Shown: positions 1-64,000 of the stretch, piece by piece
Position numbering within the stretch: the stretch's first letter is position 1
How the letters are laid out: the number at the start of each line of letters is the position of its first letter
Assembly (NCBI GenBank): GCA_963676835.2
Contig: CAXXFF010000002.1
Location: forward strand, 768,001-832,000
Source: Marispirochaeta sp.
GTDB lineage: Bacteria; Spirochaetota; Spirochaetia; JC444; Marispirochaetaceae
Direction: 5' to 3'
DNA length: 64,000 nt
Translations under genes and position numbers: made by a program
The notes under the pieces: model-generated
Seen by the model: only the letters and a program-made list of their open reading frames with translations
What the model was told of the DNA's origin: nothing
Database searches by the model: none

Positions 1-313
1 CCCAGATGAGGGCATGTTCGTTTTTAATCTGATCAAAGGTCAGCCCGGTGAGAATGCCTACATTCCGTTCCCGTAACCTTATATCGGCCAGGGGTTCAAG
101 ACTGCAGGCTCTTCCGATACGGGCTGCTGTAGATGCAGCCCGTCCCAGATCACTTGTGTATATTGCCTCGGGGGAGAGCCTGGCAAGACGGCGTCCCAGA
201 AGATCGGCCTGATGTTCTCCGGAGGGAGTCAGACTGCTGTCTGCCTGTCCCTGAAAGCGCATCTCCGTATTCCATTGGGTCTCCCCGTGGCGAATTATTA
301 GCAGTTCGGTCAC
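1..313 (-). CDS. Histidine phosphatase (phosphoglycerate mutase family), 3' end outside window
   Basis: Own translation from GTG at 313: MTELLIIRHGETQWNTEMRFQGQADSSLT...YTSDLGRA..RLRERNVG. RHG motif; GAGG RBS upstream. Not in the ORF track. Confidence 0.9.
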   Translation of the reverse strand, partial: MTELLIIRHGETQWNTEMRFQGQADSSLTPSGEHQADLLGRRLARLSPEAIYTSDLGRAASTAARIGRACSLEPLADIRLRERNVGILTGLTFDQIKNEHALIW

Positions 314-328
314 AGAATCCTCAAAAGA

Positions 329-1414
329 TCAGCCGATTTTTGCGGCGATAAGATCTCCGATCTCTTTTGTTCCCACCTGCTTCATGCCGGCGGACATAAT
401 ATCGCCGGTGCGGTAGCCCTCATCGAGAACGGATTCTATGGCGCCGTAAATATCATCATAGGCCTGGTCCATGCCGAAGCTGTATTTCAGCATCATCCCC
501 GCAGAAAGAATCTGGGCGATGGGGTTGGCAACACCCTTTCCGGCAATATCAGGGGCAGATCCGCCGGAGGGCTCATAGAGTCCGAAGGGAAGATCGCCCT
601 CTGCGGCTTCAGCCAGGGAGGCGGAGGGAAGCATACCCAGAGAACCGGTAATCATGCTTGCTTCGTCGGAGATGATGTCACCGAACATATTGCCGCAGAG
701 CATTACATCGAACTGACGGGGGTTGCGGACCAGCTGCATGGCTGCATTGTCCACGTACATGTGGGTGGTTTCCACTTCGGGGTACTCTTTTGCAAGCTTT
801 GTAACTACATCACGCCAGAGTACCATGGTGGAAAGCACATTGGCTTTGTCTATAGAACAGAGTTTTTTGCCCCGTTTCATGGCGGTGTCATAGGCTACCC
901 GGCCGATGCGTTCAATCTCATCAGCATGGTAAACCATGGTGTCAAATCCCTTTTCGCCGTCATTACCTTTGGGCTGGCCGAAGTAGATACCTCCGGTAAG
1001 TTCCCGGACTACCAGGACATCAAAACCGCCTCCAATGATCTCGCTTTTAAGGGGCGAAGCGTCTTTCAGCTGGGGAAAAACAATGGCGGGACGCAGGTTT
1101 GCGAATAACTTGAAAATCTTCCTGATCGGAAGAAGAGCCGCCCGTTCAGGCTGTTCTTCAGGAGGAAGTGTTTCCCATTTGGGTCCGCCGACAGATCCGA
1201 AGAGAACAGCATCCGAGTTTTTGCAGATATCAACGGTGCTTTCCGGCAGGGCTTTGCCGTGATTATCTATGGCGATACCGCCTACATCGGCCCGTGTAAG
1301 TTCGAAGGATACTTCATATTTCTTTTCAATTGCAGAAAGAACCTTTTCCGCCTCGGCCATTACTTCAGGACCGATTCCGTCGCCGGACAGTACGGCTACT
1401 TTGTACGTCTTCAT
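329..1414 (-). CDS. leuB: 3-isopropylmalate dehydrogenase
   Basis: [50 protein letters not shown] motifs. Start set at MKTYKV, with AAGGAG RBS. Confidence 0.97.
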
Positions 1415-1580
1415 ATTTACTCCTTGAGTACGCTGATGTCCTTGTGGACTTAATAAATACTTAAGTGTTTCCAATTATATTAAAATCCCGGCACTGTTAA
1501 CAGTGCCATAGGGTCACCTATATTAGCCCGCTTTTACCTTTTCTGTGAATAGACTGCTTTCTGTACTCACTGCATATTTC

Positions 1581-1610
1581 TTGACAGATTTCAGTACGTA
1601 CCCGCATAAT
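1581..1610 (+). promoter_or_regulatory. Sigma70-like promoter for the 1676 gene and the activase
   Basis: TTGACA (1581-1586), 18 bp spacer, CATAAT (1605-1610). Confidence 0.55.
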
Positions 1611-1675
1611 TATACGTAACAAAAATCTGGTATGTACTAAGTCTGCACTATTCTTGAATAAGAGGGGAGTACTGT

Positions 1676-2152
1676 ATGTCGAAAAGGATCACCCTGAGCA
1701 TTCCCGACGGGCTGCACCGGCAGCTAGATCAGTGGCGAAACAGTTTTAATCTGAGCAGAATCTTTCAGGATGCCCTGGGAGAACTTATACGCAGGAAAGA
1801 ATCCCTCCGGGAAGCAGTGCATCATGATCTGCCCCAGATTATCTCCCGGCTGAAACGGGAAAAGGCCGAGACGGAACGGAGCTGGTATTCCCTTGGCATG
1901 GAAGCCGGGCTTGCGTGGGCCAAATCCGCACACTGGCTTGAACTCCGGCAGGCAGCAGAAGCAGCACCGGAAAGTCTGCTCAGCTCCGGAAGCAGTGCAG
2001 GTTCCTGTCTGAAAGATCTTCTGAGGGCTGAAGAAAAAAACAGTCAGATATCTGCAGAATTAGAGGCGTTCCGTGCCGCATATTCCGAAGGCTGGCTCCG
2101 GGGAGTCCATGACTTCTGGAGTCTGGTTCAGGATCAGCTCGGGGAAGGATAA
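1676..2152 (+). CDS. Hypothetical protein with ribbon-helix-helix-like N-terminus, possible regulator
   Basis: MSKRITLSIPDGLHRQLDQWRNSFNLSRIFQDAL has the beta-alpha-alpha pattern of RHH proteins; GGGGAG RBS. Confidence 0.6.
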   Translation: MSKRITLSIPDGLHRQLDQWRNSFNLSRIFQDALGELIRRKESLREAVHHDLPQIISRLKREKAETERSWYSLGMEAGLAWAKSAHWLELRQAAEAAPESLLSSGSSAGSCLKDLLRAEEKNSQISAELEAFRAAYSEGWLRGVHDFWSLVQDQLGEG

Positions 2153-2222
2153 ATTATAAAGAACGGGAATTGATAACAGTAGAAAAAGGGATAGGAATAC
2201 AGGAAAAAAATTGAGGTAAAAT

Positions 2223-5200
2223 ATGGTAGAGCAGTCGGAGATAATCGGTCTTGATATTGGTTCAGTAACAGTCAGTCTTGTAGGTGTTGATGCCGACGGC
2301 GCTGTGTCGGCCCGGGAATCCCTGGTTCACGGGGGGTATGTCAAGAAAGCTGTGGATAGCCTGCTTGCCGGCTGGAGCGGCCGAATCGCGCTTACCGGAC
2401 TTCCTGCTGTGGATCTTGTTCCAGATCTCAAAGTAAATTCTCAAGTAGCTCTTATCCGGGGAGTACGGCAGCTGATGCCGGAAGTAAGAACCCTTGTCTA
2501 TGCCGGTGGTGAACGGTTCGGTCTTCTTGGTTTTGATGAAGACGGAAGCTATACCCATTTTAAGGGCAATCCGGCTTGTGCCGCAGGAACCGGGAGCTTT
2601 CTTGACCAGCAGGCTGAGCGGCTGGGACTGAAGAACAGTGCGGAACTGGCAGATCTGGCGGAAGGTAATAAGGGTGAAATCCCGCGCATAGCTACACGAT
2701 GTGCTGTTTTTGCCAAAACCGATCTTATTCACGCCCAACAGGAGGGCTGGAGTCTTGAGGCTATTTGTGACGGTCTCTGCAATGGTCTTGCGAGAAACCT
2801 TGCGGATACCCTGTTTGACCGTGAAATAGCCGTTCCTGCGGTTTTTGCCGGCGGCCTTGCCCTCAACCGGGCTGTGATGAGGCATCTGGGAGATATCTGC
2901 AATATTCATTTTATTACCGATGCAAATATGTCCATCAGCTTTGCGGCTTACGGAGCGGCACTGGAGCTTCGGGATAATTTGTCTGCACCATCCTTTACGC
3001 CGGTTTCTTCCGGGGCTTCTGTTGAGAAGGAATCCGGGCGTACTGGTCAGGTTTATCCTCCTTTGCTGCTCCAGCTGAGCGAGTATCCGGATTTTGATGA
3101 GCATCAAAGCTATACCTTTGAACCACCTGCGGGGACCGGGACCGGTCTTGTAGAAGTGGATGTTTACCGTGAAGGCGAAGACGGTATAGACCTCTACCTC
3201 GGTGTGGATGTGGGGTCAACTTCAACAAAAGCTGCTTTGATAGATACCAGCAGACAGGTTCTTGCAGGATTCTATACCCGTACAGCTGGCCGCCCAGTAG
3301 AGGCTTTGAAAGGTATTCTTGCTGCCATTGAGGATCTTTCCCGGTGCAGCGGCAGCGAATACAACATACTCGGCAGCGCAACCACCGGTTCCGGCAGGAA
3401 GCTTGCCGGGGCAATCCTGGGAGCAGATACCATACTCGATGAGATCAGTGCCCACGCTTTAGCAGCCTGTGAAATAGACAGTGAAGTGGATACCATTATA
3501 GAGATCGGCGGTCAGGATGCGAAGTTTACCACCTTGAAGCACGGCCGGGTTACCTCTTCGATAATGAACAATGTATGTGCCGCCGGTACAGGCAGTTTTC
3601 TTGAAGAACAGGGGCAGAAGCTTGGCGTAGCCATAACCGAGTATGCCGCAAGGACCGAAGGTATAAGGGCCCCTCTTGCCAGTGACCGCTGTACCGTATT
3701 CATGCAGAGGGATTTGAATCATCTGCTGGCTGAGGGTTGGACGGTGGATGAAGTTCTGGCATCGGCGCTGCATGCGGTGCGGGAAAACTACCTGCAGAAA
3801 GTGGCTGTTGAAAACAGAATAGGCAGAAAAGTATTTTTTCAGGGGGCCACGGCCAAAATCCGGACCCTGGTTGCCGCCTTTGAACAGAAGCTCAATCAGC
3901 CTGTGCTGGTTTCTCCCGTATGCCACCTTACCGGTGCTTTGGGGGCGGCTCTGGAGCTGGCTGACCGCAGGGTTATAACAGACCGGTTTCGCGGTCTTGA
4001 TATCTGGCGCGGGGAGATCCCGGTAAAAACCGAAGTGTGTGAGCTCTGTACCAACCACTGCAAGTTGACGGTGGTAAAAGCCGGCGGTGAGACCGCCGCC
4101 TTCGGTTTTCTCTGCGGCAGGGATTATGAGGATAAAAAGTATGTAAAGGAGAAGAACAGCGGTTTCAGTCTTGAGGGGGCGGTAAAAAAAGCCGCCGGCA
4201 GAGATCCTTCTCCGGCAGATCCGGTTGAGCATATTACCCTGGGACTTCCATCAGGCCTTTATCTCAGGGAAGATATGGTTTACTGGAAGCATTTTTTTGC
4301 TGAACTGGGAATTCCGCTTGTTAGCGGAGACACCCTTTCCGGGACGCTCCAGGAGGGACGGAGGTTTACCCGCTCGGAATTTTGTGCCCCTCTTACGGAA
4401 CTCCACGGACAGGTTCATATGCTGGCGGAGCAGTGTGATCATGTATTTCTCCCGGTCTACACGGAAACCAGCAGGGATAAAAAAGATCTCAGAAAATTCT
4501 GTTACTACAGCCAGTTTGCCCCTGCCATGCTCGCCCAGCAGTTTCCCCGGGGAAAGATCCTTACCCCGGTGGTCAAGTCTCTCAGCCTGCCCTTTAAATC
4601 TCAGGTTGAACTGTACCGGATGTTAAAAAATCTCGGCAGCAGCAGACATTACACTTTCCTTCAGATAAACCGGGCTATGGAAATCGCCCAAACAGCGGCA
4701 GAACGGTATAAAGAATCACTTTTACAGCGTTTTGCAGAAGAACAGGAGAAGCCAAGTGAAGATATTCAGGTTGTTCTCCTCGGCAGGCCCTATACTGTGC
4801 TTTCCCCTCATATGAATAAAGGAATCCCCGCGATTTTCAGTCGCCTGGGAATTCCCGCATTTTTTCAGGATATGGTTCCTTCGGATGCTGATGCAGCAGC
4901 TGCGGTGAAACCCCTCATAGAGGAGATCCACTGGAATTATGCTTCGGGAATACTTGAGACAACAGAAAGCATTGTCCGCAAGTCCGGTTTTTATCCCGTT
5001 TTTGTAACATCCTTTAAATGTTCACCAGACAGTTATCTGCGCACCTATTTCCGGCAGCTCATGGAAGCGCATGACAAGCCCTATCTCGTTCTGGAACTTG
5101 ATGAACACGGGTCCAGCGTGGGCTATGAAACCCGTATTGAAGCTGCGGTGAGGGCCTTCAGAAATCATCATCATACCGAAAAGCAATCTCAAAGGGAATC

Positions 5201-6464
5201 AATACCCTTCGGCTTCAGAATGCAGGGAAAGATTGATATGAAAGGTATCCTGCCTGACCTGTCCAGAGACCTGAGGGGAAAACCTCTGCTCCTGCCTAAC
5301 TGGGACAGCTATACCATGCCCCTGATTGCGGCAAATCTGCGGCACGAAGGGATTGATGCCCGGGTGCTCGACGAGAGCCAGGATTCCATCCGCCGGGGAC
5401 TGAGCCGTAATGACGGGCAGTGTATTCCCATGAATGCCGTGGCGGAGGAAGCAGTTGCCTATGTGCGGCGGCATAAGCTTGATCCGGCAAAAACCCTGCT
5501 CTGGATGATGAAGTCAGATCTTGCCTGTAATATTGCTATGTATCCACATCATATCCGTACCCTCTTCAGAAGTTATCCGGGAATGGAAGAGCTTGGTGTC
5601 TTCAGTGGGGATATTACCTTCGGGGAGGTTTCCGTTGCAGCCGCGGTAAATACCTACTTCGCCTTTCTTTTCGGCGGGCTCCTGCGCAGAATCGGCTGCA
5701 GGCTTCGTCCCTATGAACAGAACAAAGGGGAGACGGATAGAATTCTTAATGAAAGCCTGGTGCAACTGGAGGAGGCCTTCCTCGGGCAACGGAAAAAGAA
5801 GGAGGTTGTTGAAGAGATTATCCGGAAAGTGGAAGCTATCCGTATACTGCCCGGGGAACGCCGGCAGGTGGCCATCTTCGGGGATATCTATGTCCGTGAT
5901 AACGATGTTTTCAACCAGGGGCTCATCTCATTTATCGAAGAGCATGGCGGTGAAGTTATTACTACCCCCTACAGTCAGTATGCCAAGATGATTGCCGAGG
6001 CCTATTTCCGCCGCTGGTTTGCAGAATCCCGCTTTACTACCCTGATTGCCTTCCGTACCCTGCTTACTGCAGTTGAACTGCTGGAACGGAGCTATCGTAC
6101 CCTCTTTGAGGGCCTGCTCCCTGTTATTGATGAACGCTATGACCAGGACCCTGAAGAGATCCTCAGCCACTTTGACATGCGCATCGAGCAATCCGGGGAA
6201 TCCATGGATAACATACTGAAGGTCTGGTATATAAAAGAGCATTACCCGGATATCTCCCTTTTTGTGCAGACAAGTCCCGGGTTCTGCTGCGCAGGGCTGA
6301 TAACGGAAGCCATGGCTGACAGGATTGAAGAGGTGACGGGTGTTCCGGTGGTTTGTCTCACCTATGATGGAACCGGGGGGAATCCCAATGAAACGCTGGT
6401 TCCCTACCTGCGATTTCCCCGTAAAGAGGAGGATGGTGCGGGAGTTGATCTGCAGTACGGCTGA
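2223..6464 (+). CDS. Multidomain acyl-CoA dehydratase activase (two BadF/BcrA ASKHA ATPase domains plus DUF2229-like region)
   Basis: GLDIGSVT and GVDVGSTSTK, two CAAGTGSFL motifs, RCAVFA and RCTVFM, IEIGGQDAK, CELCTNHC. Confidence 0.9.
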   Translation: MVEQSEIIGLDIGSVTVSLVGVDADGAVSARESLVHGGYVKKAVDSLLAGWSGRIALTGLPAVDLVPDLKVNSQVALIRGVRQLMPEVRTLVYAGGERFGLLGFDEDGSYTHFKGNPACAAGTGSFLDQQAERLGLKNSAELADLAEGNKGEIPRIATRCAVFAKTDLIHAQQEGWSLEAICDGLCNGLARNLADTLFDREIAVPAVFAGGLALNRAVMRHLGDICNIHFITDANMSISFAAYGAALELRDNLSAPSFTPVSSGASVEKESGRTGQVYPPLLLQLSEYPDFDEHQSYTFEPPAGTGTGLVEVDVYREGEDGIDLYLGVDVGSTSTKAALIDTSRQVLAGFYTRTAGRPVEALKGILAAIEDLSRCSGSEYNILGSATTGSGRKLAGAILGADTILDEISAHALAACEIDSEVDTIIEIGGQDAKFTTLKHGRVTSSIMNNVCAAGTGSFLEEQGQKLGVAITEYAARTEGIRAPLASDRCTVFMQRDLNHLLAEGWTVDEVLASALHAVRENYLQKVAVENRIGRKVFFQGATAKIRTLVAAFEQKLNQPVLVSPVCHLTGALGAALELADRRVITDRFRGLDIWRGEIPVKTEVCELCTNHCKLTVVKAGGETAAFGFLCGRDYEDKKYVKEKNSGFSLEGAVKKAAGRDPSPADPVEHITLGLPSGLYLREDMVYWKHFFAELGIPLVSGDTLSGTLQEGRRFTRSEFCAPLTELHGQVHMLAEQCDHVFLPVYTETSRDKKDLRKFCYYSQFAPAMLAQQFPRGKILTPVVKSLSLPFKSQVELYRMLKNLGSSRHYTFLQINRAMEIAQTAAERYKESLLQRFAEEQEKPSEDIQVVLLGRPYTVLSPHMNKGIPAIFSRLGIPAFFQDMVPSDADAAAAVKPLIEEIHWNYASGILETTESIVRKSGFYPVFVTSFKCSPDSYLRTYFRQLMEAHDKPYLVLELDEHGSSVGYETRIEAAVRAFRNHHHTEKQSQRESIPFGFRMQGKIDMKGILPDLSRDLRGKPLLLPNWDSYTMPLIAANLRHEGIDARVLDESQDSIRRGLSRNDGQCIPMNAVAEEAVAYVRRHKLDPAKTLLWMMKSDLACNIAMYPHHIRTLFRSYPGMEELGVFSGDITFGEVSVAAAVNTYFAFLFGGLLRRIGCRLRPYEQNKGETDRILNESLVQLEEAFLGQRKKKEVVEEIIRKVEAIRILPGERRQVAIFGDIYVRDNDVFNQGLISFIEEHGGEVITTPYSQYAKMIAEAYFRRWFAESRFTTLIAFRTLLTAVELLERSYRTLFEGLLPVIDERYDQDPEEILSHFDMRIEQSGESMDNILKVWYIKEHYPDISLFVQTSPGFCCAGLITEAMADRIEEVTGVPVVCLTYDGTGGNPNETLVPYLRFPRKEEDGAGVDLQYG

Positions 6465-6550
6465 AATTTTTGGAAGTGCCCCGGTATTAAGCCTTGCGTT
6501 TGCCGTACCGGCGAACTACTCTTAATGCAAAGAATAGTGCGGGTGAATTT

Positions 6551-7477
6551 ATGAATATAGATGCCTCCGGTTTAGTGCAAATTGTCCTCATTGTATCCAT
6601 TCTGCTGCAGCTGGCATCAGCTGTCTACGCGCTGCTGTTGATCCGTCAGTCCGGCTTCCTCCGTCCCTGGCTGCTGGTGTCGGCTTCAATTCTGTTAATG
6701 GCTGTCCGCAGGATTATCAGTTTCTGCCAGATGTCTGCTGCAAAAGATTTCCCTGCATCTGCCCTTGAACCCGAACTGGTCGCGCTGGTTATTTCCATTC
6801 TGATGCTGATCGGCCTTCTCTTTCTTGGTCCTGCATTCCGCATGATACGCATTCAGCGGGAGGTTGAGGTAAAAAAGAAGGATTTTCTGATTCGGGAATC
6901 ACATCATAATGTGAAGAATAATCTTCAGATGCTCAAAGGTCTGATCAGCCTGCAGGGTATTTCCGCGCCCAGCCCTGAAATACAGGAAACATTAAAGGAA
7001 CTGGAGCTGCGGATCGGTTCGTTTCTGCTCCTCCATGAGCAGGTTTATGCAGACACGGGAGATGGTGTTTCTTTACGGGCATATATTCATGCCCTTGTCT
7101 CCGCTGTTGTCGGGGCCTACTCCCATATGAAGGTGGGAATGGTTCTGGATATAGAAGATCTGTACCTCCCGGGAAGAGATCTGATCTCCTGTGGTGTTAT
7201 CGTCAATGAAGCCCTGACCAATTCCTATAAATATGCCTTCTCCGGCAGCGATGATCAGCAGATCAGCATTACAGCAGGCAGGGAAGGGGAACGGGGTTTT
7301 CTTGTTATAAAAGATAACGGCAGAGGTTTCTCAGTTAAAGAGAAAACCGGGGCCGGCCCGGGAGCCTCTTTCGGTCTGACTCTGATGCAGGCTTTGGGCA
7401 AAAATGCCGGCTGGAATCTGGAGATTGACGGGAGTAACGGGACTATAGTTAAGGTAAGTTTTCCTATCACAGCATAA
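6551..7477 (+). CDS. Membrane sensor histidine kinase (HisKA_2/HWE-like)
   Basis: N-terminal TM helices, ESHHNVKNNLQ H-box, NEALTNSYKYAF, DNGRGF, FGLTL. Confidence 0.9.
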   Translation: MNIDASGLVQIVLIVSILLQLASAVYALLLIRQSGFLRPWLLVSASILLMAVRRIISFCQMSAAKDFPASALEPELVALVISILMLIGLLFLGPAFRMIRIQREVEVKKKDFLIRESHHNVKNNLQMLKGLISLQGISAPSPEIQETLKELELRIGSFLLLHEQVYADTGDGVSLRAYIHALVSAVVGAYSHMKVGMVLDIEDLYLPGRDLISCGVIVNEALTNSYKYAFSGSDDQQISITAGREGERGFLVIKDNGRGFSVKEKTGAGPGASFGLTLMQALGKNAGWNLEIDGSNGTIVKVSFPITA

Positions 7478-7486
7478 TGCAGACAC

Positions 7487-7514
7487 AAAAAAACCGGGCG
7501 GTGAAGCCCGGTTT
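7487..7514. terminator. Intrinsic terminator between convergent genes, U-tract on the minus strand
   Basis: AAACCGGGC-ggtgaa-GCCCGGTTT preceded by an A run. Confidence 0.8.
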
Positions 7515-7537
7515 GTATTGTTTACGAATCATAGACG

Positions 7538-9022
7538 CTATTTATTCAAAAGCTCATTTATGCTTGCGGCAGCCTTGCGTCCTTCGCCCATGGCAAGAAT
7601 AACCGTTGCTGCTCCAAGTACTATATCGCCTCCGGCAAATACCTTATCCATACTGGTTTTTCCGTTTTCATCGGCAATAATATTTCCCCGTCTGTCGGTA
7701 TCCAGACCGGGAGTTGTCTTCTCGATGAGAGGGTTGGAGTTGTTGCCGATGGCGACAATTACGGTATCAACATCCATCTCATATTCTGATCCGGGGATTT
7801 CCACCGGACGGCGGCGGCCGGATTCATCCGGTTCTCCCAGTTCGTACTTCAGCACTTCCAGAGCGCGGACTCTGCCCTTTTCTCCTTCCAGGATCCGTTT
7901 GGGGTTGCGCAGAAGGTGAAAATTTACACCCTCCTCCCTGGCGTGGGCAACTTCCTCCACCCGGGCGGGCATCTCTTTTTCCGTCCGGCGGTAGATTATA
8001 TGTACTTCATCCGCTCCCATGCGCACCGCGCTGCGGGCTGCATCCATGGCAACGTTTCCTCCGCCGAGAACCGCAACCTTTCTTGCCTGGTAAATCGGAG
8101 TGTCTGAGCGTTCTTTGTCATAGGCTTTCATAAGGTTGACCCGGGTAAGGTACTCGTTGGCGGAGAAGACACCGATAAGGTTCTCCCCTTCAAGACCCAT
8201 GAACTTCGGCAGTCCTGCTCCGGTACCTATAAATACTGCATCGAAGCCGTCATGTTCCAGCATGCTCTGGATGGTACGGGTGCGGCCTACCAGAAAGTTG
8301 GTTTCCAGTTTGACACCCATTTTTTCCAGGGCTTCTATTTCATCCGCAACGATCTGCTTGGGGAGCCTGAACTCGGGGATTCCGTAGATCATTACCCCGC
8401 CGGGTTTGTGAAAAGCCTCAAACATGTGAACTTCATGGCCTTCCCGGCGTACATCGGCGGCAACGGTAATAGATGCAGGGCCGGACCCGATGATGGCGAC
8501 CTTTTTTCCGGTTTCGGGCTTTACTTCCGGCGCAGCGTTTTTACCGTTGGCTGCTGCCCAGTCGGCTACAAAGCGTTCTATGCGGCCGATTGATACGGCT
8601 TGATCCACGTCTTTCAGGGATTTTCCCACAGTACAGGTAAGCTGGCACTGGTTTTCCTGGGGACAGACCCGTCCACAGATAGCCGGCAGCAGGCTGGTTT
8701 TCTTTATAACTCCCAGGGACTTTTCGTAGTCTCCTTCGGCGGCTGCCTTGATAAATCCGGGGATATCGATCTGAACCGGGCATCCGGCCACGCAGGGTGC
8801 GGTTTTGCACTGTAGACAGCGCTCTGCTTCCACCTTTACCTGCTCTTCGAAATAGCCCAGAGCAACCTCGGCCATATTATGCCTTCTGACTGTCGGGTCC
8901 TGGGCAGGCATCTCCTGCCGGGGAAGGGCGAGGCGGTCTTTCGGTTTCAGCGCACTGCCGTTGAGGTCTGCGGCAATTCTGACCGCTTCTTTTTTCAGCT
9001 CTTCTGCGGGGATAAAGCTCAT
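7538..9022 (-). CDS. nfnB: NfnB/SudA-type flavoprotein (often annotated NADPH-dependent glutamate synthase, homotetrameric)
   Basis: RCLQC..PCVAGCPV, CGRVCPQENQC, GSGPAS, YGIPEFRLPK, GGGNVAMDAAR, GAATVILAMGEG. ATGA overlap with the upstream gene. Confidence 0.88.
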   Translation of the reverse strand: MSFIPAEELKKEAVRIAADLNGSALKPKDRLALPRQEMPAQDPTVRRHNMAEVALGYFEEQVKVEAERCLQCKTAPCVAGCPVQIDIPGFIKAAAEGDYEKSLGVIKKTSLLPAICGRVCPQENQCQLTCTVGKSLKDVDQAVSIGRIERFVADWAAANGKNAAPEVKPETGKKVAIIGSGPASITVAADVRREGHEVHMFEAFHKPGGVMIYGIPEFRLPKQIVADEIEALEKMGVKLETNFLVGRTRTIQSMLEHDGFDAVFIGTGAGLPKFMGLEGENLIGVFSANEYLTRVNLMKAYDKERSDTPIYQARKVAVLGGGNVAMDAARSAVRMGADEVHIIYRRTEKEMPARVEEVAHAREEGVNFHLLRNPKRILEGEKGRVRALEVLKYELGEPDESGRRRPVEIPGSEYEMDVDTVIVAIGNNSNPLIEKTTPGLDTDRRGNIIADENGKTSMDKVFAGGDIVLGAATVILAMGEGRKAAASINELLNK

Positions 9023-9882
9023 TCTGCTCCCTCCAGGTTGCGGTTCTTTATATCCATTTCGAGATGACACTGGTCATGATCGTGCTGTTCCTGTCCCTTG
9101 TATGAACCAAGGCGGAGGAGCATGTTGTCAAAATCTACAAGGTGGCCGTCAAACTCGGGTCCGTCTACGCAGACAAACTTTGTCTCACCGCCCACGGTAA
9201 CCCGGCAGCCGCCGCACATACCTGTGCCGTCTACCATAATGGTGTTAAGGCTGACAACGGTATGTACATCGTAGGGGCGGGTTGTTTCGGCGCAGAATTT
9301 CATCATGATAGGAGGACCGATGGCTACAGCGAGATCGGGCTTGGGGTTCTGCTCACACAGTTCCTTCAGGGGAACAGTGACCAGATCCTTGCGACCGTAG
9401 CTGCCGTCGTCGGTGCAGATGATAAGCTCATCGGCGATCTTCTTCATCTCGTCTTCCATAATCAGAAGCTCTTTGTTGCGGGCTCCCATTATGATGATTA
9501 CCTTATTGCCCGCGGCCTTCAGTGCCTGGGCAATGGGGTGCATGGGGGCCACTCCGATACCACCGCCAACACAGATGGCTGTACCGAAGTTTTCAATATG
9601 AGTCGGCTGTCCCAGTGGTCCCAGAACGTTCTGAATATGATCGCCGGGATTGAGTTCTGCCAGCAGGTGGGTTGTCCGGCCCACGGTCTGAAAGATTATT
9701 GTGACGCTTCCTTCTTCGGGGTCTGCGTCTGCGATAGTTAAGGGTATACGTTCGCCGAACTCTGTATCCAGCTGAATGATGATAAACTGTCCAGCCTTAC
9801 GCTCCCTGGCAATTAGAGGCGCTTCAAATTTCATGCGGAATACTTCCGCGGATAGCTGCTGTTTCTCAAGGATTTTTTTCAC
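9019..9882 (-). CDS. nfnA: NfnA/SudB-type ferredoxin-NADP reductase subunit
   Basis: GERIPLTIAD, GPLG, GGGIGVAP, IGPPIMMKFC, MVDGTGMCGGCRV..CVDGPEFDG. GTG start with AAGGAG RBS. Confidence 0.88.
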   Translation of the reverse strand: MKKILEKQQLSAEVFRMKFEAPLIARERKAGQFIIIQLDTEFGERIPLTIADADPEEGSVTIIFQTVGRTTHLLAELNPGDHIQNVLGPLGQPTHIENFGTAICVGGGIGVAPMHPIAQALKAAGNKVIIIMGARNKELLIMEDEMKKIADELIICTDDGSYGRKDLVTVPLKELCEQNPKPDLAVAIGPPIMMKFCAETTRPYDVHTVVSLNTIMVDGTGMCGGCRVTVGGETKFVCVDGPEFDGHLVDFDNMLLRLGSYKGQEQHDHDQCHLEMDIKNRNLEGAE

Positions 9883-10098
9883 CAGGAAGCTCCTTGTTCC
9901 GGTCTTTGGGATGTGTAGAAACAGTTTATACAAAGAAAAAATTGTTTCAAGAGAGTATTATACAAAAGGAAAGAGAATTTTTGTACCGGTCTCACCCCGG
10001 GGACTGTAATTTAGAACGTTCCAAAATAGGGGATTGTATTAATTTTACTTGTATATCAGTTAACTGTCTGATTCTCTACAGCTGTTCAACTTTGAAGA

Positions 10099-10157
10099 GG
10101 GACGGAGGTTCAGGTTTTCAGGTTTCCGGTTATGTTCTAAAGAGGGACGGAGGTTTT
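10099..10157 (+). repeat. Two intergenic copies of AGAGGGACGGAGGTT; degenerate third copy near 10194
   Basis: GGGACGGAGG at 10099 and 10144, identical to the copies next to the HUH nuclease gene. Confidence 0.85.
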
Positions 10158-10312
10158 GACTATTAGAATATTTTCGGGGTGGTAAGAAATGATGGGAGAC
10201 GAAGGTTTAAAACAGCAAAAAGAGGAAGATCGTGACGTTTAAATTTAACTGTACAGTAACTTGAGTAAAATCAGATAGAACACGGGGGACGCTGTGTTAT
10301 GAGCGTGGAAAA

Positions 10313-10453
10313 CGCGCCGGATCGGAAGGGTACCCGCAGGGTATCCTGCACCAAAAGTACCGACGAACTTTTGGTGCAGGACGGAGTCGGGCCGTGCCGC
10401 ACCTTGCAGGCACGGTAGGGACCCGACGGAGCCCTGCAGAGCCGGGTTACGCG
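10313..10453. other. GC-rich nested inverted-repeat element (possible structured RNA or small mobile repeat)
   Basis: Perfect 15-bp stem 10344-10358/10367-10381, plus stems GCAGGG/CCCTGC, GTCGGG/CCCGAC and CCGTGCC/GGCACGG. Confidence 0.6.
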
Positions 10454-10475
10454 CAGAAGAAAAAATCTCTTCTGT

Positions 10476-10832
10476 CTACTCTACCTTGAGTACATCTGAG
10501 ATAACCTTCTGGAAGGTTTCCTTGGGTAGGGCGCCGGCTGCCATCTGGGGCTGTTCGTCTACGGGAATAAACAGGATGCTGGGGATACTCTGAATGCCGA
10601 ATGCTCCAGCCAGTTCCTGCTGCTCGTCGGTATTGATTTTATAGACGTCGATTTTGCCTTCATACTCCTGGGCGAGTTCCTCCATGATGGGGGCAACCAT
10701 CTTGCAGGGGCCGCACCAGTCGGCGTAGAAGTCTATAATAGCGGGCTTGTCGCCCTCGAATTTCCATTCTTTGTTTTCTTCATAGTTAAAGACCTTTGCG
10801 AGGAATGTCTCTTTGGTCAGCATCTCGGGCAT
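10476..10832 (-). CDS. trxA: Thioredoxin
   Basis: DFYADWCGPCK; start MPEMLT with AAGGAG RBS. Confidence 0.95.
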   Translation of the reverse strand: MPEMLTKETFLAKVFNYEENKEWKFEGDKPAIIDFYADWCGPCKMVAPIMEELAQEYEGKIDVYKINTDEQQELAGAFGIQSIPSILFIPVDEQPQMAAGALPKETFQKVISDVLKVE

Positions 10833-11005
10833 ATGTCTCTCCTTGACTCTCAATATAAATATATAATAATCACTATATACAGAAATGTCAATGCCGTTTG
10901 CACGAAATTAGTTTTTCTGCATTCTAATTATTGGACCTTTTAACAGGCCGCCTATATAGAGTATAACCATAAGAAGAGATAATTCAAAATTCAGGAGATG
11001 AAATC

Positions 11006-12979
11006 ATGCAAATTGATTCTTTACAGGCTGTGGCGAAGAGTGTGAGAGCACTTTCCATTGACGGTGTGCAGGCGGCAAACTCGGGGCATCCCGGGCTTCC
11101 CATGGGAGCGGCTGAGCTGGGTGCGCTTTTATACGGCGAGGTACTGAAGCATAACCCCGCGGATTCCGGATGGGTTGACCGGGACCGGTTTGTGCTTTCA
11201 GCCGGGCACGGCTCCATGTTTCTTTACAGTCTGCTGCATCTGTCCGGGTACAAGCTGAGCCTGGATGAGCTGAAGAAGTTCCGTCAGCTGGGTTCGAAAA
11301 CCCCCGGACATCCGGAGCACGGCTGGACTGACGGTGTTGAGACCTCCACCGGGCCGCTGGGGGCGGGACTGACCAATGCAGTTGGTATGGCCATTGCCGA
11401 AACAATGCTTGCGGCAAAGTTCAATACCGCTGAGCACACCATAATTGACCATTACACCTATGCCCTGGCCGGTGACGGCTGCATGATGGAGGGAGTTACC
11501 TCCGAAGCGGCATCTCTTGCGGGTCATCTGGGGCTTGAGAAGCTGATAGTTTTCTACGATTCCAACCGGATCAGTATCGAAGGCAATACGGAGATTACCT
11601 TTACCGAGAGTGTGGCAGACCGATATAAGGCTTACGGCTGGCAGGTTCTTGAAGGTGATATGTATGATATTGCAGGAACGGCCGGGTTGGTGGCAAAAGC
11701 AAAAGCAGGAACAGAGAGGGACGGAGGAAAGCCGACGCTGATTATTCTGAAGTCAATAATCGGAAAAGGATCGCCAAATATGGAAGGTTCCCATGATGTT
11801 CATGGTGCTCCCCTGGGGACGGAGGAAAGAAAACTGACCCGCAAGAACCTGGGAATCCCCGAAAATGAGGACTTTTACATAGATCCCAAGGCTTCTGAGT
11901 TCTTTGCTGGTAAAAAACCCGGCTGGCAGGCCGCACAGGACGCCTGGAATGAGGGTTTCAAGGCCTGGGCGGCTGCGAATCCTGCGCTTAAAAAGGAGTG
12001 GGATCTCTGGATGGCGGAAAAGTCGGATGCAGGACTGGTTTCCTGGCCTGAATACAAGGTGGGTGATTCTGTGGCTACCCGGAGTGCATCAGGTTCTGCC
12101 ATTAAGGCTATCGGTCAGGGATTAAGCAATTTTGTGGGTGGATCCGCGGATCTTGAGCCTTCAAATAAGACTGCCCTCGGATTTGGCGACTATCAGAAGG
12201 ATAATCGCGGAGGCCGCACCCTCAGATTTGGTGTTCGTGAGCATGCCATGGGCGGAATCGCCAACGGTATTGCCCTCCACGGGGGCTTGAGAACCTTTTG
12301 CGCGACTTTTCTGGTGTTCGCCGACTATATGCGGCCTCCCATGAGACTTGCAAGCCTGATGAAGCTGCCGGTTACCTACGTTCTGACCCATGATTCCATC
12401 TATGTTGGAGAAGACGGACCAACACATCAGCCGGTTGAGCATGTTGAATCCTTAAGGATTATTCCCGGAATGACGGTATTCCGCCCCGGTGATGCTCAGG
12501 AGACCAACTGCGCATATGAAATTGCCCTGGAGAAGACCGATGGACCGGTTGCCCTCGCGCTGACTCGTCAGAACCTTGCGGTATACGAGAAGGCCGATAA
12601 AGACTGGATGAATACCATGCGCAAAGGTGCTTATGTGGTGAAGGATACCGATGGGACTCCGGATGTTGTGGTTGTTGCAACGGGGTCGGAGGTTAATCTT
12701 GCGCTTTCTGCGGCAGAAAAGAGCGGAAAGAAGGTGAAGATTGTCTCCATGCCTTCCAGGGAGACTTTCCAGCAGCAGGATAAGGCTTTTAAAGCCTCTA
12801 TTTTGCCTGCAGGTGTGAAGACTGTGGTTGCTGAGGCTGGAATCGGCGCGGGATGGGAGGGTATTGCCTCTGATCCGGAGCTTATTCTTTGCATGAAAAG
12901 CTTTGGCGAGTCCGGTCCTGCCGGGGATGTTGCGAAGCACTTCGGGTTTATCGTGGAGAATCTTGCTTCCATGCTGTAG
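11006..12979 (+). CDS. tkt: Transketolase
   Basis: [55 protein letters not shown]. Confidence 0.98.
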
Positions 12980-13006
12980 GGGTTGAAACTGTAAACAAAG
13001 ATAATG

Positions 13007-13190
13007 GGGACGGAGGTTTTGGTATTTTAAACCTTCGTTTATTTTCCAGCGTTTGTGCCCTCTGCTGTACAGCAGGGGGCTTTTTGTAGTTAAGGGGAGA
13101 AGGTCAGTGGACGATCTGTCGCGGGAATTATGCAGCAAAAGCAGGGGATAAGTTTGTAGATACTGGCTGATAAACAGGGACGGAGGTTTT
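13007..13190 (+). repeat. Two GGGACGGAGGTTTT copies directly upstream of the HUH nuclease gene
   Basis: Copies at 13007 and 13177. The first is followed by a decayed inverted partner AAACCTTCGT near 13029-13038. Confidence 0.85.
13057..13085 (+). terminator. tkt intrinsic terminator
   Basis: GCCCTCTGCTGTACAGCAGGGGGC followed by TTTTT. Confidence 0.8.
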
Positions 13191-13248
13191 TCTCAAGAAA
13201 TTATTCTATACCTTGAAGCAAACCGGGAAATTCATCGTTCTTGTTTAT

Positions 13249-13722
13249 ATGAGAAAGATAAGGGAAAAGCAGCCCGGGGCTGTGTATCATGTTGTGGCAA
13301 AGACTAACAGAAGTGAATTTATGCTGGAATCAAAACTGGTGAAGCAGATGTTTCTTGTGCTGCTCAAGACTGCACTGAAGAAATATCCGTGCCAGCTTAA
13401 TCATTTCTGTATAATGAGTAACCATGTGCATATTCTGATTGAACCCCTGGATGGAACTGATCTCTCGCAGATGATGCAGTGGCTGTTAAGTGTTTTCGCT
13501 ATCCGGTTCAACAGGCTATATGGTCTTAAAGGACATGTATGGTACGACCGGTTTAAAAGCACAATAGTAAAATCCCTTGAGCATTTTAAAAACAGCTACC
13601 GGTATATTTCCGAAAACCCGGTAAAAGCAGGGATGTGTACTTCCCCGGAGGAGTATGAATTTTCCGGATTACACTGGGTTGATCATCTCCTGCGGTCCGT
13701 AAAAAGGGTCATATTTGAATGA
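13249..13722 (+). mobile_element. HUH Y1 transposase-like protein (RAYT/TnpA-REP-related, IS200 superfamily)
   Basis: GAVYHV, CIMSNHVHIL (HUH), GHVWYDRFKS, YISENPVKAG (catalytic Tyr helix). No tnpB next to it. Confidence 0.92.
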
Positions 13723-13795
13723 CTTTCACCATGGGCATCTGCATTGATGTTCTGGTATTAACGAAAGATTAACTTTTCGGTAGTATTCTTGACTT

Positions 13796-14404
13796 ATGAA
13801 CTGCAATCCTCAGGATCTCCATGTACATACAATTTTCTCGGTCGGTGATGGTGCCGTTGTTCCCCAGATGTCCATAGCCTTTGTTGCGTCCATGGAACAT
13901 GCGGAAGTGCGCGGTATCAGTGATCATTTTGAATATCTCAGAGGTGAAATCTTCGAAGAGTACTCTGCTGAAGTTCGAAAATACGGTTTTTATCTGGGGT
14001 GCGAAGTAAATGATTCTTCCGATGCCCTGGAAGCGGTAGAATACCCTTATGATTACTATATATATCACTGCCGGGATCGGGAGAGTGAATATCGGGGGTC
14101 GGAGGTTCTTCTTTCCACCGGAAAACCGGTAATTATCAGCCACCCCATGGCTATGGGGGCGGATCTTTCCCGTGTTCCAACCGACTGCTATATTGAAATC
14201 AACAACCGCTATGTCTGGAGAGACAATTACCGGGCCTATTTTTCTCCCTGGCTCGATACCTTCCGCTTTGTTTTCGGTTCTGACGCTCATCAGCCGAACT
14301 GGTTGAACCAGACAGTCGCCCGGAAAATTGGAGCGGAGATGGGTGTTAAGGAAAGTATTCTATTTCCTGTCAATTCCGGGGTCTGCGGTTGTTCTGGTAA
14401 ATAA
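13796..14404 (+). CDS. Small PHP-domain phosphoesterase
   Basis: DLHVHT, ISDH, GCE, SHP, EINN, GSDAH motifs. Confidence 0.85.
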   Translation: MNCNPQDLHVHTIFSVGDGAVVPQMSIAFVASMEHAEVRGISDHFEYLRGEIFEEYSAEVRKYGFYLGCEVNDSSDALEAVEYPYDYYIYHCRDRESEYRGSEVLLSTGKPVIISHPMAMGADLSRVPTDCYIEINNRYVWRDNYRAYFSPWLDTFRFVFGSDAHQPNWLNQTVARKIGAEMGVKESILFPVNSGVCGCSGK

Positions 14405-14407
14405 AGA

Positions 14408-14420
14408 GGGACGGAGGTTT
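14408..14420 (+). repeat. GGGACGGAGGTTT copy just after the PHP gene stop
   Basis: Exact motif 3 bp after TAA. Confidence 0.8.
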
Positions 14421-14476
14421 CTTTTAGGCTGCCCCCGTTCAAAGCTCCCATTCGAGCTTAACCACACAATCCTCTG

Positions 14477-15241
14477 TTATAAATCCACCGAATCAATAGA
14501 ACTCTGCAGGGCTTGAATGATGTATTTACGGATCTTGGTTTTTTCAGAATTGGTTGTTTTCGGTGTGAAGATTATCACATAAATTTTAGGCTTTGCCTCT
14601 CTGAAGCCTAAAACCACACCCGAAACGCTGACCAGGCTGCTTCTCAGGCGTAGCTGAATCCCCTCAAGCAGGGTGTTTTTCTGCAGTTTCGGATCGGCGT
14701 TATCAAAGGTTACCGCCATTCCAATGGAACTTACGTCGATAATATTTCCCGGAAGTACTGTATCTGAAATTCTTACATTGAAGATAGCATTCTTGTCATC
14801 GCTGCTATTGACCCGTACATACTTCCTCCGTCCCCGTGCTTCACTTGCTTCCAGGGCGGTGAGGATTATTTTTGTGCTCTGCGCCAATCCGAGCTTAAGC
14901 TGGATAAATCCGCACTGTACGCCGATATCCATCAGGTATTTCTGCTTAAGCTCTGCATCATTATTGTATGAGAGGATCCCGATACGAACATCCTTAAGTG
15001 CGGCGTTGCCGATAATGCCTTTGATATATTCTTCCCACTCCTCTTCGCTCAGTTTGTCATCGATGTTAATAAAAAGGATAGAGTCGGGATATTTCTCAAG
15101 AATTCTCAGTGCACGTCTATGATCTTTGAGAAGGGTAACTTCGTATTCCTGGGTTATAAGGGTATATAAGAGTTCTTCCTGTACAACACTGTGAGGATAC
15201 AGGAGGAATACTTTTTTTCCGGCTATTTCAGCGTTTGCCAT
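14477..15241 (-). CDS. PilZ-domain protein
   Basis: RRKYVR (RxxxR) and DVSSIG (DxSxxG). Confidence 0.85.
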   Translation of the reverse strand: MANAEIAGKKVFLLYPHSVVQEELLYTLITQEYEVTLLKDHRRALRILEKYPDSILFINIDDKLSEEEWEEYIKGIIGNAALKDVRIGILSYNNDAELKQKYLMDIGVQCGFIQLKLGLAQSTKIILTALEASEARGRRKYVRVNSSDDKNAIFNVRISDTVLPGNIIDVSSIGMAVTFDNADPKLQKNTLLEGIQLRLRSSLVSVSGVVLGFREAKPKIYVIIFTPKTTNSEKTKIRKYIIQALQSSIDSVDL

Positions 15242-15321
15242 TACTATTTAAGCCTATACGTTGTGATCTTGCGGGTCAAGAAAATAGTGTGATTAAATTA
15301 GAGCTGCCCATGTTTTAAGGT

Positions 15322-15852
15322 CTACTTTATGGTATCCACAAGCTTTTTGAGGGCGAAACGGGTGGATTGAAAGGCGAGAATTTCAGGGCGTATGTCATCC
15401 GGTTTCTGCAGACTGACAGCGGTGGATTCTACCATATCAATAACAGGGCTTGCGTAATTGAGTTCAGCTGAAAAAAAGATATCGCAGGTTATGTAGGGAA
15501 TTCCCTTGTACTGGTAGCTGTTCGTATGGCTTGTCAGGTAACAGAGTTCTTCCTGTTTCAGGGCAATCCCTGCTTCCTCCATGCATTCACGAACCACAGC
15601 TTCCTCTGCAGATTCTCCGGGATCAACAAATCCGCCGGGAATTGTATACAGGCCTTTACCCGGGTCTTTTCCTCTCTGGAGAAGCAGGAGTTTTCCCTGA
15701 ATAAGCAGCAGTACACCGGCACCTGTAGCAACATTATGAAAATAGGTAAAGCCGCATCTGCGGCAAAGGTACTTTTTTGCTTCAAGCAGATTGAGGTTTT
15801 TACTGCCGCAGCCGGGACAAACTGAAAAAGGCCAGTGGTGATCTTTGCTCAT
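15322..15852 (-). CDS. NUDIX hydrolase with N-terminal zinc ribbon
   Basis: CPGCG and CRRCG; GGFVDPGESAEEAVVRECMEEAG Nudix box. Confidence 0.92.
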   Translation of the reverse strand: MSKDHHWPFSVCPGCGSKNLNLLEAKKYLCRRCGFTYFHNVATGAGVLLLIQGKLLLLQRGKDPGKGLYTIPGGFVDPGESAEEAVVRECMEEAGIALKQEELCYLTSHTNSYQYKGIPYITCDIFFSAELNYASPVIDMVESTAVSLQKPDDIRPEILAFQSTRFALKKLVDTIK

Positions 15853-18530
15853 TTCGGGCTGTTATTGCTGAATGTACTGCGTATGTCCTGCACCGTAGGA
15901 ACAGTTTCGACACTCAGGGATTTAAGGCACAAACAGGGAATTCCCGCCCGCATGGCGGCTTTTTTCCCTTCCGGGAATCCTGACAGGATCAGGCAGTTGC
16001 GATGCATAAGCTCTCCCTGGGTTGCAGCGGTGAAAAATACTTCCGGATCTGGAAGGGGCACTGCAATGTCATCAGTTGGAGTATGAATGCGTACATGACC
16101 GGCAAGAGGGTGATCATCGTCGCTTCCGCAGAGAATGGTTTCTATTCCGAGGCCCTCCAGATTTACAATCAGCTCCTTCAGTTGCTCCGTTGTTGCAGCA
16201 TCAGGCCGGGGCAGGTGTACAAGCACTCCCTTCAGTTCGGGAACCAGGCTGCGCCGGACAGTTTCCCGGGTGGTGAGGTTCAGAATTTCATATTCGTGAC
16301 GTATTTCAAGGGGTTCTCCCCGCAGGAGGGTGTACACCGCCTCTTCATGGCTGAAGGTCACTTTCAGCAGGCTTCCCCGTATCTCAATCTGGAAACTCAA
16401 TTCATCCATCTGATCGGGAAGATGAGGTTCAAACCAGGGGATGCCTGTTTCAAGTTTCAATCCTCCAAAGCCGAAGACCAGGGCCTGCCAGGTTCCCCCG
16501 GTTGCGGCCATATGGAGCCCGTCTTTTACATTCCCCTGGATATCTTCTATATCCACATCAAGATTCCGGGCGAAGAATTTCCATGCCTCCTTCAACCTGC
16601 CTTCCCGGGCAGAGATAATTGCCTGTACCGGCGCTCCAAGGGATGAGTCAAAGGTTGTCAGGGGAGTATAGAACTCATATGCCCGCAGGTGTTCTCCTTC
16701 GGTAAACTCTTCCGGCAGAAGAAAAGCGGCCATAAGAAGATCCGGCTGCTTAAGGACACGGTGGCGGTAGATCACCAGGGGATGAAAGTTCAGCAGCAGA
16801 GGATATTTTTCTTTGGGGGTATGCTCAAAGTCCCAGGGTTTCCTGAACAGGATGTCGTCATCCTGAAGGTGGATTCCAAGTTTGCTGTCGTAGGGGATAT
16901 GCATGGTTTCCGAGGCTTTGTGCCAGGTGTCCACCTCTTCCGCCTGCATTCCCAGATGGGTGCTGATGCGCTGCAGCTCCTCAAAATGCTCATCCGCCAT
17001 CCAGTAATAGACTTCGATGGCATAGCGAAGATGAAAACGGGCCATCATGTTGGTATAGCAGTTATTGTTTACCAGGGCTGTATATTCATCAGGTCCGGTT
17101 ACTCCGTTGAGACAGAAATCTCCTCCTCGTTCGGGGTTGAAAAAGCCGAGGGAGATCCAGGTCCTGGCGGTTTCAAACAGAATTTCTGCTCCCTCGGTGA
17201 GCAGGAAATTATAATCTCTGGTTACATTTATATACTGACGGATTGCATAGGCGACTGCGGCATTTATGTGGTACTGGGCTGTTCCGGCAAGAAAATAGGC
17301 GGAGGCTTCCTGGCCGTTGATGGTCCTCCAGGGGAAGAGGGCGCCTTTTTCCGCCATTTCACGTGCCCGGGCTCGGGCTGCATCAAGCATACGGTAGCGG
17401 TAGCGGAGAATTGCCTTTGCACTCTCTTTGTGGTTGAAAGCGAAAAAGGGAAGGACAAACAACTCGGTATCCCAGAAGATGTGTCCTTCATATCCTTCTG
17501 AAGTAAGTCCTTTGGCTGCAATACTTTTATTCAGCAGAAAGCGGCCGGCCTGAAAAAGCTGAAAAATGGAATAGCGGACCTTTTTCTGTATCTCATCATT
17601 GCCTTTAATGAGGACATCGCTGGTTTCCCAGAATTCATCAAGGACTGAACAGTGTTCTTTATACAGAACATCGAATCCCCGGGCAGCGGTTGTTCTCAGA
17701 TCATCCATCATAAGCTGGAGTTCTTTATCCGGCTCATCTTCTATCAGCCCGGCGTATACATATTTACGAAAAGAAACCTGTTTTCCCTTTTCCTGGCGGA
17801 AGATCATGGCTGTACCGGGTTTTCGGTCATCCGGCATTGCCACAAGTTCCTGAGCTTCCGGGATAGAGTTATGGGTAATAACCGTGGCTGCACTGATTTT
17901 ACTGAGTCGTGTCTGCTCCACCATGCCGACGGTATTACCTTCCCGCAGGTTCTCAAGTATTTGTTTTGTTTCTCCCGCATGTCCGGAAACTCTCGGATCA
18001 CCGAAATCGACACGGTTGGTTGTGCTGCCGTCGAGAAAGGACTCAATGACAATGGTGGCATCAGCGTCCAGAGGGGTCACCTGAACTTCCATGATAAACA
18101 GCCTTGGGTCGGCAAGAGAAACGATCCGGCGGCTGCTGTAGGCAACGTGCTCTCCTCCGGGGAGGCTCAGGGTCATTCTCCGGTGGAGGGTCCCGGTTTT
18201 CAGGTCCAGACTGCGATAGTATTCGCTGCATTCCAGCTCTTCCGGGTTCAATTCTGTGCCGTTCACCCGTACCTTGATAATCCGGGGGTTGGCTATGTTC
18301 TGAATTGTCTGGTGAAATTTGGCGTATCCGTAGGCGGACTCACCATATTCTATGGGCCGCATTTCGTAAAAGCCGTTCAGGTAAGTTCCGGAATGGAAGT
18401 TTCCGTATTCCTCTTCAAAATCGCCCCGTACACCGAGATTCCCGTTACCCAGTGCAAAGAGGGTCTCGTTTTTAGGAAAAGCGGCAGGATTGTATTCGAG
18501 TTCTTCTAATTTCCAGGCATCATTTTCCAT
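15849..18530 (-). CDS. Glycoside hydrolase family 65 phosphorylase with a degenerate C-terminal HAD-like domain
   Basis: ETLFALGNGNLGVRG, KGLTSEGYEGHIFWDTE, VTGPDEY, KQPD, DSSL. Confidence 0.92.
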   Translation of the reverse strand: MENDAWKLEELEYNPAAFPKNETLFALGNGNLGVRGDFEEEYGNFHSGTYLNGFYEMRPIEYGESAYGYAKFHQTIQNIANPRIIKVRVNGTELNPEELECSEYYRSLDLKTGTLHRRMTLSLPGGEHVAYSSRRIVSLADPRLFIMEVQVTPLDADATIVIESFLDGSTTNRVDFGDPRVSGHAGETKQILENLREGNTVGMVEQTRLSKISAATVITHNSIPEAQELVAMPDDRKPGTAMIFRQEKGKQVSFRKYVYAGLIEDEPDKELQLMMDDLRTTAARGFDVLYKEHCSVLDEFWETSDVLIKGNDEIQKKVRYSIFQLFQAGRFLLNKSIAAKGLTSEGYEGHIFWDTELFVLPFFAFNHKESAKAILRYRYRMLDAARARAREMAEKGALFPWRTINGQEASAYFLAGTAQYHINAAVAYAIRQYINVTRDYNFLLTEGAEILFETARTWISLGFFNPERGGDFCLNGVTGPDEYTALVNNNCYTNMMARFHLRYAIEVYYWMADEHFEELQRISTHLGMQAEEVDTWHKASETMHIPYDSKLGIHLQDDDILFRKPWDFEHTPKEKYPLLLNFHPLVIYRHRVLKQPDLLMAAFLLPEEFTEGEHLRAYEFYTPLTTFDSSLGAPVQAIISAREGRLKEAWKFFARNLDVDIEDIQGNVKDGLHMAATGGTWQALVFGFGGLKLETGIPWFEPHLPDQMDELSFQIEIRGSLLKVTFSHEEAVYTLLRGEPLEIRHEYEILNLTTRETVRRSLVPELKGVLVHLPRPDAATTEQLKELIVNLEGLGIETILCGSDDDHPLAGHVRIHTPTDDIAVPLPDPEVFFTAATQGELMHRNCLILSGFPEGKKAAMRAGIPCLCLKSLSVETVPTVQDIRSTFSNNSPK

Positions 18531-18597
18531 TATTACCCCTGCTGTTCTCTCGCTTATGTAACCTTAATAAATTCCGTCTCTGGATACAACCGGAATA

Positions 18598-19176
18598 TCA
18601 GATGCTGCTTTCAACAGCAGCTTGTACGTCTGAAATAATCCTCCGTCCCCATGGGACCACGGTTTTTTCTTCATTCTGCAGATATCCGGTAATTTCTTTG
18701 ATCGGTATTTCCCTGCGCGTTTTACGATTAAGTCGGTAGAAGGCGGTATTCATTCCCTGGATGGTCCGGTAGCTTTCAAACCAGTCTTCCATGACCAGTA
18801 CAGAGGAGGTAAAGGTGAAATGTCCAGAAACAGTGTCTCCAAGAGCCTCAAGAACCGAGTAGGTCGTGTGCTTAAAAACCTTGAAAGGTTCAGCTGAGAA
18901 TTCATGCCATCGGGAGGCCAGTACAAAGTCGATAATAAGATCTGCCATAACTCCGGGGTAGGGGAAGCCTCTGGAGGAGATATGGGATCTCAGGCTTTTG
19001 AAATCGCTGTTGGAATCTGTTGTACGGTCAATCAGGTGATGCAGCTCTATTCCTGTCTGGACAGCTTCGGGCAAACTCAGGGTATCTATGTGGCGGATCG
19101 AGTCCCCTGCAAGGTTTCCGACCAGAATTCCGGCGTTATCTTTGGGAGAGAGAAAGGCATGGGCAAGATAATTCAC
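18598..19176 (-). CDS. acpH: ACP phosphodiesterase-like protein
   Basis: MNYLAHAFLS, GNLAGD, GIELHHLIDRTTD. Confidence 0.8.
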   Translation of the reverse strand: MNYLAHAFLSPKDNAGILVGNLAGDSIRHIDTLSLPEAVQTGIELHHLIDRTTDSNSDFKSLRSHISSRGFPYPGVMADLIIDFVLASRWHEFSAEPFKVFKHTTYSVLEALGDTVSGHFTFTSSVLVMEDWFESYRTIQGMNTAFYRLNRKTRREIPIKEITGYLQNEEKTVVPWGRRIISDVQAAVESSI

Positions 19177-19307
19177 GCTAAGCTGCTCCGGGCACAGAGG
19201 GGAAACAGTTTTTCGTCGTTATACGCCCAAATAGACATATCTGCAGTATAGGGCAGTTTTCGGGGTAATGAAAATCAGTTGTTTCCGTTCTGTGCCGGGC
19301 AGGTCTA

Positions 19308-19517
19308 TTACAGAAAAGTCCGGGCTCTTTCTGCCTGTGATGGAAAAAGATCTTCCGGAACAGCACTGCTGCCTTTTGCTTTAAAGACCATGTACCTGGC
19401 GCAATTGGTATTATCCCCGAGACAATATTTATTTTTCATTATCTCCGAAAGGGCTGGCATCTTCTGCATCCTGTCATTAAAGAACGGACATTTTGGCAGG
19501 CATTCACATTCAGCCAT
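19308..19517 (-). CDS. Small Cys-rich hypothetical protein, 69 aa
   Basis: AGGAGG RBS; Cx5CPFF..YC..CARY..VPEDLFP pattern shared with the ORF at 57428. Confidence 0.75.
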   Translation of the reverse strand: MAECECLPKCPFFNDRMQKMPALSEIMKNKYCLGDNTNCARYMVFKAKGSSAVPEDLFPSQAERARTFL

Positions 19518-19583
19518 ATAAATTCCTCCTGATTTTTGATTACTGTTATCAGTATAGGCAATTGACAGAAGGTTCGCAAATTT

Positions 19584-20900
19584 TCAGACCCGGATTTCTC
19601 TCTTTGCCAGGGCAACACTCTGTTCGTTTGCACGGATAAGTTTTCGGGCTATAAGTTTTGAAAGGAAAATGCCGTAATGGGGGTGTTCTTTGACTACGGA
19701 GACAAAATTCTTTCTGGACATCTTTATCAGCTTGCCCCGGGATTCCGCCTTTACCATGGCACTGCGCTGGTTGTTTAACAGAAAGGACATTTCTCCCATA
19801 AAGATATCCGCGGGGCTCAGCTTGCCGACCTTTTTTCCGGCATGGTAAACACCGAAGTGTCCGGCGGCAATGTAGTAGAGAAAATCACTGGTTTCTCCTT
19901 CCTGAAAAATAATGTCTCCTGGATTCACCGGGACAGATTCCTGATCAGAAAATCCGGTGGGCGCTGTCTGTTCTGTACTTTCCGTATGCCCGAAGACAAG
20001 TCGAACAACGTTGCCCTTCCTGTTATAGGAGAGTCTTTTAGAAATTTGGCGGGCCATCATAATTCCCCGGCCGTTAAAATCTTCGGTCCCCCTTTTTTTC
20101 AGTTTCTCCTGCAGTTTCCTTATGTCAAATCCCTCTCCCTGGTCTCTGATGGTGAAAACAGTTTCAGCCTCGTCTGTTTCCCATTCAAAACGTACCCTTC
20201 TGGCGGCAATCCGGGGGTCACGGCATTTCTCCTGAATAATGTCGATCATGGTTCTGCCGGAAGTCAGAAGCAGACTTTTTTCGTCCATGGTGACCCCGCA
20301 GTTGCCGTGTTCTATGCCGTTGAGAATAAGCTCTGAAAGGGAGATCTGCAGCTCCTGTTTACGCTCCGGACTGATATAACCCTTCTGCAAAAGAGATGTA
20401 GCTGCAAGTCCTGCAAAGACCGGAACAGAAAGGGGGTCGTTATCTATAAGAAATGCCCCGGCACTCTTTCCGACCAGTTTTTCTGCAATCTCATGCTGAA
20501 AAATTATCTGCCAGTTATCATCTATAATCTGTATGATTTTCTGCAGATGCGATGCCAGTCGTCCCTGTTCCAGCAGAGAAAGTATATTGAGGTTGCCCAT
20601 TTGCCGGATAAGCTCATCTTCCCGGTTGCGGCTGCGGTTCCATATGCCGATAACACCGAAGGTGTGGAGCCAGGTTGTTTTCTCAAAACCCTGTATCAGG
20701 TGTTCCAGATCCACCAGCGGATCGGACAGGTTCAGAATTATAAGCTCCGGCAGATCGAAGCTCATAAAATCAAACAGACCGGAGGCCTCAGAGAAGAAGC
20801 GCAGAAGATGTTCAGAAGTGTTATCACCGTTCAGGCAGTTTTTAAGTTCAGCTGTAATGGATTCTTCAGTATTTAAAACTCCGATCAGGCTCACAGGCAA
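19584..20900 (-). CDS. Receiver-like + RsbW-type HATPase + cNMP-binding domain protein
   Basis: ELILNGIEHGN, RDQGEGFD, GRGIMM; IFQEGETSDFLYYI, GEMSFLLNNQRSA. Confidence 0.85.
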   Translation of the reverse strand: MPVSLIGVLNTEESITAELKNCLNGDNTSEHLLRFFSEASGLFDFMSFDLPELIILNLSDPLVDLEHLIQGFEKTTWLHTFGVIGIWNRSRNREDELIRQMGNLNILSLLEQGRLASHLQKIIQIIDDNWQIIFQHEIAEKLVGKSAGAFLIDNDPLSVPVFAGLAATSLLQKGYISPERKQELQISLSELILNGIEHGNCGVTMDEKSLLLTSGRTMIDIIQEKCRDPRIAARRVRFEWETDEAETVFTIRDQGEGFDIRKLQEKLKKRGTEDFNGRGIMMARQISKRLSYNRKGNVVRLVFGHTESTEQTAPTGFSDQESVPVNPGDIIFQEGETSDFLYYIAAGHFGVYHAGKKVGKLSPADIFMGEMSFLLNNQRSAMVKAESRGKLIKMSRKNFVSVVKEHPHYGIFLSKLIARKLIRANEQSVALAKREIRV

Positions 20901-20957
20901 TGACTCCTTTTTATGCTGGCTGTTATTTTACCATGGGATGCGGCTTAATCTGCCGGA

Positions 20958-23900
20958 TTAATTCAGAGATTCCGGGCTGTCCAGTAGCTGAAAGATATTT
21001 TCTATACTCTCCCGGCTGAAATCAGCTGTGGATTCTCTGGCAATATTGTCCCTGAGATAGATCAGATATGTTTTAACCGGCTTGCCGTGTATTGCGGTCA
21101 GTGCTTTGCGGTAAAGATACATCTGCATATCATATTCCCCGGGTGTAACAGCTCGATTTGTCTTGAAATCCAGACAGATAATTTTGTCATCGAGAAGACA
21201 ATAAAGATCAATAATGCCGTCCACTGCACGTATTGCAGAACCGGTTTTCAGTCCCAGGGTGAAGGGCTTTTCCGCATACACCTGAGTCCCATCAGGAATC
21301 AGGGCCTTCCTCTCTGGTGATTCCCAGAAGTCAGCGGCTATTGATCCGGCCATGTGGGAAATTCGCTGCTGATTCTCACTGCTGTGTTCGGGAAAAAGAT
21401 TCGGCAGAGCAGATGGATCTTCCCCGAGAGTCAACAGCTCCAGGGCTCTATGCACCATGGTGCCGAAACGTTCTGCACCTTCCTGTATAAGATTGTCTAC
21501 TGCCAGTTTGGGCAGGGATATACTCTCCTTATGGTCCAGACTCTGGGCTGCCGCAGCATTGAGCCTGGTGGCGCTGACGGCATCCTTCCCGGAAGGCATG
21601 GCAAAATCCTCCGTCCCCAGAAAGCCGAGATAATTGCCTGCAGTCCTGTTTCGTTTCCTGCTTCCCCGCTTTTTCAGCATTGACAGGGTTGCAGGAGTAA
21701 AAGGCACAATTCGGGGAGAATCCTCCGTCCCCAGTCCTTTGCGTATCAGATCCAGCAGGCTTGGAATCTTGCCTTTTTTCCCCGGTTCATAGCCAAGCAT
21801 AATCAGGTGCTGTTCGGCTCGGGTAAAGGCCACATAGAGCAGACGTTTCAGTTCCGCCGTTTCCTGCAGGTCCGCGGCGGCTCTGCTCTTTTCGTAGAAG
21901 GGGTTTTTTCTGCTCTTTTTTCCTTGTTCATCTGTCCTGCTCAGATTGATGGTCAAGCCGAACTCACTGTCGATGTAGTAGGGCGCGCGGCCGTCCATGT
22001 TGGTGCTCCCCTGACCGGTTGAACCGGTGAGGACAATGGGAAACTCCAGCCCTTTGGATTTATGGATGGTCATGATGCGGATGCCGCCGCCGCCGGAACT
22101 GAGGGTTTCTATTTCATCGAGTTTTTTATATTCCCCCATGTTGTCCCGCAGGAAATCGATAAAAACCGCTGCGGATTCTCCTCTATTCCAGCTGGCATCA
22201 GCCAGGGTGACCAGGTAGTCATAAAACTCCAGATACCCATGGTAGGCGGGATTTTTCAGCAGGTTATAGCGGTATCCGCAGTCGAACCAGAGGTAGCGCA
22301 GCAGCTGACGGTGAGGAACAGTGTCCATCATGTCCTGAAGGGTCCGATAAATTTCCCGGCCACTACAGTATTTTTTATATTCATCTCCGGGAAGATCGAG
22401 TTCTGTTAAACTGAAAAGCCCCCTGTTTTCCAGCAGATCCTTCAGCAGATATTCATCTTCAAGATTGACAAAGAAGGAGCGGAGAAATACGGCGTAGGCT
22501 GTTCTGTCCTCGGGGTAGAGGGCCAGCTGCAGGGCGGCGTAGATATCATTGGCCGGAGCTTCGTAAAAGAGCGTGCGGATATTTTCCGTTGTGTAGGGGA
22601 TTTCAAAGCGCCGAAAGATCCGCTCATAAATAATCTGGTTACCCGTAGTTCTCAGAAGCAGGGCAAAATCGTCATAAGCTGGAGGGCGGATGGTTCCGTC
22701 CCGGTCGCAGATGTTCAAGCCTCTGCCGGCAACAGCTTCAGTAATAATGCGGGCGGCTTCATATGCTTCCGATTCAGCAGCCTGGAGTTCATCCTCTTCC
22801 GGGATTTCTGAAGCTTCAAGAATATGCAGCCGAATCTCCGGTTCCGGAACCCCGGGCTGCTTCTCCCGGCCTTTGAGCGGGCGGAACTCGGCTTCAAAGT
22901 CATTGCTTTCACCGCCCTCTTCCGGGGTAAACACTGCAGGGAAGAAGCTGTTGAAAAAGTCGATTAACAGAGGATTACTGCGGTAGTTTGTGGCAAGTTC
23001 CACCGGGGTATTGCCCAGGTCTGCTGCAAGCTGCTTGAACACCCGTACATCCGCGCCCCGGAAGCGGTAGATGGACTGTTTCTCGTCGCCTACGAAAAAA
23101 AGCTTGCCCGGGTCCAGTTCGGAAGGTGCAGGAATCCCTTCTTTAAGGCGATCAGATTTTTCTGCCAGCAGATAGAGCAGCTCTTTCTGTTCTTCGTTGT
23201 TATCCTGAAACTCATCGATCATTATGTAGCGGAACTGCTCTTTATAGAATTTCCTCAGTTCAAGGTTCTCCCGCAGCAGGGTTACCGCCATGGCGACAAC
23301 ATCCGAGAAGGAGACCATTCCCTGCTGGCGCTTGATGCTCAGCCATCCAGTGGCGAATGTGTCCAACAGTTCCATTACCCCGGCGAAAAGCTCCTTTTGC
23401 ATAAGCATTACAAGGTAGCCCTGTGCTTTTTCCGCCAGGGGAGTAAGTTGTTCGTGAATATCCTTTAAAAGAATAAGGTCGGGATTGGTACTGTCTGATC
23501 GCGGTTTCCGGTAGGGGGCGCTTTGGGTAAGGCTGTTCAGTGCCTCCCAGCTTTCCTCCTCAATCAGTTCTTCCGTATCGGGCCAGCCATCCGCGGCAGC
23601 GGCAGCCTTATCCAGGGTTGCGGATTTCTTTGCAGCCCCTGCAGCGATGCGTCCCATCTGCTGGTAAAGACCGTCGAGCTGTGTAAAAAGTGTTCTTATT
23701 TCATTTAGGCAGTGCCGCTGCTGTTTTTCAAACGCCCCGGCATGATCCGGCACGCCGGTAATCAGCAGGTGATACTCTGCGTAGGCGGCAAAAAGATTCT
23801 TCCACACACTGTCAAATCCATTAGCCTGGATAAGCTGGTGGAGGGCGCTGTTGCCGTTATGGCGCAGTATAAAATCCAGAGCATAGCTTTCCGCGTTGCT

Positions 23901-24275
23901 TGAGAGCCGAGTCTGATCAATGGAAAAGGATGAGGGCAGACCGAACCTTACGGCGTCATTACGGGCAATCCTGGCACAGAAACTGTCCAGGGTGGAGATC
24001 TGGGCCTGATCGAAAAGGGGCAGCTGTTTTCTTACTGCCGGATTATCAGAATTTTCCACCAGCAGTTTGTGGATGCGGCTGTACATCTCCGCCGCAGCTT
24101 TTCTTGTAAAGGTCAGGGTCAGAATGGAGGGGATCTCCACACCTTCCTGAACCAGCGCAAGGTAGCGGCCGGCAAGCACCGTGGTTTTCCCCGAACCGGC
24201 TCCGGCGGCAACCACCGTGTTGGATCGTACATTAACAGCTGTTTTCTGATCATCATCAAAGGGAGGCTGGGGCAT
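20958..24275 (-). CDS. addA: AddA-like UvrD helicase/nuclease
   Basis: AGAGSGKT, LTFTRKAA, IDEFQD, VGDEKQSIYRFRGAD, NYRS, TIHKSKGLE, YVAFTRA, C-terminal GIIDL..DFKT. Confidence 0.9.
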   Translation of the reverse strand: MPQPPFDDDQKTAVNVRSNTVVAAGAGSGKTTVLAGRYLALVQEGVEIPSILTLTFTRKAAAEMYSRIHKLLVENSDNPAVRKQLPLFDQAQISTLDSFCARIARNDAVRFGLPSSFSIDQTRLSSNAESYALDFILRHNGNSALHQLIQANGFDSVWKNLFAAYAEYHLLITGVPDHAGAFEKQQRHCLNEIRTLFTQLDGLYQQMGRIAAGAAKKSATLDKAAAAADGWPDTEELIEEESWEALNSLTQSAPYRKPRSDSTNPDLILLKDIHEQLTPLAEKAQGYLVMLMQKELFAGVMELLDTFATGWLSIKRQQGMVSFSDVVAMAVTLLRENLELRKFYKEQFRYIMIDEFQDNNEEQKELLYLLAEKSDRLKEGIPAPSELDPGKLFFVGDEKQSIYRFRGADVRVFKQLAADLGNTPVELATNYRSNPLLIDFFNSFFPAVFTPEEGGESNDFEAEFRPLKGREKQPGVPEPEIRLHILEASEIPEEDELQAAESEAYEAARIITEAVAGRGLNICDRDGTIRPPAYDDFALLLRTTGNQIIYERIFRRFEIPYTTENIRTLFYEAPANDIYAALQLALYPEDRTAYAVFLRSFFVNLEDEYLLKDLLENRGLFSLTELDLPGDEYKKYCSGREIYRTLQDMMDTVPHRQLLRYLWFDCGYRYNLLKNPAYHGYLEFYDYLVTLADASWNRGESAAVFIDFLRDNMGEYKKLDEIETLSSGGGGIRIMTIHKSKGLEFPIVLTGSTGQGSTNMDGRAPYYIDSEFGLTINLSRTDEQGKKSRKNPFYEKSRAAADLQETAELKRLLYVAFTRAEQHLIMLGYEPGKKGKIPSLLDLIRKGLGTEDSPRIVPFTPATLSMLKKRGSRKRNRTAGNYLGFLGTEDFAMPSGKDAVSATRLNAAAAQSLDHKESISLPKLAVDNLIQEGAERFGTMVHRALELLTLGEDPSALPNLFPEHSSENQQRISHMAGSIAADFWESPERKALIPDGTQVYAEKPFTLGLKTGSAIRAVDGIIDLYCLLDDKIICLDFKTNRAVTPGEYDMQMYLYRKALTAIHGKPVKTYLIYLRDNIARESTADFSRESIENIFQLLDSPESLN

Positions 24276-26992
24276 CAGCGTTCTCCTCGGATTACATATT
24301 TACCCCGGCAGAGGCTGCGCAGACTGCAGGAGCCGCACTCATCGGGATTGCTGCGGTAGTCTCCCCGGTCCATTTTCTCTTTCATGGTTAGGATATAATG
24401 ACGGGTAAGGGCGGTCAATTCGGTAAATTCATCTTCGTTCAGGATGACCTTCTTTCTCGGCGGCAGAGGGAGGGGGACGGAGGAGCTGACCAGGGTGAAC
24501 TCCCCTTTCGCTGCGGAATAATAGGCAGTTATACAGTCATCTCCGCGGTTGCTGATACCGCAGGCATGGAGCAGCAGGGCATAAAAAGGTATCTGCATGC
24601 TTACCGGAGGAGCTCCCGGTGAGGGTTTCATGTCTCCTGCTTTGAGGTTGAGATTCTTTTTGTAGTCCACAATCAGAATTTCTCCTGCCGGCCCCCGGGA
24701 AACCCTGTCGACCCTTCCTCCTATGGCAATCCCCTCTATGGATGATTTCAGCTTCTTTTCCGTCTCCATTGTTCTGAAGCCGTCGAAGAGCGCTGCCTCT
24801 GCAGCCGGATACAGAAGGAGCTGCTGGAGCATCTGATCAAGGCTGGCCTGCCATGCCGGTTTGATCGGCAGTGGGCGCAGGGAGAGCTTTTCTGCGGCAT
24901 CTGAGAAAATCTGTGCAATTCGTTTGCTGTATTCTTCAATTTCAGCCGAGAGGAACGGTTTTCCTCCCAGGGAATCGCTGAAAGCTTCCAGCACGGTGTG
25001 CAGAAAGATTCCCTCCAGCCGGTGATCCCGTACCATGGGCGTGTATTCTTCCCTGTTCAGTCCAAGGATGCGCTGAAACAGAAAAGCGAAGGGGCAGCTG
25101 TAGAATCCATCCAGGTCCGTGGGGCTCAGGCTTCCTCCGTCCCCGGTATCGCTGAACTGCTGTATAAGTCCCTCAGTCAGGCCTGCATGAGAAACAGTGG
25201 AATCAAGCAGATCCATATTCCTCAGGCGGCCGCCGGTATCCCGGAAGCGGGTATACCCCTGTCTGCGCCATCCGGCGGGCGGGTACTCCGGTTCCGCTGC
25301 TTCCGTTTCTGCAAACCAGGCGCGTTCTTCCTGTTCGGGGTCTGCTGCAGGCCATTCTGTGTCTGCATTATGTATTCTTCCGGACTCGACAAAGTAGCCG
25401 GGTGCAAGTCCCGGGCCGGCGAATCCCCGGGCAGCACAGCTTATAATGGTCTCTTTTCCCGATTCGGCATACAGCTTCAGATAGGCAGAACTTACATCCT
25501 CATCCTTGATTCCGCACTCAAGTCTCTGTGCCTCATTCAGGGGAAATCCCCTGTCCCAGCTGACCCGGCTCGAATCCTGGGTAAGAAAGGGTATAAAGTG
25601 GAAGGCCGGAGCAATTCCTGCTGTGGCCCGGTAGGGGTAGACCGATATCCCCCGCACCGGCTGCTGCTCAACATAGGCTGCATCTTCAAGGCTCTGCAGC
25701 CAGATCTGAAAAGGTCGGGCCGGGATAAGTTCCGGATATACTTCAGCAGTTTCGGCAAAATCATTCAGTTCTTCCAGGGCCCGCTGAAAGGCTTTCAGCT
25801 GATTAGGTGCCCGTTTCAGCCAAAGGTCGGTATCGAGGAAAGTGGCTGTAAAGGCCTGTATGGCTTTGGCTGTTTCGCCGAAGTCCGGCGCTGAAAGGAT
25901 TCTCCGGAAGCTTCCTTCCAGACGAAGGTAGAGATCCAGGGAAGCTTTTTTCTCCCCGCTTTTCAGTGCTTCTGCCCATCCGTGGCTGCGGCCTTTCTCT
26001 CTCCAGTTTCTTAAAACATAACAATCCACTCCGTCCTGTATCAGTTGCCGGAGTTCCTGTTCCTTCTTCCAGGGAATTCCCCGGTTAAGGAGAAGATTTT
26101 TCATGGATTCCATGGAAAAGGAGCCGGAAAGGGCTTCAGATATCAGCTGAAAAAGCCGCACGGATGCATATTCATTCAACTTTTTTCCGGAATGAAAACG
26201 CAGGGGTATCCCGTAATGGTGGGCATACTCATCAAGTACAGGTCTGTTTTTTTCCAGCTCCGGACAGGTGACAATTATCTCATCCGGGGAGGTTCCCTGT
26301 GAGAGAAGGCTTCTGATGCGGGCAAAGAGGGCCGAGGCTTCTTCCCGCTGTGTTGCGTACATGACAATCCGGGGACCCGTACTGTCCGGCTTTAATAATT
26401 CTTCCCCGGCTGAGATTACCCGGATATTCCGGTGTTTCTTGAGCATCTCCCGGTACTGGGGATAATCCTCGAGGAGCTCCGGAAAGCAGAGAACATAGGT
26501 CTCCTGTATTTCCCCGGGAGAAGGGCTGAGCATGGAGGGTTCATACAGGTCCTTCTCATTGAGAAAATCCCCGTACCGTTCTGCAAGGGATCGGATGTCC
26601 GCTGCCAGAGGCCATGGTCTTGTCTGCACTTCGGGAAGAAGGCTGTGAAGTCTTGGAAGGATGCGGACGAGCTCATTCACCGATCCTGCAGGGCTTTCTC
26701 CGTCTACCGGTAGAAGGTGAACCAGGAACGGTTTTTTCTGCTGCTCCCGGGCAGTCTTAACCGCAAAGAGCCTGCGGACCTTTCCGTTGACCGGTTTCCG
26801 GCTCTCCCTCAGCCCGAAGGCCTGTTCCTTGAAGCGGTCCCAGGAGATAAATCTCTCTCCGGAAACTGCTTCGGCGTATCCTCCGTTTACAGCGGTATGA
26901 CGCCAGAAGCGTGCGCTGATTTCAGAAGGAAATACCAGATGTACCGAGGTGTCACCCAGAAGGGCGGTAAGGGATGTAAATCTTTCCTGCAT
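24275..26992 (-). CDS. addB: AddB-like PD-(D/E)XK nuclease subunit; start uncertain
   Basis: SPT..YSCPF, GRVDRV..VDYK, QIPFY, CGSCSLRSLC Fe-S staple; TGATG coupling to addA. Confidence 0.8.
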   Translation of the reverse strand: MQERFTSLTALLGDTSVHLVFPSEISARFWRHTAVNGGYAEAVSGERFISWDRFKEQAFGLRESRKPVNGKVRRLFAVKTAREQQKKPFLVHLLPVDGESPAGSVNELVRILPRLHSLLPEVQTRPWPLAADIRSLAERYGDFLNEKDLYEPSMLSPSPGEIQETYVLCFPELLEDYPQYREMLKKHRNIRVISAGEELLKPDSTGPRIVMYATQREEASALFARIRSLLSQGTSPDEIIVTCPELEKNRPVLDEYAHHYGIPLRFHSGKKLNEYASVRLFQLISEALSGSFSMESMKNLLLNRGIPWKKEQELRQLIQDGVDCYVLRNWREKGRSHGWAEALKSGEKKASLDLYLRLEGSFRRILSAPDFGETAKAIQAFTATFLDTDLWLKRAPNQLKAFQRALEELNDFAETAEVYPELIPARPFQIWLQSLEDAAYVEQQPVRGISVYPYRATAGIAPAFHFIPFLTQDSSRVSWDRGFPLNEAQRLECGIKDEDVSSAYLKLYAESGKETIISCAARGFAGPGLAPGYFVESGRIHNADTEWPAADPEQEERAWFAETEAAEPEYPPAGWRRQGYTRFRDTGGRLRNMDLLDSTVSHAGLTEGLIQQFSDTGDGGSLSPTDLDGFYSCPFAFLFQRILGLNREEYTPMVRDHRLEGIFLHTVLEAFSDSLGGKPFLSAEIEEYSKRIAQIFSDAAEKLSLRPLPIKPAWQASLDQMLQQLLLYPAAEAALFDGFRTMETEKKLKSSIEGIAIGGRVDRVSRGPAGEILIVDYKKNLNLKAGDMKPSPGAPPVSMQIPFYALLLHACGISNRGDDCITAYYSAAKGEFTLVSSSVPLPLPPRKKVILNEDEFTELTALTRHYILTMKEKMDRGDYRSNPDECGSCSLRSLCRGKYVIRGER

Positions 26993-27045
26993 GACTTCTG
27001 CCTGTATACCATTGATACCGGCAGGTGGCAAGGCTGAAAAATATT

Positions 27046-28587
27046 TCAGCGCCTGAGGTAGGAGAGCTCCGTGGGAAGCATGATGTTGTTGCCGTAGTTG
27101 TCTTCACCGTAGCCGTTTTCAGCCAGAAGCTTGATATCCGCCAGTACCCGGGTGTCTCCCCGGAAGTCCACGGTTATGCCGGTGCGGATATCGATCCTGC
27201 CCATGGCCAGAGAGTGGGCAATACCCCGGGTGGCAAACTCCGCCAGGGTTTCTCCCTCAATATAGCTGATATCGTCAAAGGTAAAATCCGGCTCATACAG
27301 TACTATCTGGTGGTTCTCCAGCAGTTTGAGCATAAGCCGTCTCAGGGCCTTCTTCATTACCCCTTCATCTTGGGGAATGCTGCCCATGGTTTCCGCCAGT
27401 TCGCAGACAATCACCGCCAGGGTCTTGCGCTTGGTGGCGTTGATAAACTCGTTTACCCTGAAAAGTTCCAGCGGACTTGCGGCATTGAAGCGCTGTCCGC
27501 TCAGTTCCAGGGAAACATCACTGCCGTAATGGGTAACAATCTTCGCCACCAGGGTGGAAGGCCGTACATGGAATCCCCGGTACTGGGGTACCGCAACGGT
27601 TATGATACCTTCTTCCGCATAGGCGTGAATAATATTTCTGCAGTGTTCCCGGGCGGCGTCAAAGAATCGGGAGGAGAAGGCAAGGATATAATCGATAAGA
27701 ATCTCCAGCAGGTTCTCTTCATCGATAACCTCTGCTTTCTGGTCCTTCATATGCCGTTCGTAGTAGTGGCTCAGGATGGTTCCTGTTTCCAGCAGATGAA
27801 ATATGGTGCTGGCATGTCCTCTCAGAACGGGAAGTGCAGCATCTGCCTTTTCAGCATCCGTATCCAGCAGATAGGTGTCGTAGGTAGACTGCACGCTGTG
27901 CAGGGCGTGCTCCATGTTGCGGATTCTGGCTTCACTCACCGGCTCAGGGATATAATCCAGATAACTGGTGCCCGACTTGCGTCCACGGATGGAAAAAAGC
28001 TCGGTATCTTCGGACAGGTTCAGGAAGGTTGTCGCAAGATTAACTATGGTGGGACCCGGGCTCTCCATATGTTTAAGGGGCCGGTCCTGGTCCAGAGATC
28101 CCTCCGGAAGGGATTCGAGAAAATCCTGACTAACCTGTCCTGCATACATCCCGTGTCTCTCGGCTTCTTCCAGCAGTATATGCATGGAGTTCTTCAGGGC
28201 CCGGGTGCAGAGTTCCTGAACCCGTTCGGTTGCCTCAAGAAAATCTTCCTTTACTGAAATAATCTTGTAGCAGGGAAATGATGCATGAATATGGTAGACA
28301 TTATGTACAATCTGGGAAAAGGCTTTTACCGCGGCAATAGAGCGCCGGAAGCCGAACCATGACTGGTTGTGACGGGCGCCGTATACATCGAGGAGTTCTT
28401 CGACTATCCGGCTTTCGAGGTTCAGTCTTCCCAGGAAAGGCCGGGTATATTTAATGCCCTGATTCCTTAGCTCTGTCTCTTTCAGAAGAGTTATGAGGGT
28501 TTGTGCTCTGCCGGAAATGAGTGAAAAAAATGCGTCTGTGCCGACCGTGGAGTCCCTGCGGACTAACTTCATGGAACAAAGCTCCAT
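27046..28587 (-). CDS. Large protein with embedded HPr-like phosphocarrier domain
   Basis: RGFHVRPSTLVAKIVTHYGSDV..FNAASPLEL resembles the HPr His15 and Ser46 regions. Confidence 0.75.
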   Translation of the reverse strand: MELCSMKLVRRDSTVGTDAFFSLISGRAQTLITLLKETELRNQGIKYTRPFLGRLNLESRIVEELLDVYGARHNQSWFGFRRSIAAVKAFSQIVHNVYHIHASFPCYKIISVKEDFLEATERVQELCTRALKNSMHILLEEAERHGMYAGQVSQDFLESLPEGSLDQDRPLKHMESPGPTIVNLATTFLNLSEDTELFSIRGRKSGTSYLDYIPEPVSEARIRNMEHALHSVQSTYDTYLLDTDAEKADAALPVLRGHASTIFHLLETGTILSHYYERHMKDQKAEVIDEENLLEILIDYILAFSSRFFDAAREHCRNIIHAYAEEGIITVAVPQYRGFHVRPSTLVAKIVTHYGSDVSLELSGQRFNAASPLELFRVNEFINATKRKTLAVIVCELAETMGSIPQDEGVMKKALRRLMLKLLENHQIVLYEPDFTFDDISYIEGETLAEFATRGIAHSLAMGRIDIRTGITVDFRGDTRVLADIKLLAENGYGEDNYGNNIMLPTELSYLRR

Positions 28588-28821
28588 TTCAGAACCCTTT
28601 TCATCAATACCTGATCTCCCGGTTCTCTTGAGTATTCAGAGAACCTTCAGGTTTAATATATTGAATATATAACTCTTTATATCCGCATACAATAGTGCAG
28701 CAGAAATAATTAACGACTAAACAGATCATTTTTTTGCTGCCGGCCACAGGCTACCATTGAGTGGACGATTATTCAAGCACAGGGGCCTTGACTGGAGGCT
28801 CTGCAGAGTTTTTAATAAACT

Positions 28822-29742
28822 GTGCAAATTAAAAAGAGTCTCATCCGAACATGTGTAAAATCCCTTGTCGAGTCCATGGATCTGCGTTCCATGGTCCATA
28901 TTGCCAAGGATCTTATCCCCGGTTACGACCTCCATCAGCGGGCAGGTATCCGGGAAAGTATTGCCATTCCTGTTCTGGATGCCGCCAGCCGTATTCTTGA
29001 TGACATTATCGAAGCAGATCTTTTTCTGGAGTTTGTCACCTACCTTATTCGTTACGAAGAGGAAGGTGTTATGGGGCGTACTATAACAGTCTCCTATCTC
29101 AGGGAGATTATCAGGGAGATCTATTCCCAGGGCTATCTTTTCGATAAGGAACAGCGGCTCTTTATTGAGGATTCCCGGTTCAGAAAAAGCCGCAACTGGG
29201 GAGTAATGAAGCCCACAGTGGATTATACCGTCTGCTTTCTGCGGGTGGATATCGTCGGCAATACCCGGCTGGTAAAGGATAACTCAAAGGAAGAGGTTAA
29301 ATCCGCCTACGGTTTTCTGCGGTCCACCGTGCAGAATTGCACAGAACGGAGAAACGGCCGGATCTGGCTCTGGGAAGGAGATGGAGGTATTGCCGCCTTT
29401 TTTTTCGGAAACAGAAACCAGGCCGCAGCGCTTACGGGAATCGAGATTCTCCATGAGCTCTTTCTCTACAATAAAATGCATTGCCCCCTGTCGTCGGATC
29501 TCAGGGTGCGTATAGGGGTGCATTCCGGTCCCTGTGAGTATACCGAGGAAAACGCGACTCTTGTAAAATCGGAAACGGTTCTGAAGCTTCTGGAAGTGGA
29601 AAAAAACTATTCAAAACCAAACCACTGCACCATAAGCGTTACGGTCCGGGAGATGCTTGATCATCTTGTGAGCTCCCAGTTCAAGCCCATGGCAGGATGC
29701 GATAAATCCTGTTTCAGTTATTCCCTGGAGTTCGGTGAATGA
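28822..29742 (+). CDS. Class III nucleotidyl cyclase-like domain protein
   Basis: FLRVDIVGNT, WEGDGGIAAF, LRVRIGVHSG. Confidence 0.75.
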   Translation: MQIKKSLIRTCVKSLVESMDLRSMVHIAKDLIPGYDLHQRAGIRESIAIPVLDAASRILDDIIEADLFLEFVTYLIRYEEEGVMGRTITVSYLREIIREIYSQGYLFDKEQRLFIEDSRFRKSRNWGVMKPTVDYTVCFLRVDIVGNTRLVKDNSKEEVKSAYGFLRSTVQNCTERRNGRIWLWEGDGGIAAFFFGNRNQAAALTGIEILHELFLYNKMHCPLSSDLRVRIGVHSGPCEYTEENATLVKSETVLKLLEVEKNYSKPNHCTISVTVREMLDHLVSSQFKPMAGCDKSCFSYSLEFGE

Positions 29743-30692
29743 AGCGTATAATAATAGTCTCAGACACACCGGAGAAACTTGTCTGTTTCAGCACTGCCAA
29801 ACGGTCAAAGTCTGTTGAGATAGATTTCAGTGATTCCTGCGACTGGAGCAGTCTGCTTGAGCGGCGGGGAATTATGCTCTATCTGGACCTCTCATCCTTC
29901 AGCAAAAGGGAAGCCCGGCGGGTGGTGAATATCCTGGAAGGGCAGGAAGGATTAAGTTACGGTATTATTGATCCGGAAGGATTTATCCCCGATCCCGCCG
30001 ATCTTTTTCATGGCGGAGCTTCAGACTATATCGGCCCTGCTCTGTTCGGTGGAAAACTGACTCTGAATCGTGTTCTTCAGGGTATGGATTTCTATCCAGG
30101 CGGAGAGGATGACGATGCCCCTGAGGTTTACGATGATGCATTAAGCTGGGATGATATTGAGGAAGGCGGGGAGTATCCGTTCTTCTTTCTCTATGCCGAG
30201 CTGGATATTCTTCCCGAATGGAAGGCAGAGTCAGCCAGCAGTATGATCTCAGGTCTGCTGCACACCTTTGAATCCCATCTGAACAGGGTTTTCGCACCCC
30301 TTGGGGGAAGACTGTGGATGAAGAGTGATTACGGCGGGCTCTATCTCTTTCCCTATTCCTCAGGGCAAAGCGGGATTATTTCCGCCTGCCTGCAGCTTAT
30401 CCTCAACAAGGTGCTTACTAGTACGGAAATATTCTCCTACGGGACCCTGCTTCCCTATCATTTTGCCCTTGATAAGGGGCACACGGTGTACCGCAAAAAA
30501 GGGGAGACCGGAACCCTGATTTCCGATGCGGTAAATTTTATCTTTCATCTGGGACAGCAATATACAACTGAAGGTAACTTCATTCTCAGCAGCAGAATGG
30601 CGGAGCATATTCCCCGGGGACTGGAGGACTGTTTTACCGAAAACGGTGAGTTTGCAGACCAGCCGCTCTTGCGGATGAAACTGCCGAAGTAG
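29739..30692 (+). CDS. Hypothetical protein with receiver-like N-terminus and degenerate cyclase-like C-terminus
   Basis: ATGA overlap with the upstream gene; GASDYI, GGRLWM..GGLYLF, FALDKG, ISDAVNFIFHL. Confidence 0.55.
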   Translation: MKRIIIVSDTPEKLVCFSTAKRSKSVEIDFSDSCDWSSLLERRGIMLYLDLSSFSKREARRVVNILEGQEGLSYGIIDPEGFIPDPADLFHGGASDYIGPALFGGKLTLNRVLQGMDFYPGGEDDDAPEVYDDALSWDDIEEGGEYPFFFLYAELDILPEWKAESASSMISGLLHTFESHLNRVFAPLGGRLWMKSDYGGLYLFPYSSGQSGIISACLQLILNKVLTSTEIFSYGTLLPYHFALDKGHTVYRKKGETGTLISDAVNFIFHLGQQYTTEGNFILSSRMAEHIPRGLEDCFTENGEFADQPLLRMKLPK

Positions 30693-30733
30693 TTGACATG
30701 AGATCTGTGTATCGGTATGCTGACGGAACCTTT

Positions 30734-30807
30734 GGGGGTGTAGCTCAGTTGGCTAGAGCGCGTGAATGGCATTCACGAGGTCATGGGTTCGATTCCCACC
30801 ACCTCCA
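30734..30807 (+). tRNA. tRNA-Ala(GGC)
   Basis: GGGGGTG/CACCTCC acceptor with G3:U70, D arm AGCTCAGTTGGCTAGAGC, CGTGA-ATGGCAT-TCACG anticodon arm, GGTTCGATTCC. CCA not encoded. Confidence 0.97.
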
Positions 30808-30821
30808 CTACAGAAAACGCT

Positions 30822-32474
30822 ATGGGCGACTTTAACGATTCTAAAAGTGATCTTTTCTCCGGCGAAATCGATCCCGATATCGCTGAACTCATGGGTATTG
30901 ACGATGAGCCGACCTCCTCAACTCCGGGCTTTGATGACCTCTTTAACGAAGGGGGAAGTACCAAAGCGGAACCGGCCAGTCCTGAAGTAAGCGATATAAG
31001 CCGGGACCATTTTCATCCCATTACCCGCTTTGAGCAGGATCCCCAGCCCTATTTCAACGATAAAAATTACTATAAGACTGCCCTCGGCGGAGAAGGGGAA
31101 TCTTCCCAGCGGGTGCATACCCTGCTCTCCAAATTCCTGAATACCCAGGACCCCAAAGAGCGTTCAGTATTCCGGGGCAAACTATTGTCTGCGTACTGGA
31201 ATCTTTCTGAAAGCATTGCCCGGAAAATCTGTTCCGGACTGCCGCTGCCGAAACAGCTGCTTCTGCGTTACGGGATACTTTTACCCACCCTTTTAAGTAA
31301 GGAACAGCGGGCCATGTTTCAGCGGATTGTCTTTAAAAATGAAACCGGTGAACCTGTCCATTACGTGGATGAATGGCTGAATATGGTCGGCCGTGGACAT
31401 GTGGGTAATTCCGCAACGGACGAAACCAAGGTTGTCAGACAGAAGCAGGACCGTAAGGTAAATACCCGACTGGAAAGAGTGAAGGGTCAGCGGGATTTTC
31501 AGATGGGGGTGCTTAACCGCAAGCTGGCGGAACAGGGCAGTATGGAGCGGCAGCTGAAAAACCATGTCCAGTCAATTATGGTTCATAGCAAGCGCCCTGA
31601 TCTCTCCGGATTAAGTGATACCTACACCCACGAGCAGCGGCAGACTCTTACCGCTATTGCCAACATGGTTCGGGACCTGCAGAAGCTTGATACGGAAATC
31701 TCCAAAACCTTTGAACATTTTGAAGATAACGAGAAAGAGTATAAGAAACTCATGGAGAGTGCCGGCGGAGCTGAAGTTACAACAGTAGATAATGAAGCGC
31801 TGAACACCGAGCACTCCACCATCCGCCAGATGGCCAAGCTCTGTGTCGGACGTCAGGGAAACCATTTCCCCATGGCCATGAAGCAGTACTTTCGTGACAG
31901 CATTCGTGATATCGCCACCAGGGAGAATATTATCCTGCAGATGGCAGCGGTGGAGCACCTGGATCCGGGACTCTTCCAGCGTACCTTCAAGCAGCAGACC
32001 AACCGTATTGTGCCCCATGTGCTGATTATTCCCAGTTACGGTGACCGGGGTATCTGCTGGGAGCCCTTCGAAAAGTATAACCGCGCGACCAGCCGGGGGC
32101 GGATTGCAATACCTTTGTATCCCAAGGATGTGAAGACCGCCATTATTGCAGCCCTTGGAGATCTGCGCTGGCAGGTAGCCAAAGAGAAGGCTCAGCATTA
32201 CTGGATGGAAGAAGGTCTTACCGGACGCTATTACCAGTGGTTTTCTGATAGAAAGATCCGGGGCGATGTTCGGGAGTATTTCATAAACGATTATATTCTC
32301 TGGATAACCAAAGAGAGTGAAGGCACCCAGAAACTGGACCGGGAAGTCCGGGGTGTTCTCTGGCGCTACTGTCCGTTTCCCCAGGAGCTCAGGGATTCCC
32401 TGCGGAACCGGGGCTATGTCTATAATGAACTCTACAAGCGGGATCAAAACCGCTCCATGTCTGACGGCTATTGA
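30822..32474 (+). CDS. Conserved hypothetical protein (acidic N-terminus, coiled coil, conserved C-terminal domain)
   Basis: Long ORF. Start moved to MGDFND because the track start lies inside the tRNA. Confidence 0.8.
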   Translation: MGDFNDSKSDLFSGEIDPDIAELMGIDDEPTSSTPGFDDLFNEGGSTKAEPASPEVSDISRDHFHPITRFEQDPQPYFNDKNYYKTALGGEGESSQRVHTLLSKFLNTQDPKERSVFRGKLLSAYWNLSESIARKICSGLPLPKQLLLRYGILLPTLLSKEQRAMFQRIVFKNETGEPVHYVDEWLNMVGRGHVGNSATDETKVVRQKQDRKVNTRLERVKGQRDFQMGVLNRKLAEQGSMERQLKNHVQSIMVHSKRPDLSGLSDTYTHEQRQTLTAIANMVRDLQKLDTEISKTFEHFEDNEKEYKKLMESAGGAEVTTVDNEALNTEHSTIRQMAKLCVGRQGNHFPMAMKQYFRDSIRDIATRENIILQMAAVEHLDPGLFQRTFKQQTNRIVPHVLIIPSYGDRGICWEPFEKYNRATSRGRIAIPLYPKDVKTAIIAALGDLRWQVAKEKAQHYWMEEGLTGRYYQWFSDRKIRGDVREYFINDYILWITKESEGTQKLDREVRGVLWRYCPFPQELRDSLRNRGYVYNELYKRDQNRSMSDGY

Positions 32475-32755
32475 TCTTTTTTTCGTAAATTCCGCTTTAA
32501 AAACGGCTCAAAGTATCTGTCCATCTCCACCCGCCGCATAACAAAGTGCATCATGCGGTGGTAGATAAAGAATGATCCGCCTATGGCCACCGGAAAGGGC
32601 AGCAGTCCAAGGAAGCGGGTAAGCCAGCGGGGCATGTTCGCCGCCGGAAGCAACGAAAGAAGCAGCAGGGCCGCTCCGAGAATCAGCAGCATAATGATAA
32701 TGTTCAGCACCGAAGCCAGGAGCACAAAAAGCAGGGTGTTGAGCTTCCTGTTCAT
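32468..32755 (-). CDS. Small two-TM membrane protein coupled to lspA
   Basis: MNRKLNTLLFVLL..., ATGA overlap with the lspA stop. Confidence 0.75.
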   Translation of the reverse strand: MNRKLNTLLFVLLASVLNIIIMLLILGAALLLLSLLPAANMPRWLTRFLGLLPFPVAIGGSFFIYHRMMHFVMRRVEMDRYFEPFLKRNLRKKDQ

Positions 32756-33282
32756 TTCTGTTCCGCCTGCTTCTGCTGGAGAAGGAAGCTTATTCCCAGA
32801 AGGATTCCCCCCACAACAATACTGGCATCGGCGATGTTGAATGCCGGCCACCGTTCCATGCCGAAAAGGCCGTAGAATTTTACCGACACAAAATCAACCA
32901 CTCCTTTGGGCCGGAATATGCGGTCAATCTGATTGCCCAGGCCTCCGCCTATAATCAGGGCTATGCACCAGCGCTGCAGCCGGGTCAGCTCGGTGGTTTT
33001 CCAGTAATAGACCAGTACAACTCCCAGCACAGCCAGGGGCACCACAATGAAGAGGATCTTCCTTAAGATATCCGGAAGCCCGTAGCCGATGCTGAAGGCC
33101 ACACCGAGGTTTCGGGTGTGGATTATCCAGAGGAAGTCCCCGCCCCAGGAAAAGCCTATGCTGTGGTAGGTAATGGATGCAACAATAAGTGCTTTTACAA
33201 TCTGATCCGCAGCAATCACCGCCAGGGTAAGTACGAGGGGGAGTAAAAGTTCTCTCTTCTGACGCCTATCTATGGGGGACAT
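32752..33282 (-). CDS. lspA: Lipoprotein signal peptidase II
   Basis: DQIVK, NLGVAFS, GGGLGNQIDR, VVDF, FNIAD. Confidence 0.96.
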   Translation of the reverse strand: MSPIDRRQKRELLLPLVLTLAVIAADQIVKALIVASITYHSIGFSWGGDFLWIIHTRNLGVAFSIGYGLPDILRKILFIVVPLAVLGVVLVYYWKTTELTRLQRWCIALIIGGGLGNQIDRIFRPKGVVDFVSVKFYGLFGMERWPAFNIADASIVVGGILLGISFLLQQKQAEQK

Positions 33283-33358
33283 TAACGCTCCTTTTTTTGT
33301 ACTTTAATATGGTACATTTTTTGATTCCACGTTTTTACTATGGTGTAAACAGCTTTGC

Positions 33359-34120
33359 TTATAAGCCTGTGGGTATATCAATAAAAACAGTTTCCAGTCC
33401 GGTCTCTTCGGCTACCCGTTTTGCCATGGCTTCCACTCCCCAGGTTTCCGACGCATAATGGCCGGCGGCAATCATGTTTATGCCCTGTTCCTGAGCTGTA
33501 TGATATACCGTGTGGTCTGCTTCTCCAGAAATAAACAGGTCGAATCCTGCATCGATGGCCTGGCTGATGTCCCGGGAGCTGCCGCCGGAAATAATTCCCA
33601 CGGTGCTGATCTTTTCCGGGCCGAAGGGGAGAATTGCATTGCACTCTTCCGGGTGCATTTTAAGCCTGGTGAGAATGGAGGGGATATCCTGAGGTTCTTC
33701 AAATCGGCCGGAAAACCCGATGGTTTTGCCTTTGTACCAGCCGAAGGGTTCAATCTCCCTTAAGTCCATGGCCCTGGCCATACCGATATTGTTGCCCAGC
33801 TCTGCATGGGCATCCAGAGGCAGGTGCACGGCGTAAAGACCGATATCGTTCTCCAGCAGAAAACGGATCCGCTGATAGTGGGTGCCTGTGAGAACGCTCT
33901 CCCGTCCCCAGAAAATGCCGTGATGCACAAAAAGAAGGTCCGCCCCAAGCTCTGCTGCCTGGTTGAAGCTCTGCATTACCGCGTCTACCGCGAAGGCCAC
34001 CTTCCTGATTTCGCTGTTCTTTCGTTCCACCTGAATACCGTTCTGCGAGTAGTCGATGGAGGCAAAATCGGCAATGTTCAGAAGCTCTGAGCAGTACCGG
34101 TGAAAATCTTTAAGCTGCAT
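33359..34120 (-). CDS. Nif3-like dinuclear metal centre protein
   Basis: NGIQVE, VHHG, HLPLDAH..GNN, GHYASE. Confidence 0.93.
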   Translation of the reverse strand: MQLKDFHRYCSELLNIADFASIDYSQNGIQVERKNSEIRKVAFAVDAVMQSFNQAAELGADLLFVHHGIFWGRESVLTGTHYQRIRFLLENDIGLYAVHLPLDAHAELGNNIGMARAMDLREIEPFGWYKGKTIGFSGRFEEPQDIPSILTRLKMHPEECNAILPFGPEKISTVGIISGGSSRDISQAIDAGFDLFISGEADHTVYHTAQEQGINMIAAGHYASETWGVEAMAKRVAEETGLETVFIDIPTGL

Positions 34121-34205
34121 AGCCGGTATTATAGGGGGTGATGCCGGTTTGGAAAAGAGCGATATATGCTTGACAGCAGTTCCGGGGCCTCGCATTATTG
34201 AATTT

Positions 34206-36614
34206 ATGGAAGTGCCTGCAAATCATCCCCGCCTCAGTCCGGAGGAAGTCTCTTTTTTTATTGATCCGGAATATCTGCGGGGCATAGAAGTTCATGAAGA
34301 CGATGAAAAGATAATCGGTCAGCCCCGGGCCCTGAAGGCTCTGCGGCTTGGAACTGAAATCCGGGCAAAGGGTTACAACCTTGTAGTCAGCGGGCATCCC
34401 GGTACCGGCCGCAGTACTGCAATCCGCAGGGTTCTGGATGAGATAAAGGGTAGCCCGGAAAACTCCCGGGACATTGCCTTTGTCTATAATTTTCAGCGTT
34501 CCTATGAACCCATGGTTCTCTATTTTGCCCCTGGAGGGGCGAGACGCTTCAAGCAGCTTCTGCATGAGCTTGTGGAAAAGCTGAAGATTCTCATAAAAGC
34601 CCGCCTTACCAGCGAACTGTATATAAACCGCCGGGACCGGATTGTCTCCCTCATTGAGAAGGAGGAGAACCATATTCTCTCCAAGTTCGAGGCCCGTCTT
34701 GCCTCCCAGGGATTCGCTGCGGTGCGTATGGAGGACGGCGCAGGACTCGCCACCGATATTGTCCCGCTTATCGACGGAGCTCCGGGAGATTTTGATCAGC
34801 TTCAAAGCAAGGTTGCCGCCGGTGATTACACCGAACAGGAGTGGAATGAGCGCAGGGAGGTCTACTATCAGCTCATGGATGAGATGCGCTCCATCTTCGA
34901 TGATCTGAAGCGTGCCCGGGCCGCCATGGAAGAGGATCTTGCAGCACTTCAGGCTGAAACTATCCGCCCCTCTCTGCATTCAGAGCTGGAGTCTTTAAAG
35001 AAAGAGTTTACCGAACCCGCCTCGGCTGCCTATCTTGCGGCCCTGGAGCAGGATATTCTGGATCATCTTTTTGTTTTTACCGGGGATGAGCCCCTGGAGG
35101 ACAGTACGGGAAACCGGGTTTTTCTGCGCTACGGCATAAATATTCTCAAAGAGGCGGGGACCGGCAACAGTCCCCCGGTGATTATTGAAAACAACCCTAC
35201 GGTGCAGAACCTTATCGGCAGCATAGAGTTTCCCGTTGATCTGGTAGGACGATCAACAGTGAACTACACCTCCATTCGGGCAGGCTCCCTGATAAAGGCA
35301 TCCGGAGGCTATCTGGTTATCCGCCTGGATGATCTCCTGGAAGAGGATGGAGCCTGGCTGCAGTTGAAGAGGGTTCTCCAGTCGGAGGTTGTTGAAATAC
35401 AGGCTCCCCTGGGGCTTATGGGGCTTCCGGCCCCCCAGATCAAGCCGGAAGCAGTACATATTGATGTAAAAATAATCCTGGTGGCGGAAGAGGGTGATTA
35501 TGATCTCCTCTACAATGCCGACGGGGATTTTGCCAAGTACTTCAAGGTTTCCGCCGAGTTTGACAGCTCAATGGATCTGGATGCCGACGGTACTGCCCGC
35601 TACATGGAGTTTATTCGCCGCACCGCCTCGGGCCAGTCCCTGCTGGAACCTACGTTTGACGGTATGGCGGAGATCCTGGCCTATGGATCCTACCTGGCGG
35701 ACCAGCGTGACAAGCTTTCAACCCAGTTTTCCCAGATTTCCGACCTTATGGTGGAGGCCGACTACTGGGGCCGAAAGGAGGGCCTTGCAAACCTCAACGC
35801 GAAGGCCGTCCGGAGGGCTCTGGATGAACGGCGCTATCTCTTTAATCTGCCTGAGGAGAAGCTCGAAGAGCTTATTCTCCAGGGAGATATTCTGCTTAAT
35901 CTGGAGGGTAGTGCGATCGGCCGGATAAACGGTCTGGCTATTCACGACCGGGGATACTATGCCTTCGGCATGCCCACCCTGATATCCGCCAGAATCGCTC
36001 CGGGCGAAGAGGGACTGGTGAATATAGAGCGGGAAGTTGGACTCTCCGGAGAGATTCATGATAAATGGATGCTGATTATCGAGGGCTACCTGCGCTCCCG
36101 CTATGCCATGGATTTTCCCCTTTCCATGTATGCCGCAGTCTGTTTTGAGCAGTCCTACAGCGAAATCGACGGTGATTCCGCCTCCTCCACCGAGATGTAT
36201 GCCCTGCTGTCGGCTTCGGGAAAAATTCCGCTGAGACAGGATATTGCGGTTACCGGCTCCATGAGTCAAACCGGTGAGATTCAGCCTGTAGGGGGCATCA
36301 GTGAGAAGATAACCGGCTTCTTCAATATCTGCTCCCGTCTGGGATTAAGCGGCAGTCAGGGGGTTATTATTCCCCATCAGAATAGAAAGAATCTGTTTCT
36401 TGGACCGGAAGTACGGGAGGCGGTGGCTGAGGGGCTGTTTTCCATCTATCCCGTGGAGACCATTGATCAGGGAATGGAGATTCTTACGGGCCTTCCGGCC
36501 GGCAAGGCTGGAAAACCTGCCAAGGACGGCAGATATCCTGCAAAGACTATTAACGGCATGGTTGAAAGAGAGCTCCGTTCCATGGCAATGCTGGTGAAGC
36601 AGTTCAATAACTGA
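34206..36614 (+). CDS. Lon-like (LonC/AAA_32) protease
   Basis: IGQPRA, GHPGTGR, GSLIKASGGYL, IDGDSAS catalytic Ser, QPVGGISEKI. Confidence 0.9.
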   Translation: MEVPANHPRLSPEEVSFFIDPEYLRGIEVHEDDEKIIGQPRALKALRLGTEIRAKGYNLVVSGHPGTGRSTAIRRVLDEIKGSPENSRDIAFVYNFQRSYEPMVLYFAPGGARRFKQLLHELVEKLKILIKARLTSELYINRRDRIVSLIEKEENHILSKFEARLASQGFAAVRMEDGAGLATDIVPLIDGAPGDFDQLQSKVAAGDYTEQEWNERREVYYQLMDEMRSIFDDLKRARAAMEEDLAALQAETIRPSLHSELESLKKEFTEPASAAYLAALEQDILDHLFVFTGDEPLEDSTGNRVFLRYGINILKEAGTGNSPPVIIENNPTVQNLIGSIEFPVDLVGRSTVNYTSIRAGSLIKASGGYLVIRLDDLLEEDGAWLQLKRVLQSEVVEIQAPLGLMGLPAPQIKPEAVHIDVKIILVAEEGDYDLLYNADGDFAKYFKVSAEFDSSMDLDADGTARYMEFIRRTASGQSLLEPTFDGMAEILAYGSYLADQRDKLSTQFSQISDLMVEADYWGRKEGLANLNAKAVRRALDERRYLFNLPEEKLEELILQGDILLNLEGSAIGRINGLAIHDRGYYAFGMPTLISARIAPGEEGLVNIEREVGLSGEIHDKWMLIIEGYLRSRYAMDFPLSMYAAVCFEQSYSEIDGDSASSTEMYALLSASGKIPLRQDIAVTGSMSQTGEIQPVGGISEKITGFFNICSRLGLSGSQGVIIPHQNRKNLFLGPEVREAVAEGLFSIYPVETIDQGMEILTGLPAGKAGKPAKDGRYPAKTINGMVERELRSMAMLVKQFNN

Positions 36615-36727
36615 GTATCTTTTTGATTGCCTGAGTGAAACTTTTGGCCGATACTGTTATTATCATACTATACTGCCGTTCCAGCTTCCGGACATCGGAT
36701 CCCTGTGCTTGTCGGTATATTTTTTAG

Positions 36728-38218
36728 GTGGCTAAGGTTATGTCAAAAGCAGTAGATGTTGAAAAAATCAAACGCGCAGCCAGGAATTCAATTCCAATCT
36801 CCATAAAGACCTTTACCCTTCCCCATGAGACTGAAGAGTATATGGAACGGATTCTGGAAGTCTTTCTGGATGAGTTCGGTCAGGATCAGCTGACTGCCCG
36901 TATCGGCTACTGCATGAAAGAGCTTGCGGTAAACGCCAAGAAGGCCAATACAAAGCGTATCTATTTTCAGGAAAAAAACCTCGATATAAATGACCCCAAA
37001 CAGTATGAAAAGGGTATGGAGAGTTTCAAGCAGGAAACCCTCGACAATATTGATTTCTACCTTCAAAAGCAGAAGGAAGCAGGACTCTACGTAAAGGTTG
37101 TGTATCATTCCCAGGGCAACTCCTTTACTATGAGCATCCGCAACAACAGCCGTATTTCCCGCAAGGAGCAGATCCGGGTATATGACAGAATCGCCCGTTC
37201 CCGAGCCTTCGATTCCATGGAAGAGGCTCTCTCCTCCGTGCTTGACGATTCCGAAGGTGCCGGTCTGGGTATTGTTATTCTGGTGCTTATGCTTAAAAAG
37301 ATGGGGCTCGATGAGGATGCCTTCGATATCGATGTAGAAGGGGACGAGACGGTTGCCCGTATAACCCTGCCCTTTTCTGCCATTCACCTCGAAAACGTCA
37401 AGGAACTTTCCCGGGAAATTGTTAACGAGATTGATGAGCTTCCCCAGTTTCCCGACAACATTGTCTATCTTCAGAAACTTATCAGCGATCCCGATTCTGA
37501 AATTTCCGATATTGCCCGTCAGATCAGTACCGACCCATCTCTCACCGCCGATCTCCTGAAGCATGTTAACTCGGCCCAGTTTATGCTGCCCAAGCGGGTG
37601 GATAATATTGTCGAGGCGGTCAAGCTGGTCGGTTTCCGGGGTATCAAGAACCTGCTCTACTCATACGGAACCCAGAAAATACTGGACAGCAGTCAGCGCT
37701 GGCTCTGGGATCACAGTTACCGGGCGGCTTTCTATGCCTATAATCTGGCAAAGAACTTCAAGCGCCGGAAAGATCTGCTGGATGATGCCTATGTAGGCGG
37801 AATCCTTCACGATATGGGTAAAATTATCTTCTCCAATGTGCATCCCCACCTGATGGACCGCATTCAGGGCTTCTGTGTCGACCGCAGTATAAACCGTGAC
37901 TTCATAGAGGACCTCAGTGCCGGACTCAACCATGCGGAGATTGGTGCCCTTATTGCGGAAAAATGGAATTTCCCCGTCTCCCTTATTGAGGCTATCCGTT
38001 TCCACCATGAACCCGCGGATTGTCACCCGGAATTCAAGGATGTGGTCTACACCGTCTATCTGGCCAATGCCCTCTGCGATTTTGAGAAAGGCGATATAGA
38101 GTTTGACCAGCTGGTTCCGGAAGTTCTCAAGGACTTCGGTTTTTCTTCGGAGGAACAGTTCCGCATGGTTCAGAACAAGCTTTCCACCGCTTTCAGCGAC
38201 GAGCGCAACAAGGTTTAA
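36728..38218 (+). CDS. HDOD-domain protein with N-terminal HATPase-like domain
   Basis: ELAVNA and GAGLG; LPQFP, DPSLTADLLKHVNS, GILHDMGK, HAEIGALIAEKWNFP..IRFHH. Confidence 0.88.
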   Translation: MAKVMSKAVDVEKIKRAARNSIPISIKTFTLPHETEEYMERILEVFLDEFGQDQLTARIGYCMKELAVNAKKANTKRIYFQEKNLDINDPKQYEKGMESFKQETLDNIDFYLQKQKEAGLYVKVVYHSQGNSFTMSIRNNSRISRKEQIRVYDRIARSRAFDSMEEALSSVLDDSEGAGLGIVILVLMLKKMGLDEDAFDIDVEGDETVARITLPFSAIHLENVKELSREIVNEIDELPQFPDNIVYLQKLISDPDSEISDIARQISTDPSLTADLLKHVNSAQFMLPKRVDNIVEAVKLVGFRGIKNLLYSYGTQKILDSSQRWLWDHSYRAAFYAYNLAKNFKRRKDLLDDAYVGGILHDMGKIIFSNVHPHLMDRIQGFCVDRSINRDFIEDLSAGLNHAEIGALIAEKWNFPVSLIEAIRFHHEPADCHPEFKDVVYTVYLANALCDFEKGDIEFDQLVPEVLKDFGFSSEEQFRMVQNKLSTAFSDERNKV

Positions 38219-38262
38219 ATTAAGAGCCGCCCTGAAATCCCTTCGTGGCATGAAGAAAATAC

Positions 38263-38291
38263 TTGACATCTCTATATATAAATTATAATAT
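38263..38291 (+). promoter_or_regulatory. Sigma70-like promoter of the glutaredoxin gene
   Basis: TTGACA at 38263; TATAAT/TAATAT at 38284-38291. Confidence 0.55.
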
Positions 38292-38322
38292 ATAAAGTAT
38301 ATTATAGATAGCGGAGGGCGTT

Positions 38323-38553
38323 ATGGCTGTAAAGATCTATACAACACCAAGCTGCGTGTATTGCACAAAGGCAAAACAGTATTTCAGGGAGAACAGTATC
38401 CCTTTTACCGAGTTTAATGTTGCACAGGACCTGAGAAGGGCGGAAGAGATGGTAAAGAAATCGGGACAGATGGGTGTTCCGGTTGTTGATGTAAACGGAA
38501 GAATTATAGTCGGCTTCAATCAGCCTGAAATAGAAAAAGCTCTGCACCGCTGA
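38323..38553 (+). CDS. Glutaredoxin-like (NrdH/YruB-type) redoxin
   Basis: YTTPSCVYC, GQMGVPV, IVGF; GGAGG RBS. Confidence 0.92.
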   Translation: MAVKIYTTPSCVYCTKAKQYFRENSIPFTEFNVAQDLRRAEEMVKKSGQMGVPVVDVNGRIIVGFNQPEIEKALHR

Positions 38554-38577
38554 GGCACTTAAGGCGGGAGACAATGG

Positions 38578-38604
38578 ACCGGCGGGGAAACCTGCCGGTT
38601 TTTT
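38578..38604 (+). terminator. Intrinsic terminator
   Basis: ACCGGCGGG-gaaa-CCTGCCGGT followed by a T run. Confidence 0.8.
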
Positions 38605-39433
38605 ATTGCTTATATTCACTCCAGCGCTGCATGGCTATACCGGCGGCAACCCCCACATTCAGCGAGGCCTTGGCGCCTCCCATGGGAATGGTCACCCGGA
38701 TATCCGCAGTTTCCAGCGCCTCTTCTGTAACCCCCCACTCTTCATTTCCCAGGATTAAAAGCCCTCCGGGGCTGAACTCAATATTGCCCACAGGGGTACC
38801 TCCTGTCTCGAGGGCCATGATGGTGCATTCTCTGTTTTCGTTTGCTGCAGCTCTCCTTACAGATTCAACGGCCTCTTTCAGGGAGCAGACAGTCCAGGGG
38901 ATTATCTCAGCTGTTCCCATGGCGCTGCGGCTTGCCCTGGGCTGATCCGGGGCCGGGGTGGCCGGGGAGAGGTAGATTTGGCGGATACCGAAGGCATCGG
39001 CACTGCGGAAAATGGATCCCACGTTGAAGGGTGAGCGCAGATCTTCAAGATAGAGTGCCGCAGGCCGGGTGTGACGTGCTTCCGGGTCCAGGCTACTGGT
39101 TTCCGCTATGCGCAGGTCCCAGTCGGCCAGAGGAGTGCCCAGTTCGTCAAACAGGAGCATTGCGAGAACACCACAGGAGCGGCCCCATGTGTCAGGTGCT
39201 TCCCGGGCCAGGGAGAGTTTTTCTCTCCGCACTTCCGCTTCAAGACCGGAGGCAAGCCTGCGGATCTGTTCGTCCGTATCGGATTTATCGATTATTGAGC
39301 AGAGCCCGGCCAGGTAGAAGCTGTCCACCATTTGTCTGAGGCGTATCTGTTCCTCAAAGCTGCGCATAAGTAAGGCGCATTTTTTCAGCCGTCCCCTGGT
39401 GGGAAGACTTTCAAGTTTACGCAGTGCAATCAT
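38603..39433 (-). CDS. TrmH/SpoU family RNA methyltransferase
   Basis: NVGSIFRSADAFG, LGNEEWG, IPMGG..SLNVGVAAGI. Confidence 0.93.
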   Translation of the reverse strand: MIALRKLESLPTRGRLKKCALLMRSFEEQIRLRQMVDSFYLAGLCSIIDKSDTDEQIRRLASGLEAEVRREKLSLAREAPDTWGRSCGVLAMLLFDELGTPLADWDLRIAETSSLDPEARHTRPAALYLEDLRSPFNVGSIFRSADAFGIRQIYLSPATPAPDQPRASRSAMGTAEIIPWTVCSLKEAVESVRRAAANENRECTIMALETGGTPVGNIEFSPGGLLILGNEEWGVTEEALETADIRVTIPMGGAKASLNVGVAAGIAMQRWSEYKQ

Positions 39434-39451
39434 AGGCCTGTCATGGACCTA

Positions 39452-40597
39452 TCATAGGGAATCGCGGAGAAGCTTGAGTATTCCTGCTTCATTCAGCGGT
39501 ACAGGCATGCCGTCATTAAGGCCGGACTCGGTTACCGCTGTTGCCAGAACGGGAAGATCATTCTCCTGTATACCGTAATCGCTCAGACGCAGGGGCAGCT
39601 TCAGGGAGTCGATGCTGCGGCGCAGCGATCCGATAACCCGGTCGGCAGCCTCGGAGGTTCGCATCCCCCGGGTGTCTTCCTCCAGAATCGGCGCCATGCG
39701 GGCGATTTTCTCCGGGCATGCCTCTCTGCCGTATTCCAGGATTGCCGGCAGAATCACTGCGGCAATGCCGGATTTCGGCACCCTGAAGAGGCCGCTGGCG
39801 CAGATTGAAATCGCTGTCCCCGCACCGGGGCTGCCCATGGTAAGGCCCACAGCTGACAGAAGGCCCCCCTGGTGGGCTTTTATTTCCACCTCCGGGGAGT
39901 CGTGTCGTCTGAACTCTTTGATATAATCAACAAGACGGCCGATGGAACGCAGCAGAAGGGTGGATGACATAAAGTTGGTTCTGCTTGAGAAGAAGCCTTC
40001 CAGGCTGTGGAGAAGGGTATCCAGTACGGTGGCGGCGGCGATCTGGCTGCTTATCTCGGTACTGAATGCAGGATCCATTACCACAAGCTGCGGGGCAGCC
40101 CCTTCAGCGGTAAAAACCCGGCTGGCTCTGTTGCGGGCGTCGGTCAGATAGAAGCTGTTTCCCAGCATAAAAGGGTTTCTGCAGGTTGTGGGCAGCTCTA
40201 TATAGGGATAGACCGGCCGGGTGAGTCCCTGTCCGGTTATAAGGCTGTCATAGTCAAAAATTGATGAACCCGCTGCAGCAATAGCCTTTGCCAGAGAGAG
40301 TGTCCTTACCCCTCCCATACCTATGATCATTTCCACATGGGCCGATTTTGCCAGGTCGAGACAGTTTTCCCCCGCCTTACTGGTGGTTTCTGTCGTTACT
40401 TCGCTAAAGGTTATTGTCTCCACACCGTTGCGGTTCAAGAGGCGCTGCACATCACTCAGTCGTGTTGATCCATGCAGAATGGAGTCTGCAATGAGCAGGG
40501 CTCTGGTGCCGATTTTTCTGGTAGCCGGGCCAATCTGAAGTCGGCTGTCTCTTCCGAAGTGTACCTTGCCCGGTATGTGGAGGAATAGGGAATCCAT
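39452..40597 (-). CDS. Iron-containing alcohol dehydrogenase family protein, degenerate
   Basis: PGKVHFG, IIGMGG, LPTT, DP, DTLLHSLEG, LRLSDYG. Confidence 0.8.
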   Translation of the reverse strand: MDSLFLHIPGKVHFGRDSRLQIGPATRKIGTRALLIADSILHGSTRLSDVQRLLNRNGVETITFSEVTTETTSKAGENCLDLAKSAHVEMIIGMGGVRTLSLAKAIAAAGSSIFDYDSLITGQGLTRPVYPYIELPTTCRNPFMLGNSFYLTDARNRASRVFTAEGAAPQLVVMDPAFSTEISSQIAAATVLDTLLHSLEGFFSSRTNFMSSTLLLRSIGRLVDYIKEFRRHDSPEVEIKAHQGGLLSAVGLTMGSPGAGTAISICASGLFRVPKSGIAAVILPAILEYGREACPEKIARMAPILEEDTRGMRTSEAADRVIGSLRRSIDSLKLPLRLSDYGIQENDLPVLATAVTESGLNDGMPVPLNEAGILKLLRDSL

Positions 40598-40687
40598 GAA
40601 CAGAGTATAGTATGTGCGGCGGTTTTTAGCAAAAGGATAGAAAAGATGATCCGGTAAAAAGTAACGGAAAAACGGTGAACAGGCATA

Positions 40688-40718
40688 AAAAAAGGCCTTT
40701 TCGAATGAGAAAAGGCCT
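40688..40718 (-). terminator. flgM terminator
   Basis: AGGCCTTTTC-gaatga-GAAAAGGCCT preceded by an A run. Confidence 0.8.
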
Positions 40719-40738
40719 GTAATCAGAGTGGTGAAAAA

Positions 40739-41026
40739 TTATTCGAGACCGAAGTTCTTCATAATATTATCTGCAAGCATATCAATAACTGAATCATTGA
40801 TGTAATTCGGGTCTTCCAGTTTGCGCTTTACCTCTTCAACCCGGTCCATGCGGATGTCGGCGCTGTTTTTCACAGCTTCGCTGGCCTGATACAGTTCCGC
40901 CAGGTTTTTTGCTTCGGAAGAGACATTTACCGAATCTTTCTCGGTGCTCTTCTGCGGTTTAGAGGTTTTGCTGCCCTTATTAAGCTTTGAGATCGAATCT
41001 ATCGGTCCAAGACCCTCAATAGTCAT
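40739..41026 (-). CDS. flgM: Anti-sigma-28 factor FlgM
   Basis: DSVNVSSEAK and DIRMDRVEEVKRKL..Y; 95 aa. Confidence 0.85.
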   Translation of the reverse strand: MTIEGLGPIDSISKLNKGSKTSKPQKSTEKDSVNVSSEAKNLAELYQASEAVKNSADIRMDRVEEVKRKLEDPNYINDSVIDMLADNIMKNFGLE

Positions 41027-41029
41027 AGT

Positions 41030-41755
41030 TCATCCCTTCCTTTCACTGACATTATCGTCATATTCCTCATAAGATTGAGTAAAATTCCTTCCCTCAACCA
41101 TAATTGCGAACTCGCCCTTTATGCTGGCGCGCTTCTCCAGTTCTGTCAAGATCTCCCCGGGGCTTCCTGTAAGGAACTCCTCGTGGAGTTTGGTCATCTC
41201 ACGGCCTATGCAGACTCGCCGTTCCGGTGCAATCTCTGCAAGGTTCCGTACAAGCTTTATGATCCTGTAGGGTGACTCATAAAGGAGGAAGTTTTCCTCT
41301 CTTTCGGTCAGTTCCTTCAGTCTCTTTTTTCTCCGTCCCTCTTTCGGGCTTAAAAAGCCGTCAAAGATCACGGTTCGGCCGCCAAAACCCGCCGCGCTTA
41401 CCAGGGTTGCAAAGGCACTGGCTCCCGGCAGGGGAACCACCGTATGCCCTGCATTCCGTACCGCTCCAGCCAGTACCGCCCCTGGATCGCTGACTCCCGG
41501 GGTGCCTGCATCTGAAGCATAGGCTACATCCTGGCCGGAATCAAGAATTTCGATGATTCTGTCCGCGGCAATTGCCTCATTTCTGGACCGGCAGCTGATA
41601 AGCTGCTTCTGAATTCCGTATGCACTCAGCAGTTTCAGGGTATGCCTGGTATCTTCACAGGCAATAACCTCGACGGACTTCAATATATCCAGGGTGCGAA
41701 GGGTAATATCCCTCAGGTTTCCTATCGGTGTTGCTGCTATATAGAGGGTACCCAC
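41030..41755 (-). CDS. rsmI: 16S rRNA C1402 2'-O-methyltransferase
   Basis: ATPIGNLRDIT, CEDTR, SDAGTPGVSDPG, YESPYR, REMTKLHEE. Confidence 0.96.
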   Translation of the reverse strand: MGTLYIAATPIGNLRDITLRTLDILKSVEVIACEDTRHTLKLLSAYGIQKQLISCRSRNEAIAADRIIEILDSGQDVAYASDAGTPGVSDPGAVLAGAVRNAGHTVVPLPGASAFATLVSAAGFGGRTVIFDGFLSPKEGRRKKRLKELTEREENFLLYESPYRIIKLVRNLAEIAPERRVCIGREMTKLHEEFLTGSPGEILTELEKRASIKGEFAIMVEGRNFTQSYEEYDDNVSERKG

Positions 41756-41900
41756 ACCATCATTGTACTAAGAATCGGCACAAATTCCAATTCTTTTTAC
41801 CTCTTTTCCCTGTTCTGCCTCTTCTTCAGCCTCTGCTTCCTTGCGTCTAAAAAGTTTCCTTTTTCTGCCGAAAATTGATCTGGAGGCATATGGGGAGATC

Positions 41901-42317
41901 ATGGAACTGCTGATCCTGGGACTTTTAACGGTAATTATTGTTCTGCTCCTTTTTGTGTACCGCCGCCTCTCCGGGACTGGAACGGCCGGGCAGATCTCCT
42001 CTTCTTCCGAAAACAGCTCCGGAGAGGCGGGAAGAGGGCCGGGGGTGAAAAAAAGCCCCTGTCCCCTGTGTAAAACTCTGCTGGTGCCGGGAGAGCGGGT
42101 TAAGTCTGTGGTGTATCCAGGCAAGGGTGACCGTCTGGTGGAGATTTACGGCTGCCCCTACTGTTATCCCCCCAATCACCGTTACCCCCGCTACTGCCCC
42201 TCCTGCAAAAGGGAGCTTAATCAGGATGAGCTTGTATTTGCCCGCATGTTCGACACCTCCGGCAAGGCTCACATGCATGTAAACGGATGCCGGGTCTGCA
42301 TGCGCCGGTCTCCCTGA
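41901..42317 (+). CDS. Membrane-anchored hypothetical protein with four CxxC motifs
   Basis: N-terminal TM; CPLC, CPYC, CPSC, CRVC. Confidence 0.75.
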   Translation: MELLILGLLTVIIVLLLFVYRRLSGTGTAGQISSSSENSSGEAGRGPGVKKSPCPLCKTLLVPGERVKSVVYPGKGDRLVEIYGCPYCYPPNHRYPRYCPSCKRELNQDELVFARMFDTSGKAHMHVNGCRVCMRRSP

Positions 42318-42356
42318 TCTTGTAAGTTTCCTCAGGCGTATGCTACATTCCCTTTC

Positions 42357-44153
42357 ATGGAACAATACAGACGAACCGCTCATTGCGGACAGCTCACCCT
42401 TGCAGACGAGGGAAAAACCGTAACTCTCAACGGTTGGGTCCACAGAAACCGGGACCACGGCGGAGTACATTTTGTCGATTTACGGGACCGCTACGGTCTT
42501 ACCCAGATAGTTGTTGATGAGGATGCCGCGGAAGCGGTTCGGGAGCAGGCTGCTTCTCTGAAGTTTGAATACTGTATTGCTGTGGTCGGTACGGTCCGCC
42601 GCAGGCTGAATCCCAATCCCAACATCCCCACCGGGGAGATTGAAGTCAGCGCCGGTGAGATTCATATTCTCAGCAGCTGCGATGTTCTTCCTTTTATGGT
42701 TGATGAAAAGAGTGATGCCAAGGAAGATCTGCGGCTGAAATACCGCTACCTCGACCTGCGTTCCACCTCCATGCAGAAGAAGCTTAAGCTGCGTCACGAT
42801 GTTACCTTTGCCGTACGGGAGTTTCTTAACGGCGAAGGCTTTATGGAGATTGAAACTCCTACCCTTATAAAGTCCACCCCCGAAGGTGCCCGTGACTTTA
42901 TTGTCCCCAGCCGGATTCACCACGGCAAGGTTTACGCCCTGCCTCAGTCGCCCCAGCTTTTCAAACAGATCCTTATGGTGGGAGGCTGTGACCGCTACTT
43001 TCAGATAGCCCGCTGCTACCGCGATGAGGATGCCCGGGGTGACCGTCAGCTTGAGTTTACCCAGATCGACCTGGAGATGAGCTTTGTCTCCCGGGATGAC
43101 ATCTTTGCGGTAACCGAAGGCATGATGTCCCATATCTTTAAAAAGACCATGAACATGGAGCTGAATCTTCCCTTTCCGCGGATCGGCTACCACGACGCCC
43201 TGAACCGCTTCGGCTCGGACAAACCGGAGCTCCGCTTCGATATGGAGCTTCAGGATTTCGCACCTTTTGTCTCAGGTGTCTCAGGTGATTCAGGTGATTC
43301 AGGAGGAGGCGGTTTCAAGGTTTTTGAACAGGTGCTGGAATCCGGCGGTGCGGTCAAGGCCCTGGTGGCCAAAGGCTGCGGCGGCTACTCCAGGAAGCAG
43401 ATTACCGATCTGGAAGATGCGGCAAAAACCTACGGTGCCAAAGGGCTTGCCTGGATGAAGGTAGGTGATGACGGTATCGACGGCGGTATTTCCAAGTTCT
43501 TTACCGAAAAAGCCGCTGAGATTACTTCAGGTCTTGGTGCTGAAGCAGGAGACCTTATCCTGTTTGTTGCAGACAAGTGGCAGACTGCCTGTACTGCACT
43601 GGGTGCGGTTCGCCTTAAGGTGGGCCGTGATCTGGGTCTTATCGATCCGTCACGTTTTGCTTTCGCCTGGATTGTAGACTTTCCTCTCTTTGAATGGAAT
43701 GAAGACGAAGAGAAGTGGGATCCCGCCCACCATATGTTCACCATGCCCCAGGCTCAGTATCTTGATACCCTTGAATCCAACCCGGGAGATGTGCGGGCGG
43801 ATATGTACGATATGGTCTGTAACGGCTACGAACTGGCGTCCGGATCCATCAGGGTCCATGACCCGGAAATTCAGAAGCGGATCTTCTCTGTGGTCGGATT
43901 CAGCCAGGAAGAAGCTCAGAAGCGCTTCGGCTTTCTGCTGGATGCCTTCAAGTACGGGCCTCCTCCCCACGGCGGTATCGCCCCGGGACTAGACCGGCTG
44001 GTTATGATCATGGCGGGAGAAAACTCTATCCGCGAGGTAATCGCCTTTCCGAAGAATACCGTCGGCATCAGCCCCATGGATGAATCCCCGGCGGAGGGTG
44101 AACCGGAACAGTACCGGGATCTCGGTCTGCAGGTACTGCCGCAGGAAGAATAG
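42357..44153 (+). CDS. aspS: Aspartate-tRNA ligase, possibly non-discriminating (RDHGG)
   Basis: RLKYRYLDLR, STPEGARDF, LPQSPQLFKQ, GSDKP, GPPPHGGIAPGLDR. Confidence 0.98.
   Translation: MEQYRRTAHCGQLTLADEGKTVTLNGWVHRNRDHGGVHFVDLRDRYGLTQIVVDEDAAEAVREQAASLKFEYCIAVVGTVRRRLNPNPNIPTGEIEVSAGEIHILSSCDVLPFMVDEKSDAKEDLRLKYRYLDLRSTSMQKKLKLRHDVTFAVREFLNGEGFMEIETPTLIKSTPEGARDFIVPSRIHHGKVYALPQSPQLFKQILMVGGCDRYFQIARCYRDEDARGDRQLEFTQIDLEMSFVSRDDIFAVTEGMMSHIFKKTMNMELNLPFPRIGYHDALNRFGSDKPELRFDMELQDFAPFVSGVSGDSGDSGGGGFKVFEQVLESGGAVKALVAKGCGGYSRKQITDLEDAAKTYGAKGLAWMKVGDDGIDGGISKFFTEKAAEITSGLGAEAGDLILFVADKWQTACTALGAVRLKVGRDLGLIDPSRFAFAWIVDFPLFEWNEDEEKWDPAHHMFTMPQAQYLDTLESNPGDVRADMYDMVCNGYELASGSIRVHDPEIQKRIFSVVGFSQEEAQKRFGFLLDAFKYGPPPHGGIAPGLDRLVMIMAGENSIREVIAFPKNTVGISPMDESPAEGEPEQYRDLGLQVLPQEE
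43268..43303 (+). repeat. In-frame 9-bp tandem repeat within aspS
   Basis: TGTCTCAGG x2 then TGATTCAGG x2, encoding VSGVSGDSGDSG. Confidence 0.85.
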
Positions 44154-44213
44154 CAGGAACTCCTTGTTCCCGGCGGACACTATTGCTACCTTAGAAATAA
44201 GAGAGGTTAGTAT

Positions 44214-45302
44214 ATGTTTGCCGGGTTCCTGGAGGAATCGAAAATTATTGTCAGTCTGCTTATCCCCTACCTGCTGCTCCTTGGTGTTATCGGAGCAGGG
44301 TATCTGGGGGGGATTATTTTTTCCCGTATATTACGTCTTATTGTAAAAAGGTTTCCCTTTCATGCCCTGCCGGTCTATATCCGCTATATGCGGCAGCCGG
44401 TGCGGATCCTTGTCAGTCTTGTGGTTGTCTACCTGGTCAGCCGTTCCGCTTTTATTCCCGATCTCGATGAAGAGATTATTGCTTCTGTTCTTCGGATACT
44501 CTTTATTGCCGATGCCACCTGGATACTTTTAGGGATACTTCATGTAGGTGAAGCCTACCTGAAGAACCGGCTCCACCTGGATGCGGCGGATAATCTCAGG
44601 GCCAGAAAAATATTTACTCAGTTGGGGATTCTCAGGAGAATCAGCGCTTTTGTTATCGTGCTGCTTGGAACCGGAGTGCTGTTAACCAGCTTCGACGGAA
44701 TCAGGCAGTTGGGCACTACTCTGCTGGCATCGGCGGGAGTGGTGGGTATTATCCTCGGTGTTGCTGCGCAGAAAACCATCGGCCTGGTTCTTGCGGGCCT
44801 TCAGGTTGCCCTGACCCAGCCCATACGGATCGATGATGTACTTATTGTCGAGGGCGAATGGGGCAGGGTGGAGGAGATTGCCCTGACCTATGTGGTGGTG
44901 AAAATATGGGATGAACGGCGGCTGGTTCTGCCTATATCCTATTTTATCGAAAAACCCTTTCAGAACTGGACCCGCTCCAGCGCCCAGCTTATAGGCTCTG
45001 TGTATCTGTATGCGGATTTTACCTTCAATGTCGATCCTCTGCGGGAGGAGCTTGCCCGGATACTGCCGGAAATAGCTGAATGGGACGGCAGGGTCCAGGT
45101 TATTCAGGTTACCGACCTGAGCGAGCGTGGTCAGGAGCTGCGGGTGCTGGTAAGTTCCACCGATGCCCCGAAGCTCTGGGATCTTCGCTGTAAAGTCCGG
45201 GAAAGGCTTCTAACCTATATGCAGAAGAACTATCCGGAGAATCTGCCGCGCATACGGGCATCCCTTGAGAACAGGGTAAAAGAGGGTGAAAACCAATCTT
45301 AA
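44214..45302 (+). CDS. MscS family mechanosensitive channel
   Basis: LLASAGVVGIILGVAAQ, QPIRIDD..GRVEEI. Confidence 0.92.
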   Translation: MFAGFLEESKIIVSLLIPYLLLLGVIGAGYLGGIIFSRILRLIVKRFPFHALPVYIRYMRQPVRILVSLVVVYLVSRSAFIPDLDEEIIASVLRILFIADATWILLGILHVGEAYLKNRLHLDAADNLRARKIFTQLGILRRISAFVIVLLGTGVLLTSFDGIRQLGTTLLASAGVVGIILGVAAQKTIGLVLAGLQVALTQPIRIDDVLIVEGEWGRVEEIALTYVVVKIWDERRLVLPISYFIEKPFQNWTRSSAQLIGSVYLYADFTFNVDPLREELARILPEIAEWDGRVQVIQVTDLSERGQELRVLVSSTDAPKLWDLRCKVRERLLTYMQKNYPENLPRIRASLENRVKEGENQS

Positions 45303-45345
45303 GCTTGCCCCGGAAGTCAGGGGATGGTAATTTTTAAGGGTAGGA

Positions 45346-45663
45346 ATGCAGGAGGTGGAGCAGATGAAACCTGAAGACAAGGAAAAGATCAAGAAAGAGA
45401 TTAACGATGCCATCGACTCGGTAAACGAAACCTTAAAGAAGCTCAAGGAAAAACAGTCGGAGCTTGCAGGAGACGTAAGGAAAGAGCTGGATGCGAGGAT
45501 TGAAGTTCTTGAGGCAAAACGCAAAGAGCTGACAGAAAAGTCCCTTGAACTTGGTAAACATGCCGGTGAGGCTGTACGGGATATTGCCGATGGAGCACGC
45601 CTTGCAGCATCTGATCTTTTAGAAGGTGTCAGCACCGCCTGGAAAGAGTTCCGGAGCAAATAG
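45346..45663 (+). CDS. Small coiled-coil hypothetical protein
   Basis: Charged helical ORF; alternative start at 45364 after GGAGG. Confidence 0.7.
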   Translation: MQEVEQMKPEDKEKIKKEINDAIDSVNETLKKLKEKQSELAGDVRKELDARIEVLEAKRKELTEKSLELGKHAGEAVRDIADGARLAASDLLEGVSTAWKEFRSK

Positions 45664-45725
45664 CAGATTGAGCTTTTAAATTTGTCAGGAGCTTGTTAGA
45701 GAAGACAAATAGACGGGAACCGGCT

Positions 45726-47705
45726 CTAAAACCGCTGGTTCCCGAGAATTTTGATAATATAGAGTTTTATGTAGGTCATGAGGGGACCCTTTTTCTTTAT
45801 CTGATCAAGGGCTTCGTGCTCCGCCAGCTGCCGGGCCATATTTTCTATTCGTGAAAGATCCGGCGGTTTTACACGGAAATTTCTTTTTATCTTGCGAATA
45901 AAATCCCTTATCAGTGAGTTCACATCCTCAACAAGATTGGCTTTGGCCCTGGGGTCGTAGAGGGGGTTCCACTTCTCCGCCAGGCTTCCCAGGGATTCTT
46001 CCAGGGGGGCATCATCGCCGGTTATGCGCTGTTTCAGTTTTTCCAGAGCCTCTTTATAGTTTAAAAGCTCCTGCTTGCTGGTTTTTGCCTGGGAGCCTGA
46101 GGGGCGTTCGTGGAAATCCTCATCATGGGCATCGGCAAAGCTGGTTGAAACAAAGCCGTCGCCGTGGGAGCGTTTTTTTATCTGCGTAGATTTTTCCCGG
46201 GATTTCCGACCATTGCCGAAGCTGAAGAGACCGTTCAGGAATTTGACAACCCCAACAAAGAGAGGGATTGTTTTCCACAGGGGAACCTTGAACTTTGCAT
46301 CCCTGACCAGGTCATCACGCTTCAGGCCCAGAACCTCATCCAGGGGTTTAAGAGAGTGGTGCTGGGTATCAAAGAGTTCCTGGGTGGACTTTGTGGCATC
46401 ATAGCCGTAGTTTCCCGATTCCAGAGCAAGAAAGAGCAGGTCGAAGCGAAGAAGTCCGTGAAGCAGGGGATCCTCTCCTTTCAGCCGTTCTTCAAGATCC
46501 CGGATAAAGGCTTCGTCGGTTTTCATTTCGGGGCTTACCTTGTAGTTGTTCAGCATCAGGGTGAACATGTTCTGGTAATCCCGCTTGAAGAGTTCACTGG
46601 CGGCCCTGAGCTTTTTCAGGGTAAGGGGAATGAGCAGTTCCCGGTGAATGAAATACTCTTTATTGTTGGGTGTCCGCACCCGTACAATTTCTGCAAGTCC
46701 CTTTTTATCTTCCGCAGTGGTGAGCTTTCGGAGATAGGCATTAAGGTCGTCCAGGGAGAATTTTTTGGACAGGGGCATGCCGTTCTTGTCTTTAAATGAG
46801 TGAACCTCGTTAAAGGTGAAGTGATAGGGAACCTGACGGAAGCCCTGACGTACCTGCTTGAGGGCGGATTCCTTGTCTTTCTCCTTCTGGGAGATACTCT
46901 TGTAGTACATATTGTAGAGACCAAGAAGGTAGGCTGCCTGCATGTAGCTGTTCTCAAGGGCTGTACGGTTGTTCTTTTTGTTGTACTCCTGGATCATGGA
47001 ACTTGCCAGGTGGGTCCAGAACTGAAAGGAAAAATCCGTGGGCTCCAGGAGTGAGGCCATGGCCGTACGGGACTGGGTAAGAGCCTTGGAGAACATATCC
47101 TTGAGGCTTGCTTCCCGGTTGCGGAAGATTCCCCGCATTCGGCTCTGCATATATTCTGCATTGCGGTGGGTGTTCAGATAGTTGCGCACCTTGGCCACCG
47201 AGAGTTCCAGCAGTTTTGTTTCGATCAGGGTGGAGGTAGTCATTATTGAGGGAATGGTTTCGGGAAAGGTGAGCCGGACTATCTCCTGGTCATCCTTCTT
47301 TTTCAGGAATTCCACGAACTCGGTTTTAACATCCACAGACTCAAGAGCTGCATCGGGAATATTGAAGCCGGTGCTGCTGGTTGTTGGAAAGGGCTCTTCC
47401 GGTTTCTCTTCGACAACCTTATAGAGTTTCTGTATTTCGAAGTAGTAGTATTTCGGGTAAAAGATGGACTTGATACGGTCGTCCTGTTTGTCGAGGCTGA
47501 CAATGCCCTTTGCCGCAAGGCTTTCAAACTCCTTCTCCATGACATCGTCCTGGGCGAGTCTTTGATCCACCTCTTCCCCTTCACTGATAAGGCGCTCAAT
47601 GTACTTTTGTGCGTAGGCAGCGAAGGAGGTAAAATTGAAACGGGGTTTTCCCATACGCAGGGAGTAACCGCGGATTATGGTATTCAGATCATAACGGCCG
47701 GCCAT
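45726..47705 (-). CDS. Conserved hypothetical protein, 659 aa
   Basis: Long ORF downstream of parC; no motif recognised. Confidence 0.8.
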   Translation of the reverse strand: MAGRYDLNTIIRGYSLRMGKPRFNFTSFAAYAQKYIERLISEGEEVDQRLAQDDVMEKEFESLAAKGIVSLDKQDDRIKSIFYPKYYYFEIQKLYKVVEEKPEEPFPTTSSTGFNIPDAALESVDVKTEFVEFLKKKDDQEIVRLTFPETIPSIMTTSTLIETKLLELSVAKVRNYLNTHRNAEYMQSRMRGIFRNREASLKDMFSKALTQSRTAMASLLEPTDFSFQFWTHLASSMIQEYNKKNNRTALENSYMQAAYLLGLYNMYYKSISQKEKDKESALKQVRQGFRQVPYHFTFNEVHSFKDKNGMPLSKKFSLDDLNAYLRKLTTAEDKKGLAEIVRVRTPNNKEYFIHRELLIPLTLKKLRAASELFKRDYQNMFTLMLNNYKVSPEMKTDEAFIRDLEERLKGEDPLLHGLLRFDLLFLALESGNYGYDATKSTQELFDTQHHSLKPLDEVLGLKRDDLVRDAKFKVPLWKTIPLFVGVVKFLNGLFSFGNGRKSREKSTQIKKRSHGDGFVSTSFADAHDEDFHERPSGSQAKTSKQELLNYKEALEKLKQRITGDDAPLEESLGSLAEKWNPLYDPRAKANLVEDVNSLIRDFIRKIKRNFRVKPPDLSRIENMARQLAEHEALDQIKKKGPLMTYIKLYIIKILGNQRF

Positions 47706-47768
47706 CAGCTAATAATGCCCCTTATTCTATTATCTTTTACACTATTCAGGCACCTGTTAAGGTGCCTG

Positions 47769-49721
47769 CTACTTAGATTGTAGCCCGCTTTTACCATTAG
47801 AACCAGTGGAAAGGCGCACGAATTTCATGCTCTTGATTTCCTTTGCGGCCAGACGTACACCGCCGGCTTTAACGCCCTTTACCATGTAGTCATCCAGCAC
47901 AAAGGTCTCGCTGAGCTTTTTCATCCGGGGCTTCGGCTTGTAGTTTACCTGTACTCCCACTTTTTCATGCTGGGTTGTCAGTTTTATCAGGTCAGCTTCA
48001 TCGGGAACCAGGGAGTACCCTTTGTTGAGGATGTACTGCTCGATTTTTGTCCGCTTAAGGTAAGCGTAGCCGCTCTTTTTGTCCCGGTAGATAATGGAAA
48101 ATACCAGGTTTGACAGTCGGTCTTTTTCCGCCAGAACACAGGAGAGCATACCCTTGTCCACAAAGAGGCGCTCCGGAACATCCATGACTGAGTATCCTCC
48201 GGTCTGGCGGATGGCCAGTATACGGTCGTAGGGAGATACCTGAAAAAGAACCTTTCCGCTTTTTACCCCGTAGCCGAGATAGCCTGTGTCTGCATCGTAG
48301 CGGAGGTCCAGGTCCCGGTTGGCCGCTTCCCGTACATCAACCTTGTCGAAGGAGGTTATCTTGGAACGGCGGCTTGCATCCCCGCCGTACTCCTTCATTA
48401 TCTCTTCCAGAAAGCCCACAGCGTAGTCTGTGAGGTTTTTCAGGTGGTGCCGTACCTCTTTGAGGCGGGCTTCAAGCTCCTGCAGTTCCCGCTTGGCCTT
48501 TTCAATATCGTAGAGGGATATACGGCGGATGGGTATTTTCAGCAGCCGCTCAACATCCTCGTCGCTTACTTCCCGGCGGATTTCCGCCTGAAAGGGTTCC
48601 AACCCGGTGTGGACCGCTTTCATTACGCCGGCTGAGGTCTTCTCCTCTTCTATCCGTTTGTACACCCGTTCTTCGATAAAAATCCTTTCCAGGGTCCGGG
48701 CATGAATCTTGTCCTTGAGTCTGCCCTCTTCAATCTTCAGCTCTGCCTTGAGGATTTTTAGGAGAGAACCGGCGTGATATTCAATTATCTTTGAGATTGG
48801 AATGGGCACCGGTTTGTTGTCGATTATAAGCAGTGAGTTTACCGAGATGGATGTTTCACAGTCGGTGAAGGCATAGAGAGCGTCGATTACCTCCCCGGTA
48901 TGTACTCCCCGGGCGAGCTTGATCTCTATCTCCACGTTTTCCGCGGTATAGTCGCTGATGCCTGCAATCTTGAGCTTGTCTTTCTTTGCGGCGCTTTCAA
49001 TAGAGGTGATCAGGGTATCCGAGGTTGTGCCGAAGGGCAGTTCCCGGACTACAATTCGTTTGGGGTCGGAGGTGTCCAGCTTTGCCCGTACCAGCACCTT
49101 ACCCAGTCCGTCCTCATATTCCGCCACATCAATGATTCCCCCGGTGGGAAAATCGGGGTAGATAATCTGCTTATTGCCCAGCAGCGCCTGTTTTACCGCC
49201 TCCAGAACCTCGTTGAAGTTGTGGGGCAGTATCTTGGTTGCCATTCCCACGGCGATACCTTCGGTGCCCTGAATAAGGATAACCGGGATTTTGGCCGGAA
49301 ACACCACAGGCTCCTGGTTTCTTCCATCGTAGGAATCTTCATAGTCGGTTATTTCCGGCACATAGAGGACCTTCTTCGCCAGGGGCAGCAGACGGCACTC
49401 AATGTACCTGGCGGCAGAAGCGGGATCGCCGGTGTAGATGTTTCCGAAGTTTCCCTGCTTCTCGATAAACAGGTCTTTATTGGCAAGCACCACCAGGGCG
49501 CTGTTGATGGAGGCATCACCGTGGGGGTGGTACTTCATGCAGTGTCCCACAACATTGGCTACCTTGTGAAACTTGCCGTCATCCATCTCCAGCAGGGAGT
49601 GGAGAATCCGCCGCTGAACCGGTTTGAGCCCGTCCTCTATATTGGGAATGGCCCGGTCCTTGATTACATAGGAGGCGTACTCCATAAAGTTGATATCGAA
49701 GAGATTCTGTACGTATGCCAT
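47769..49721 (-). CDS. parC: DNA topoisomerase IV subunit A
   Basis: DGLKPVQRR, KYHPHGD, QGNFG, AARYIE. Confidence 0.93.
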   Translation of the reverse strand: MAYVQNLFDINFMEYASYVIKDRAIPNIEDGLKPVQRRILHSLLEMDDGKFHKVANVVGHCMKYHPHGDASINSALVVLANKDLFIEKQGNFGNIYTGDPASAARYIECRLLPLAKKVLYVPEITDYEDSYDGRNQEPVVFPAKIPVILIQGTEGIAVGMATKILPHNFNEVLEAVKQALLGNKQIIYPDFPTGGIIDVAEYEDGLGKVLVRAKLDTSDPKRIVVRELPFGTTSDTLITSIESAAKKDKLKIAGISDYTAENVEIEIKLARGVHTGEVIDALYAFTDCETSISVNSLLIIDNKPVPIPISKIIEYHAGSLLKILKAELKIEEGRLKDKIHARTLERIFIEERVYKRIEEEKTSAGVMKAVHTGLEPFQAEIRREVSDEDVERLLKIPIRRISLYDIEKAKRELQELEARLKEVRHHLKNLTDYAVGFLEEIMKEYGGDASRRSKITSFDKVDVREAANRDLDLRYDADTGYLGYGVKSGKVLFQVSPYDRILAIRQTGGYSVMDVPERLFVDKGMLSCVLAEKDRLSNLVFSIIYRDKKSGYAYLKRTKIEQYILNKGYSLVPDEADLIKLTTQHEKVGVQVNYKPKPRMKKLSETFVLDDYMVKGVKAGGVRLAAKEIKSMKFVRLSTGSNGKSGLQSK

Positions 49722-51520
49722 TAGATCAGGTTCTCCATTATGTAATCCCGGCGCTGGGGGGTGTTTTTACCCATATAAAATCCCAGGGTGTGGCTGATGT
49801 TTTTGAGGCTTTTTATGTTCACCTTAACCAGGCGCATATCCTCTCCGATAAACTGACCGAACTCCTTGGGGGAAATCTCTCCCAGTCCCTTGAAGCGGGT
49901 TACCTCAGGATTCTTGATCTCCTTGAGGGCTTCATCCTTTTCCTTGTTGGAGTAGCAGTAGCGGGTCTCCTTGCGGTTTCTTACCCGGAAAAGGGGCGTT
50001 TCCAGAATATAGATCCGTTCCGCCACGGCAAGTTCCTCAAAGAAGATGAGAAAGAAGGTTAAGAGCAGGTTGCGGATATGAAACCCGTCGTGGTCTGCGT
50101 CGGTGGCGATAACCACCCGGCCGTAGCGGAGATTTTCCACATCGTTTTCTATTCCCAGGGCCATCATCATGTTGTAGAGCTCTTCGTTCTTGTAGATGTC
50201 CGCCCGCTTTTTGGAATACATGTTCTGGGGTTTTCCCCTGAGAGAGAAGATAGCCTGGGTGTAAGGGTCTCGGCTTGAAACCATTGAACCCGAAGCAGAT
50301 GCACCTTCGGTGATGAAGATGGTTGAGGTGTCGCCCTTCTTGTCTCCCAGATGATATTTACAGTCTTTGAGGTTGGGTATCTTCAGGGCAATCTTTTTTG
50401 CCGCCGCCTTGGCCTCTTTTTTTACCGCGTTAAGCTCTTTCCTCAGTTTTTCGTTGGATATTATCTTGTCTTCGATTTTTTTCGAGGCATCGTTATTTTT
50501 ATGCAGAAAATCGACAACCCCGGATTTTACCTCCGCCACAATCCAGCCGCGGATTTCCGTGTTTCCAAGCTTGTTCTTGGTCTGACTTTCGAAGATCGGG
50601 TTGGTCAGCTTTACCGCAATGGCTCCGGCAATTCCGTCGCGGACATCCACTCCGGAGTAGTTCTTCTTGTAGAACTCATTCACCCCTTTGAGAATTCCTT
50701 CCCGGAATGCGCTCTGGTGGGTTCCTCCGTCGGAAGTAAACTGTCCGTTTACAAAGGAAAAGTAGGATTCTCCATAGTTGGCGGTATGGGTAAAAGCGAA
50801 TTCCAGCCGGTCTTCCTTGTAGTAGGCGCCTTCATAGAGGCACTCTTCGCCAACCTCTGCATTCAGAAGATCCTGGAGTCCGTTGGCGCTGTAGAACTTC
50901 TGTCCGTTCAGCAGCAGGGTCAGGCCTGAGTTGAGGCAGGCGTAATTCCAGAAGCGCTGTTCTATGTATTCCGTATTGAAGCTGTACTCACCGAAAATGT
51001 CTTCATCCGGGGTAAACTCCACCAGGGTTCCGTTCCGCTCCTTGGTACTGCCTTCCTTTTTTGAGACAAGGTTTCCTCTGGAGAAATTCGCTGTAAAGTA
51101 TTTTCCGTCCCGGTGACTGGTTACGGTAAAATCGATGGAGAGGGCGTTTACCGCCTTGGTTCCCACGCCGTTAAGTCCTACGGAGAACTGAAATACCTCA
51201 TCGTTGTACTTTGCTCCGGTATTGATAACCGAGACGCAGTCAATAACCTTGCCAAGGGGAATGCCCCGGCCGTAGTCCCTGACGCTTATCCGCTTGTCTT
51301 TAAGCTTCATCTCTATACGGCTTCCGTGGCCCATTATGTACTCATCAATTGCGTTGTCCACAACCTCTTTGATGAGAATATAGATGCCGTCATCCACGTT
51401 GCTGCCGTCACCGAGACGGCCTATGTACATACCCGTTCGCAGCCTGATGTGTTCCAGGGAACTGAGGGTTTTTATTTTGCTTTCGTCGTATACTGCCTGT
51501 TTCTTTGCCGCTTTTGCCAT
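49721..51520 (-). CDS. parE: DNA topoisomerase IV subunit B
   Basis: EVVDNAIDE, DYGRGIP, GLNGVG, TEGASA, LRGK, TDADHDG, RFKGLGE. Confidence 0.93.
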   Translation of the reverse strand: MAKAAKKQAVYDESKIKTLSSLEHIRLRTGMYIGRLGDGSNVDDGIYILIKEVVDNAIDEYIMGHGSRIEMKLKDKRISVRDYGRGIPLGKVIDCVSVINTGAKYNDEVFQFSVGLNGVGTKAVNALSIDFTVTSHRDGKYFTANFSRGNLVSKKEGSTKERNGTLVEFTPDEDIFGEYSFNTEYIEQRFWNYACLNSGLTLLLNGQKFYSANGLQDLLNAEVGEECLYEGAYYKEDRLEFAFTHTANYGESYFSFVNGQFTSDGGTHQSAFREGILKGVNEFYKKNYSGVDVRDGIAGAIAVKLTNPIFESQTKNKLGNTEIRGWIVAEVKSGVVDFLHKNNDASKKIEDKIISNEKLRKELNAVKKEAKAAAKKIALKIPNLKDCKYHLGDKKGDTSTIFITEGASASGSMVSSRDPYTQAIFSLRGKPQNMYSKKRADIYKNEELYNMMMALGIENDVENLRYGRVVIATDADHDGFHIRNLLLTFFLIFFEELAVAERIYILETPLFRVRNRKETRYCYSNKEKDEALKEIKNPEVTRFKGLGEISPKEFGQFIGEDMRLVKVNIKSLKNISHTLGFYMGKNTPQRRDYIMENLI

Positions 51521-51667
51521 GGGAGTAGTATCCGTACTGATTGAATTATTATGGGATCAGATCATCATAACAGAAAAGACGGTTTCCATCAAATGGCATC
51601 ATCTGCAGGGAAAATCGATGCGGGGTAAAGAAAGAGGCTGATTTCTCTTCGGGGGAGGATGCCGTTC

Positions 51668-53617
51668 TCAACGGGGAAAAAGTATGGTGAAGCAGACTCC
51701 CTTACTGTTTTCAAAGGTAACCGTACCCTCAAGCTGGTGTTCCGTAATTTCAGTTACAAGATTCAGGCCCAGACCCTGCTGCCCGCGGATATCAAACCCG
51801 TCGGGGAGCTGTACCCCGTCATTACAGAGACGAATCTCTATTTTGTTTTCTTCCGCGGGTTTGATGGTGAGTTCAATCTCTCCCCCTATTTTCCGGGGGA
51901 ATGCATATTTCAGGGTGTTGGATACCAGTTCGCTGACAATGAGTCCGCAGGAGACTGCTCTGTCCATATCGATGTTTATAGCCTCAATATCTGTTTTCAG
52001 TTCAATCTGCTTGAACTTCTCGCTGACGGACTCCACCTGAAGCTCCGCAACTTCCTGCAGATATGTGCCTAAATCGAGGTTTTCCAGATCACTGGTCTGG
52101 TACAGCTTGCGGTTAACCAGCATGATGGACTGGATCTTGCCGATCAGGGTCTCCATATCTTCACTGGTCATCCCTTCCTTTCCGCTGAGCATATGCAGCC
52201 TCACAAGGGATATTACAAAGTTCAGATTGTTCTTTGTCCGGTGGTAGACCTCTTTGAGCAGAACTTCTTTTTCTTCCAGAGAGGCCAGCAGCAGTTTGTG
52301 CTCTTTTCTCAGCTCATTTTCCGCACCGGTTCGCTGATTCACTTCACTTTGCAGCTTATCAAGCAGTTCCCGGACTCTTCCGGTTCCGCGGTTGTAAGCT
52401 TTCTTTACCTCTTCAAATTCGGCAATCTTGAAATTATCTCTCTTTTCAATGCCGGCGTCATCGGGAAAATGGCTCATTGAATCGATGAGCGAATGAAGGG
52501 GCGCGATCAGTCGGCGGGCGAGGAAAATTGATACAAATATTTCGATAAGGATAACCAAACCGATAAGCCCTATGGTCAGCTGGGTAATAAAGTAGAGCCT
52601 GCCCAGAAACTGATTGGCCGGTACCGCCAGCATCATTGTCCACTGGTCTCCGCCGGGGGTGTTAAAGATATGTGTATGCATAAAATAGCGTTCCCTGAAG
52701 GCGAACAGGTCGTAGTTGCCCGGTCCTGTCGGTTTGAGCTTTTTGCCATTCTCTTCCAGCAGAATACTGCCTTTTCGAATGACCTCATTACTGCTCATGC
52801 TGCCGGGCAGGCGCTTGAAGGTGCTGCCCTCTTTGATTAAGGGTATCTCCTTTCCGGAGGTTGCCAGAAGCATCCCGTCTTCATCCAGCAGGGCAAGGTG
52901 GGCATTTATGGTATTGCTTGTCTTTTCAAGAAAGCTGCCTAGTTGGGAGAAAAAAAGATCTGTAGAGAACACTCCCAGCAGTTCCCTTTTTTCCAGTGAG
53001 TACACCGGCATGCTCACCGCAATGGCCAGATCCTGGCCGGTAAAGAGGGGGTAAGGTTCGGTCCAGAATGTCTTCTGAGTTTCCACAGCACCGGTGTACC
53101 AGGGGCGGGTCCGGGCATCGAAACCGTTAAACTCCGCCAGGGTTTCAGTTGGTTTTCCAACATCATCTATGCGGGTTTTGTAGAATGTGCCCGGGGTAAA
53201 ATCCCGGGTACCGGTTATATAGTATTCGGCTGGATCTCCTTCTCTTCCGGCACCGGCAAAGCCTCCGCTGCTGCTGCCGAAATAGACACTGCTGATGGTG
53301 GGGTATTCAAGCACCTGATGATACAGATAGGTCTGAAGCTGATCCTGGTCGCTATAATCAAGCAGATTGGAAAGTATAAGGTTTTTATCAATTTTGACCG
53401 CCTGCAGCGGGTTTTCGAGAAAAACCTCAAGATGATCACTCACACGCTTACAGAGGGATTCCGTATGGGCATTGGCAAGGGTTTCCACGGAGCTTACTGC
53501 GTTGATGACGGAAAATATGGTCCCCGCGGTGCCGATAATTATTATGGATGACAAGAGGGGTATAAAAAGGTATGTAATAAGGGGCCTGCCCTTCTTCGGT
53601 GCCTGATCTTCGGCCAT
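51668..53617 (-). CDS. Cache-domain sensor histidine kinase (HisKA_2)
   Basis: Two TMs, FDARTRPWY..WTEPY, EVYHRTKNNL, ELVSNTLKYAF, GLGL. Confidence 0.9.
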   Translation of the reverse strand: MAEDQAPKKGRPLITYLFIPLLSSIIIIGTAGTIFSVINAVSSVETLANAHTESLCKRVSDHLEVFLENPLQAVKIDKNLILSNLLDYSDQDQLQTYLYHQVLEYPTISSVYFGSSSGGFAGAGREGDPAEYYITGTRDFTPGTFYKTRIDDVGKPTETLAEFNGFDARTRPWYTGAVETQKTFWTEPYPLFTGQDLAIAVSMPVYSLEKRELLGVFSTDLFFSQLGSFLEKTSNTINAHLALLDEDGMLLATSGKEIPLIKEGSTFKRLPGSMSSNEVIRKGSILLEENGKKLKPTGPGNYDLFAFRERYFMHTHIFNTPGGDQWTMMLAVPANQFLGRLYFITQLTIGLIGLVILIEIFVSIFLARRLIAPLHSLIDSMSHFPDDAGIEKRDNFKIAEFEEVKKAYNRGTGRVRELLDKLQSEVNQRTGAENELRKEHKLLLASLEEKEVLLKEVYHRTKNNLNFVISLVRLHMLSGKEGMTSEDMETLIGKIQSIMLVNRKLYQTSDLENLDLGTYLQEVAELQVESVSEKFKQIELKTDIEAINIDMDRAVSCGLIVSELVSNTLKYAFPRKIGGEIELTIKPAEENKIEIRLCNDGVQLPDGFDIRGQQGLGLNLVTEITEHQLEGTVTFENSKGVCFTILFPR

Positions 53618-53701
53618 GTACCCAGTATAGTATGAGAATCTCTATTCTGCAAAAGAAGGTGTGGTTAAGCTGCTATCGTTTCTTTGCTTGATTATTTAGG
53701 G

Positions 53702-53980
53702 TTATTCCCCGTCAAGGAGAAGTTCTTTACGGTGAAGAAGGGCATCCACGATCTTTTTTCTTCCCGATGTCAGAAGCCGCTGTACGGTTCCCCGGGAGAT
53801 GCCCATGGCATCTCCAGCTTCTATCTGGCTGAGTCCGTCATGATCACAGAGGCGGACCGCCTCAAATTCATCCAGACGCAGGTGAATCTTCTCAAGTTCC
53901 CTTGAGGGGATCCCCGCCGGTTTGAAATTGCGTGTACCATCGAGCCGCCTGCAGTGCCGGTGTTTACAGTTTCTGGGCAT
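53702..53980 (-). CDS. DUF134 HTH protein
   Basis: MPR..R, FKPAG, DEFEAVRLCD..SQIEAGDAMGISRGT. Confidence 0.9.
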   Translation of the reverse strand: MPRNCKHRHCRRLDGTRNFKPAGIPSRELEKIHLRLDEFEAVRLCDHDGLSQIEAGDAMGISRGTVQRLLTSGRKKIVDALLHRKELLLDGE

Positions 53981-54852
53981 TATTCCATTCCGCTTATTTT
54001 CTGCACAAATTCTTCCCATCGGGCATCCAGAAAAAGCTTTTCTGCCGCAAGGGCGGGTATTTTGCGCTCCGTTATGGCTTCCACCATAACATTATCAAAG
54101 GGCAGTTTCAAAGCCGGCTCCATTCCCGTTTTACTGCACAGCTGTTCTATCTGCAGGCTTATATCCGGTGCCAGATCGTATTTGTTGATAACAACAAATA
54201 CCCGTTTTGAAAATCTCGCGGCTACCTCTGCAGCTCTTTCAAGGTCGTGCAGGCCGGAGCGGGTGGGCTCGGTAACAATTACAGCCGTATCAGTGCCTGT
54301 AACTGCGGAAATTACGTTACAGCCGATTCCGGGAGGGCCGTCGATCAGAATTATGCCGCTTCCCGCTTTCTCTGCCCGTTCCCGGGCCTCCAGCCGTACT
54401 TTTGCTACCAGTTTCCCCGAGGTCTCTTCCCCGGGAATAAGCCGGGCATGAACCATCGGGCCGTAGGCGGTATCCGAATGGCTGACGGTACCCACCTTCC
54501 AGTCCTGCATGGAGATAGCCTTCTCCGGACAGAACTCGGCACATACCCCGCAGCCTTCGCAGCGGGAAGGATCTATTTCGCAGGGGCTGCTGATGGCCTT
54601 GAATTTACAGAGATCCAGGCATTTTCCACAGTCTGTGCATGTCGCCGGGTTACATACAGCTTTCCGGGTACCGATAAAATCTTCTGTCTCCGTGGTTTCC
54701 GGTTTGAGCAGAATATGCAGGTCCGGGGCATCCACGTCGCAGTCCGCAAGAACAATGTTGTCCATAAAGGGGACCAGGGACGCGGTGAGGCTTGTTTTTC
54801 CCGTACCGCCCTTGCCGCTGATAAGCACTATTTCATGAATGGACACAGGCAT
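53980..54852 (-). CDS. MinD-like P-loop ATPase with inserted 4Fe-4S ferredoxin
   Basis: SGKGGTGKT, DCDVDAPD, CTDCGKC, CEGCGVC..CP, DGPPGIGC. Confidence 0.92.
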   Translation of the reverse strand: MPVSIHEIVLISGKGGTGKTSLTASLVPFMDNIVLADCDVDAPDLHILLKPETTETEDFIGTRKAVCNPATCTDCGKCLDLCKFKAISSPCEIDPSRCEGCGVCAEFCPEKAISMQDWKVGTVSHSDTAYGPMVHARLIPGEETSGKLVAKVRLEARERAEKAGSGIILIDGPPGIGCNVISAVTGTDTAVIVTEPTRSGLHDLERAAEVAARFSKRVFVVINKYDLAPDISLQIEQLCSKTGMEPALKLPFDNVMVEAITERKIPALAAEKLFLDARWEEFVQKISGME

Positions 54853-55687
54853 GTTCCCCCTCTTTACGTATGGTCTGCCAGATTTCCTCAAAGAGCTGGC
54901 GGTTTTCCCTGTCAATCAGAACAGCGGGAATTCCCCGGGCGTAGGCCTCTGCAATGGGGCGGGAGAAGGGAATCTTACCCAGGATGGGCAGCCCCTTTTC
55001 CCTGCAGTACTCATACACCTCGTTATCGCCGATGCCGGCTTTGTTTACCACCACGCCGGCGGGAATCTTCATTTCTTCAAGCATCTCAGCCGCCATTTTC
55101 ATGTCGCTCACGCCGAAGGGGGTGGGTTCTGTTACCAGGACGGCAAAATCACAGTGTTCAACCGCTGCTACGGTGGAGCAGGAGGTTCCCGGGGGGGCAT
55201 CGATTATGAGTACCGGTTCTTCGGCGCTAATATCCCGCATGCGGTGGATTATTTTTACCCCCGAATACTCGCCGGTATTCAGTTTGCCATACATAAGTCT
55301 GGGGGTCGTTCCCCGGGCTGCGGCATATACGGCACCGGTTCCGCGGCTTTCGTAGCTTATGGCATCTGCGGGACAGACCAGAGCGCAGCCGCCGCAGTCG
55401 TGGCAGAGCTCCTTCATGGCTATGGTAAGGCTTTTTCCGGCGATAAAGACATTAAAGCGGCAGAACTGGGCACAGCGGCGGCAGTGGGTGCATTTTTCGT
55501 TGTCCACCACCGGATATTCGGTACGGATCTCCTCCAGAAGCGGAGCTTCCGCTTTAAGGAACAGGTGGGCATTGGGCTCCTCCACATCACAATCCAGAAG
55601 CAGCGCCTGCTCTGCCACCAGGCTGAGATTGACCGACAGGGTTGTCTTCCCCGTACCCCCCTTGCCGCTCAGGATGGCAATTTTCAT
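54833..55687 (-). CDS. MinD-like P-loop ATPase with inserted 4Fe-4S ferredoxin (paralog)
   Basis: SGKGGTGKT, DCDVEEPN, CTHCRRC, CHDCGGC..CP, DAPPGTSC. Confidence 0.92.
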   Translation of the reverse strand: MKIAILSGKGGTGKTTLSVNLSLVAEQALLLDCDVEEPNAHLFLKAEAPLLEEIRTEYPVVDNEKCTHCRRCAQFCRFNVFIAGKSLTIAMKELCHDCGGCALVCPADAISYESRGTGAVYAAARGTTPRLMYGKLNTGEYSGVKIIHRMRDISAEEPVLIIDAPPGTSCSTVAAVEHCDFAVLVTEPTPFGVSDMKMAAEMLEEMKIPAGVVVNKAGIGDNEVYEYCREKGLPILGKIPFSRPIAEAYARGIPAVLIDRENRQLFEEIWQTIRKEGEHACVHS

Positions 55688-56049
55688 GCCTTGTGGAGCC
55701 CCTTGGCCATGGGGTTTTCAATTACCTGCAGTGCATTGTTGTTAAAGGCTTCCAGGGCGTCTGCTGCATTGGCTGAGCTTCCCTGTCTGTAGGGGGTAAT
55801 GGAAAACTGTTCCAGTGCGGTGAATGCCTGGGGGCCGGTTTCGGGTGCGATAACTGCTTCCGCACCGGCATCAACCAGCTGCTGAACCGCCTGACTTCCG
55901 GCTCCGCCGGCTGCGTTTTTTGCACTGTTCTCTCTGGCGGTAACATCCTTTGTTTCGGTGTTAAAAAAGAGAAAATAATCAGCCCTGCCGAAACGGCCGG
56001 ACAGAGGGGCATCCATGGTTGTTCCGGTGCTGCAGAATGCAATAATCAT
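55684..56049 (-). CDS. NifB/NifX family protein
   Basis: RFGRADYF, GAG, GPQAF. Confidence 0.88.
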   Translation of the reverse strand: MIIAFCSTGTTMDAPLSGRFGRADYFLFFNTETKDVTARENSAKNAAGGAGSQAVQQLVDAGAEAVIAPETGPQAFTALEQFSITPYRQGSSANAADALEAFNNNALQVIENPMAKGLHKA

Positions 56050-56060
56050 GATTCTCCTCC

Positions 56061-56417
56061 CTATGCGTGATGGTGTTCACATACGGATCCGGTTGACTCG
56101 AGGTTTCCCTTAAGGTAGCCCGCAAGGTTTTCGGTAATGGTGCCGGCGGCGCCGAGAATGACTTCAATATTCTGCTGCTTGAACAGGTCTACCGCCATTC
56201 CGCCCATGCCTCCGGTAATAATTACATCCGCACCGTTATCACCAACAAATTTTGGGATTACTCCCGGTGCATGGGGGGGCGGGGTAAGAAAATCGGTTCC
56301 GGCAACATTGCCTTCTTTAATGTTTACAAAGGCAAATTCCTTTGCGTGTCCGAAGTGGCTTTCCACCATTACTCTGTCGTTTGTAGGGAAAGCTATGCGG
56401 CAGTTATTAATATCCAT
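56061..56417 (-). CDS. NifB/NifX family protein
   Basis: IAFP, HFGHA, GGMG, C-terminal CEHHH; AAGGAG RBS before MDINN. Confidence 0.88.
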   Translation of the reverse strand: MDINNCRIAFPTNDRVMVESHFGHAKEFAFVNIKEGNVAGTDFLTPPPHAPGVIPKFVGDNGADVIITGGMGGMAVDLFKQQNIEVILGAAGTITENLAGYLKGNLESTGSVCEHHHA

Positions 56418-56438
56418 ATTTCGTCTCCTTCGCAAAAG

Positions 56439-56452
56439 TGTGCATATGCACA
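56439..56452. promoter_or_regulatory. Perfect 14-bp palindrome, candidate operator
   Basis: TGTGCATATGCACA, about 22 bp upstream of the operon start codon. Confidence 0.65.
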
Positions 56453-56546
56453 TATTAAGACTGAATACGAATCTGTGCAATACCCTTAGGGACTTTTCTT
56501 GATTCATGTATGGCCGTGAGGATATACTGCCTCAACGGAGGCGAGT

Positions 56547-57029
56547 ATGGGAAAAACGCTGCTGCTTCTCAGGCATGGCAAAACAGAACACCGCAACTAC
56601 AGTAATGATCACCAGCGCGAGCTCACCTCCCGGGGCGAGACCCAGGCACGTTTTATCGGCGAATATATAAAAAGCAAAGGAATACATCTGGATAAAATTG
56701 TCTCCTCCTCTGCTGTGCGGGCCGAGAGCACTGCGGAAATATGTTCGGCAGCTCAAGGATTTTCCGGGGTGGTGGAAGTTACCGACGGGCTCTATGGTAT
56801 CAACACCGATGAACTGCTGCGCTATATCGCCGCTCTGGACCCGGCGCTTGATTCAGTACTGTTCGTAGGGCACAATCCCTGCTTTGAAGAGGCAGTCTCC
56901 TTTCTTGCAAGGAAGATGGTCGGAATGGGGACCGGTGACTGCGCCCGGTTTAGTATTGATTCTGCAGACTGGAATGTCCTGTCAGGCAGAACTGTAATTA
57001 CATTTGAAGAGATTATTCAGGCCGACTGA
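56547..57029 (+). CDS. sixA: SixA-like phosphohistidine phosphatase
   Basis: LLRHGK, DHQRELT, SSAVRA, VGHNP. Confidence 0.85.
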   Translation: MGKTLLLLRHGKTEHRNYSNDHQRELTSRGETQARFIGEYIKSKGIHLDKIVSSSAVRAESTAEICSAAQGFSGVVEVTDGLYGINTDELLRYIAALDPALDSVLFVGHNPCFEEAVSFLARKMVGMGTGDCARFSIDSADWNVLSGRTVITFEEIIQAD

Positions 57030-57057
57030 AGGTCGGTACCGTCAAGGAGATATGTCC

Positions 57058-57333
57058 ATGGAATGGAGAGCAAGTCACATACTGGTAAAAGACCGGGCTC
57101 AGGCCCAGGAGCTGCTTAAAAAGGTTAAAAGCGGAGGAAACTTCGCCGCCATTGCACGGGATTTTTCCACCTGTCCCTCAAAATCAAAGGGGGGAGACCT
57201 GGGCTGGTTCGGCCCCGGGAAAATGGTACCCCAGTTTGAACAGGCCTGTGCAAAGATGTCTGTAGGCAGTATAAGCCAGGTTGTCAGTACCCAGTTCGGG
57301 CATCACATTATAAAGCTCACAGGCCGCAGGTAA
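57058..57333 (+). CDS. ppiC: Parvulin peptidyl-prolyl isomerase
   Basis: ASHILVK, STCPS..GGDLG, MVPQFE, TQFGHHII. Confidence 0.93.
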   Translation: MEWRASHILVKDRAQAQELLKKVKSGGNFAAIARDFSTCPSKSKGGDLGWFGPGKMVPQFEQACAKMSVGSISQVVSTQFGHHIIKLTGRR

Positions 57334-57427
57334 ATCAGGCATCGGCACTTTAGATTCTGGTAATCATTACCGATAAATCAAGCACAAAGCATTTTTTTAC
57401 CTTAATGTCAAATTTTGAGGAGTATGT

Positions 57428-57658
57428 ATGTTCAAATGCGAAAGTGCCGACGCCTGTCCGATTTTTTCAGGTCTTCTGAAGGACCGGGAGTTTACCACAA
57501 AAAGTTATAGATCCCTCTTCTGCGAGTCCAGCGAAGGTCAGAGAAACGAGTGCCGCCGCTGGCAGTGCAAAGAGAAATACGGAAGTGTTCCTTCTGATCT
57601 TCTTCCCAATGCGAAAGAGACTGTGGAAGAGCTGGGGAAAAAGTTCAGCCTGGTTTAG
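57428..57658 (+). CDS. Small Cys-rich hypothetical protein, 76 aa
   Basis: GAGGAG RBS; Cx5CPIF..FC..CRRW..VPSDLLP, paralogous to 19308-19517. Confidence 0.75.
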   Translation: MFKCESADACPIFSGLLKDREFTTKSYRSLFCESSEGQRNECRRWQCKEKYGSVPSDLLPNAKETVEELGKKFSLV

Positions 57659-58952
57659 TCTGCGGATTTAGCTGAGATTTGAGGTTTTTACCGGGGGAAG
57701 TGCTGAATACAGCGGTAGCTCCCCGGCGTCCTTTAAGCAGCACTTCTCCCCGGGGAATGAATATCTTGCGGTCGGCGGGGCTCAGCTGATCCATTACATA
57801 GCTGCTTATTACCAAAGGCGCCTGTACCTTTTTGGTCAGAGTTTCCAGCCGGGAAGCAACATTTACGGTATCTCCTATTACTGTAAAATTCCTGCGGTTC
57901 TTACTGCCTATATCTCCAACGATTACCCTGCCGAAGTTAATGCCGATGCCTATTTCCTGAATAAGCGGAAGATTCCGTGCAAGGAGTCGGGCTTTGAGCT
58001 CTTCCAGGCCGGAATAGAGGGCGAGGGCACAGTTTACCGCCTGGCTGCAGGCGGTTTCCACATTATCCAGACCGAAGATGACCATAACCGCATCTCCGAT
58101 ATACTTATCAATTATACCGCCGTACTTTTCTACCTCTTCGTCCCACCAGCTGAAGTATTCGTTCAGCATTTCCGTAATTTCATCGGGAGATCTGTTTTCA
58201 GAGATGCTGGTAAAGTCGCGGATGTCTGAAAAAAGAATTGCCGCTTCCCGGCTTTCGGAAAGGGTGTCCTGTTCTCGTGCGAGAATTCTGTCCCGTACAT
58301 TTTTATCTACATAACGGCCGAAAAGGGTATGGATCCGTTCAGACAGCTGCAGTATGCGGATTCTCCCTATGCTTATACTCAGCGCAAGAAATACCCCTCC
58401 AAGAATTACAAATACATGAGCCGGGTCGGAAATGAAATCCGCGAAGGAGGCTGGAAACGCATTTATCTGGAGCAGGGAGTAATACTCTTCTATGTTCAGC
58501 AGACCATTTGCCAGTCTTTCATCCAGGTTCAGCTGGACATCAAAATAAAAATAGACAATCAGAAAAGACGCAACGTTGGTTCCGGTAAGCAGAAACTCCA
58601 GGGGAACTTTTGATTTTGTATTTTCAGATTTTATCAGCAGTGCCTGGGTTAATCCGGTGAGGATCGAGCTGAACCAGAAGAACATATGTCCCATATTGAA
58701 AACAAAAGCCAGCCCTTCGGGGATTTCCACCAGGGTATAGAACCCGGGGGCAATAAGGGAAAGAAAAAAGCGCGGCAGCGCACGCGTGCCGAAAAATACC
58801 AGCATGGATGTCTGCAGCACCAGGATAAGGAGTAAAACAGTATGACCCGTGTTCTGGAAGTAGTTAAATCCGGAGCTGCTGAAATTCATAAGGATATAAA
58901 ACAGAGCAAACTGACCGGAATTGAGGAGCAGTTCGTTGCCGAATTTTTTCAT
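57645..58952 (-). CDS. Membrane-bound class III adenylate/guanylate cyclase
   Basis: FSDIRDFT, DKYIGDAVM, IGINFG, GDTVNVASRLE. Confidence 0.93.
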   Translation of the reverse strand: MKKFGNELLLNSGQFALFYILMNFSSSGFNYFQNTGHTVLLLILVLQTSMLVFFGTRALPRFFLSLIAPGFYTLVEIPEGLAFVFNMGHMFFWFSSILTGLTQALLIKSENTKSKVPLEFLLTGTNVASFLIVYFYFDVQLNLDERLANGLLNIEEYYSLLQINAFPASFADFISDPAHVFVILGGVFLALSISIGRIRILQLSERIHTLFGRYVDKNVRDRILAREQDTLSESREAAILFSDIRDFTSISENRSPDEITEMLNEYFSWWDEEVEKYGGIIDKYIGDAVMVIFGLDNVETACSQAVNCALALYSGLEELKARLLARNLPLIQEIGIGINFGRVIVGDIGSKNRRNFTVIGDTVNVASRLETLTKKVQAPLVISSYVMDQLSPADRKIFIPRGEVLLKGRRGATAVFSTSPGKNLKSQLNPQTKPG

Positions 58953-59073
58953 AAAATTTTTCAGATAGGAGCCTCCGGGTATAAATCATAAAGCACAGAT
59001 GTTCTCCTGGCAAATAGAATGAAAAATTTTATGCCTACTTGATTAGTTTTTTTTATCTCAGTACCGTTGATCT

Positions 59074-60438
59074 ATGCAAAACAACGCACGAACTGAACTC
59101 CTGAGATCCGGAGAAATAGGCAAAGCTCTACGCACCCTGGCAATTCCTGCTGTGACCGCCATGATGGTAAATGCCGTCTACAATGTGGTTGATACAGCCT
59201 TTATCGGTCTGCTGCACGACACCGCATCTATCGGTGCTGCGGCAATTCTGTTTCCTGTTTTTATGCTGATTGGCGCCATAGGGCTTACCTTCGGCATGGG
59301 GGCAGCCTCCCTGATTTCCCGCCAGCTGGGTGCGAATGATGCAGATGGGGCCAGGAAAACAGCCTCCACCGCCTTTTATACCACCCTGGTTATAGGGCTC
59401 ATCTTTGCCATACTGGGAAACATCTACATTGAAAAGGTGCTGAGACTTTTCGGGGCAACTGACAGTATTCTTGAAAAATCGGAAATCTACGGCCGGATAA
59501 TAATCGGCGGATCATTCTTTCAGATTCTGAATATGACCATGAACAACCTTCTTCGCTCGGAGGGGGCTGCAAAGTACAGCAGTATGGCCCTTATGGCCGG
59601 GGGAATTCTCAATATAATTTTCGATCCGATTTTTATGTTCGTGTTTAATTTCGGCCTCGCCGGAGCGGCCATGGCCACCATTACCGCCCAGATGATAAGC
59701 ACGGTATACCTGCTTCTCTATTTTCTGCGCAAAAAGGGTATTCTGAGGCTGAAGCTGAAAGACTTTTCGCCCCGGATAAAGCTCTACGGCGGAATTCTGA
59801 ACACCGGACTGCCTACCTTCTACCGGCAGGTGCTGACCAGCATTGCCATGGGGATGTTCAATAACGCAGCCGGGCTTTTCGGTGATCCGGCTATTGCCGC
59901 GATCGGCATTGTGATGCGGGTTGTATCTCTTATGATGATGGCAATTTTCGGCATAGGTCAGGGGCTTCAGCCACTGGCGGGATTTAATTTCGGTGCCCGC
60001 CAGTTTGACCGGGTAATACAGGCCACCATGAAGGCTCTCAAATGGAGCACAGTTTTTGCTGCCCTTATGGCATCACTCTTTTTTATCTTTGCCCGTCAGA
60101 TTGTGCAGGGGTTTTCTCAGGATCCGGAGGTTATCCGCATCGGTGTTCTCGGGTTCCGGCTTTTCAGTTCTACCATGATTTTCATCGGCAGTCAGGTAGT
60201 ATTCAGTACTCTCTTTCAGGCCCTCGGAAAGGGACGTCAGGCGGGGATTCTGGCTGTGGCCCGGCAGGGACTCTTCTTTATTCCCATGATTCTGACTCTG
60301 CCCCGCTTTTTCGGTCTTACCGGTGTACTGATTTCTCAACCCCTGGCGGATATCTGTGCCTTTGTAATTACCATTATACTGGCCGTAAAAGAGATGAAGC
60401 ATCTGAATGAGCTGACTCAGAACAACTCTACTAACTAG
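59074..60438 (+). CDS. MATE family efflux transporter
   Basis: YNVVDTAFIG, LRSEG, NIIFDPIF..GLAGAAMAT, QPLAGFNFGA. Confidence 0.94.
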   Translation: MQNNARTELLRSGEIGKALRTLAIPAVTAMMVNAVYNVVDTAFIGLLHDTASIGAAAILFPVFMLIGAIGLTFGMGAASLISRQLGANDADGARKTASTAFYTTLVIGLIFAILGNIYIEKVLRLFGATDSILEKSEIYGRIIIGGSFFQILNMTMNNLLRSEGAAKYSSMALMAGGILNIIFDPIFMFVFNFGLAGAAMATITAQMISTVYLLLYFLRKKGILRLKLKDFSPRIKLYGGILNTGLPTFYRQVLTSIAMGMFNNAAGLFGDPAIAAIGIVMRVVSLMMMAIFGIGQGLQPLAGFNFGARQFDRVIQATMKALKWSTVFAALMASLFFIFARQIVQGFSQDPEVIRIGVLGFRLFSSTMIFIGSQVVFSTLFQALGKGRQAGILAVARQGLFFIPMILTLPRFFGLTGVLISQPLADICAFVITIILAVKEMKHLNELTQNNSTN

Positions 60439-62092
60439 CCTGCCACTGGGGAGATTCTTCTTTCAGATGGAATTCGGCTGTAATTTCACGCAGATCCTGC
60501 GCCTGTGAGGCGAGCTCATGGGCAGCAGAAGAACTTTCTTCTGCGGTGGCAGTATTGGACTGGGTTGCTTCATCTATCTGTCCCAGTCCCTGAGTTATTT
60601 CAGAAATGCTTGATGCCTGTTCTTTGCTTGAATGCGAGATTCCCTCTGTTGCTGTTGCCAGCTCATCTATCATTGAGATTATACCATTCAAGGCGCTGGT
60701 CGTTGATTTGGCTGCGGCATCGCCTTCGCTCACTTTTTGGAGAGCGTTTTCTACCATGCTGGTTGTATCCTGAACTGCCTTGGCGCTGTTCACTGCCAGG
60801 GTACGGACCTCATCGGCGACAACTGCAAAACCCCTGCCGTATTTCCCCGCCCGGGCAGCCTCAACGTTTGCATTCAATGCAAGTAGATTTATCTGAAATG
60901 CAATATCATCAATAACCTTAACTATGTTTTTTATTTCTGCCGCGGAGCTGTTTATCTCTTCCATGGCATTTCCCAGTATTTCTATGGATTCACCGCCTTT
61001 CCTGGCATCTTCTTTCATTTTCTCAGCCAGGGAAAAGGTGCCCATGGCCGCTTTGGCATTCTCTCCGGCCCCGGCATTAATCAATTCCAGCGAGGCACTG
61101 ATTTCCTGTAGCGAACTTGCCTGCTCCGTGGATGTCTGGGCGAGGCTTTCTGAAGCTCTGGCGATCTCCGACGAGCTTACAGCAACACCATTGCCTATCT
61201 GGTTCATAATCCTCATAGCCGAGTTTAAAGACTGCGACATTGTTTTCAGGGAGATCCCAAGGCTGTCTTTGTCAGACTCAATATGCACATCTCCGGTTAG
61301 ATCCTTGTGGGCAATAGCTTCAAGTACTCTGCTTTTCTCTTCCAGCGAGCTGCGCATTCGACTGAAAGATGCGGAAAGGGCACCAAGTTCATCCCGGGTT
61401 TTTATCTCCAAAGCTTGCTCGGAGAGATTTCCTTCGGCTATTTTGTCGGAAACTGCAGTAATCCGGATAAGGGGTCGGGTTATGGTATTGCGGATATAGA
61501 GTGCGGAAAGAAAAATTACCAGAATACTTAAAGCCAATATTATCAGTTGGAAATGGATCAGCTTTCTAATTTTCAGTTCCCCGGCTTTTTGCATCATTAC
61601 TACAGCTGCGTTCATATTGGTTAGAAGATTTATGCTGTCTTCCAGGGCGAAGCTGGTCAGAACGCCCATATCATTGTTTTCGGCATTCATGATCTGGTCC
61701 ATTCTCCGCTGAAATCCGGACCAGATTGAAGCAACTTTTTCAAGCTGATTGAAAATTTCCGTATTCTCCGCCCCGGGAATTACGGTAAATTCTGTACGTC
61801 CGAGATCCAGCGGTAAAGATCCTCCATCTTTCATTGCCATAAGGCTTTCGTTGAAGATTGTGCGGGTGGTTGCTATCTGTTTTTGTATACTCCGGTCTCC
61901 AGTGAGTACATAGAGCATTAATTCCTTGGTCATTTTTTGCGACAGCATACGCTGTCTGCCTCCCATATTGATGGTGACAGCATCATTTTTCTGCCGGTTA
62001 GTGGTTCTCAGGGTGCCTATAAATGCAGCTGAAAGCAGGAATGTGAAAATTAAAAGAACCAGAAGAAGACGTGAGAGTACTGATTGTTTCAT
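60431..62092 (-). CDS. Methyl-accepting chemotaxis protein with PilJ/NarX-like sensor
   Basis: INMGGRQRMLSQKM, HAMP, IAFQINLLALNANVEAARAG..GFAVVADEVR. Confidence 0.94.
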   Translation of the reverse strand: MKQSVLSRLLLVLLIFTFLLSAAFIGTLRTTNRQKNDAVTINMGGRQRMLSQKMTKELMLYVLTGDRSIQKQIATTRTIFNESLMAMKDGGSLPLDLGRTEFTVIPGAENTEIFNQLEKVASIWSGFQRRMDQIMNAENNDMGVLTSFALEDSINLLTNMNAAVVMMQKAGELKIRKLIHFQLIILALSILVIFLSALYIRNTITRPLIRITAVSDKIAEGNLSEQALEIKTRDELGALSASFSRMRSSLEEKSRVLEAIAHKDLTGDVHIESDKDSLGISLKTMSQSLNSAMRIMNQIGNGVAVSSSEIARASESLAQTSTEQASSLQEISASLELINAGAGENAKAAMGTFSLAEKMKEDARKGGESIEILGNAMEEINSSAAEIKNIVKVIDDIAFQINLLALNANVEAARAGKYGRGFAVVADEVRTLAVNSAKAVQDTTSMVENALQKVSEGDAAAKSTTSALNGIISMIDELATATEGISHSSKEQASSISEITQGLGQIDEATQSNTATAEESSSAAHELASQAQDLREITAEFHLKEESPQWQAS

Positions 62093-62161
62093 GGCGGGAG
62101 CCCCCTATAGTATAAATCTTACTGTTTCCATAGGGGACTTCAAGGAAATTCCTGTTTTAAT

Positions 62162-62644
62162 TTACCCGCAGCATTTCTTGTATTTTTTTCCGCTGCCGCA
62201 GGGACAGGGATCGTTACGGCCAACCTTGGGGCTTTCCCGTACAACAGTGCGCTGTGGAGCTGCCCCGTCAAGAAAGTACCAGCGGCCCATCTCTTTTACA
62301 AAGCTGCTTACCTCGTGGTGAGCCTGTTCTTCGCCGTTCTGCCTGTAGCGGGCAATGAACTCAACGGTTCCTTCGGTGTCCGATTTTCCGCCCTGTGTTG
62401 TGGAAACTATCTCAAGGCCCAGCCATTCCGACTCTTCCGCCCACTCTTTGCTGCCTTCAATATCAAGGCTGTCCCTGGTTCTGGGGCTGTGGGTGGATTC
62501 TATATAAGCCATATTGGCGGTGGTGTAGGCACTGTACCTGGCCCGCATCTGGGCTTCGGCTGTGGGGGCCTGTTTGTTTCCTGTAAGATAGGGCTCGCAG
62601 CAGAGAGCAAAGGTTTTACCGCTTCCGCAGGGACACTTGGACAT
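62162..62644 (-). CDS. ychJ: YchJ family protein with SEC-C motifs
   Basis: [43 protein letters not shown]. Confidence 0.92.
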
Positions 62645-62768
62645 AGTTCCGTTCTCCTCGTATTCGTCGACTAAACAGAAGTGTAACGGAATTCAGCCCC
62701 GGCTTCCATATCTCTCTCATTTTCCCCCTGGTTCTTCAGCTCTTATTTTTAGGGAGAGGAGTCCGGGC

Positions 62769-63395
62769 TCAGCCTGCGTCTGAGATTGCTCCGACAGGAG
62801 AGTTCACCTGGGCGCGTATTTTTAAAGTCTTAACGCTTTTATACCCTCTGCCGGTATTGATGTAGCGCATAACTCCGTTCAGGCTGCGGCGGTCCAGGAA
62901 TTCAAGCAGGGGCTGTTCGGCCAGACTGAACCCTTTGAGGGCCATTTTTATCTGTTCATCCCATTTTGAACCATAGGTATCAATATCATTAGTCAGGAGC
63001 ATTTCCCGGCAGCCCTCTTCGTTACAGCTTAAGGGGAAATCGTAATCCATGTTGAACAGTCCATATTCATCGGTGATCTCTTCCCCGGCTTCTATATCTC
63101 TCAGGGCGATCTCAAAACCCCATCCGGTACTCATGGTATTGGCCCGGCATGAATGGTTAACGTATTTGGCAATGTCCCAGCTGAGGATCCGGGTCCCGCG
63201 GTTGTCTCTGTAGGAGTATTTTTCCGCTTGTGCCTGAAGTGCCGGGGAGAGTTTATCGTACTGTCTGGGAGAGAGGCAGATCTCCATCTCATCCTTTACG
63301 TAGGTAATGGTTCCCCGGGGAATGGGTTCGGATGCGATAACGCCGTATCCGATATGCTCGTTAATCAGAACGAGCCTGGTAGAAGGATGAATCAT
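62769..63395 (-). CDS. SET-domain protein
   Basis: GYGVIA, YVNHSC..N, ALRDIEAGEEITDEY; GGAGG RBS before MIHP. Confidence 0.9.
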   Translation of the reverse strand: MIHPSTRLVLINEHIGYGVIASEPIPRGTITYVKDEMEICLSPRQYDKLSPALQAQAEKYSYRDNRGTRILSWDIAKYVNHSCRANTMSTGWGFEIALRDIEAGEEITDEYGLFNMDYDFPLSCNEEGCREMLLTNDIDTYGSKWDEQIKMALKGFSLAEQPLLEFLDRRSLNGVMRYINTGRGYKSVKTLKIRAQVNSPVGAISDAG

Positions 63396-63545
63396 GACAC
63401 CTCCGATTTTATTTCCATATAGATCAAATTCACCCATGCGTCTACTGGTTTACCGATATATTTTAACAAATTTTTCAGGTTTAGCCCTGCTTCGCGTACT
63501 GAGGTCTTGACTTTCCCGGTGAAGATAAGAATTATAGGTAGCGTA

Positions 63546-63650
63546 ATGAGTTTTTATCTGCACCTGAACAACCTATTCCTCGGAAACCTACTACTATCTC
63601 TAGGTGGATTACCGGAATCCGAAGAACAAGTTCAGCGCGGGAGTGTGTAG
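63546..63650 (+). CDS. Putative leuA leader peptide, 34 aa
   Basis: MSFYLHLNNLFLGNLLLSLGGLPESEEQVQRGSV; 9 Leu codons, 5 of them CTA, including CTA CTA CTA. Confidence 0.8.
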   Translation: MSFYLHLNNLFLGNLLLSLGGLPESEEQVQRGSV

Positions 63651-63676
63651 CTCATTACGCTGAAAGCAGGCAGTAC

Positions 63677-63713
63677 AGCCCGCTACCGTTCTTCGGTGGC
63701 GGGCTTTTTTTTT
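63677..63713 (+). terminator. Attenuator terminator upstream of leuA
   Basis: AGCCCGCTACCG-ttctt-CGGTGGCGGGCT followed by a T run. Confidence 0.88.
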
Positions 63714-63740
63714 AATCCTGCACGAATCAAGGAGGATACT

Positions 63741-64000
63741 ATGGCAAAATACACCCCGTTCAAGGCTGTGGATCTGCCGGACAGAACCTGGCCGAGTAAA
63801 ACAATCGATAAGGCGCCCATATGGTGCAGTGTGGATCTTCGTGACGGCAACCAGGCCCTGGCGATACCCATGGGAAGTGCGGAAAAACTGGAATATTTCA
63901 AGCTTCTTGTCGATGTAGGCTTCAAGGAGATTGAGGTTGGGTTTCCCTCGGCCTCCCAGACCGATTTTGATTTTGTCCGGGCACTTATTGATGGCAATCA
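63741..64000 (+). CDS. leuA: 2-isopropylmalate synthase (yeast/actinobacterial type), 3' end outside window
   Basis: Own translation [69 protein letters not shown]. Confidence 0.95.

What the first reader, a model, noticed from the sequence alone, without database searches (positions are those of the whole stretch)
4355..25143. Local cloud of GGGACGGAGG motifs centred on a stand-alone HUH/Y1 nuclease and extending into host genes
Seen: 14 exact copies of the non-palindromic 10-mer. Plus strand: 4355, 10099, 10144, 11718, 11816, 13007, 13177, 14408, 24474. Minus strand: 14825, 18640, 21608, 21722, 25134. All lie within about 12 kb of the nuclease (13249-13722), are densest next to it, and I saw none from 25.2 to 64 kb. 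Uniform-composition expectation is about 0.12 copies in the window (128000/4^10). Nine copies are inside genes (activase, tkt x2, PilZ, acpH, addA x2, addB x2), read as GRR, GTE, DGG or antisense, so a shared protein constraint cannot explain them. All 7 left-hand copies are plus strand and 5 of 7 right-hand copies are minus strand, i.e. pointing inward, although this is confounded with gene strand. Known: RAYT/TnpA-REP enzymes spread palindromic intergenic REPs, and some HUH subfamilies have short G-rich subterminal repeats. Inference: this enzyme writes or fixes its short recognition motif into nearby DNA in cis, including coding sequence, acting as a local sequence-conversion system rather than an ordinary IS.
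Basis: partly seen in the sequence, partly recalled or inferred. Interest (0 to 1): 0.88.

Follow-up and report, generated by a model that had tools for sequence, protein, structure and literature searches.

The report
RAYT-type nuclease ringed by its 10-base word
A single-copy DNA-cutting enzyme gene of the REP-transposase kind in this spirochaete is surrounded, for about 10 kb on each side and even inside housekeeping genes, by exact copies of one 10-base word, and the same pairing recurs in related bacteria.

Summary
The whole 4.43 Mb genome holds only 24, so the word is local, not Chi- or uptake-like.

The centre is a single-copy Y1/HUH gene (13249-13722) that passes NCBIfam's REP-associated tyrosine transposase model.

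The pairing is general:
- A sister species keeps 15 of its 25 copies in the syntenic 21.6 kb.
- Eighty loci with homologous Y1 genes, almost all titled as spirochaete MAGs, hold 533 copies against 6 of the reversed control.
- The usual layout is one copy 50-120 nt upstream of the gene and an inverted copy downstream.
- A GG/GC variant of the last base follows the Y1 clades.
- All 21 relatives without the gene show no excess.

Copies inside genes arose by in-frame substitution or small indels from G-rich near-matches. Orthologs in genomes without the gene lack them.

This is a new variant of the REP/RAYT (TIRYT-like) partnership: a short non-palindromic word in a local halo that reaches into genes. 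That the enzyme itself writes the word is plausible but not shown; selection for extra binding sites is the main rival. This scan noted the same kind of system before, in another spirochaete.

The parts
13249..13722 (+). Y1/HUH nuclease gene, 157 aa, RAYT (TnpA-REP) class, single copy in the genome
   Evidence: Pfam Y1_Tnp E 2.3e-15. NCBIfam NF047646 REP_Tyr_transpos 82 bits, cutoff 80. Best solved structure 4ER8 TnpA-REP, E 6.6e-6. The NH.H and YI..NP motifs are kept in at least 90% of 81 homologs. One copy in G000.
13177..13186 (+). proximal upstream copy of the word, 72 nt before the start codon (the canonical position)
   Evidence: 73 of 81 loci have a core copy within 300 nt upstream, mostly 50-120 nt
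13213..13220 (+). TTGAAGCA box between the proximal copy and the start codon, possibly the -35 of the Y1 promoter
   Evidence: sequence; similar TGAAGCA/TTGAATCA boxes in many homologous loci; function inferred
13007..13016 (+). intergenic copy just after the tkt stop
   Evidence: a counterpart in the same unalignable spacer of G002
14408..14417 (+). intergenic copy 4 nt after the PHP-domain ORF
14825..14834 (-). first inverted copy downstream of Y1, inside the PilZ gene (sense strand)
   Evidence: exact in G002; outgroups have GGGGCGGAGA, GGGTCGGAGG, GGGAAGGAGA
10099..10108 (+). intergenic copy, first of a direct pair 45 nt apart
10144..10153 (+). intergenic copy, second of the pair
11718..11727 (+). 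copy in tkt, at a 12-nt in-frame insertion relative to four outgroups
11816..11825 (+). copy in tkt made by substitutions only; it turns an Asp that all four outgroups share into Glu
4355..4364 (+). copy in the activase gene (substitutions, no indel)
   Evidence: exact in G002
18640..18649 (-). copy in acpH; G002 has GGGACGGAGC here
21608..21617 (-). copy in addA
   Evidence: exact in G002
21722..21731 (-). copy in addA at a 12-nt in-frame deletion relative to the outgroups
   Evidence: exact in G002
24474..24483 (+). copy in addB (antisense), next to a 9-nt in-frame insertion
   Evidence: exact in G002
25134..25143 (-). copy in addB, in an indel-rich stretch
   Evidence: exact in G002
14096..14105 (+). 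one-mismatch copy GGGTCGGAGG in the PHP ORF; the orthologous G002 site is exact
12683..12692 (+). one-mismatch copy GGGTCGGAGG in tkt

Best explanation
This is a REPtron-like pair. A domesticated, single-copy RAYT-class Y1/HUH nuclease goes with its own cognate DNA word, (R)GGGACGGAGG(W), which is a short linear word rather than a REP hairpin. The basic unit is the gene with one copy 50-120 nt upstream and an inverted copy a few hundred nt downstream. Around this unit the word multiplies in direct intergenic arrays and as solitary copies in neighbouring genes, forming a halo of roughly 10 to 60 kb.

Shown: the pairing, the local distribution, the origin of genic copies from near-matches by in-frame changes, and their retention across species.

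Inferred: the enzyme reads the word directly and acts mainly near its own gene, as transposases often do. Its nicking and strand-joining at exact and near-exact sites biases repair or strand exchange so that near-matches nearby are turned into exact copies and then kept.

The confidence given (0.55) is for the whole statement, including the inferred enzyme-driven origin of the halo. For the pairing alone I would say about 0.9.
For: Locality:
- 15 of 24 genome copies lie in 21 kb.
- 15 of 25 lie in the syntenic 21.6 kb of G002.
- 34 of 51 lie in 68 kb around the Y1 gene of the complete genome G031.
- Smaller clouds or bare flanking pairs surround the Y1 genes of G032, G033 and G034.

Pairing:
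- 533 exact copies against 6 of the reversed control in 1.105 Mb around 80 homologs.
- Density is 2.4 per kb on the gene's strand in the 500 nt upstream, and 0.7-0.8 per kb on the opposite strand in the first kb downstream.
- Five diverged paralogs in one genome share nothing in their flanks except the word.
- No neighbouring gene is conserved.
- 9 of 10 relatives with the gene have more of the word than of the control; 0 of 21 without it do.
- The GG and GC variants follow the Y1 clades (4 changes on the tree; in the per-group tables none of 500 label shuffles was as low). They also follow them inside one MAG, where L050, L079 and L097 are GC and L098 is GG.

A DNA-level force:
- 10 coding copies against 0.21 under synonymous shuffles.
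- Exact against one-mismatch copies 15:2, compared with 9:204 elsewhere.
- 8 of 15 copies are exactly conserved at aligned G002 positions, against 11.7% of all 10-mers (p = 1e-4).
- A conserved Asp in tkt was changed to Glu.
- Outgroup orthologs carry near-matches or unrelated sequence at every coding site.

Catalytic motifs are intact across 81 homologs.
Against: No direct evidence of enzymatic writing:
- The runs that hold this DNA are kept only as contigs, and no joint listed lies at a copy of the word.
- Gains and losses since the G000-G002 split are steps of 1-2 nt (6658, 18640, 14096, 22693). Ordinary mutation plus selection explains these equally well.
- No known HUH chemistry converts a near-match in place without a length change.

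Some dense clusters were fetched without any Y1 gene in the DNA held: G004:C514 (whole 33 kb contig), G004:C2, G004:C505, G023:C21, G023:C7 and G025:C432. These are fragmented MAGs, and G004 is 12% contaminated, so linkage to a Y1 gene cannot be judged.

G022 has the gene but only 1 copy of the word against 2 of the control, and G009's excess is weak (21 against 14).
Confidence: 0.55

Rival explanations
1. The halo is a set of selected binding sites made by ordinary point mutation. The Y1 protein binds the word, the proximal copy acts as an operator next to its promoter, and extra copies near the gene are kept because they titrate or hold the freshly made nuclease, or because they build a local nucleoprotein structure. 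The enzyme writes nothing.
For: Recent gains and losses are steps of 1-2 nt. Sites sit in variable, weakly constrained protein stretches. They are retained across species beyond the neutral expectation. The proximal copy has a fixed position just upstream of a TTGAAGCA box. Flank preferences (purine before in 93 of 95, A/T after in 82 of 95) look like a 12-nt recognition site rather than a copied donor sequence.
Against: At any time only about one one-mismatch site is expected by chance in 21 kb (0.047 per kb). Fifteen exact sites nevertheless arose after the split from G001/G003/G005, several of them five or more changes away from the outgroup sequence. The very sharp 15:2 ratio of exact to near copies is unlike ordinary operator sets. 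Four of the 10 coding sites coincide with in-frame indels. The advantage of any one site would have to be tiny.
Confidence: 0.3
2. The word marks a chromosome-organising or segregation site cluster, like parS sites clustered near parB, and the Y1 protein has been recruited as an architectural protein.
For: Exact sites cluster within tens of kb of the gene for their presumed binder, many inside genes, and are conserved between species. The locus lies about 150 kb from the GC-skew switch on contig C2.
Against: One genome carries at least five diverged paralogs scattered over 3.8 Mb, four with a bare flanking pair of copies and one (near 2.72 Mb) with a small cloud as well. The word is not palindromic. 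The catalytic HUH and Tyr residues are strictly kept. Most relatives sampled lack the system altogether (21 of 31).
Confidence: 0.05
3. The cloud marks a patch of DNA imported from a donor in which the word is abundant genome-wide, or it is an assembly artefact.
For: Several MAGs show whole contigs rich in the word without a Y1 gene.
Against: The genes are syntenic and 76-82% identical with the sister species and 67-81% with the rest of the genus. The word arose in place by substitution in these orthologs. None of the 35 genomes examined shows an even genome-wide distribution. The same sites exist in independent assemblies. Contigs of a second study cover parts of the region at about 97% identity.
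Confidence: 0.03

Closest known systems
REPtrons: RAYT / TnpA-REP genes with their REP or REPIN families (E. coli TnpA-REP, PDB 4ER8; Pseudomonas REPIN-RAYT). Passages read in PMC6006769, PMC5581495 and PMC8266576.
   Same: Class-2 Y1/HUH protein with the Y---NP signature, about 160 aa. Single or few diverged copies per genome. Inherited vertically. Flanked by its own repeats in inverted orientation, and the repeats also form clusters.
   Different: The repeat is a 10-12 nt non-palindromic word with no GTAG head and no hairpin: 60-nt windows centred on it fold at -7.2 against -6.4 kcal/mol for controls. It is local rather than genome-wide. Two thirds of the copies in this window are inside genes and were made by substitution or small indels, not by insertion of an element.
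TIRYT / TIRtrons (Di Nocera et al. 2013, PMC3733652, passages read; Quentin et al. 2018 subclass 2.1, PMC6006769, passages read)
   Same: RAYT-like genes flanked by short inverted repeats instead of REP hairpins. Many of those repeats share a G-rich consensus, GGGGWSAS. Some repeat families are moderately abundant and occur as dimers or clusters.
   Different: The commonest extended form here, GGGGACGG, departs from GGGGWSAS at the seventh base. The protein is short and lacks the C-terminal helix-turn-helix extension described for subclass 2.1. The passages read do not mention a halo inside genes or conservation of sites between species.
Marinomonas sp. MWYL1 REPtrons Ma and Mb (Corneloup et al. 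2021, PMC8266576, passage read)
   Same: The repeats are reported to be concentrated close to their tnpA-REP genes, which the authors read as multiplication in the vicinity of the gene.
   Different: Those repeats are classical GTAG-tagged palindromes in intergenic DNA, and the authors explain the concentration as recent arrival. Here the halo predates a species split at about 80% DNA identity.
DNA uptake sequences and Chi sites (from general knowledge, not from a call)
   Same: Exact short words that sit in genes in all reading frames, with a very high ratio of exact to near-exact copies. For uptake sequences this is usually ascribed to molecular drive rather than protein constraint.
   Different: Those words are spread evenly over the whole genome. 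This one is confined to the neighbourhood of one gene.

Membership tests
RAYT / TnpA-REP (class 2 Y1 HUH) | HUH motif and a catalytic Tyr in a Y---NP context | tested here: met
   HVH and YISENP are in the translation. NH.H and YI..NP are kept in at least 90% of 81 homologs. The signature itself is taken from PMC6006769 (passage read).
RAYT / TnpA-REP (class 2 Y1 HUH) | Passes the curated family model and resembles the solved TnpA-REP | tested here: met
   NF047646 scores 82 bits against a cutoff of 80, only just above it. 4ER8 is the best PDB match, E 6.6e-6.
RAYT / TnpA-REP (class 2 Y1 HUH) | Low copy number, with paralogs diverged rather than identical | tested here: met
   One copy in G000. 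Five paralogs in one genome are diverged, with unalignable flanks.
RAYT / TnpA-REP (class 2 Y1 HUH) | Gene flanked by its cognate repeats in inverted orientation | tested here: met
   73 of 81 loci have a copy within 300 nt upstream on the gene's strand, and 55 of 81 have an inverted copy within 1500 nt downstream. Density profile.
RAYT / TnpA-REP (class 2 Y1 HUH) | Repeats are palindromic REP hairpins with a GTAG head | tested here: not met
   The word is not self-complementary. 540 windows centred on it fold hardly better than 518 controls. No GTAG lies next to it.
RAYT / TnpA-REP (class 2 Y1 HUH) | Repeats dispersed genome-wide in extragenic space | tested here: not met
   15 of 24 copies lie in 21 kb. 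10 of those 15 are inside genes.
TIRYT / TIRtron (subclass 2.1) | Flanked by terminal inverted repeats without a hairpin | tested here: met
TIRYT / TIRtron (subclass 2.1) | The inverted repeat carries GGGGWSAS | tested here: not met
   GGGGACGGAG occurs 520 times in the 80 loci. Its first eight bases, GGGGACGG, miss the consensus at position 7, so this is a near match only.
TIRYT / TIRtron (subclass 2.1) | Long protein with a C-terminal helix-turn-helix (DnaA_C-like) extension | tested here: not met
   The protein is 157 aa. Pfam finds only Y1_Tnp at residues 24-134 of the 169-aa ORF.
IS200/IS605 insertion sequence | Several near-identical copies, subterminal hairpins, often tnpB, and passes the IS200 model | tested here: not met
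   Single copy. NF033573 scores 26.8 bits against a cutoff of 55. No conserved neighbour gene. No hairpins.
Chi-like or uptake-like genomic word | Even over-representation across the genome | tested here: not met
   Outside the cloud there are 9 copies in 4.4 Mb, about what base composition predicts.
parS/ParB-type centromere cluster | Palindromic site bound by a ParB-family protein near the origin, one cluster per replicon | tested here: not met
   The word is not palindromic. Several scattered units exist in one genome. Binding was not tested.

The most novel reading that the evidence does not exclude
The Y1 nuclease actively rewrites DNA near its own gene. By nicking and rejoining at exact and near-exact sites it converts near-matches within tens of kb into its exact recognition word, in frame and inside essential genes such as tkt and addAB. 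That would be a natural, cis-acting, short-patch sequence-writing activity, distinct from transposition.
Probability: 0.3. Interest if true: 0.9.

Novelty: new variant of a known kind. Interest (0 to 1): 0.7.

Why it matters
How RAYT enzymes spread their repeats is still unknown. The papers read here say that the dissemination mechanisms are poorly understood (PMC8266576, abstract).

This family offers an unusually clean test case:
- The target is a 10-base word with no hairpin.
- It has two natural variants (GG and GC) tied to enzyme clades.
- New copies can be dated by comparing orthologous housekeeping genes.

If the enzyme makes the copies, it is a local DNA-rewriting activity that overrides protein conservation; a conserved Asp in transketolase was changed. 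If the copies are selected binding sites, this is a rare case of a transposase-derived protein shaping the coding sequence of its neighbours. Either way, short exact words inside genes can be footprints of a neighbouring nuclease gene.

Tried and rejected
1. Replication-terminus trap or Ter-like sites, suggested by the convergent genes and the inward orientation. GC skew is positive across the whole window and changes sign about 150 kb away, at C2 ~600-620 kb. The polarity is also not general.

2. My first guess that the organism was a Firmicute (because of addAB) was wrong. The titled relatives are almost all spirochaete MAGs.

3. A sense-strand or RNA-level motif. With crude ORF calls, 69 copies were sense, 39 antisense and 4 intergenic in other genomes. 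That is a weak bias, expected for a purine-rich word.

4. Imported patch or assembly artefact: rejected.

5. A hidden REP hairpin: none found.

6. A conserved partner gene. None: no real neighbour is shared by more than 5 of 80 loci, and those 5 are close kin. The PHP-domain ORF next to the gene is shared only with G002.

7. A fixed-length insertion footprint. Removing the word from tkt site 11718 does not restore the outgroup sequence, and sites 11816, 4355 and 14825 show no length change.

8. Reads. No RNA holder was listed, and all four runs are kept as contigs. Run X1 reproduces the stretch without differences but may be the source sample. The joints listed have short sides (21-60 letters) and none is at a copy of the word. 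In X2, about 97% alike, differences are listed at 18634, 18636 and 18637 and none inside 18640-18649, but only 40 of 351 differences were printed.

9. The word itself turned up only in plant and animal papers among the 20 listed of 90 holding it. 'Spirochaet' does not occur in PMC6006769 or PMC5581495. The terms searched in PMC3333891 gave nothing.

11. No structure or complex was predicted; the sequence evidence was judged enough for membership.
Full report
**Observation.** The pattern search finds 15 exact copies of GGGACGGAGG in the window, all between 4355 and 25143, against 0.13 expected. The whole assembly (4.43 Mb in 4 contigs; the window is C2:768001-832000) holds only 24 copies. Fifteen of them are in this stretch, so the remaining 9 are about what composition predicts.

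The word is very sharp. In the cloud there are 15 exact copies and 2 one-mismatch copies; elsewhere there are 9 exact and 204 one-mismatch copies. The base before the word is always a purine and the base after it is always A or T. The same holds in other genomes: 93 of 95 and 82 of 95.

Ten copies are in genes and five are intergenic. With the protein sequences held fixed, synonymous-codon shuffles give 0.21 coding copies against 10 observed, and none of 1000 shuffles reaches 10. The force therefore acts on DNA, not on protein.

**The centre.** The ORF at 13249-13722 is a Y1/HUH protein of 157 aa:
- Pfam Y1_Tnp, E 2.3e-15.
- NCBIfam 'REP-associated tyrosine transposase', 82 bits against a cutoff of 80, whereas the IS200 model fails.
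- The best solved relative is E. coli TnpA-REP, 4ER8.

It carries HVH and YISENP, the class-2 signature given in PMC6006769, and these residues are kept in at least 90% of 81 homologs. It is single copy in the genome.

**Is the cloud tied to the gene?**

Sister species. The closest relative, G002, is syntenic at 76-82% DNA identity. It has 25 copies genome-wide, 15 of them in the orthologous 21.6 kb. Eight of the window's 15 copies are exactly conserved at aligned positions, against 11.7% of all 10-mers in the same alignment (p = 1e-4). Most of the intergenic copies have positional counterparts in spacers that cannot be aligned.

Homologous loci. A scan of genome contigs with the protein matched 178 stretches, of which 118 encode a relative. 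The best 80 were kept with up to 10 kb on each side, and almost all are titled as spirochaete MAGs. In their 1.105 Mb the word occurs 533 times and its reversed control 6 times. Six of the 80 loci have no exact copy, and five of these six carry the GC variant, in the upstream flank or elsewhere in the locus. A de novo count ranks this word and its one-base shift as the two commonest 10-mers in those loci.

Layout. The usual arrangement is one copy on the gene's strand 50-120 nt before the start codon (73 of 81 loci have one within 300 nt) and an inverted copy downstream (55 of 81 within 1500 nt). In one complete genome five diverged paralogs have flanks that share nothing but the word. No neighbouring gene is conserved across loci.

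Presence and absence. Among 31 genomes of the class, 10 carry the gene. Nine of these have more of the word than of the control, whereas none of the 21 without the gene does.

Other complete or near-complete genomes. G031 has 34 of its 51 copies in 68 kb around its Y1 gene, with one copy 72 nt upstream of it. G033 and G034 show smaller clouds, and G032 mostly bare flanking pairs.

Variants. Loci differ in the last base of the word. The GG and GC variants follow the Y1 tree (4 changes on the tree; in the per-group tables none of 500 label shuffles was as low). They also co-occur in one MAG, each next to the Y1 gene of the matching clade. Kinship inflates the tree statistic; the within-genome case does not suffer from that.

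**Evidence that cuts the other way.** Six dense clusters in fragmented MAGs were fetched without a Y1 gene in the DNA held (G004:C514, C2, C505; G023:C21, C7; G025:C432). G022 has the gene but no excess of the word, and G009's excess is weak.

**How the genic copies arose.** I aligned tkt, the activase, the kinase, PilZ, acpH, addA and addB with orthologs from same-genus genomes. G001, G003 and G005 have no Y1 gene, and in G004 it is on another contig. None of the 10 coding sites carries the word in those genomes.
- Some sites differ from the outgroups by substitutions only. At tkt 11816, G001 has GGGACGGATG, and the change turned an Asp shared by all four outgroups into Glu. At PilZ 14825 the outgroups have GGGGCGGAGA, GGGTCGGAGG and GGGAAGGAGA. 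Activase 4355 is also substitution only.
- Four sites coincide with in-frame indels: tkt 11718 (+12 nt), addA 21722 (-12 nt), addB 24474 (+9 nt) and addB 25134.
- Differences between G000 and G002 are steps of 1-2 nt (6658, 18640, 14096, 22693) or lie in indel-rich stretches.

So the copies are not insertions of a fixed element. They are near-matches in weakly constrained stretches that were made exact and then kept.

**Other anatomy.**
- In other loci the word forms direct intergenic arrays with spacings of 19-70 nt. The window has one such pair, at 10099 and 10144.
- There is no hairpin: 540 windows of 60 nt centred on the word fold at -7.2 kcal/mol against -6.4 for 518 nearby controls.
- The inward strand pattern seen in the window is not general.
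- Clouds tend to be denser in GC-richer genomes. I did not test this, but near-matches to a G-rich word should be commoner there.

**Mechanism.**

Shown: a cognate pairing of this RAYT-class gene with a short linear word; a local halo; origin of the copies in place; and retention across species.

Inferred: the protein reads the word directly and works mainly near its own gene.

Whether it also creates the copies is open. Points in favour of enzyme-driven conversion:
- By chance only about one one-mismatch site is present in 21 kb at any time, yet 15 exact sites arose within the genus.
- Several sites are five or more changes from the outgroup sequence.
- The ratio of exact to near-exact copies is extreme.
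- Indels coincide with four of the coding sites.

Points in favour of ordinary mutation plus selection for binding sites:
- Recent changes are small steps.
- The proximal copy sits in a fixed, operator-like position upstream of a TTGAAGCA box.
- The flank preferences look like recognition, not copying.

The public runs holding this DNA are kept only as contigs and show no joints at the word, so they do not decide.

**Comparison with what is known.** The closest systems are as follows.
- REPtrons (RAYT/TnpA-REP with REP or REPIN).
- TIRtrons in particular, where RAYT-like genes are flanked by short inverted repeats, many fitting GGGGWSAS, some forming moderately abundant families in dimers or clusters (PMC3733652 and PMC6006769, passages read).
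- Marinomonas REPtrons, whose REPs are reported to be concentrated near their genes (PMC8266576, passage read).

This system differs in five ways: a non-palindromic 10-12 nt word; a short protein without the helix-turn-helix tail; copies inside genes made without insertion of an element; site conservation across a species split; and a halo that holds essentially all of the genome's excess copies.

A full-text search for the word listed only plant and animal papers among the 20 shown of 90 holding it. I saw only passages of the cited papers and no supplements, so a mention there cannot be excluded.

This scan's own earlier notes describe the same kind of system in another spirochaete (e1-1405231) and similar ones in a myxobacterium and elsewhere. 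I reached the result before reading them and treat them as leads only.

**Verdict.** 'Writing' remains an inference. This is a new variant of a known kind, of real interest to people working on RAYTs and repeats, because it gives a simple, datable substrate for the unsolved question of how these enzymes spread their repeats.

Noticed in passing
window 13213-13220, and homologous loci L034, L040, L050, L053, L058 and others: A TTGAAGCA-like box lies 4-40 nt after the proximal copy of the word and about 35-45 nt before the Y1 start codon in many loci. It may be the -35 of the gene's promoter, which would make the proximal copy an operator-like site.
   Followed up: partly
window 11816-11825 (tkt): Making the word changed an Asp that all four outgroup transketolases share (G-x-D-E) into Glu in G000 and G002. 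Here a DNA-level force overrode a conserved residue.
   Followed up: partly
G000 contig C2, about 600-620 kb (outside the window): GC skew changes sign from negative to positive, so a replication origin probably lies about 150 kb to the left of the window. The whole window is on the plus-skew arm although half of its genes are on the minus strand.
   Followed up: no
G000:C2:100310-100522 (-) and G000:C3:481122-481313 (+): Two faint Y1-like matches (E 0.004 and 0.12), each with a TGA inside. They may be decayed relatives or chance hits.
   Followed up: no
G004 contigs C2 and C47: Five copies of the word have identical spacing on the two contigs. The contigs therefore look like duplicates in a MAG listed with 12% contamination, and the count of 85 copies for G004 is inflated.
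   Followed up: no
L035 and L083: Two loci with this Y1 gene and its word carry non-spirochaete titles (Parasporobacterium sp. and Candidatus Margulisiibacteriota MAGs). This is either horizontal transfer or mis-binned contigs.
   Followed up: no
window 13796-14404: The ORF next to the Y1 gene gives only a weak, partial PHP-domain match (residues 7-89, below the Pfam cutoff). It holds a one-mismatch copy of the word at 14096 that is exact in G002. It is shared with G002 but not with other Y1 loci.
   Followed up: partly
L062:5468-5515, L096 upstream of its Y1 gene, L093:12640-12880 and 14460-14679: Tight head-to-tail arrays of the word with spacers of 19-70 nt, some inside GC-rich, repeat-like coding or intergenic DNA. 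A casual reader could mistake them for CRISPR-like arrays.
   Followed up: partly
window 14326-14633: Contigs in runs X1 and X4 replace this spacer between the PHP ORF and PilZ, which holds the copy at 14408, with about 202 other letters. A related organism in the samples therefore has a different spacer here.
   Followed up: no
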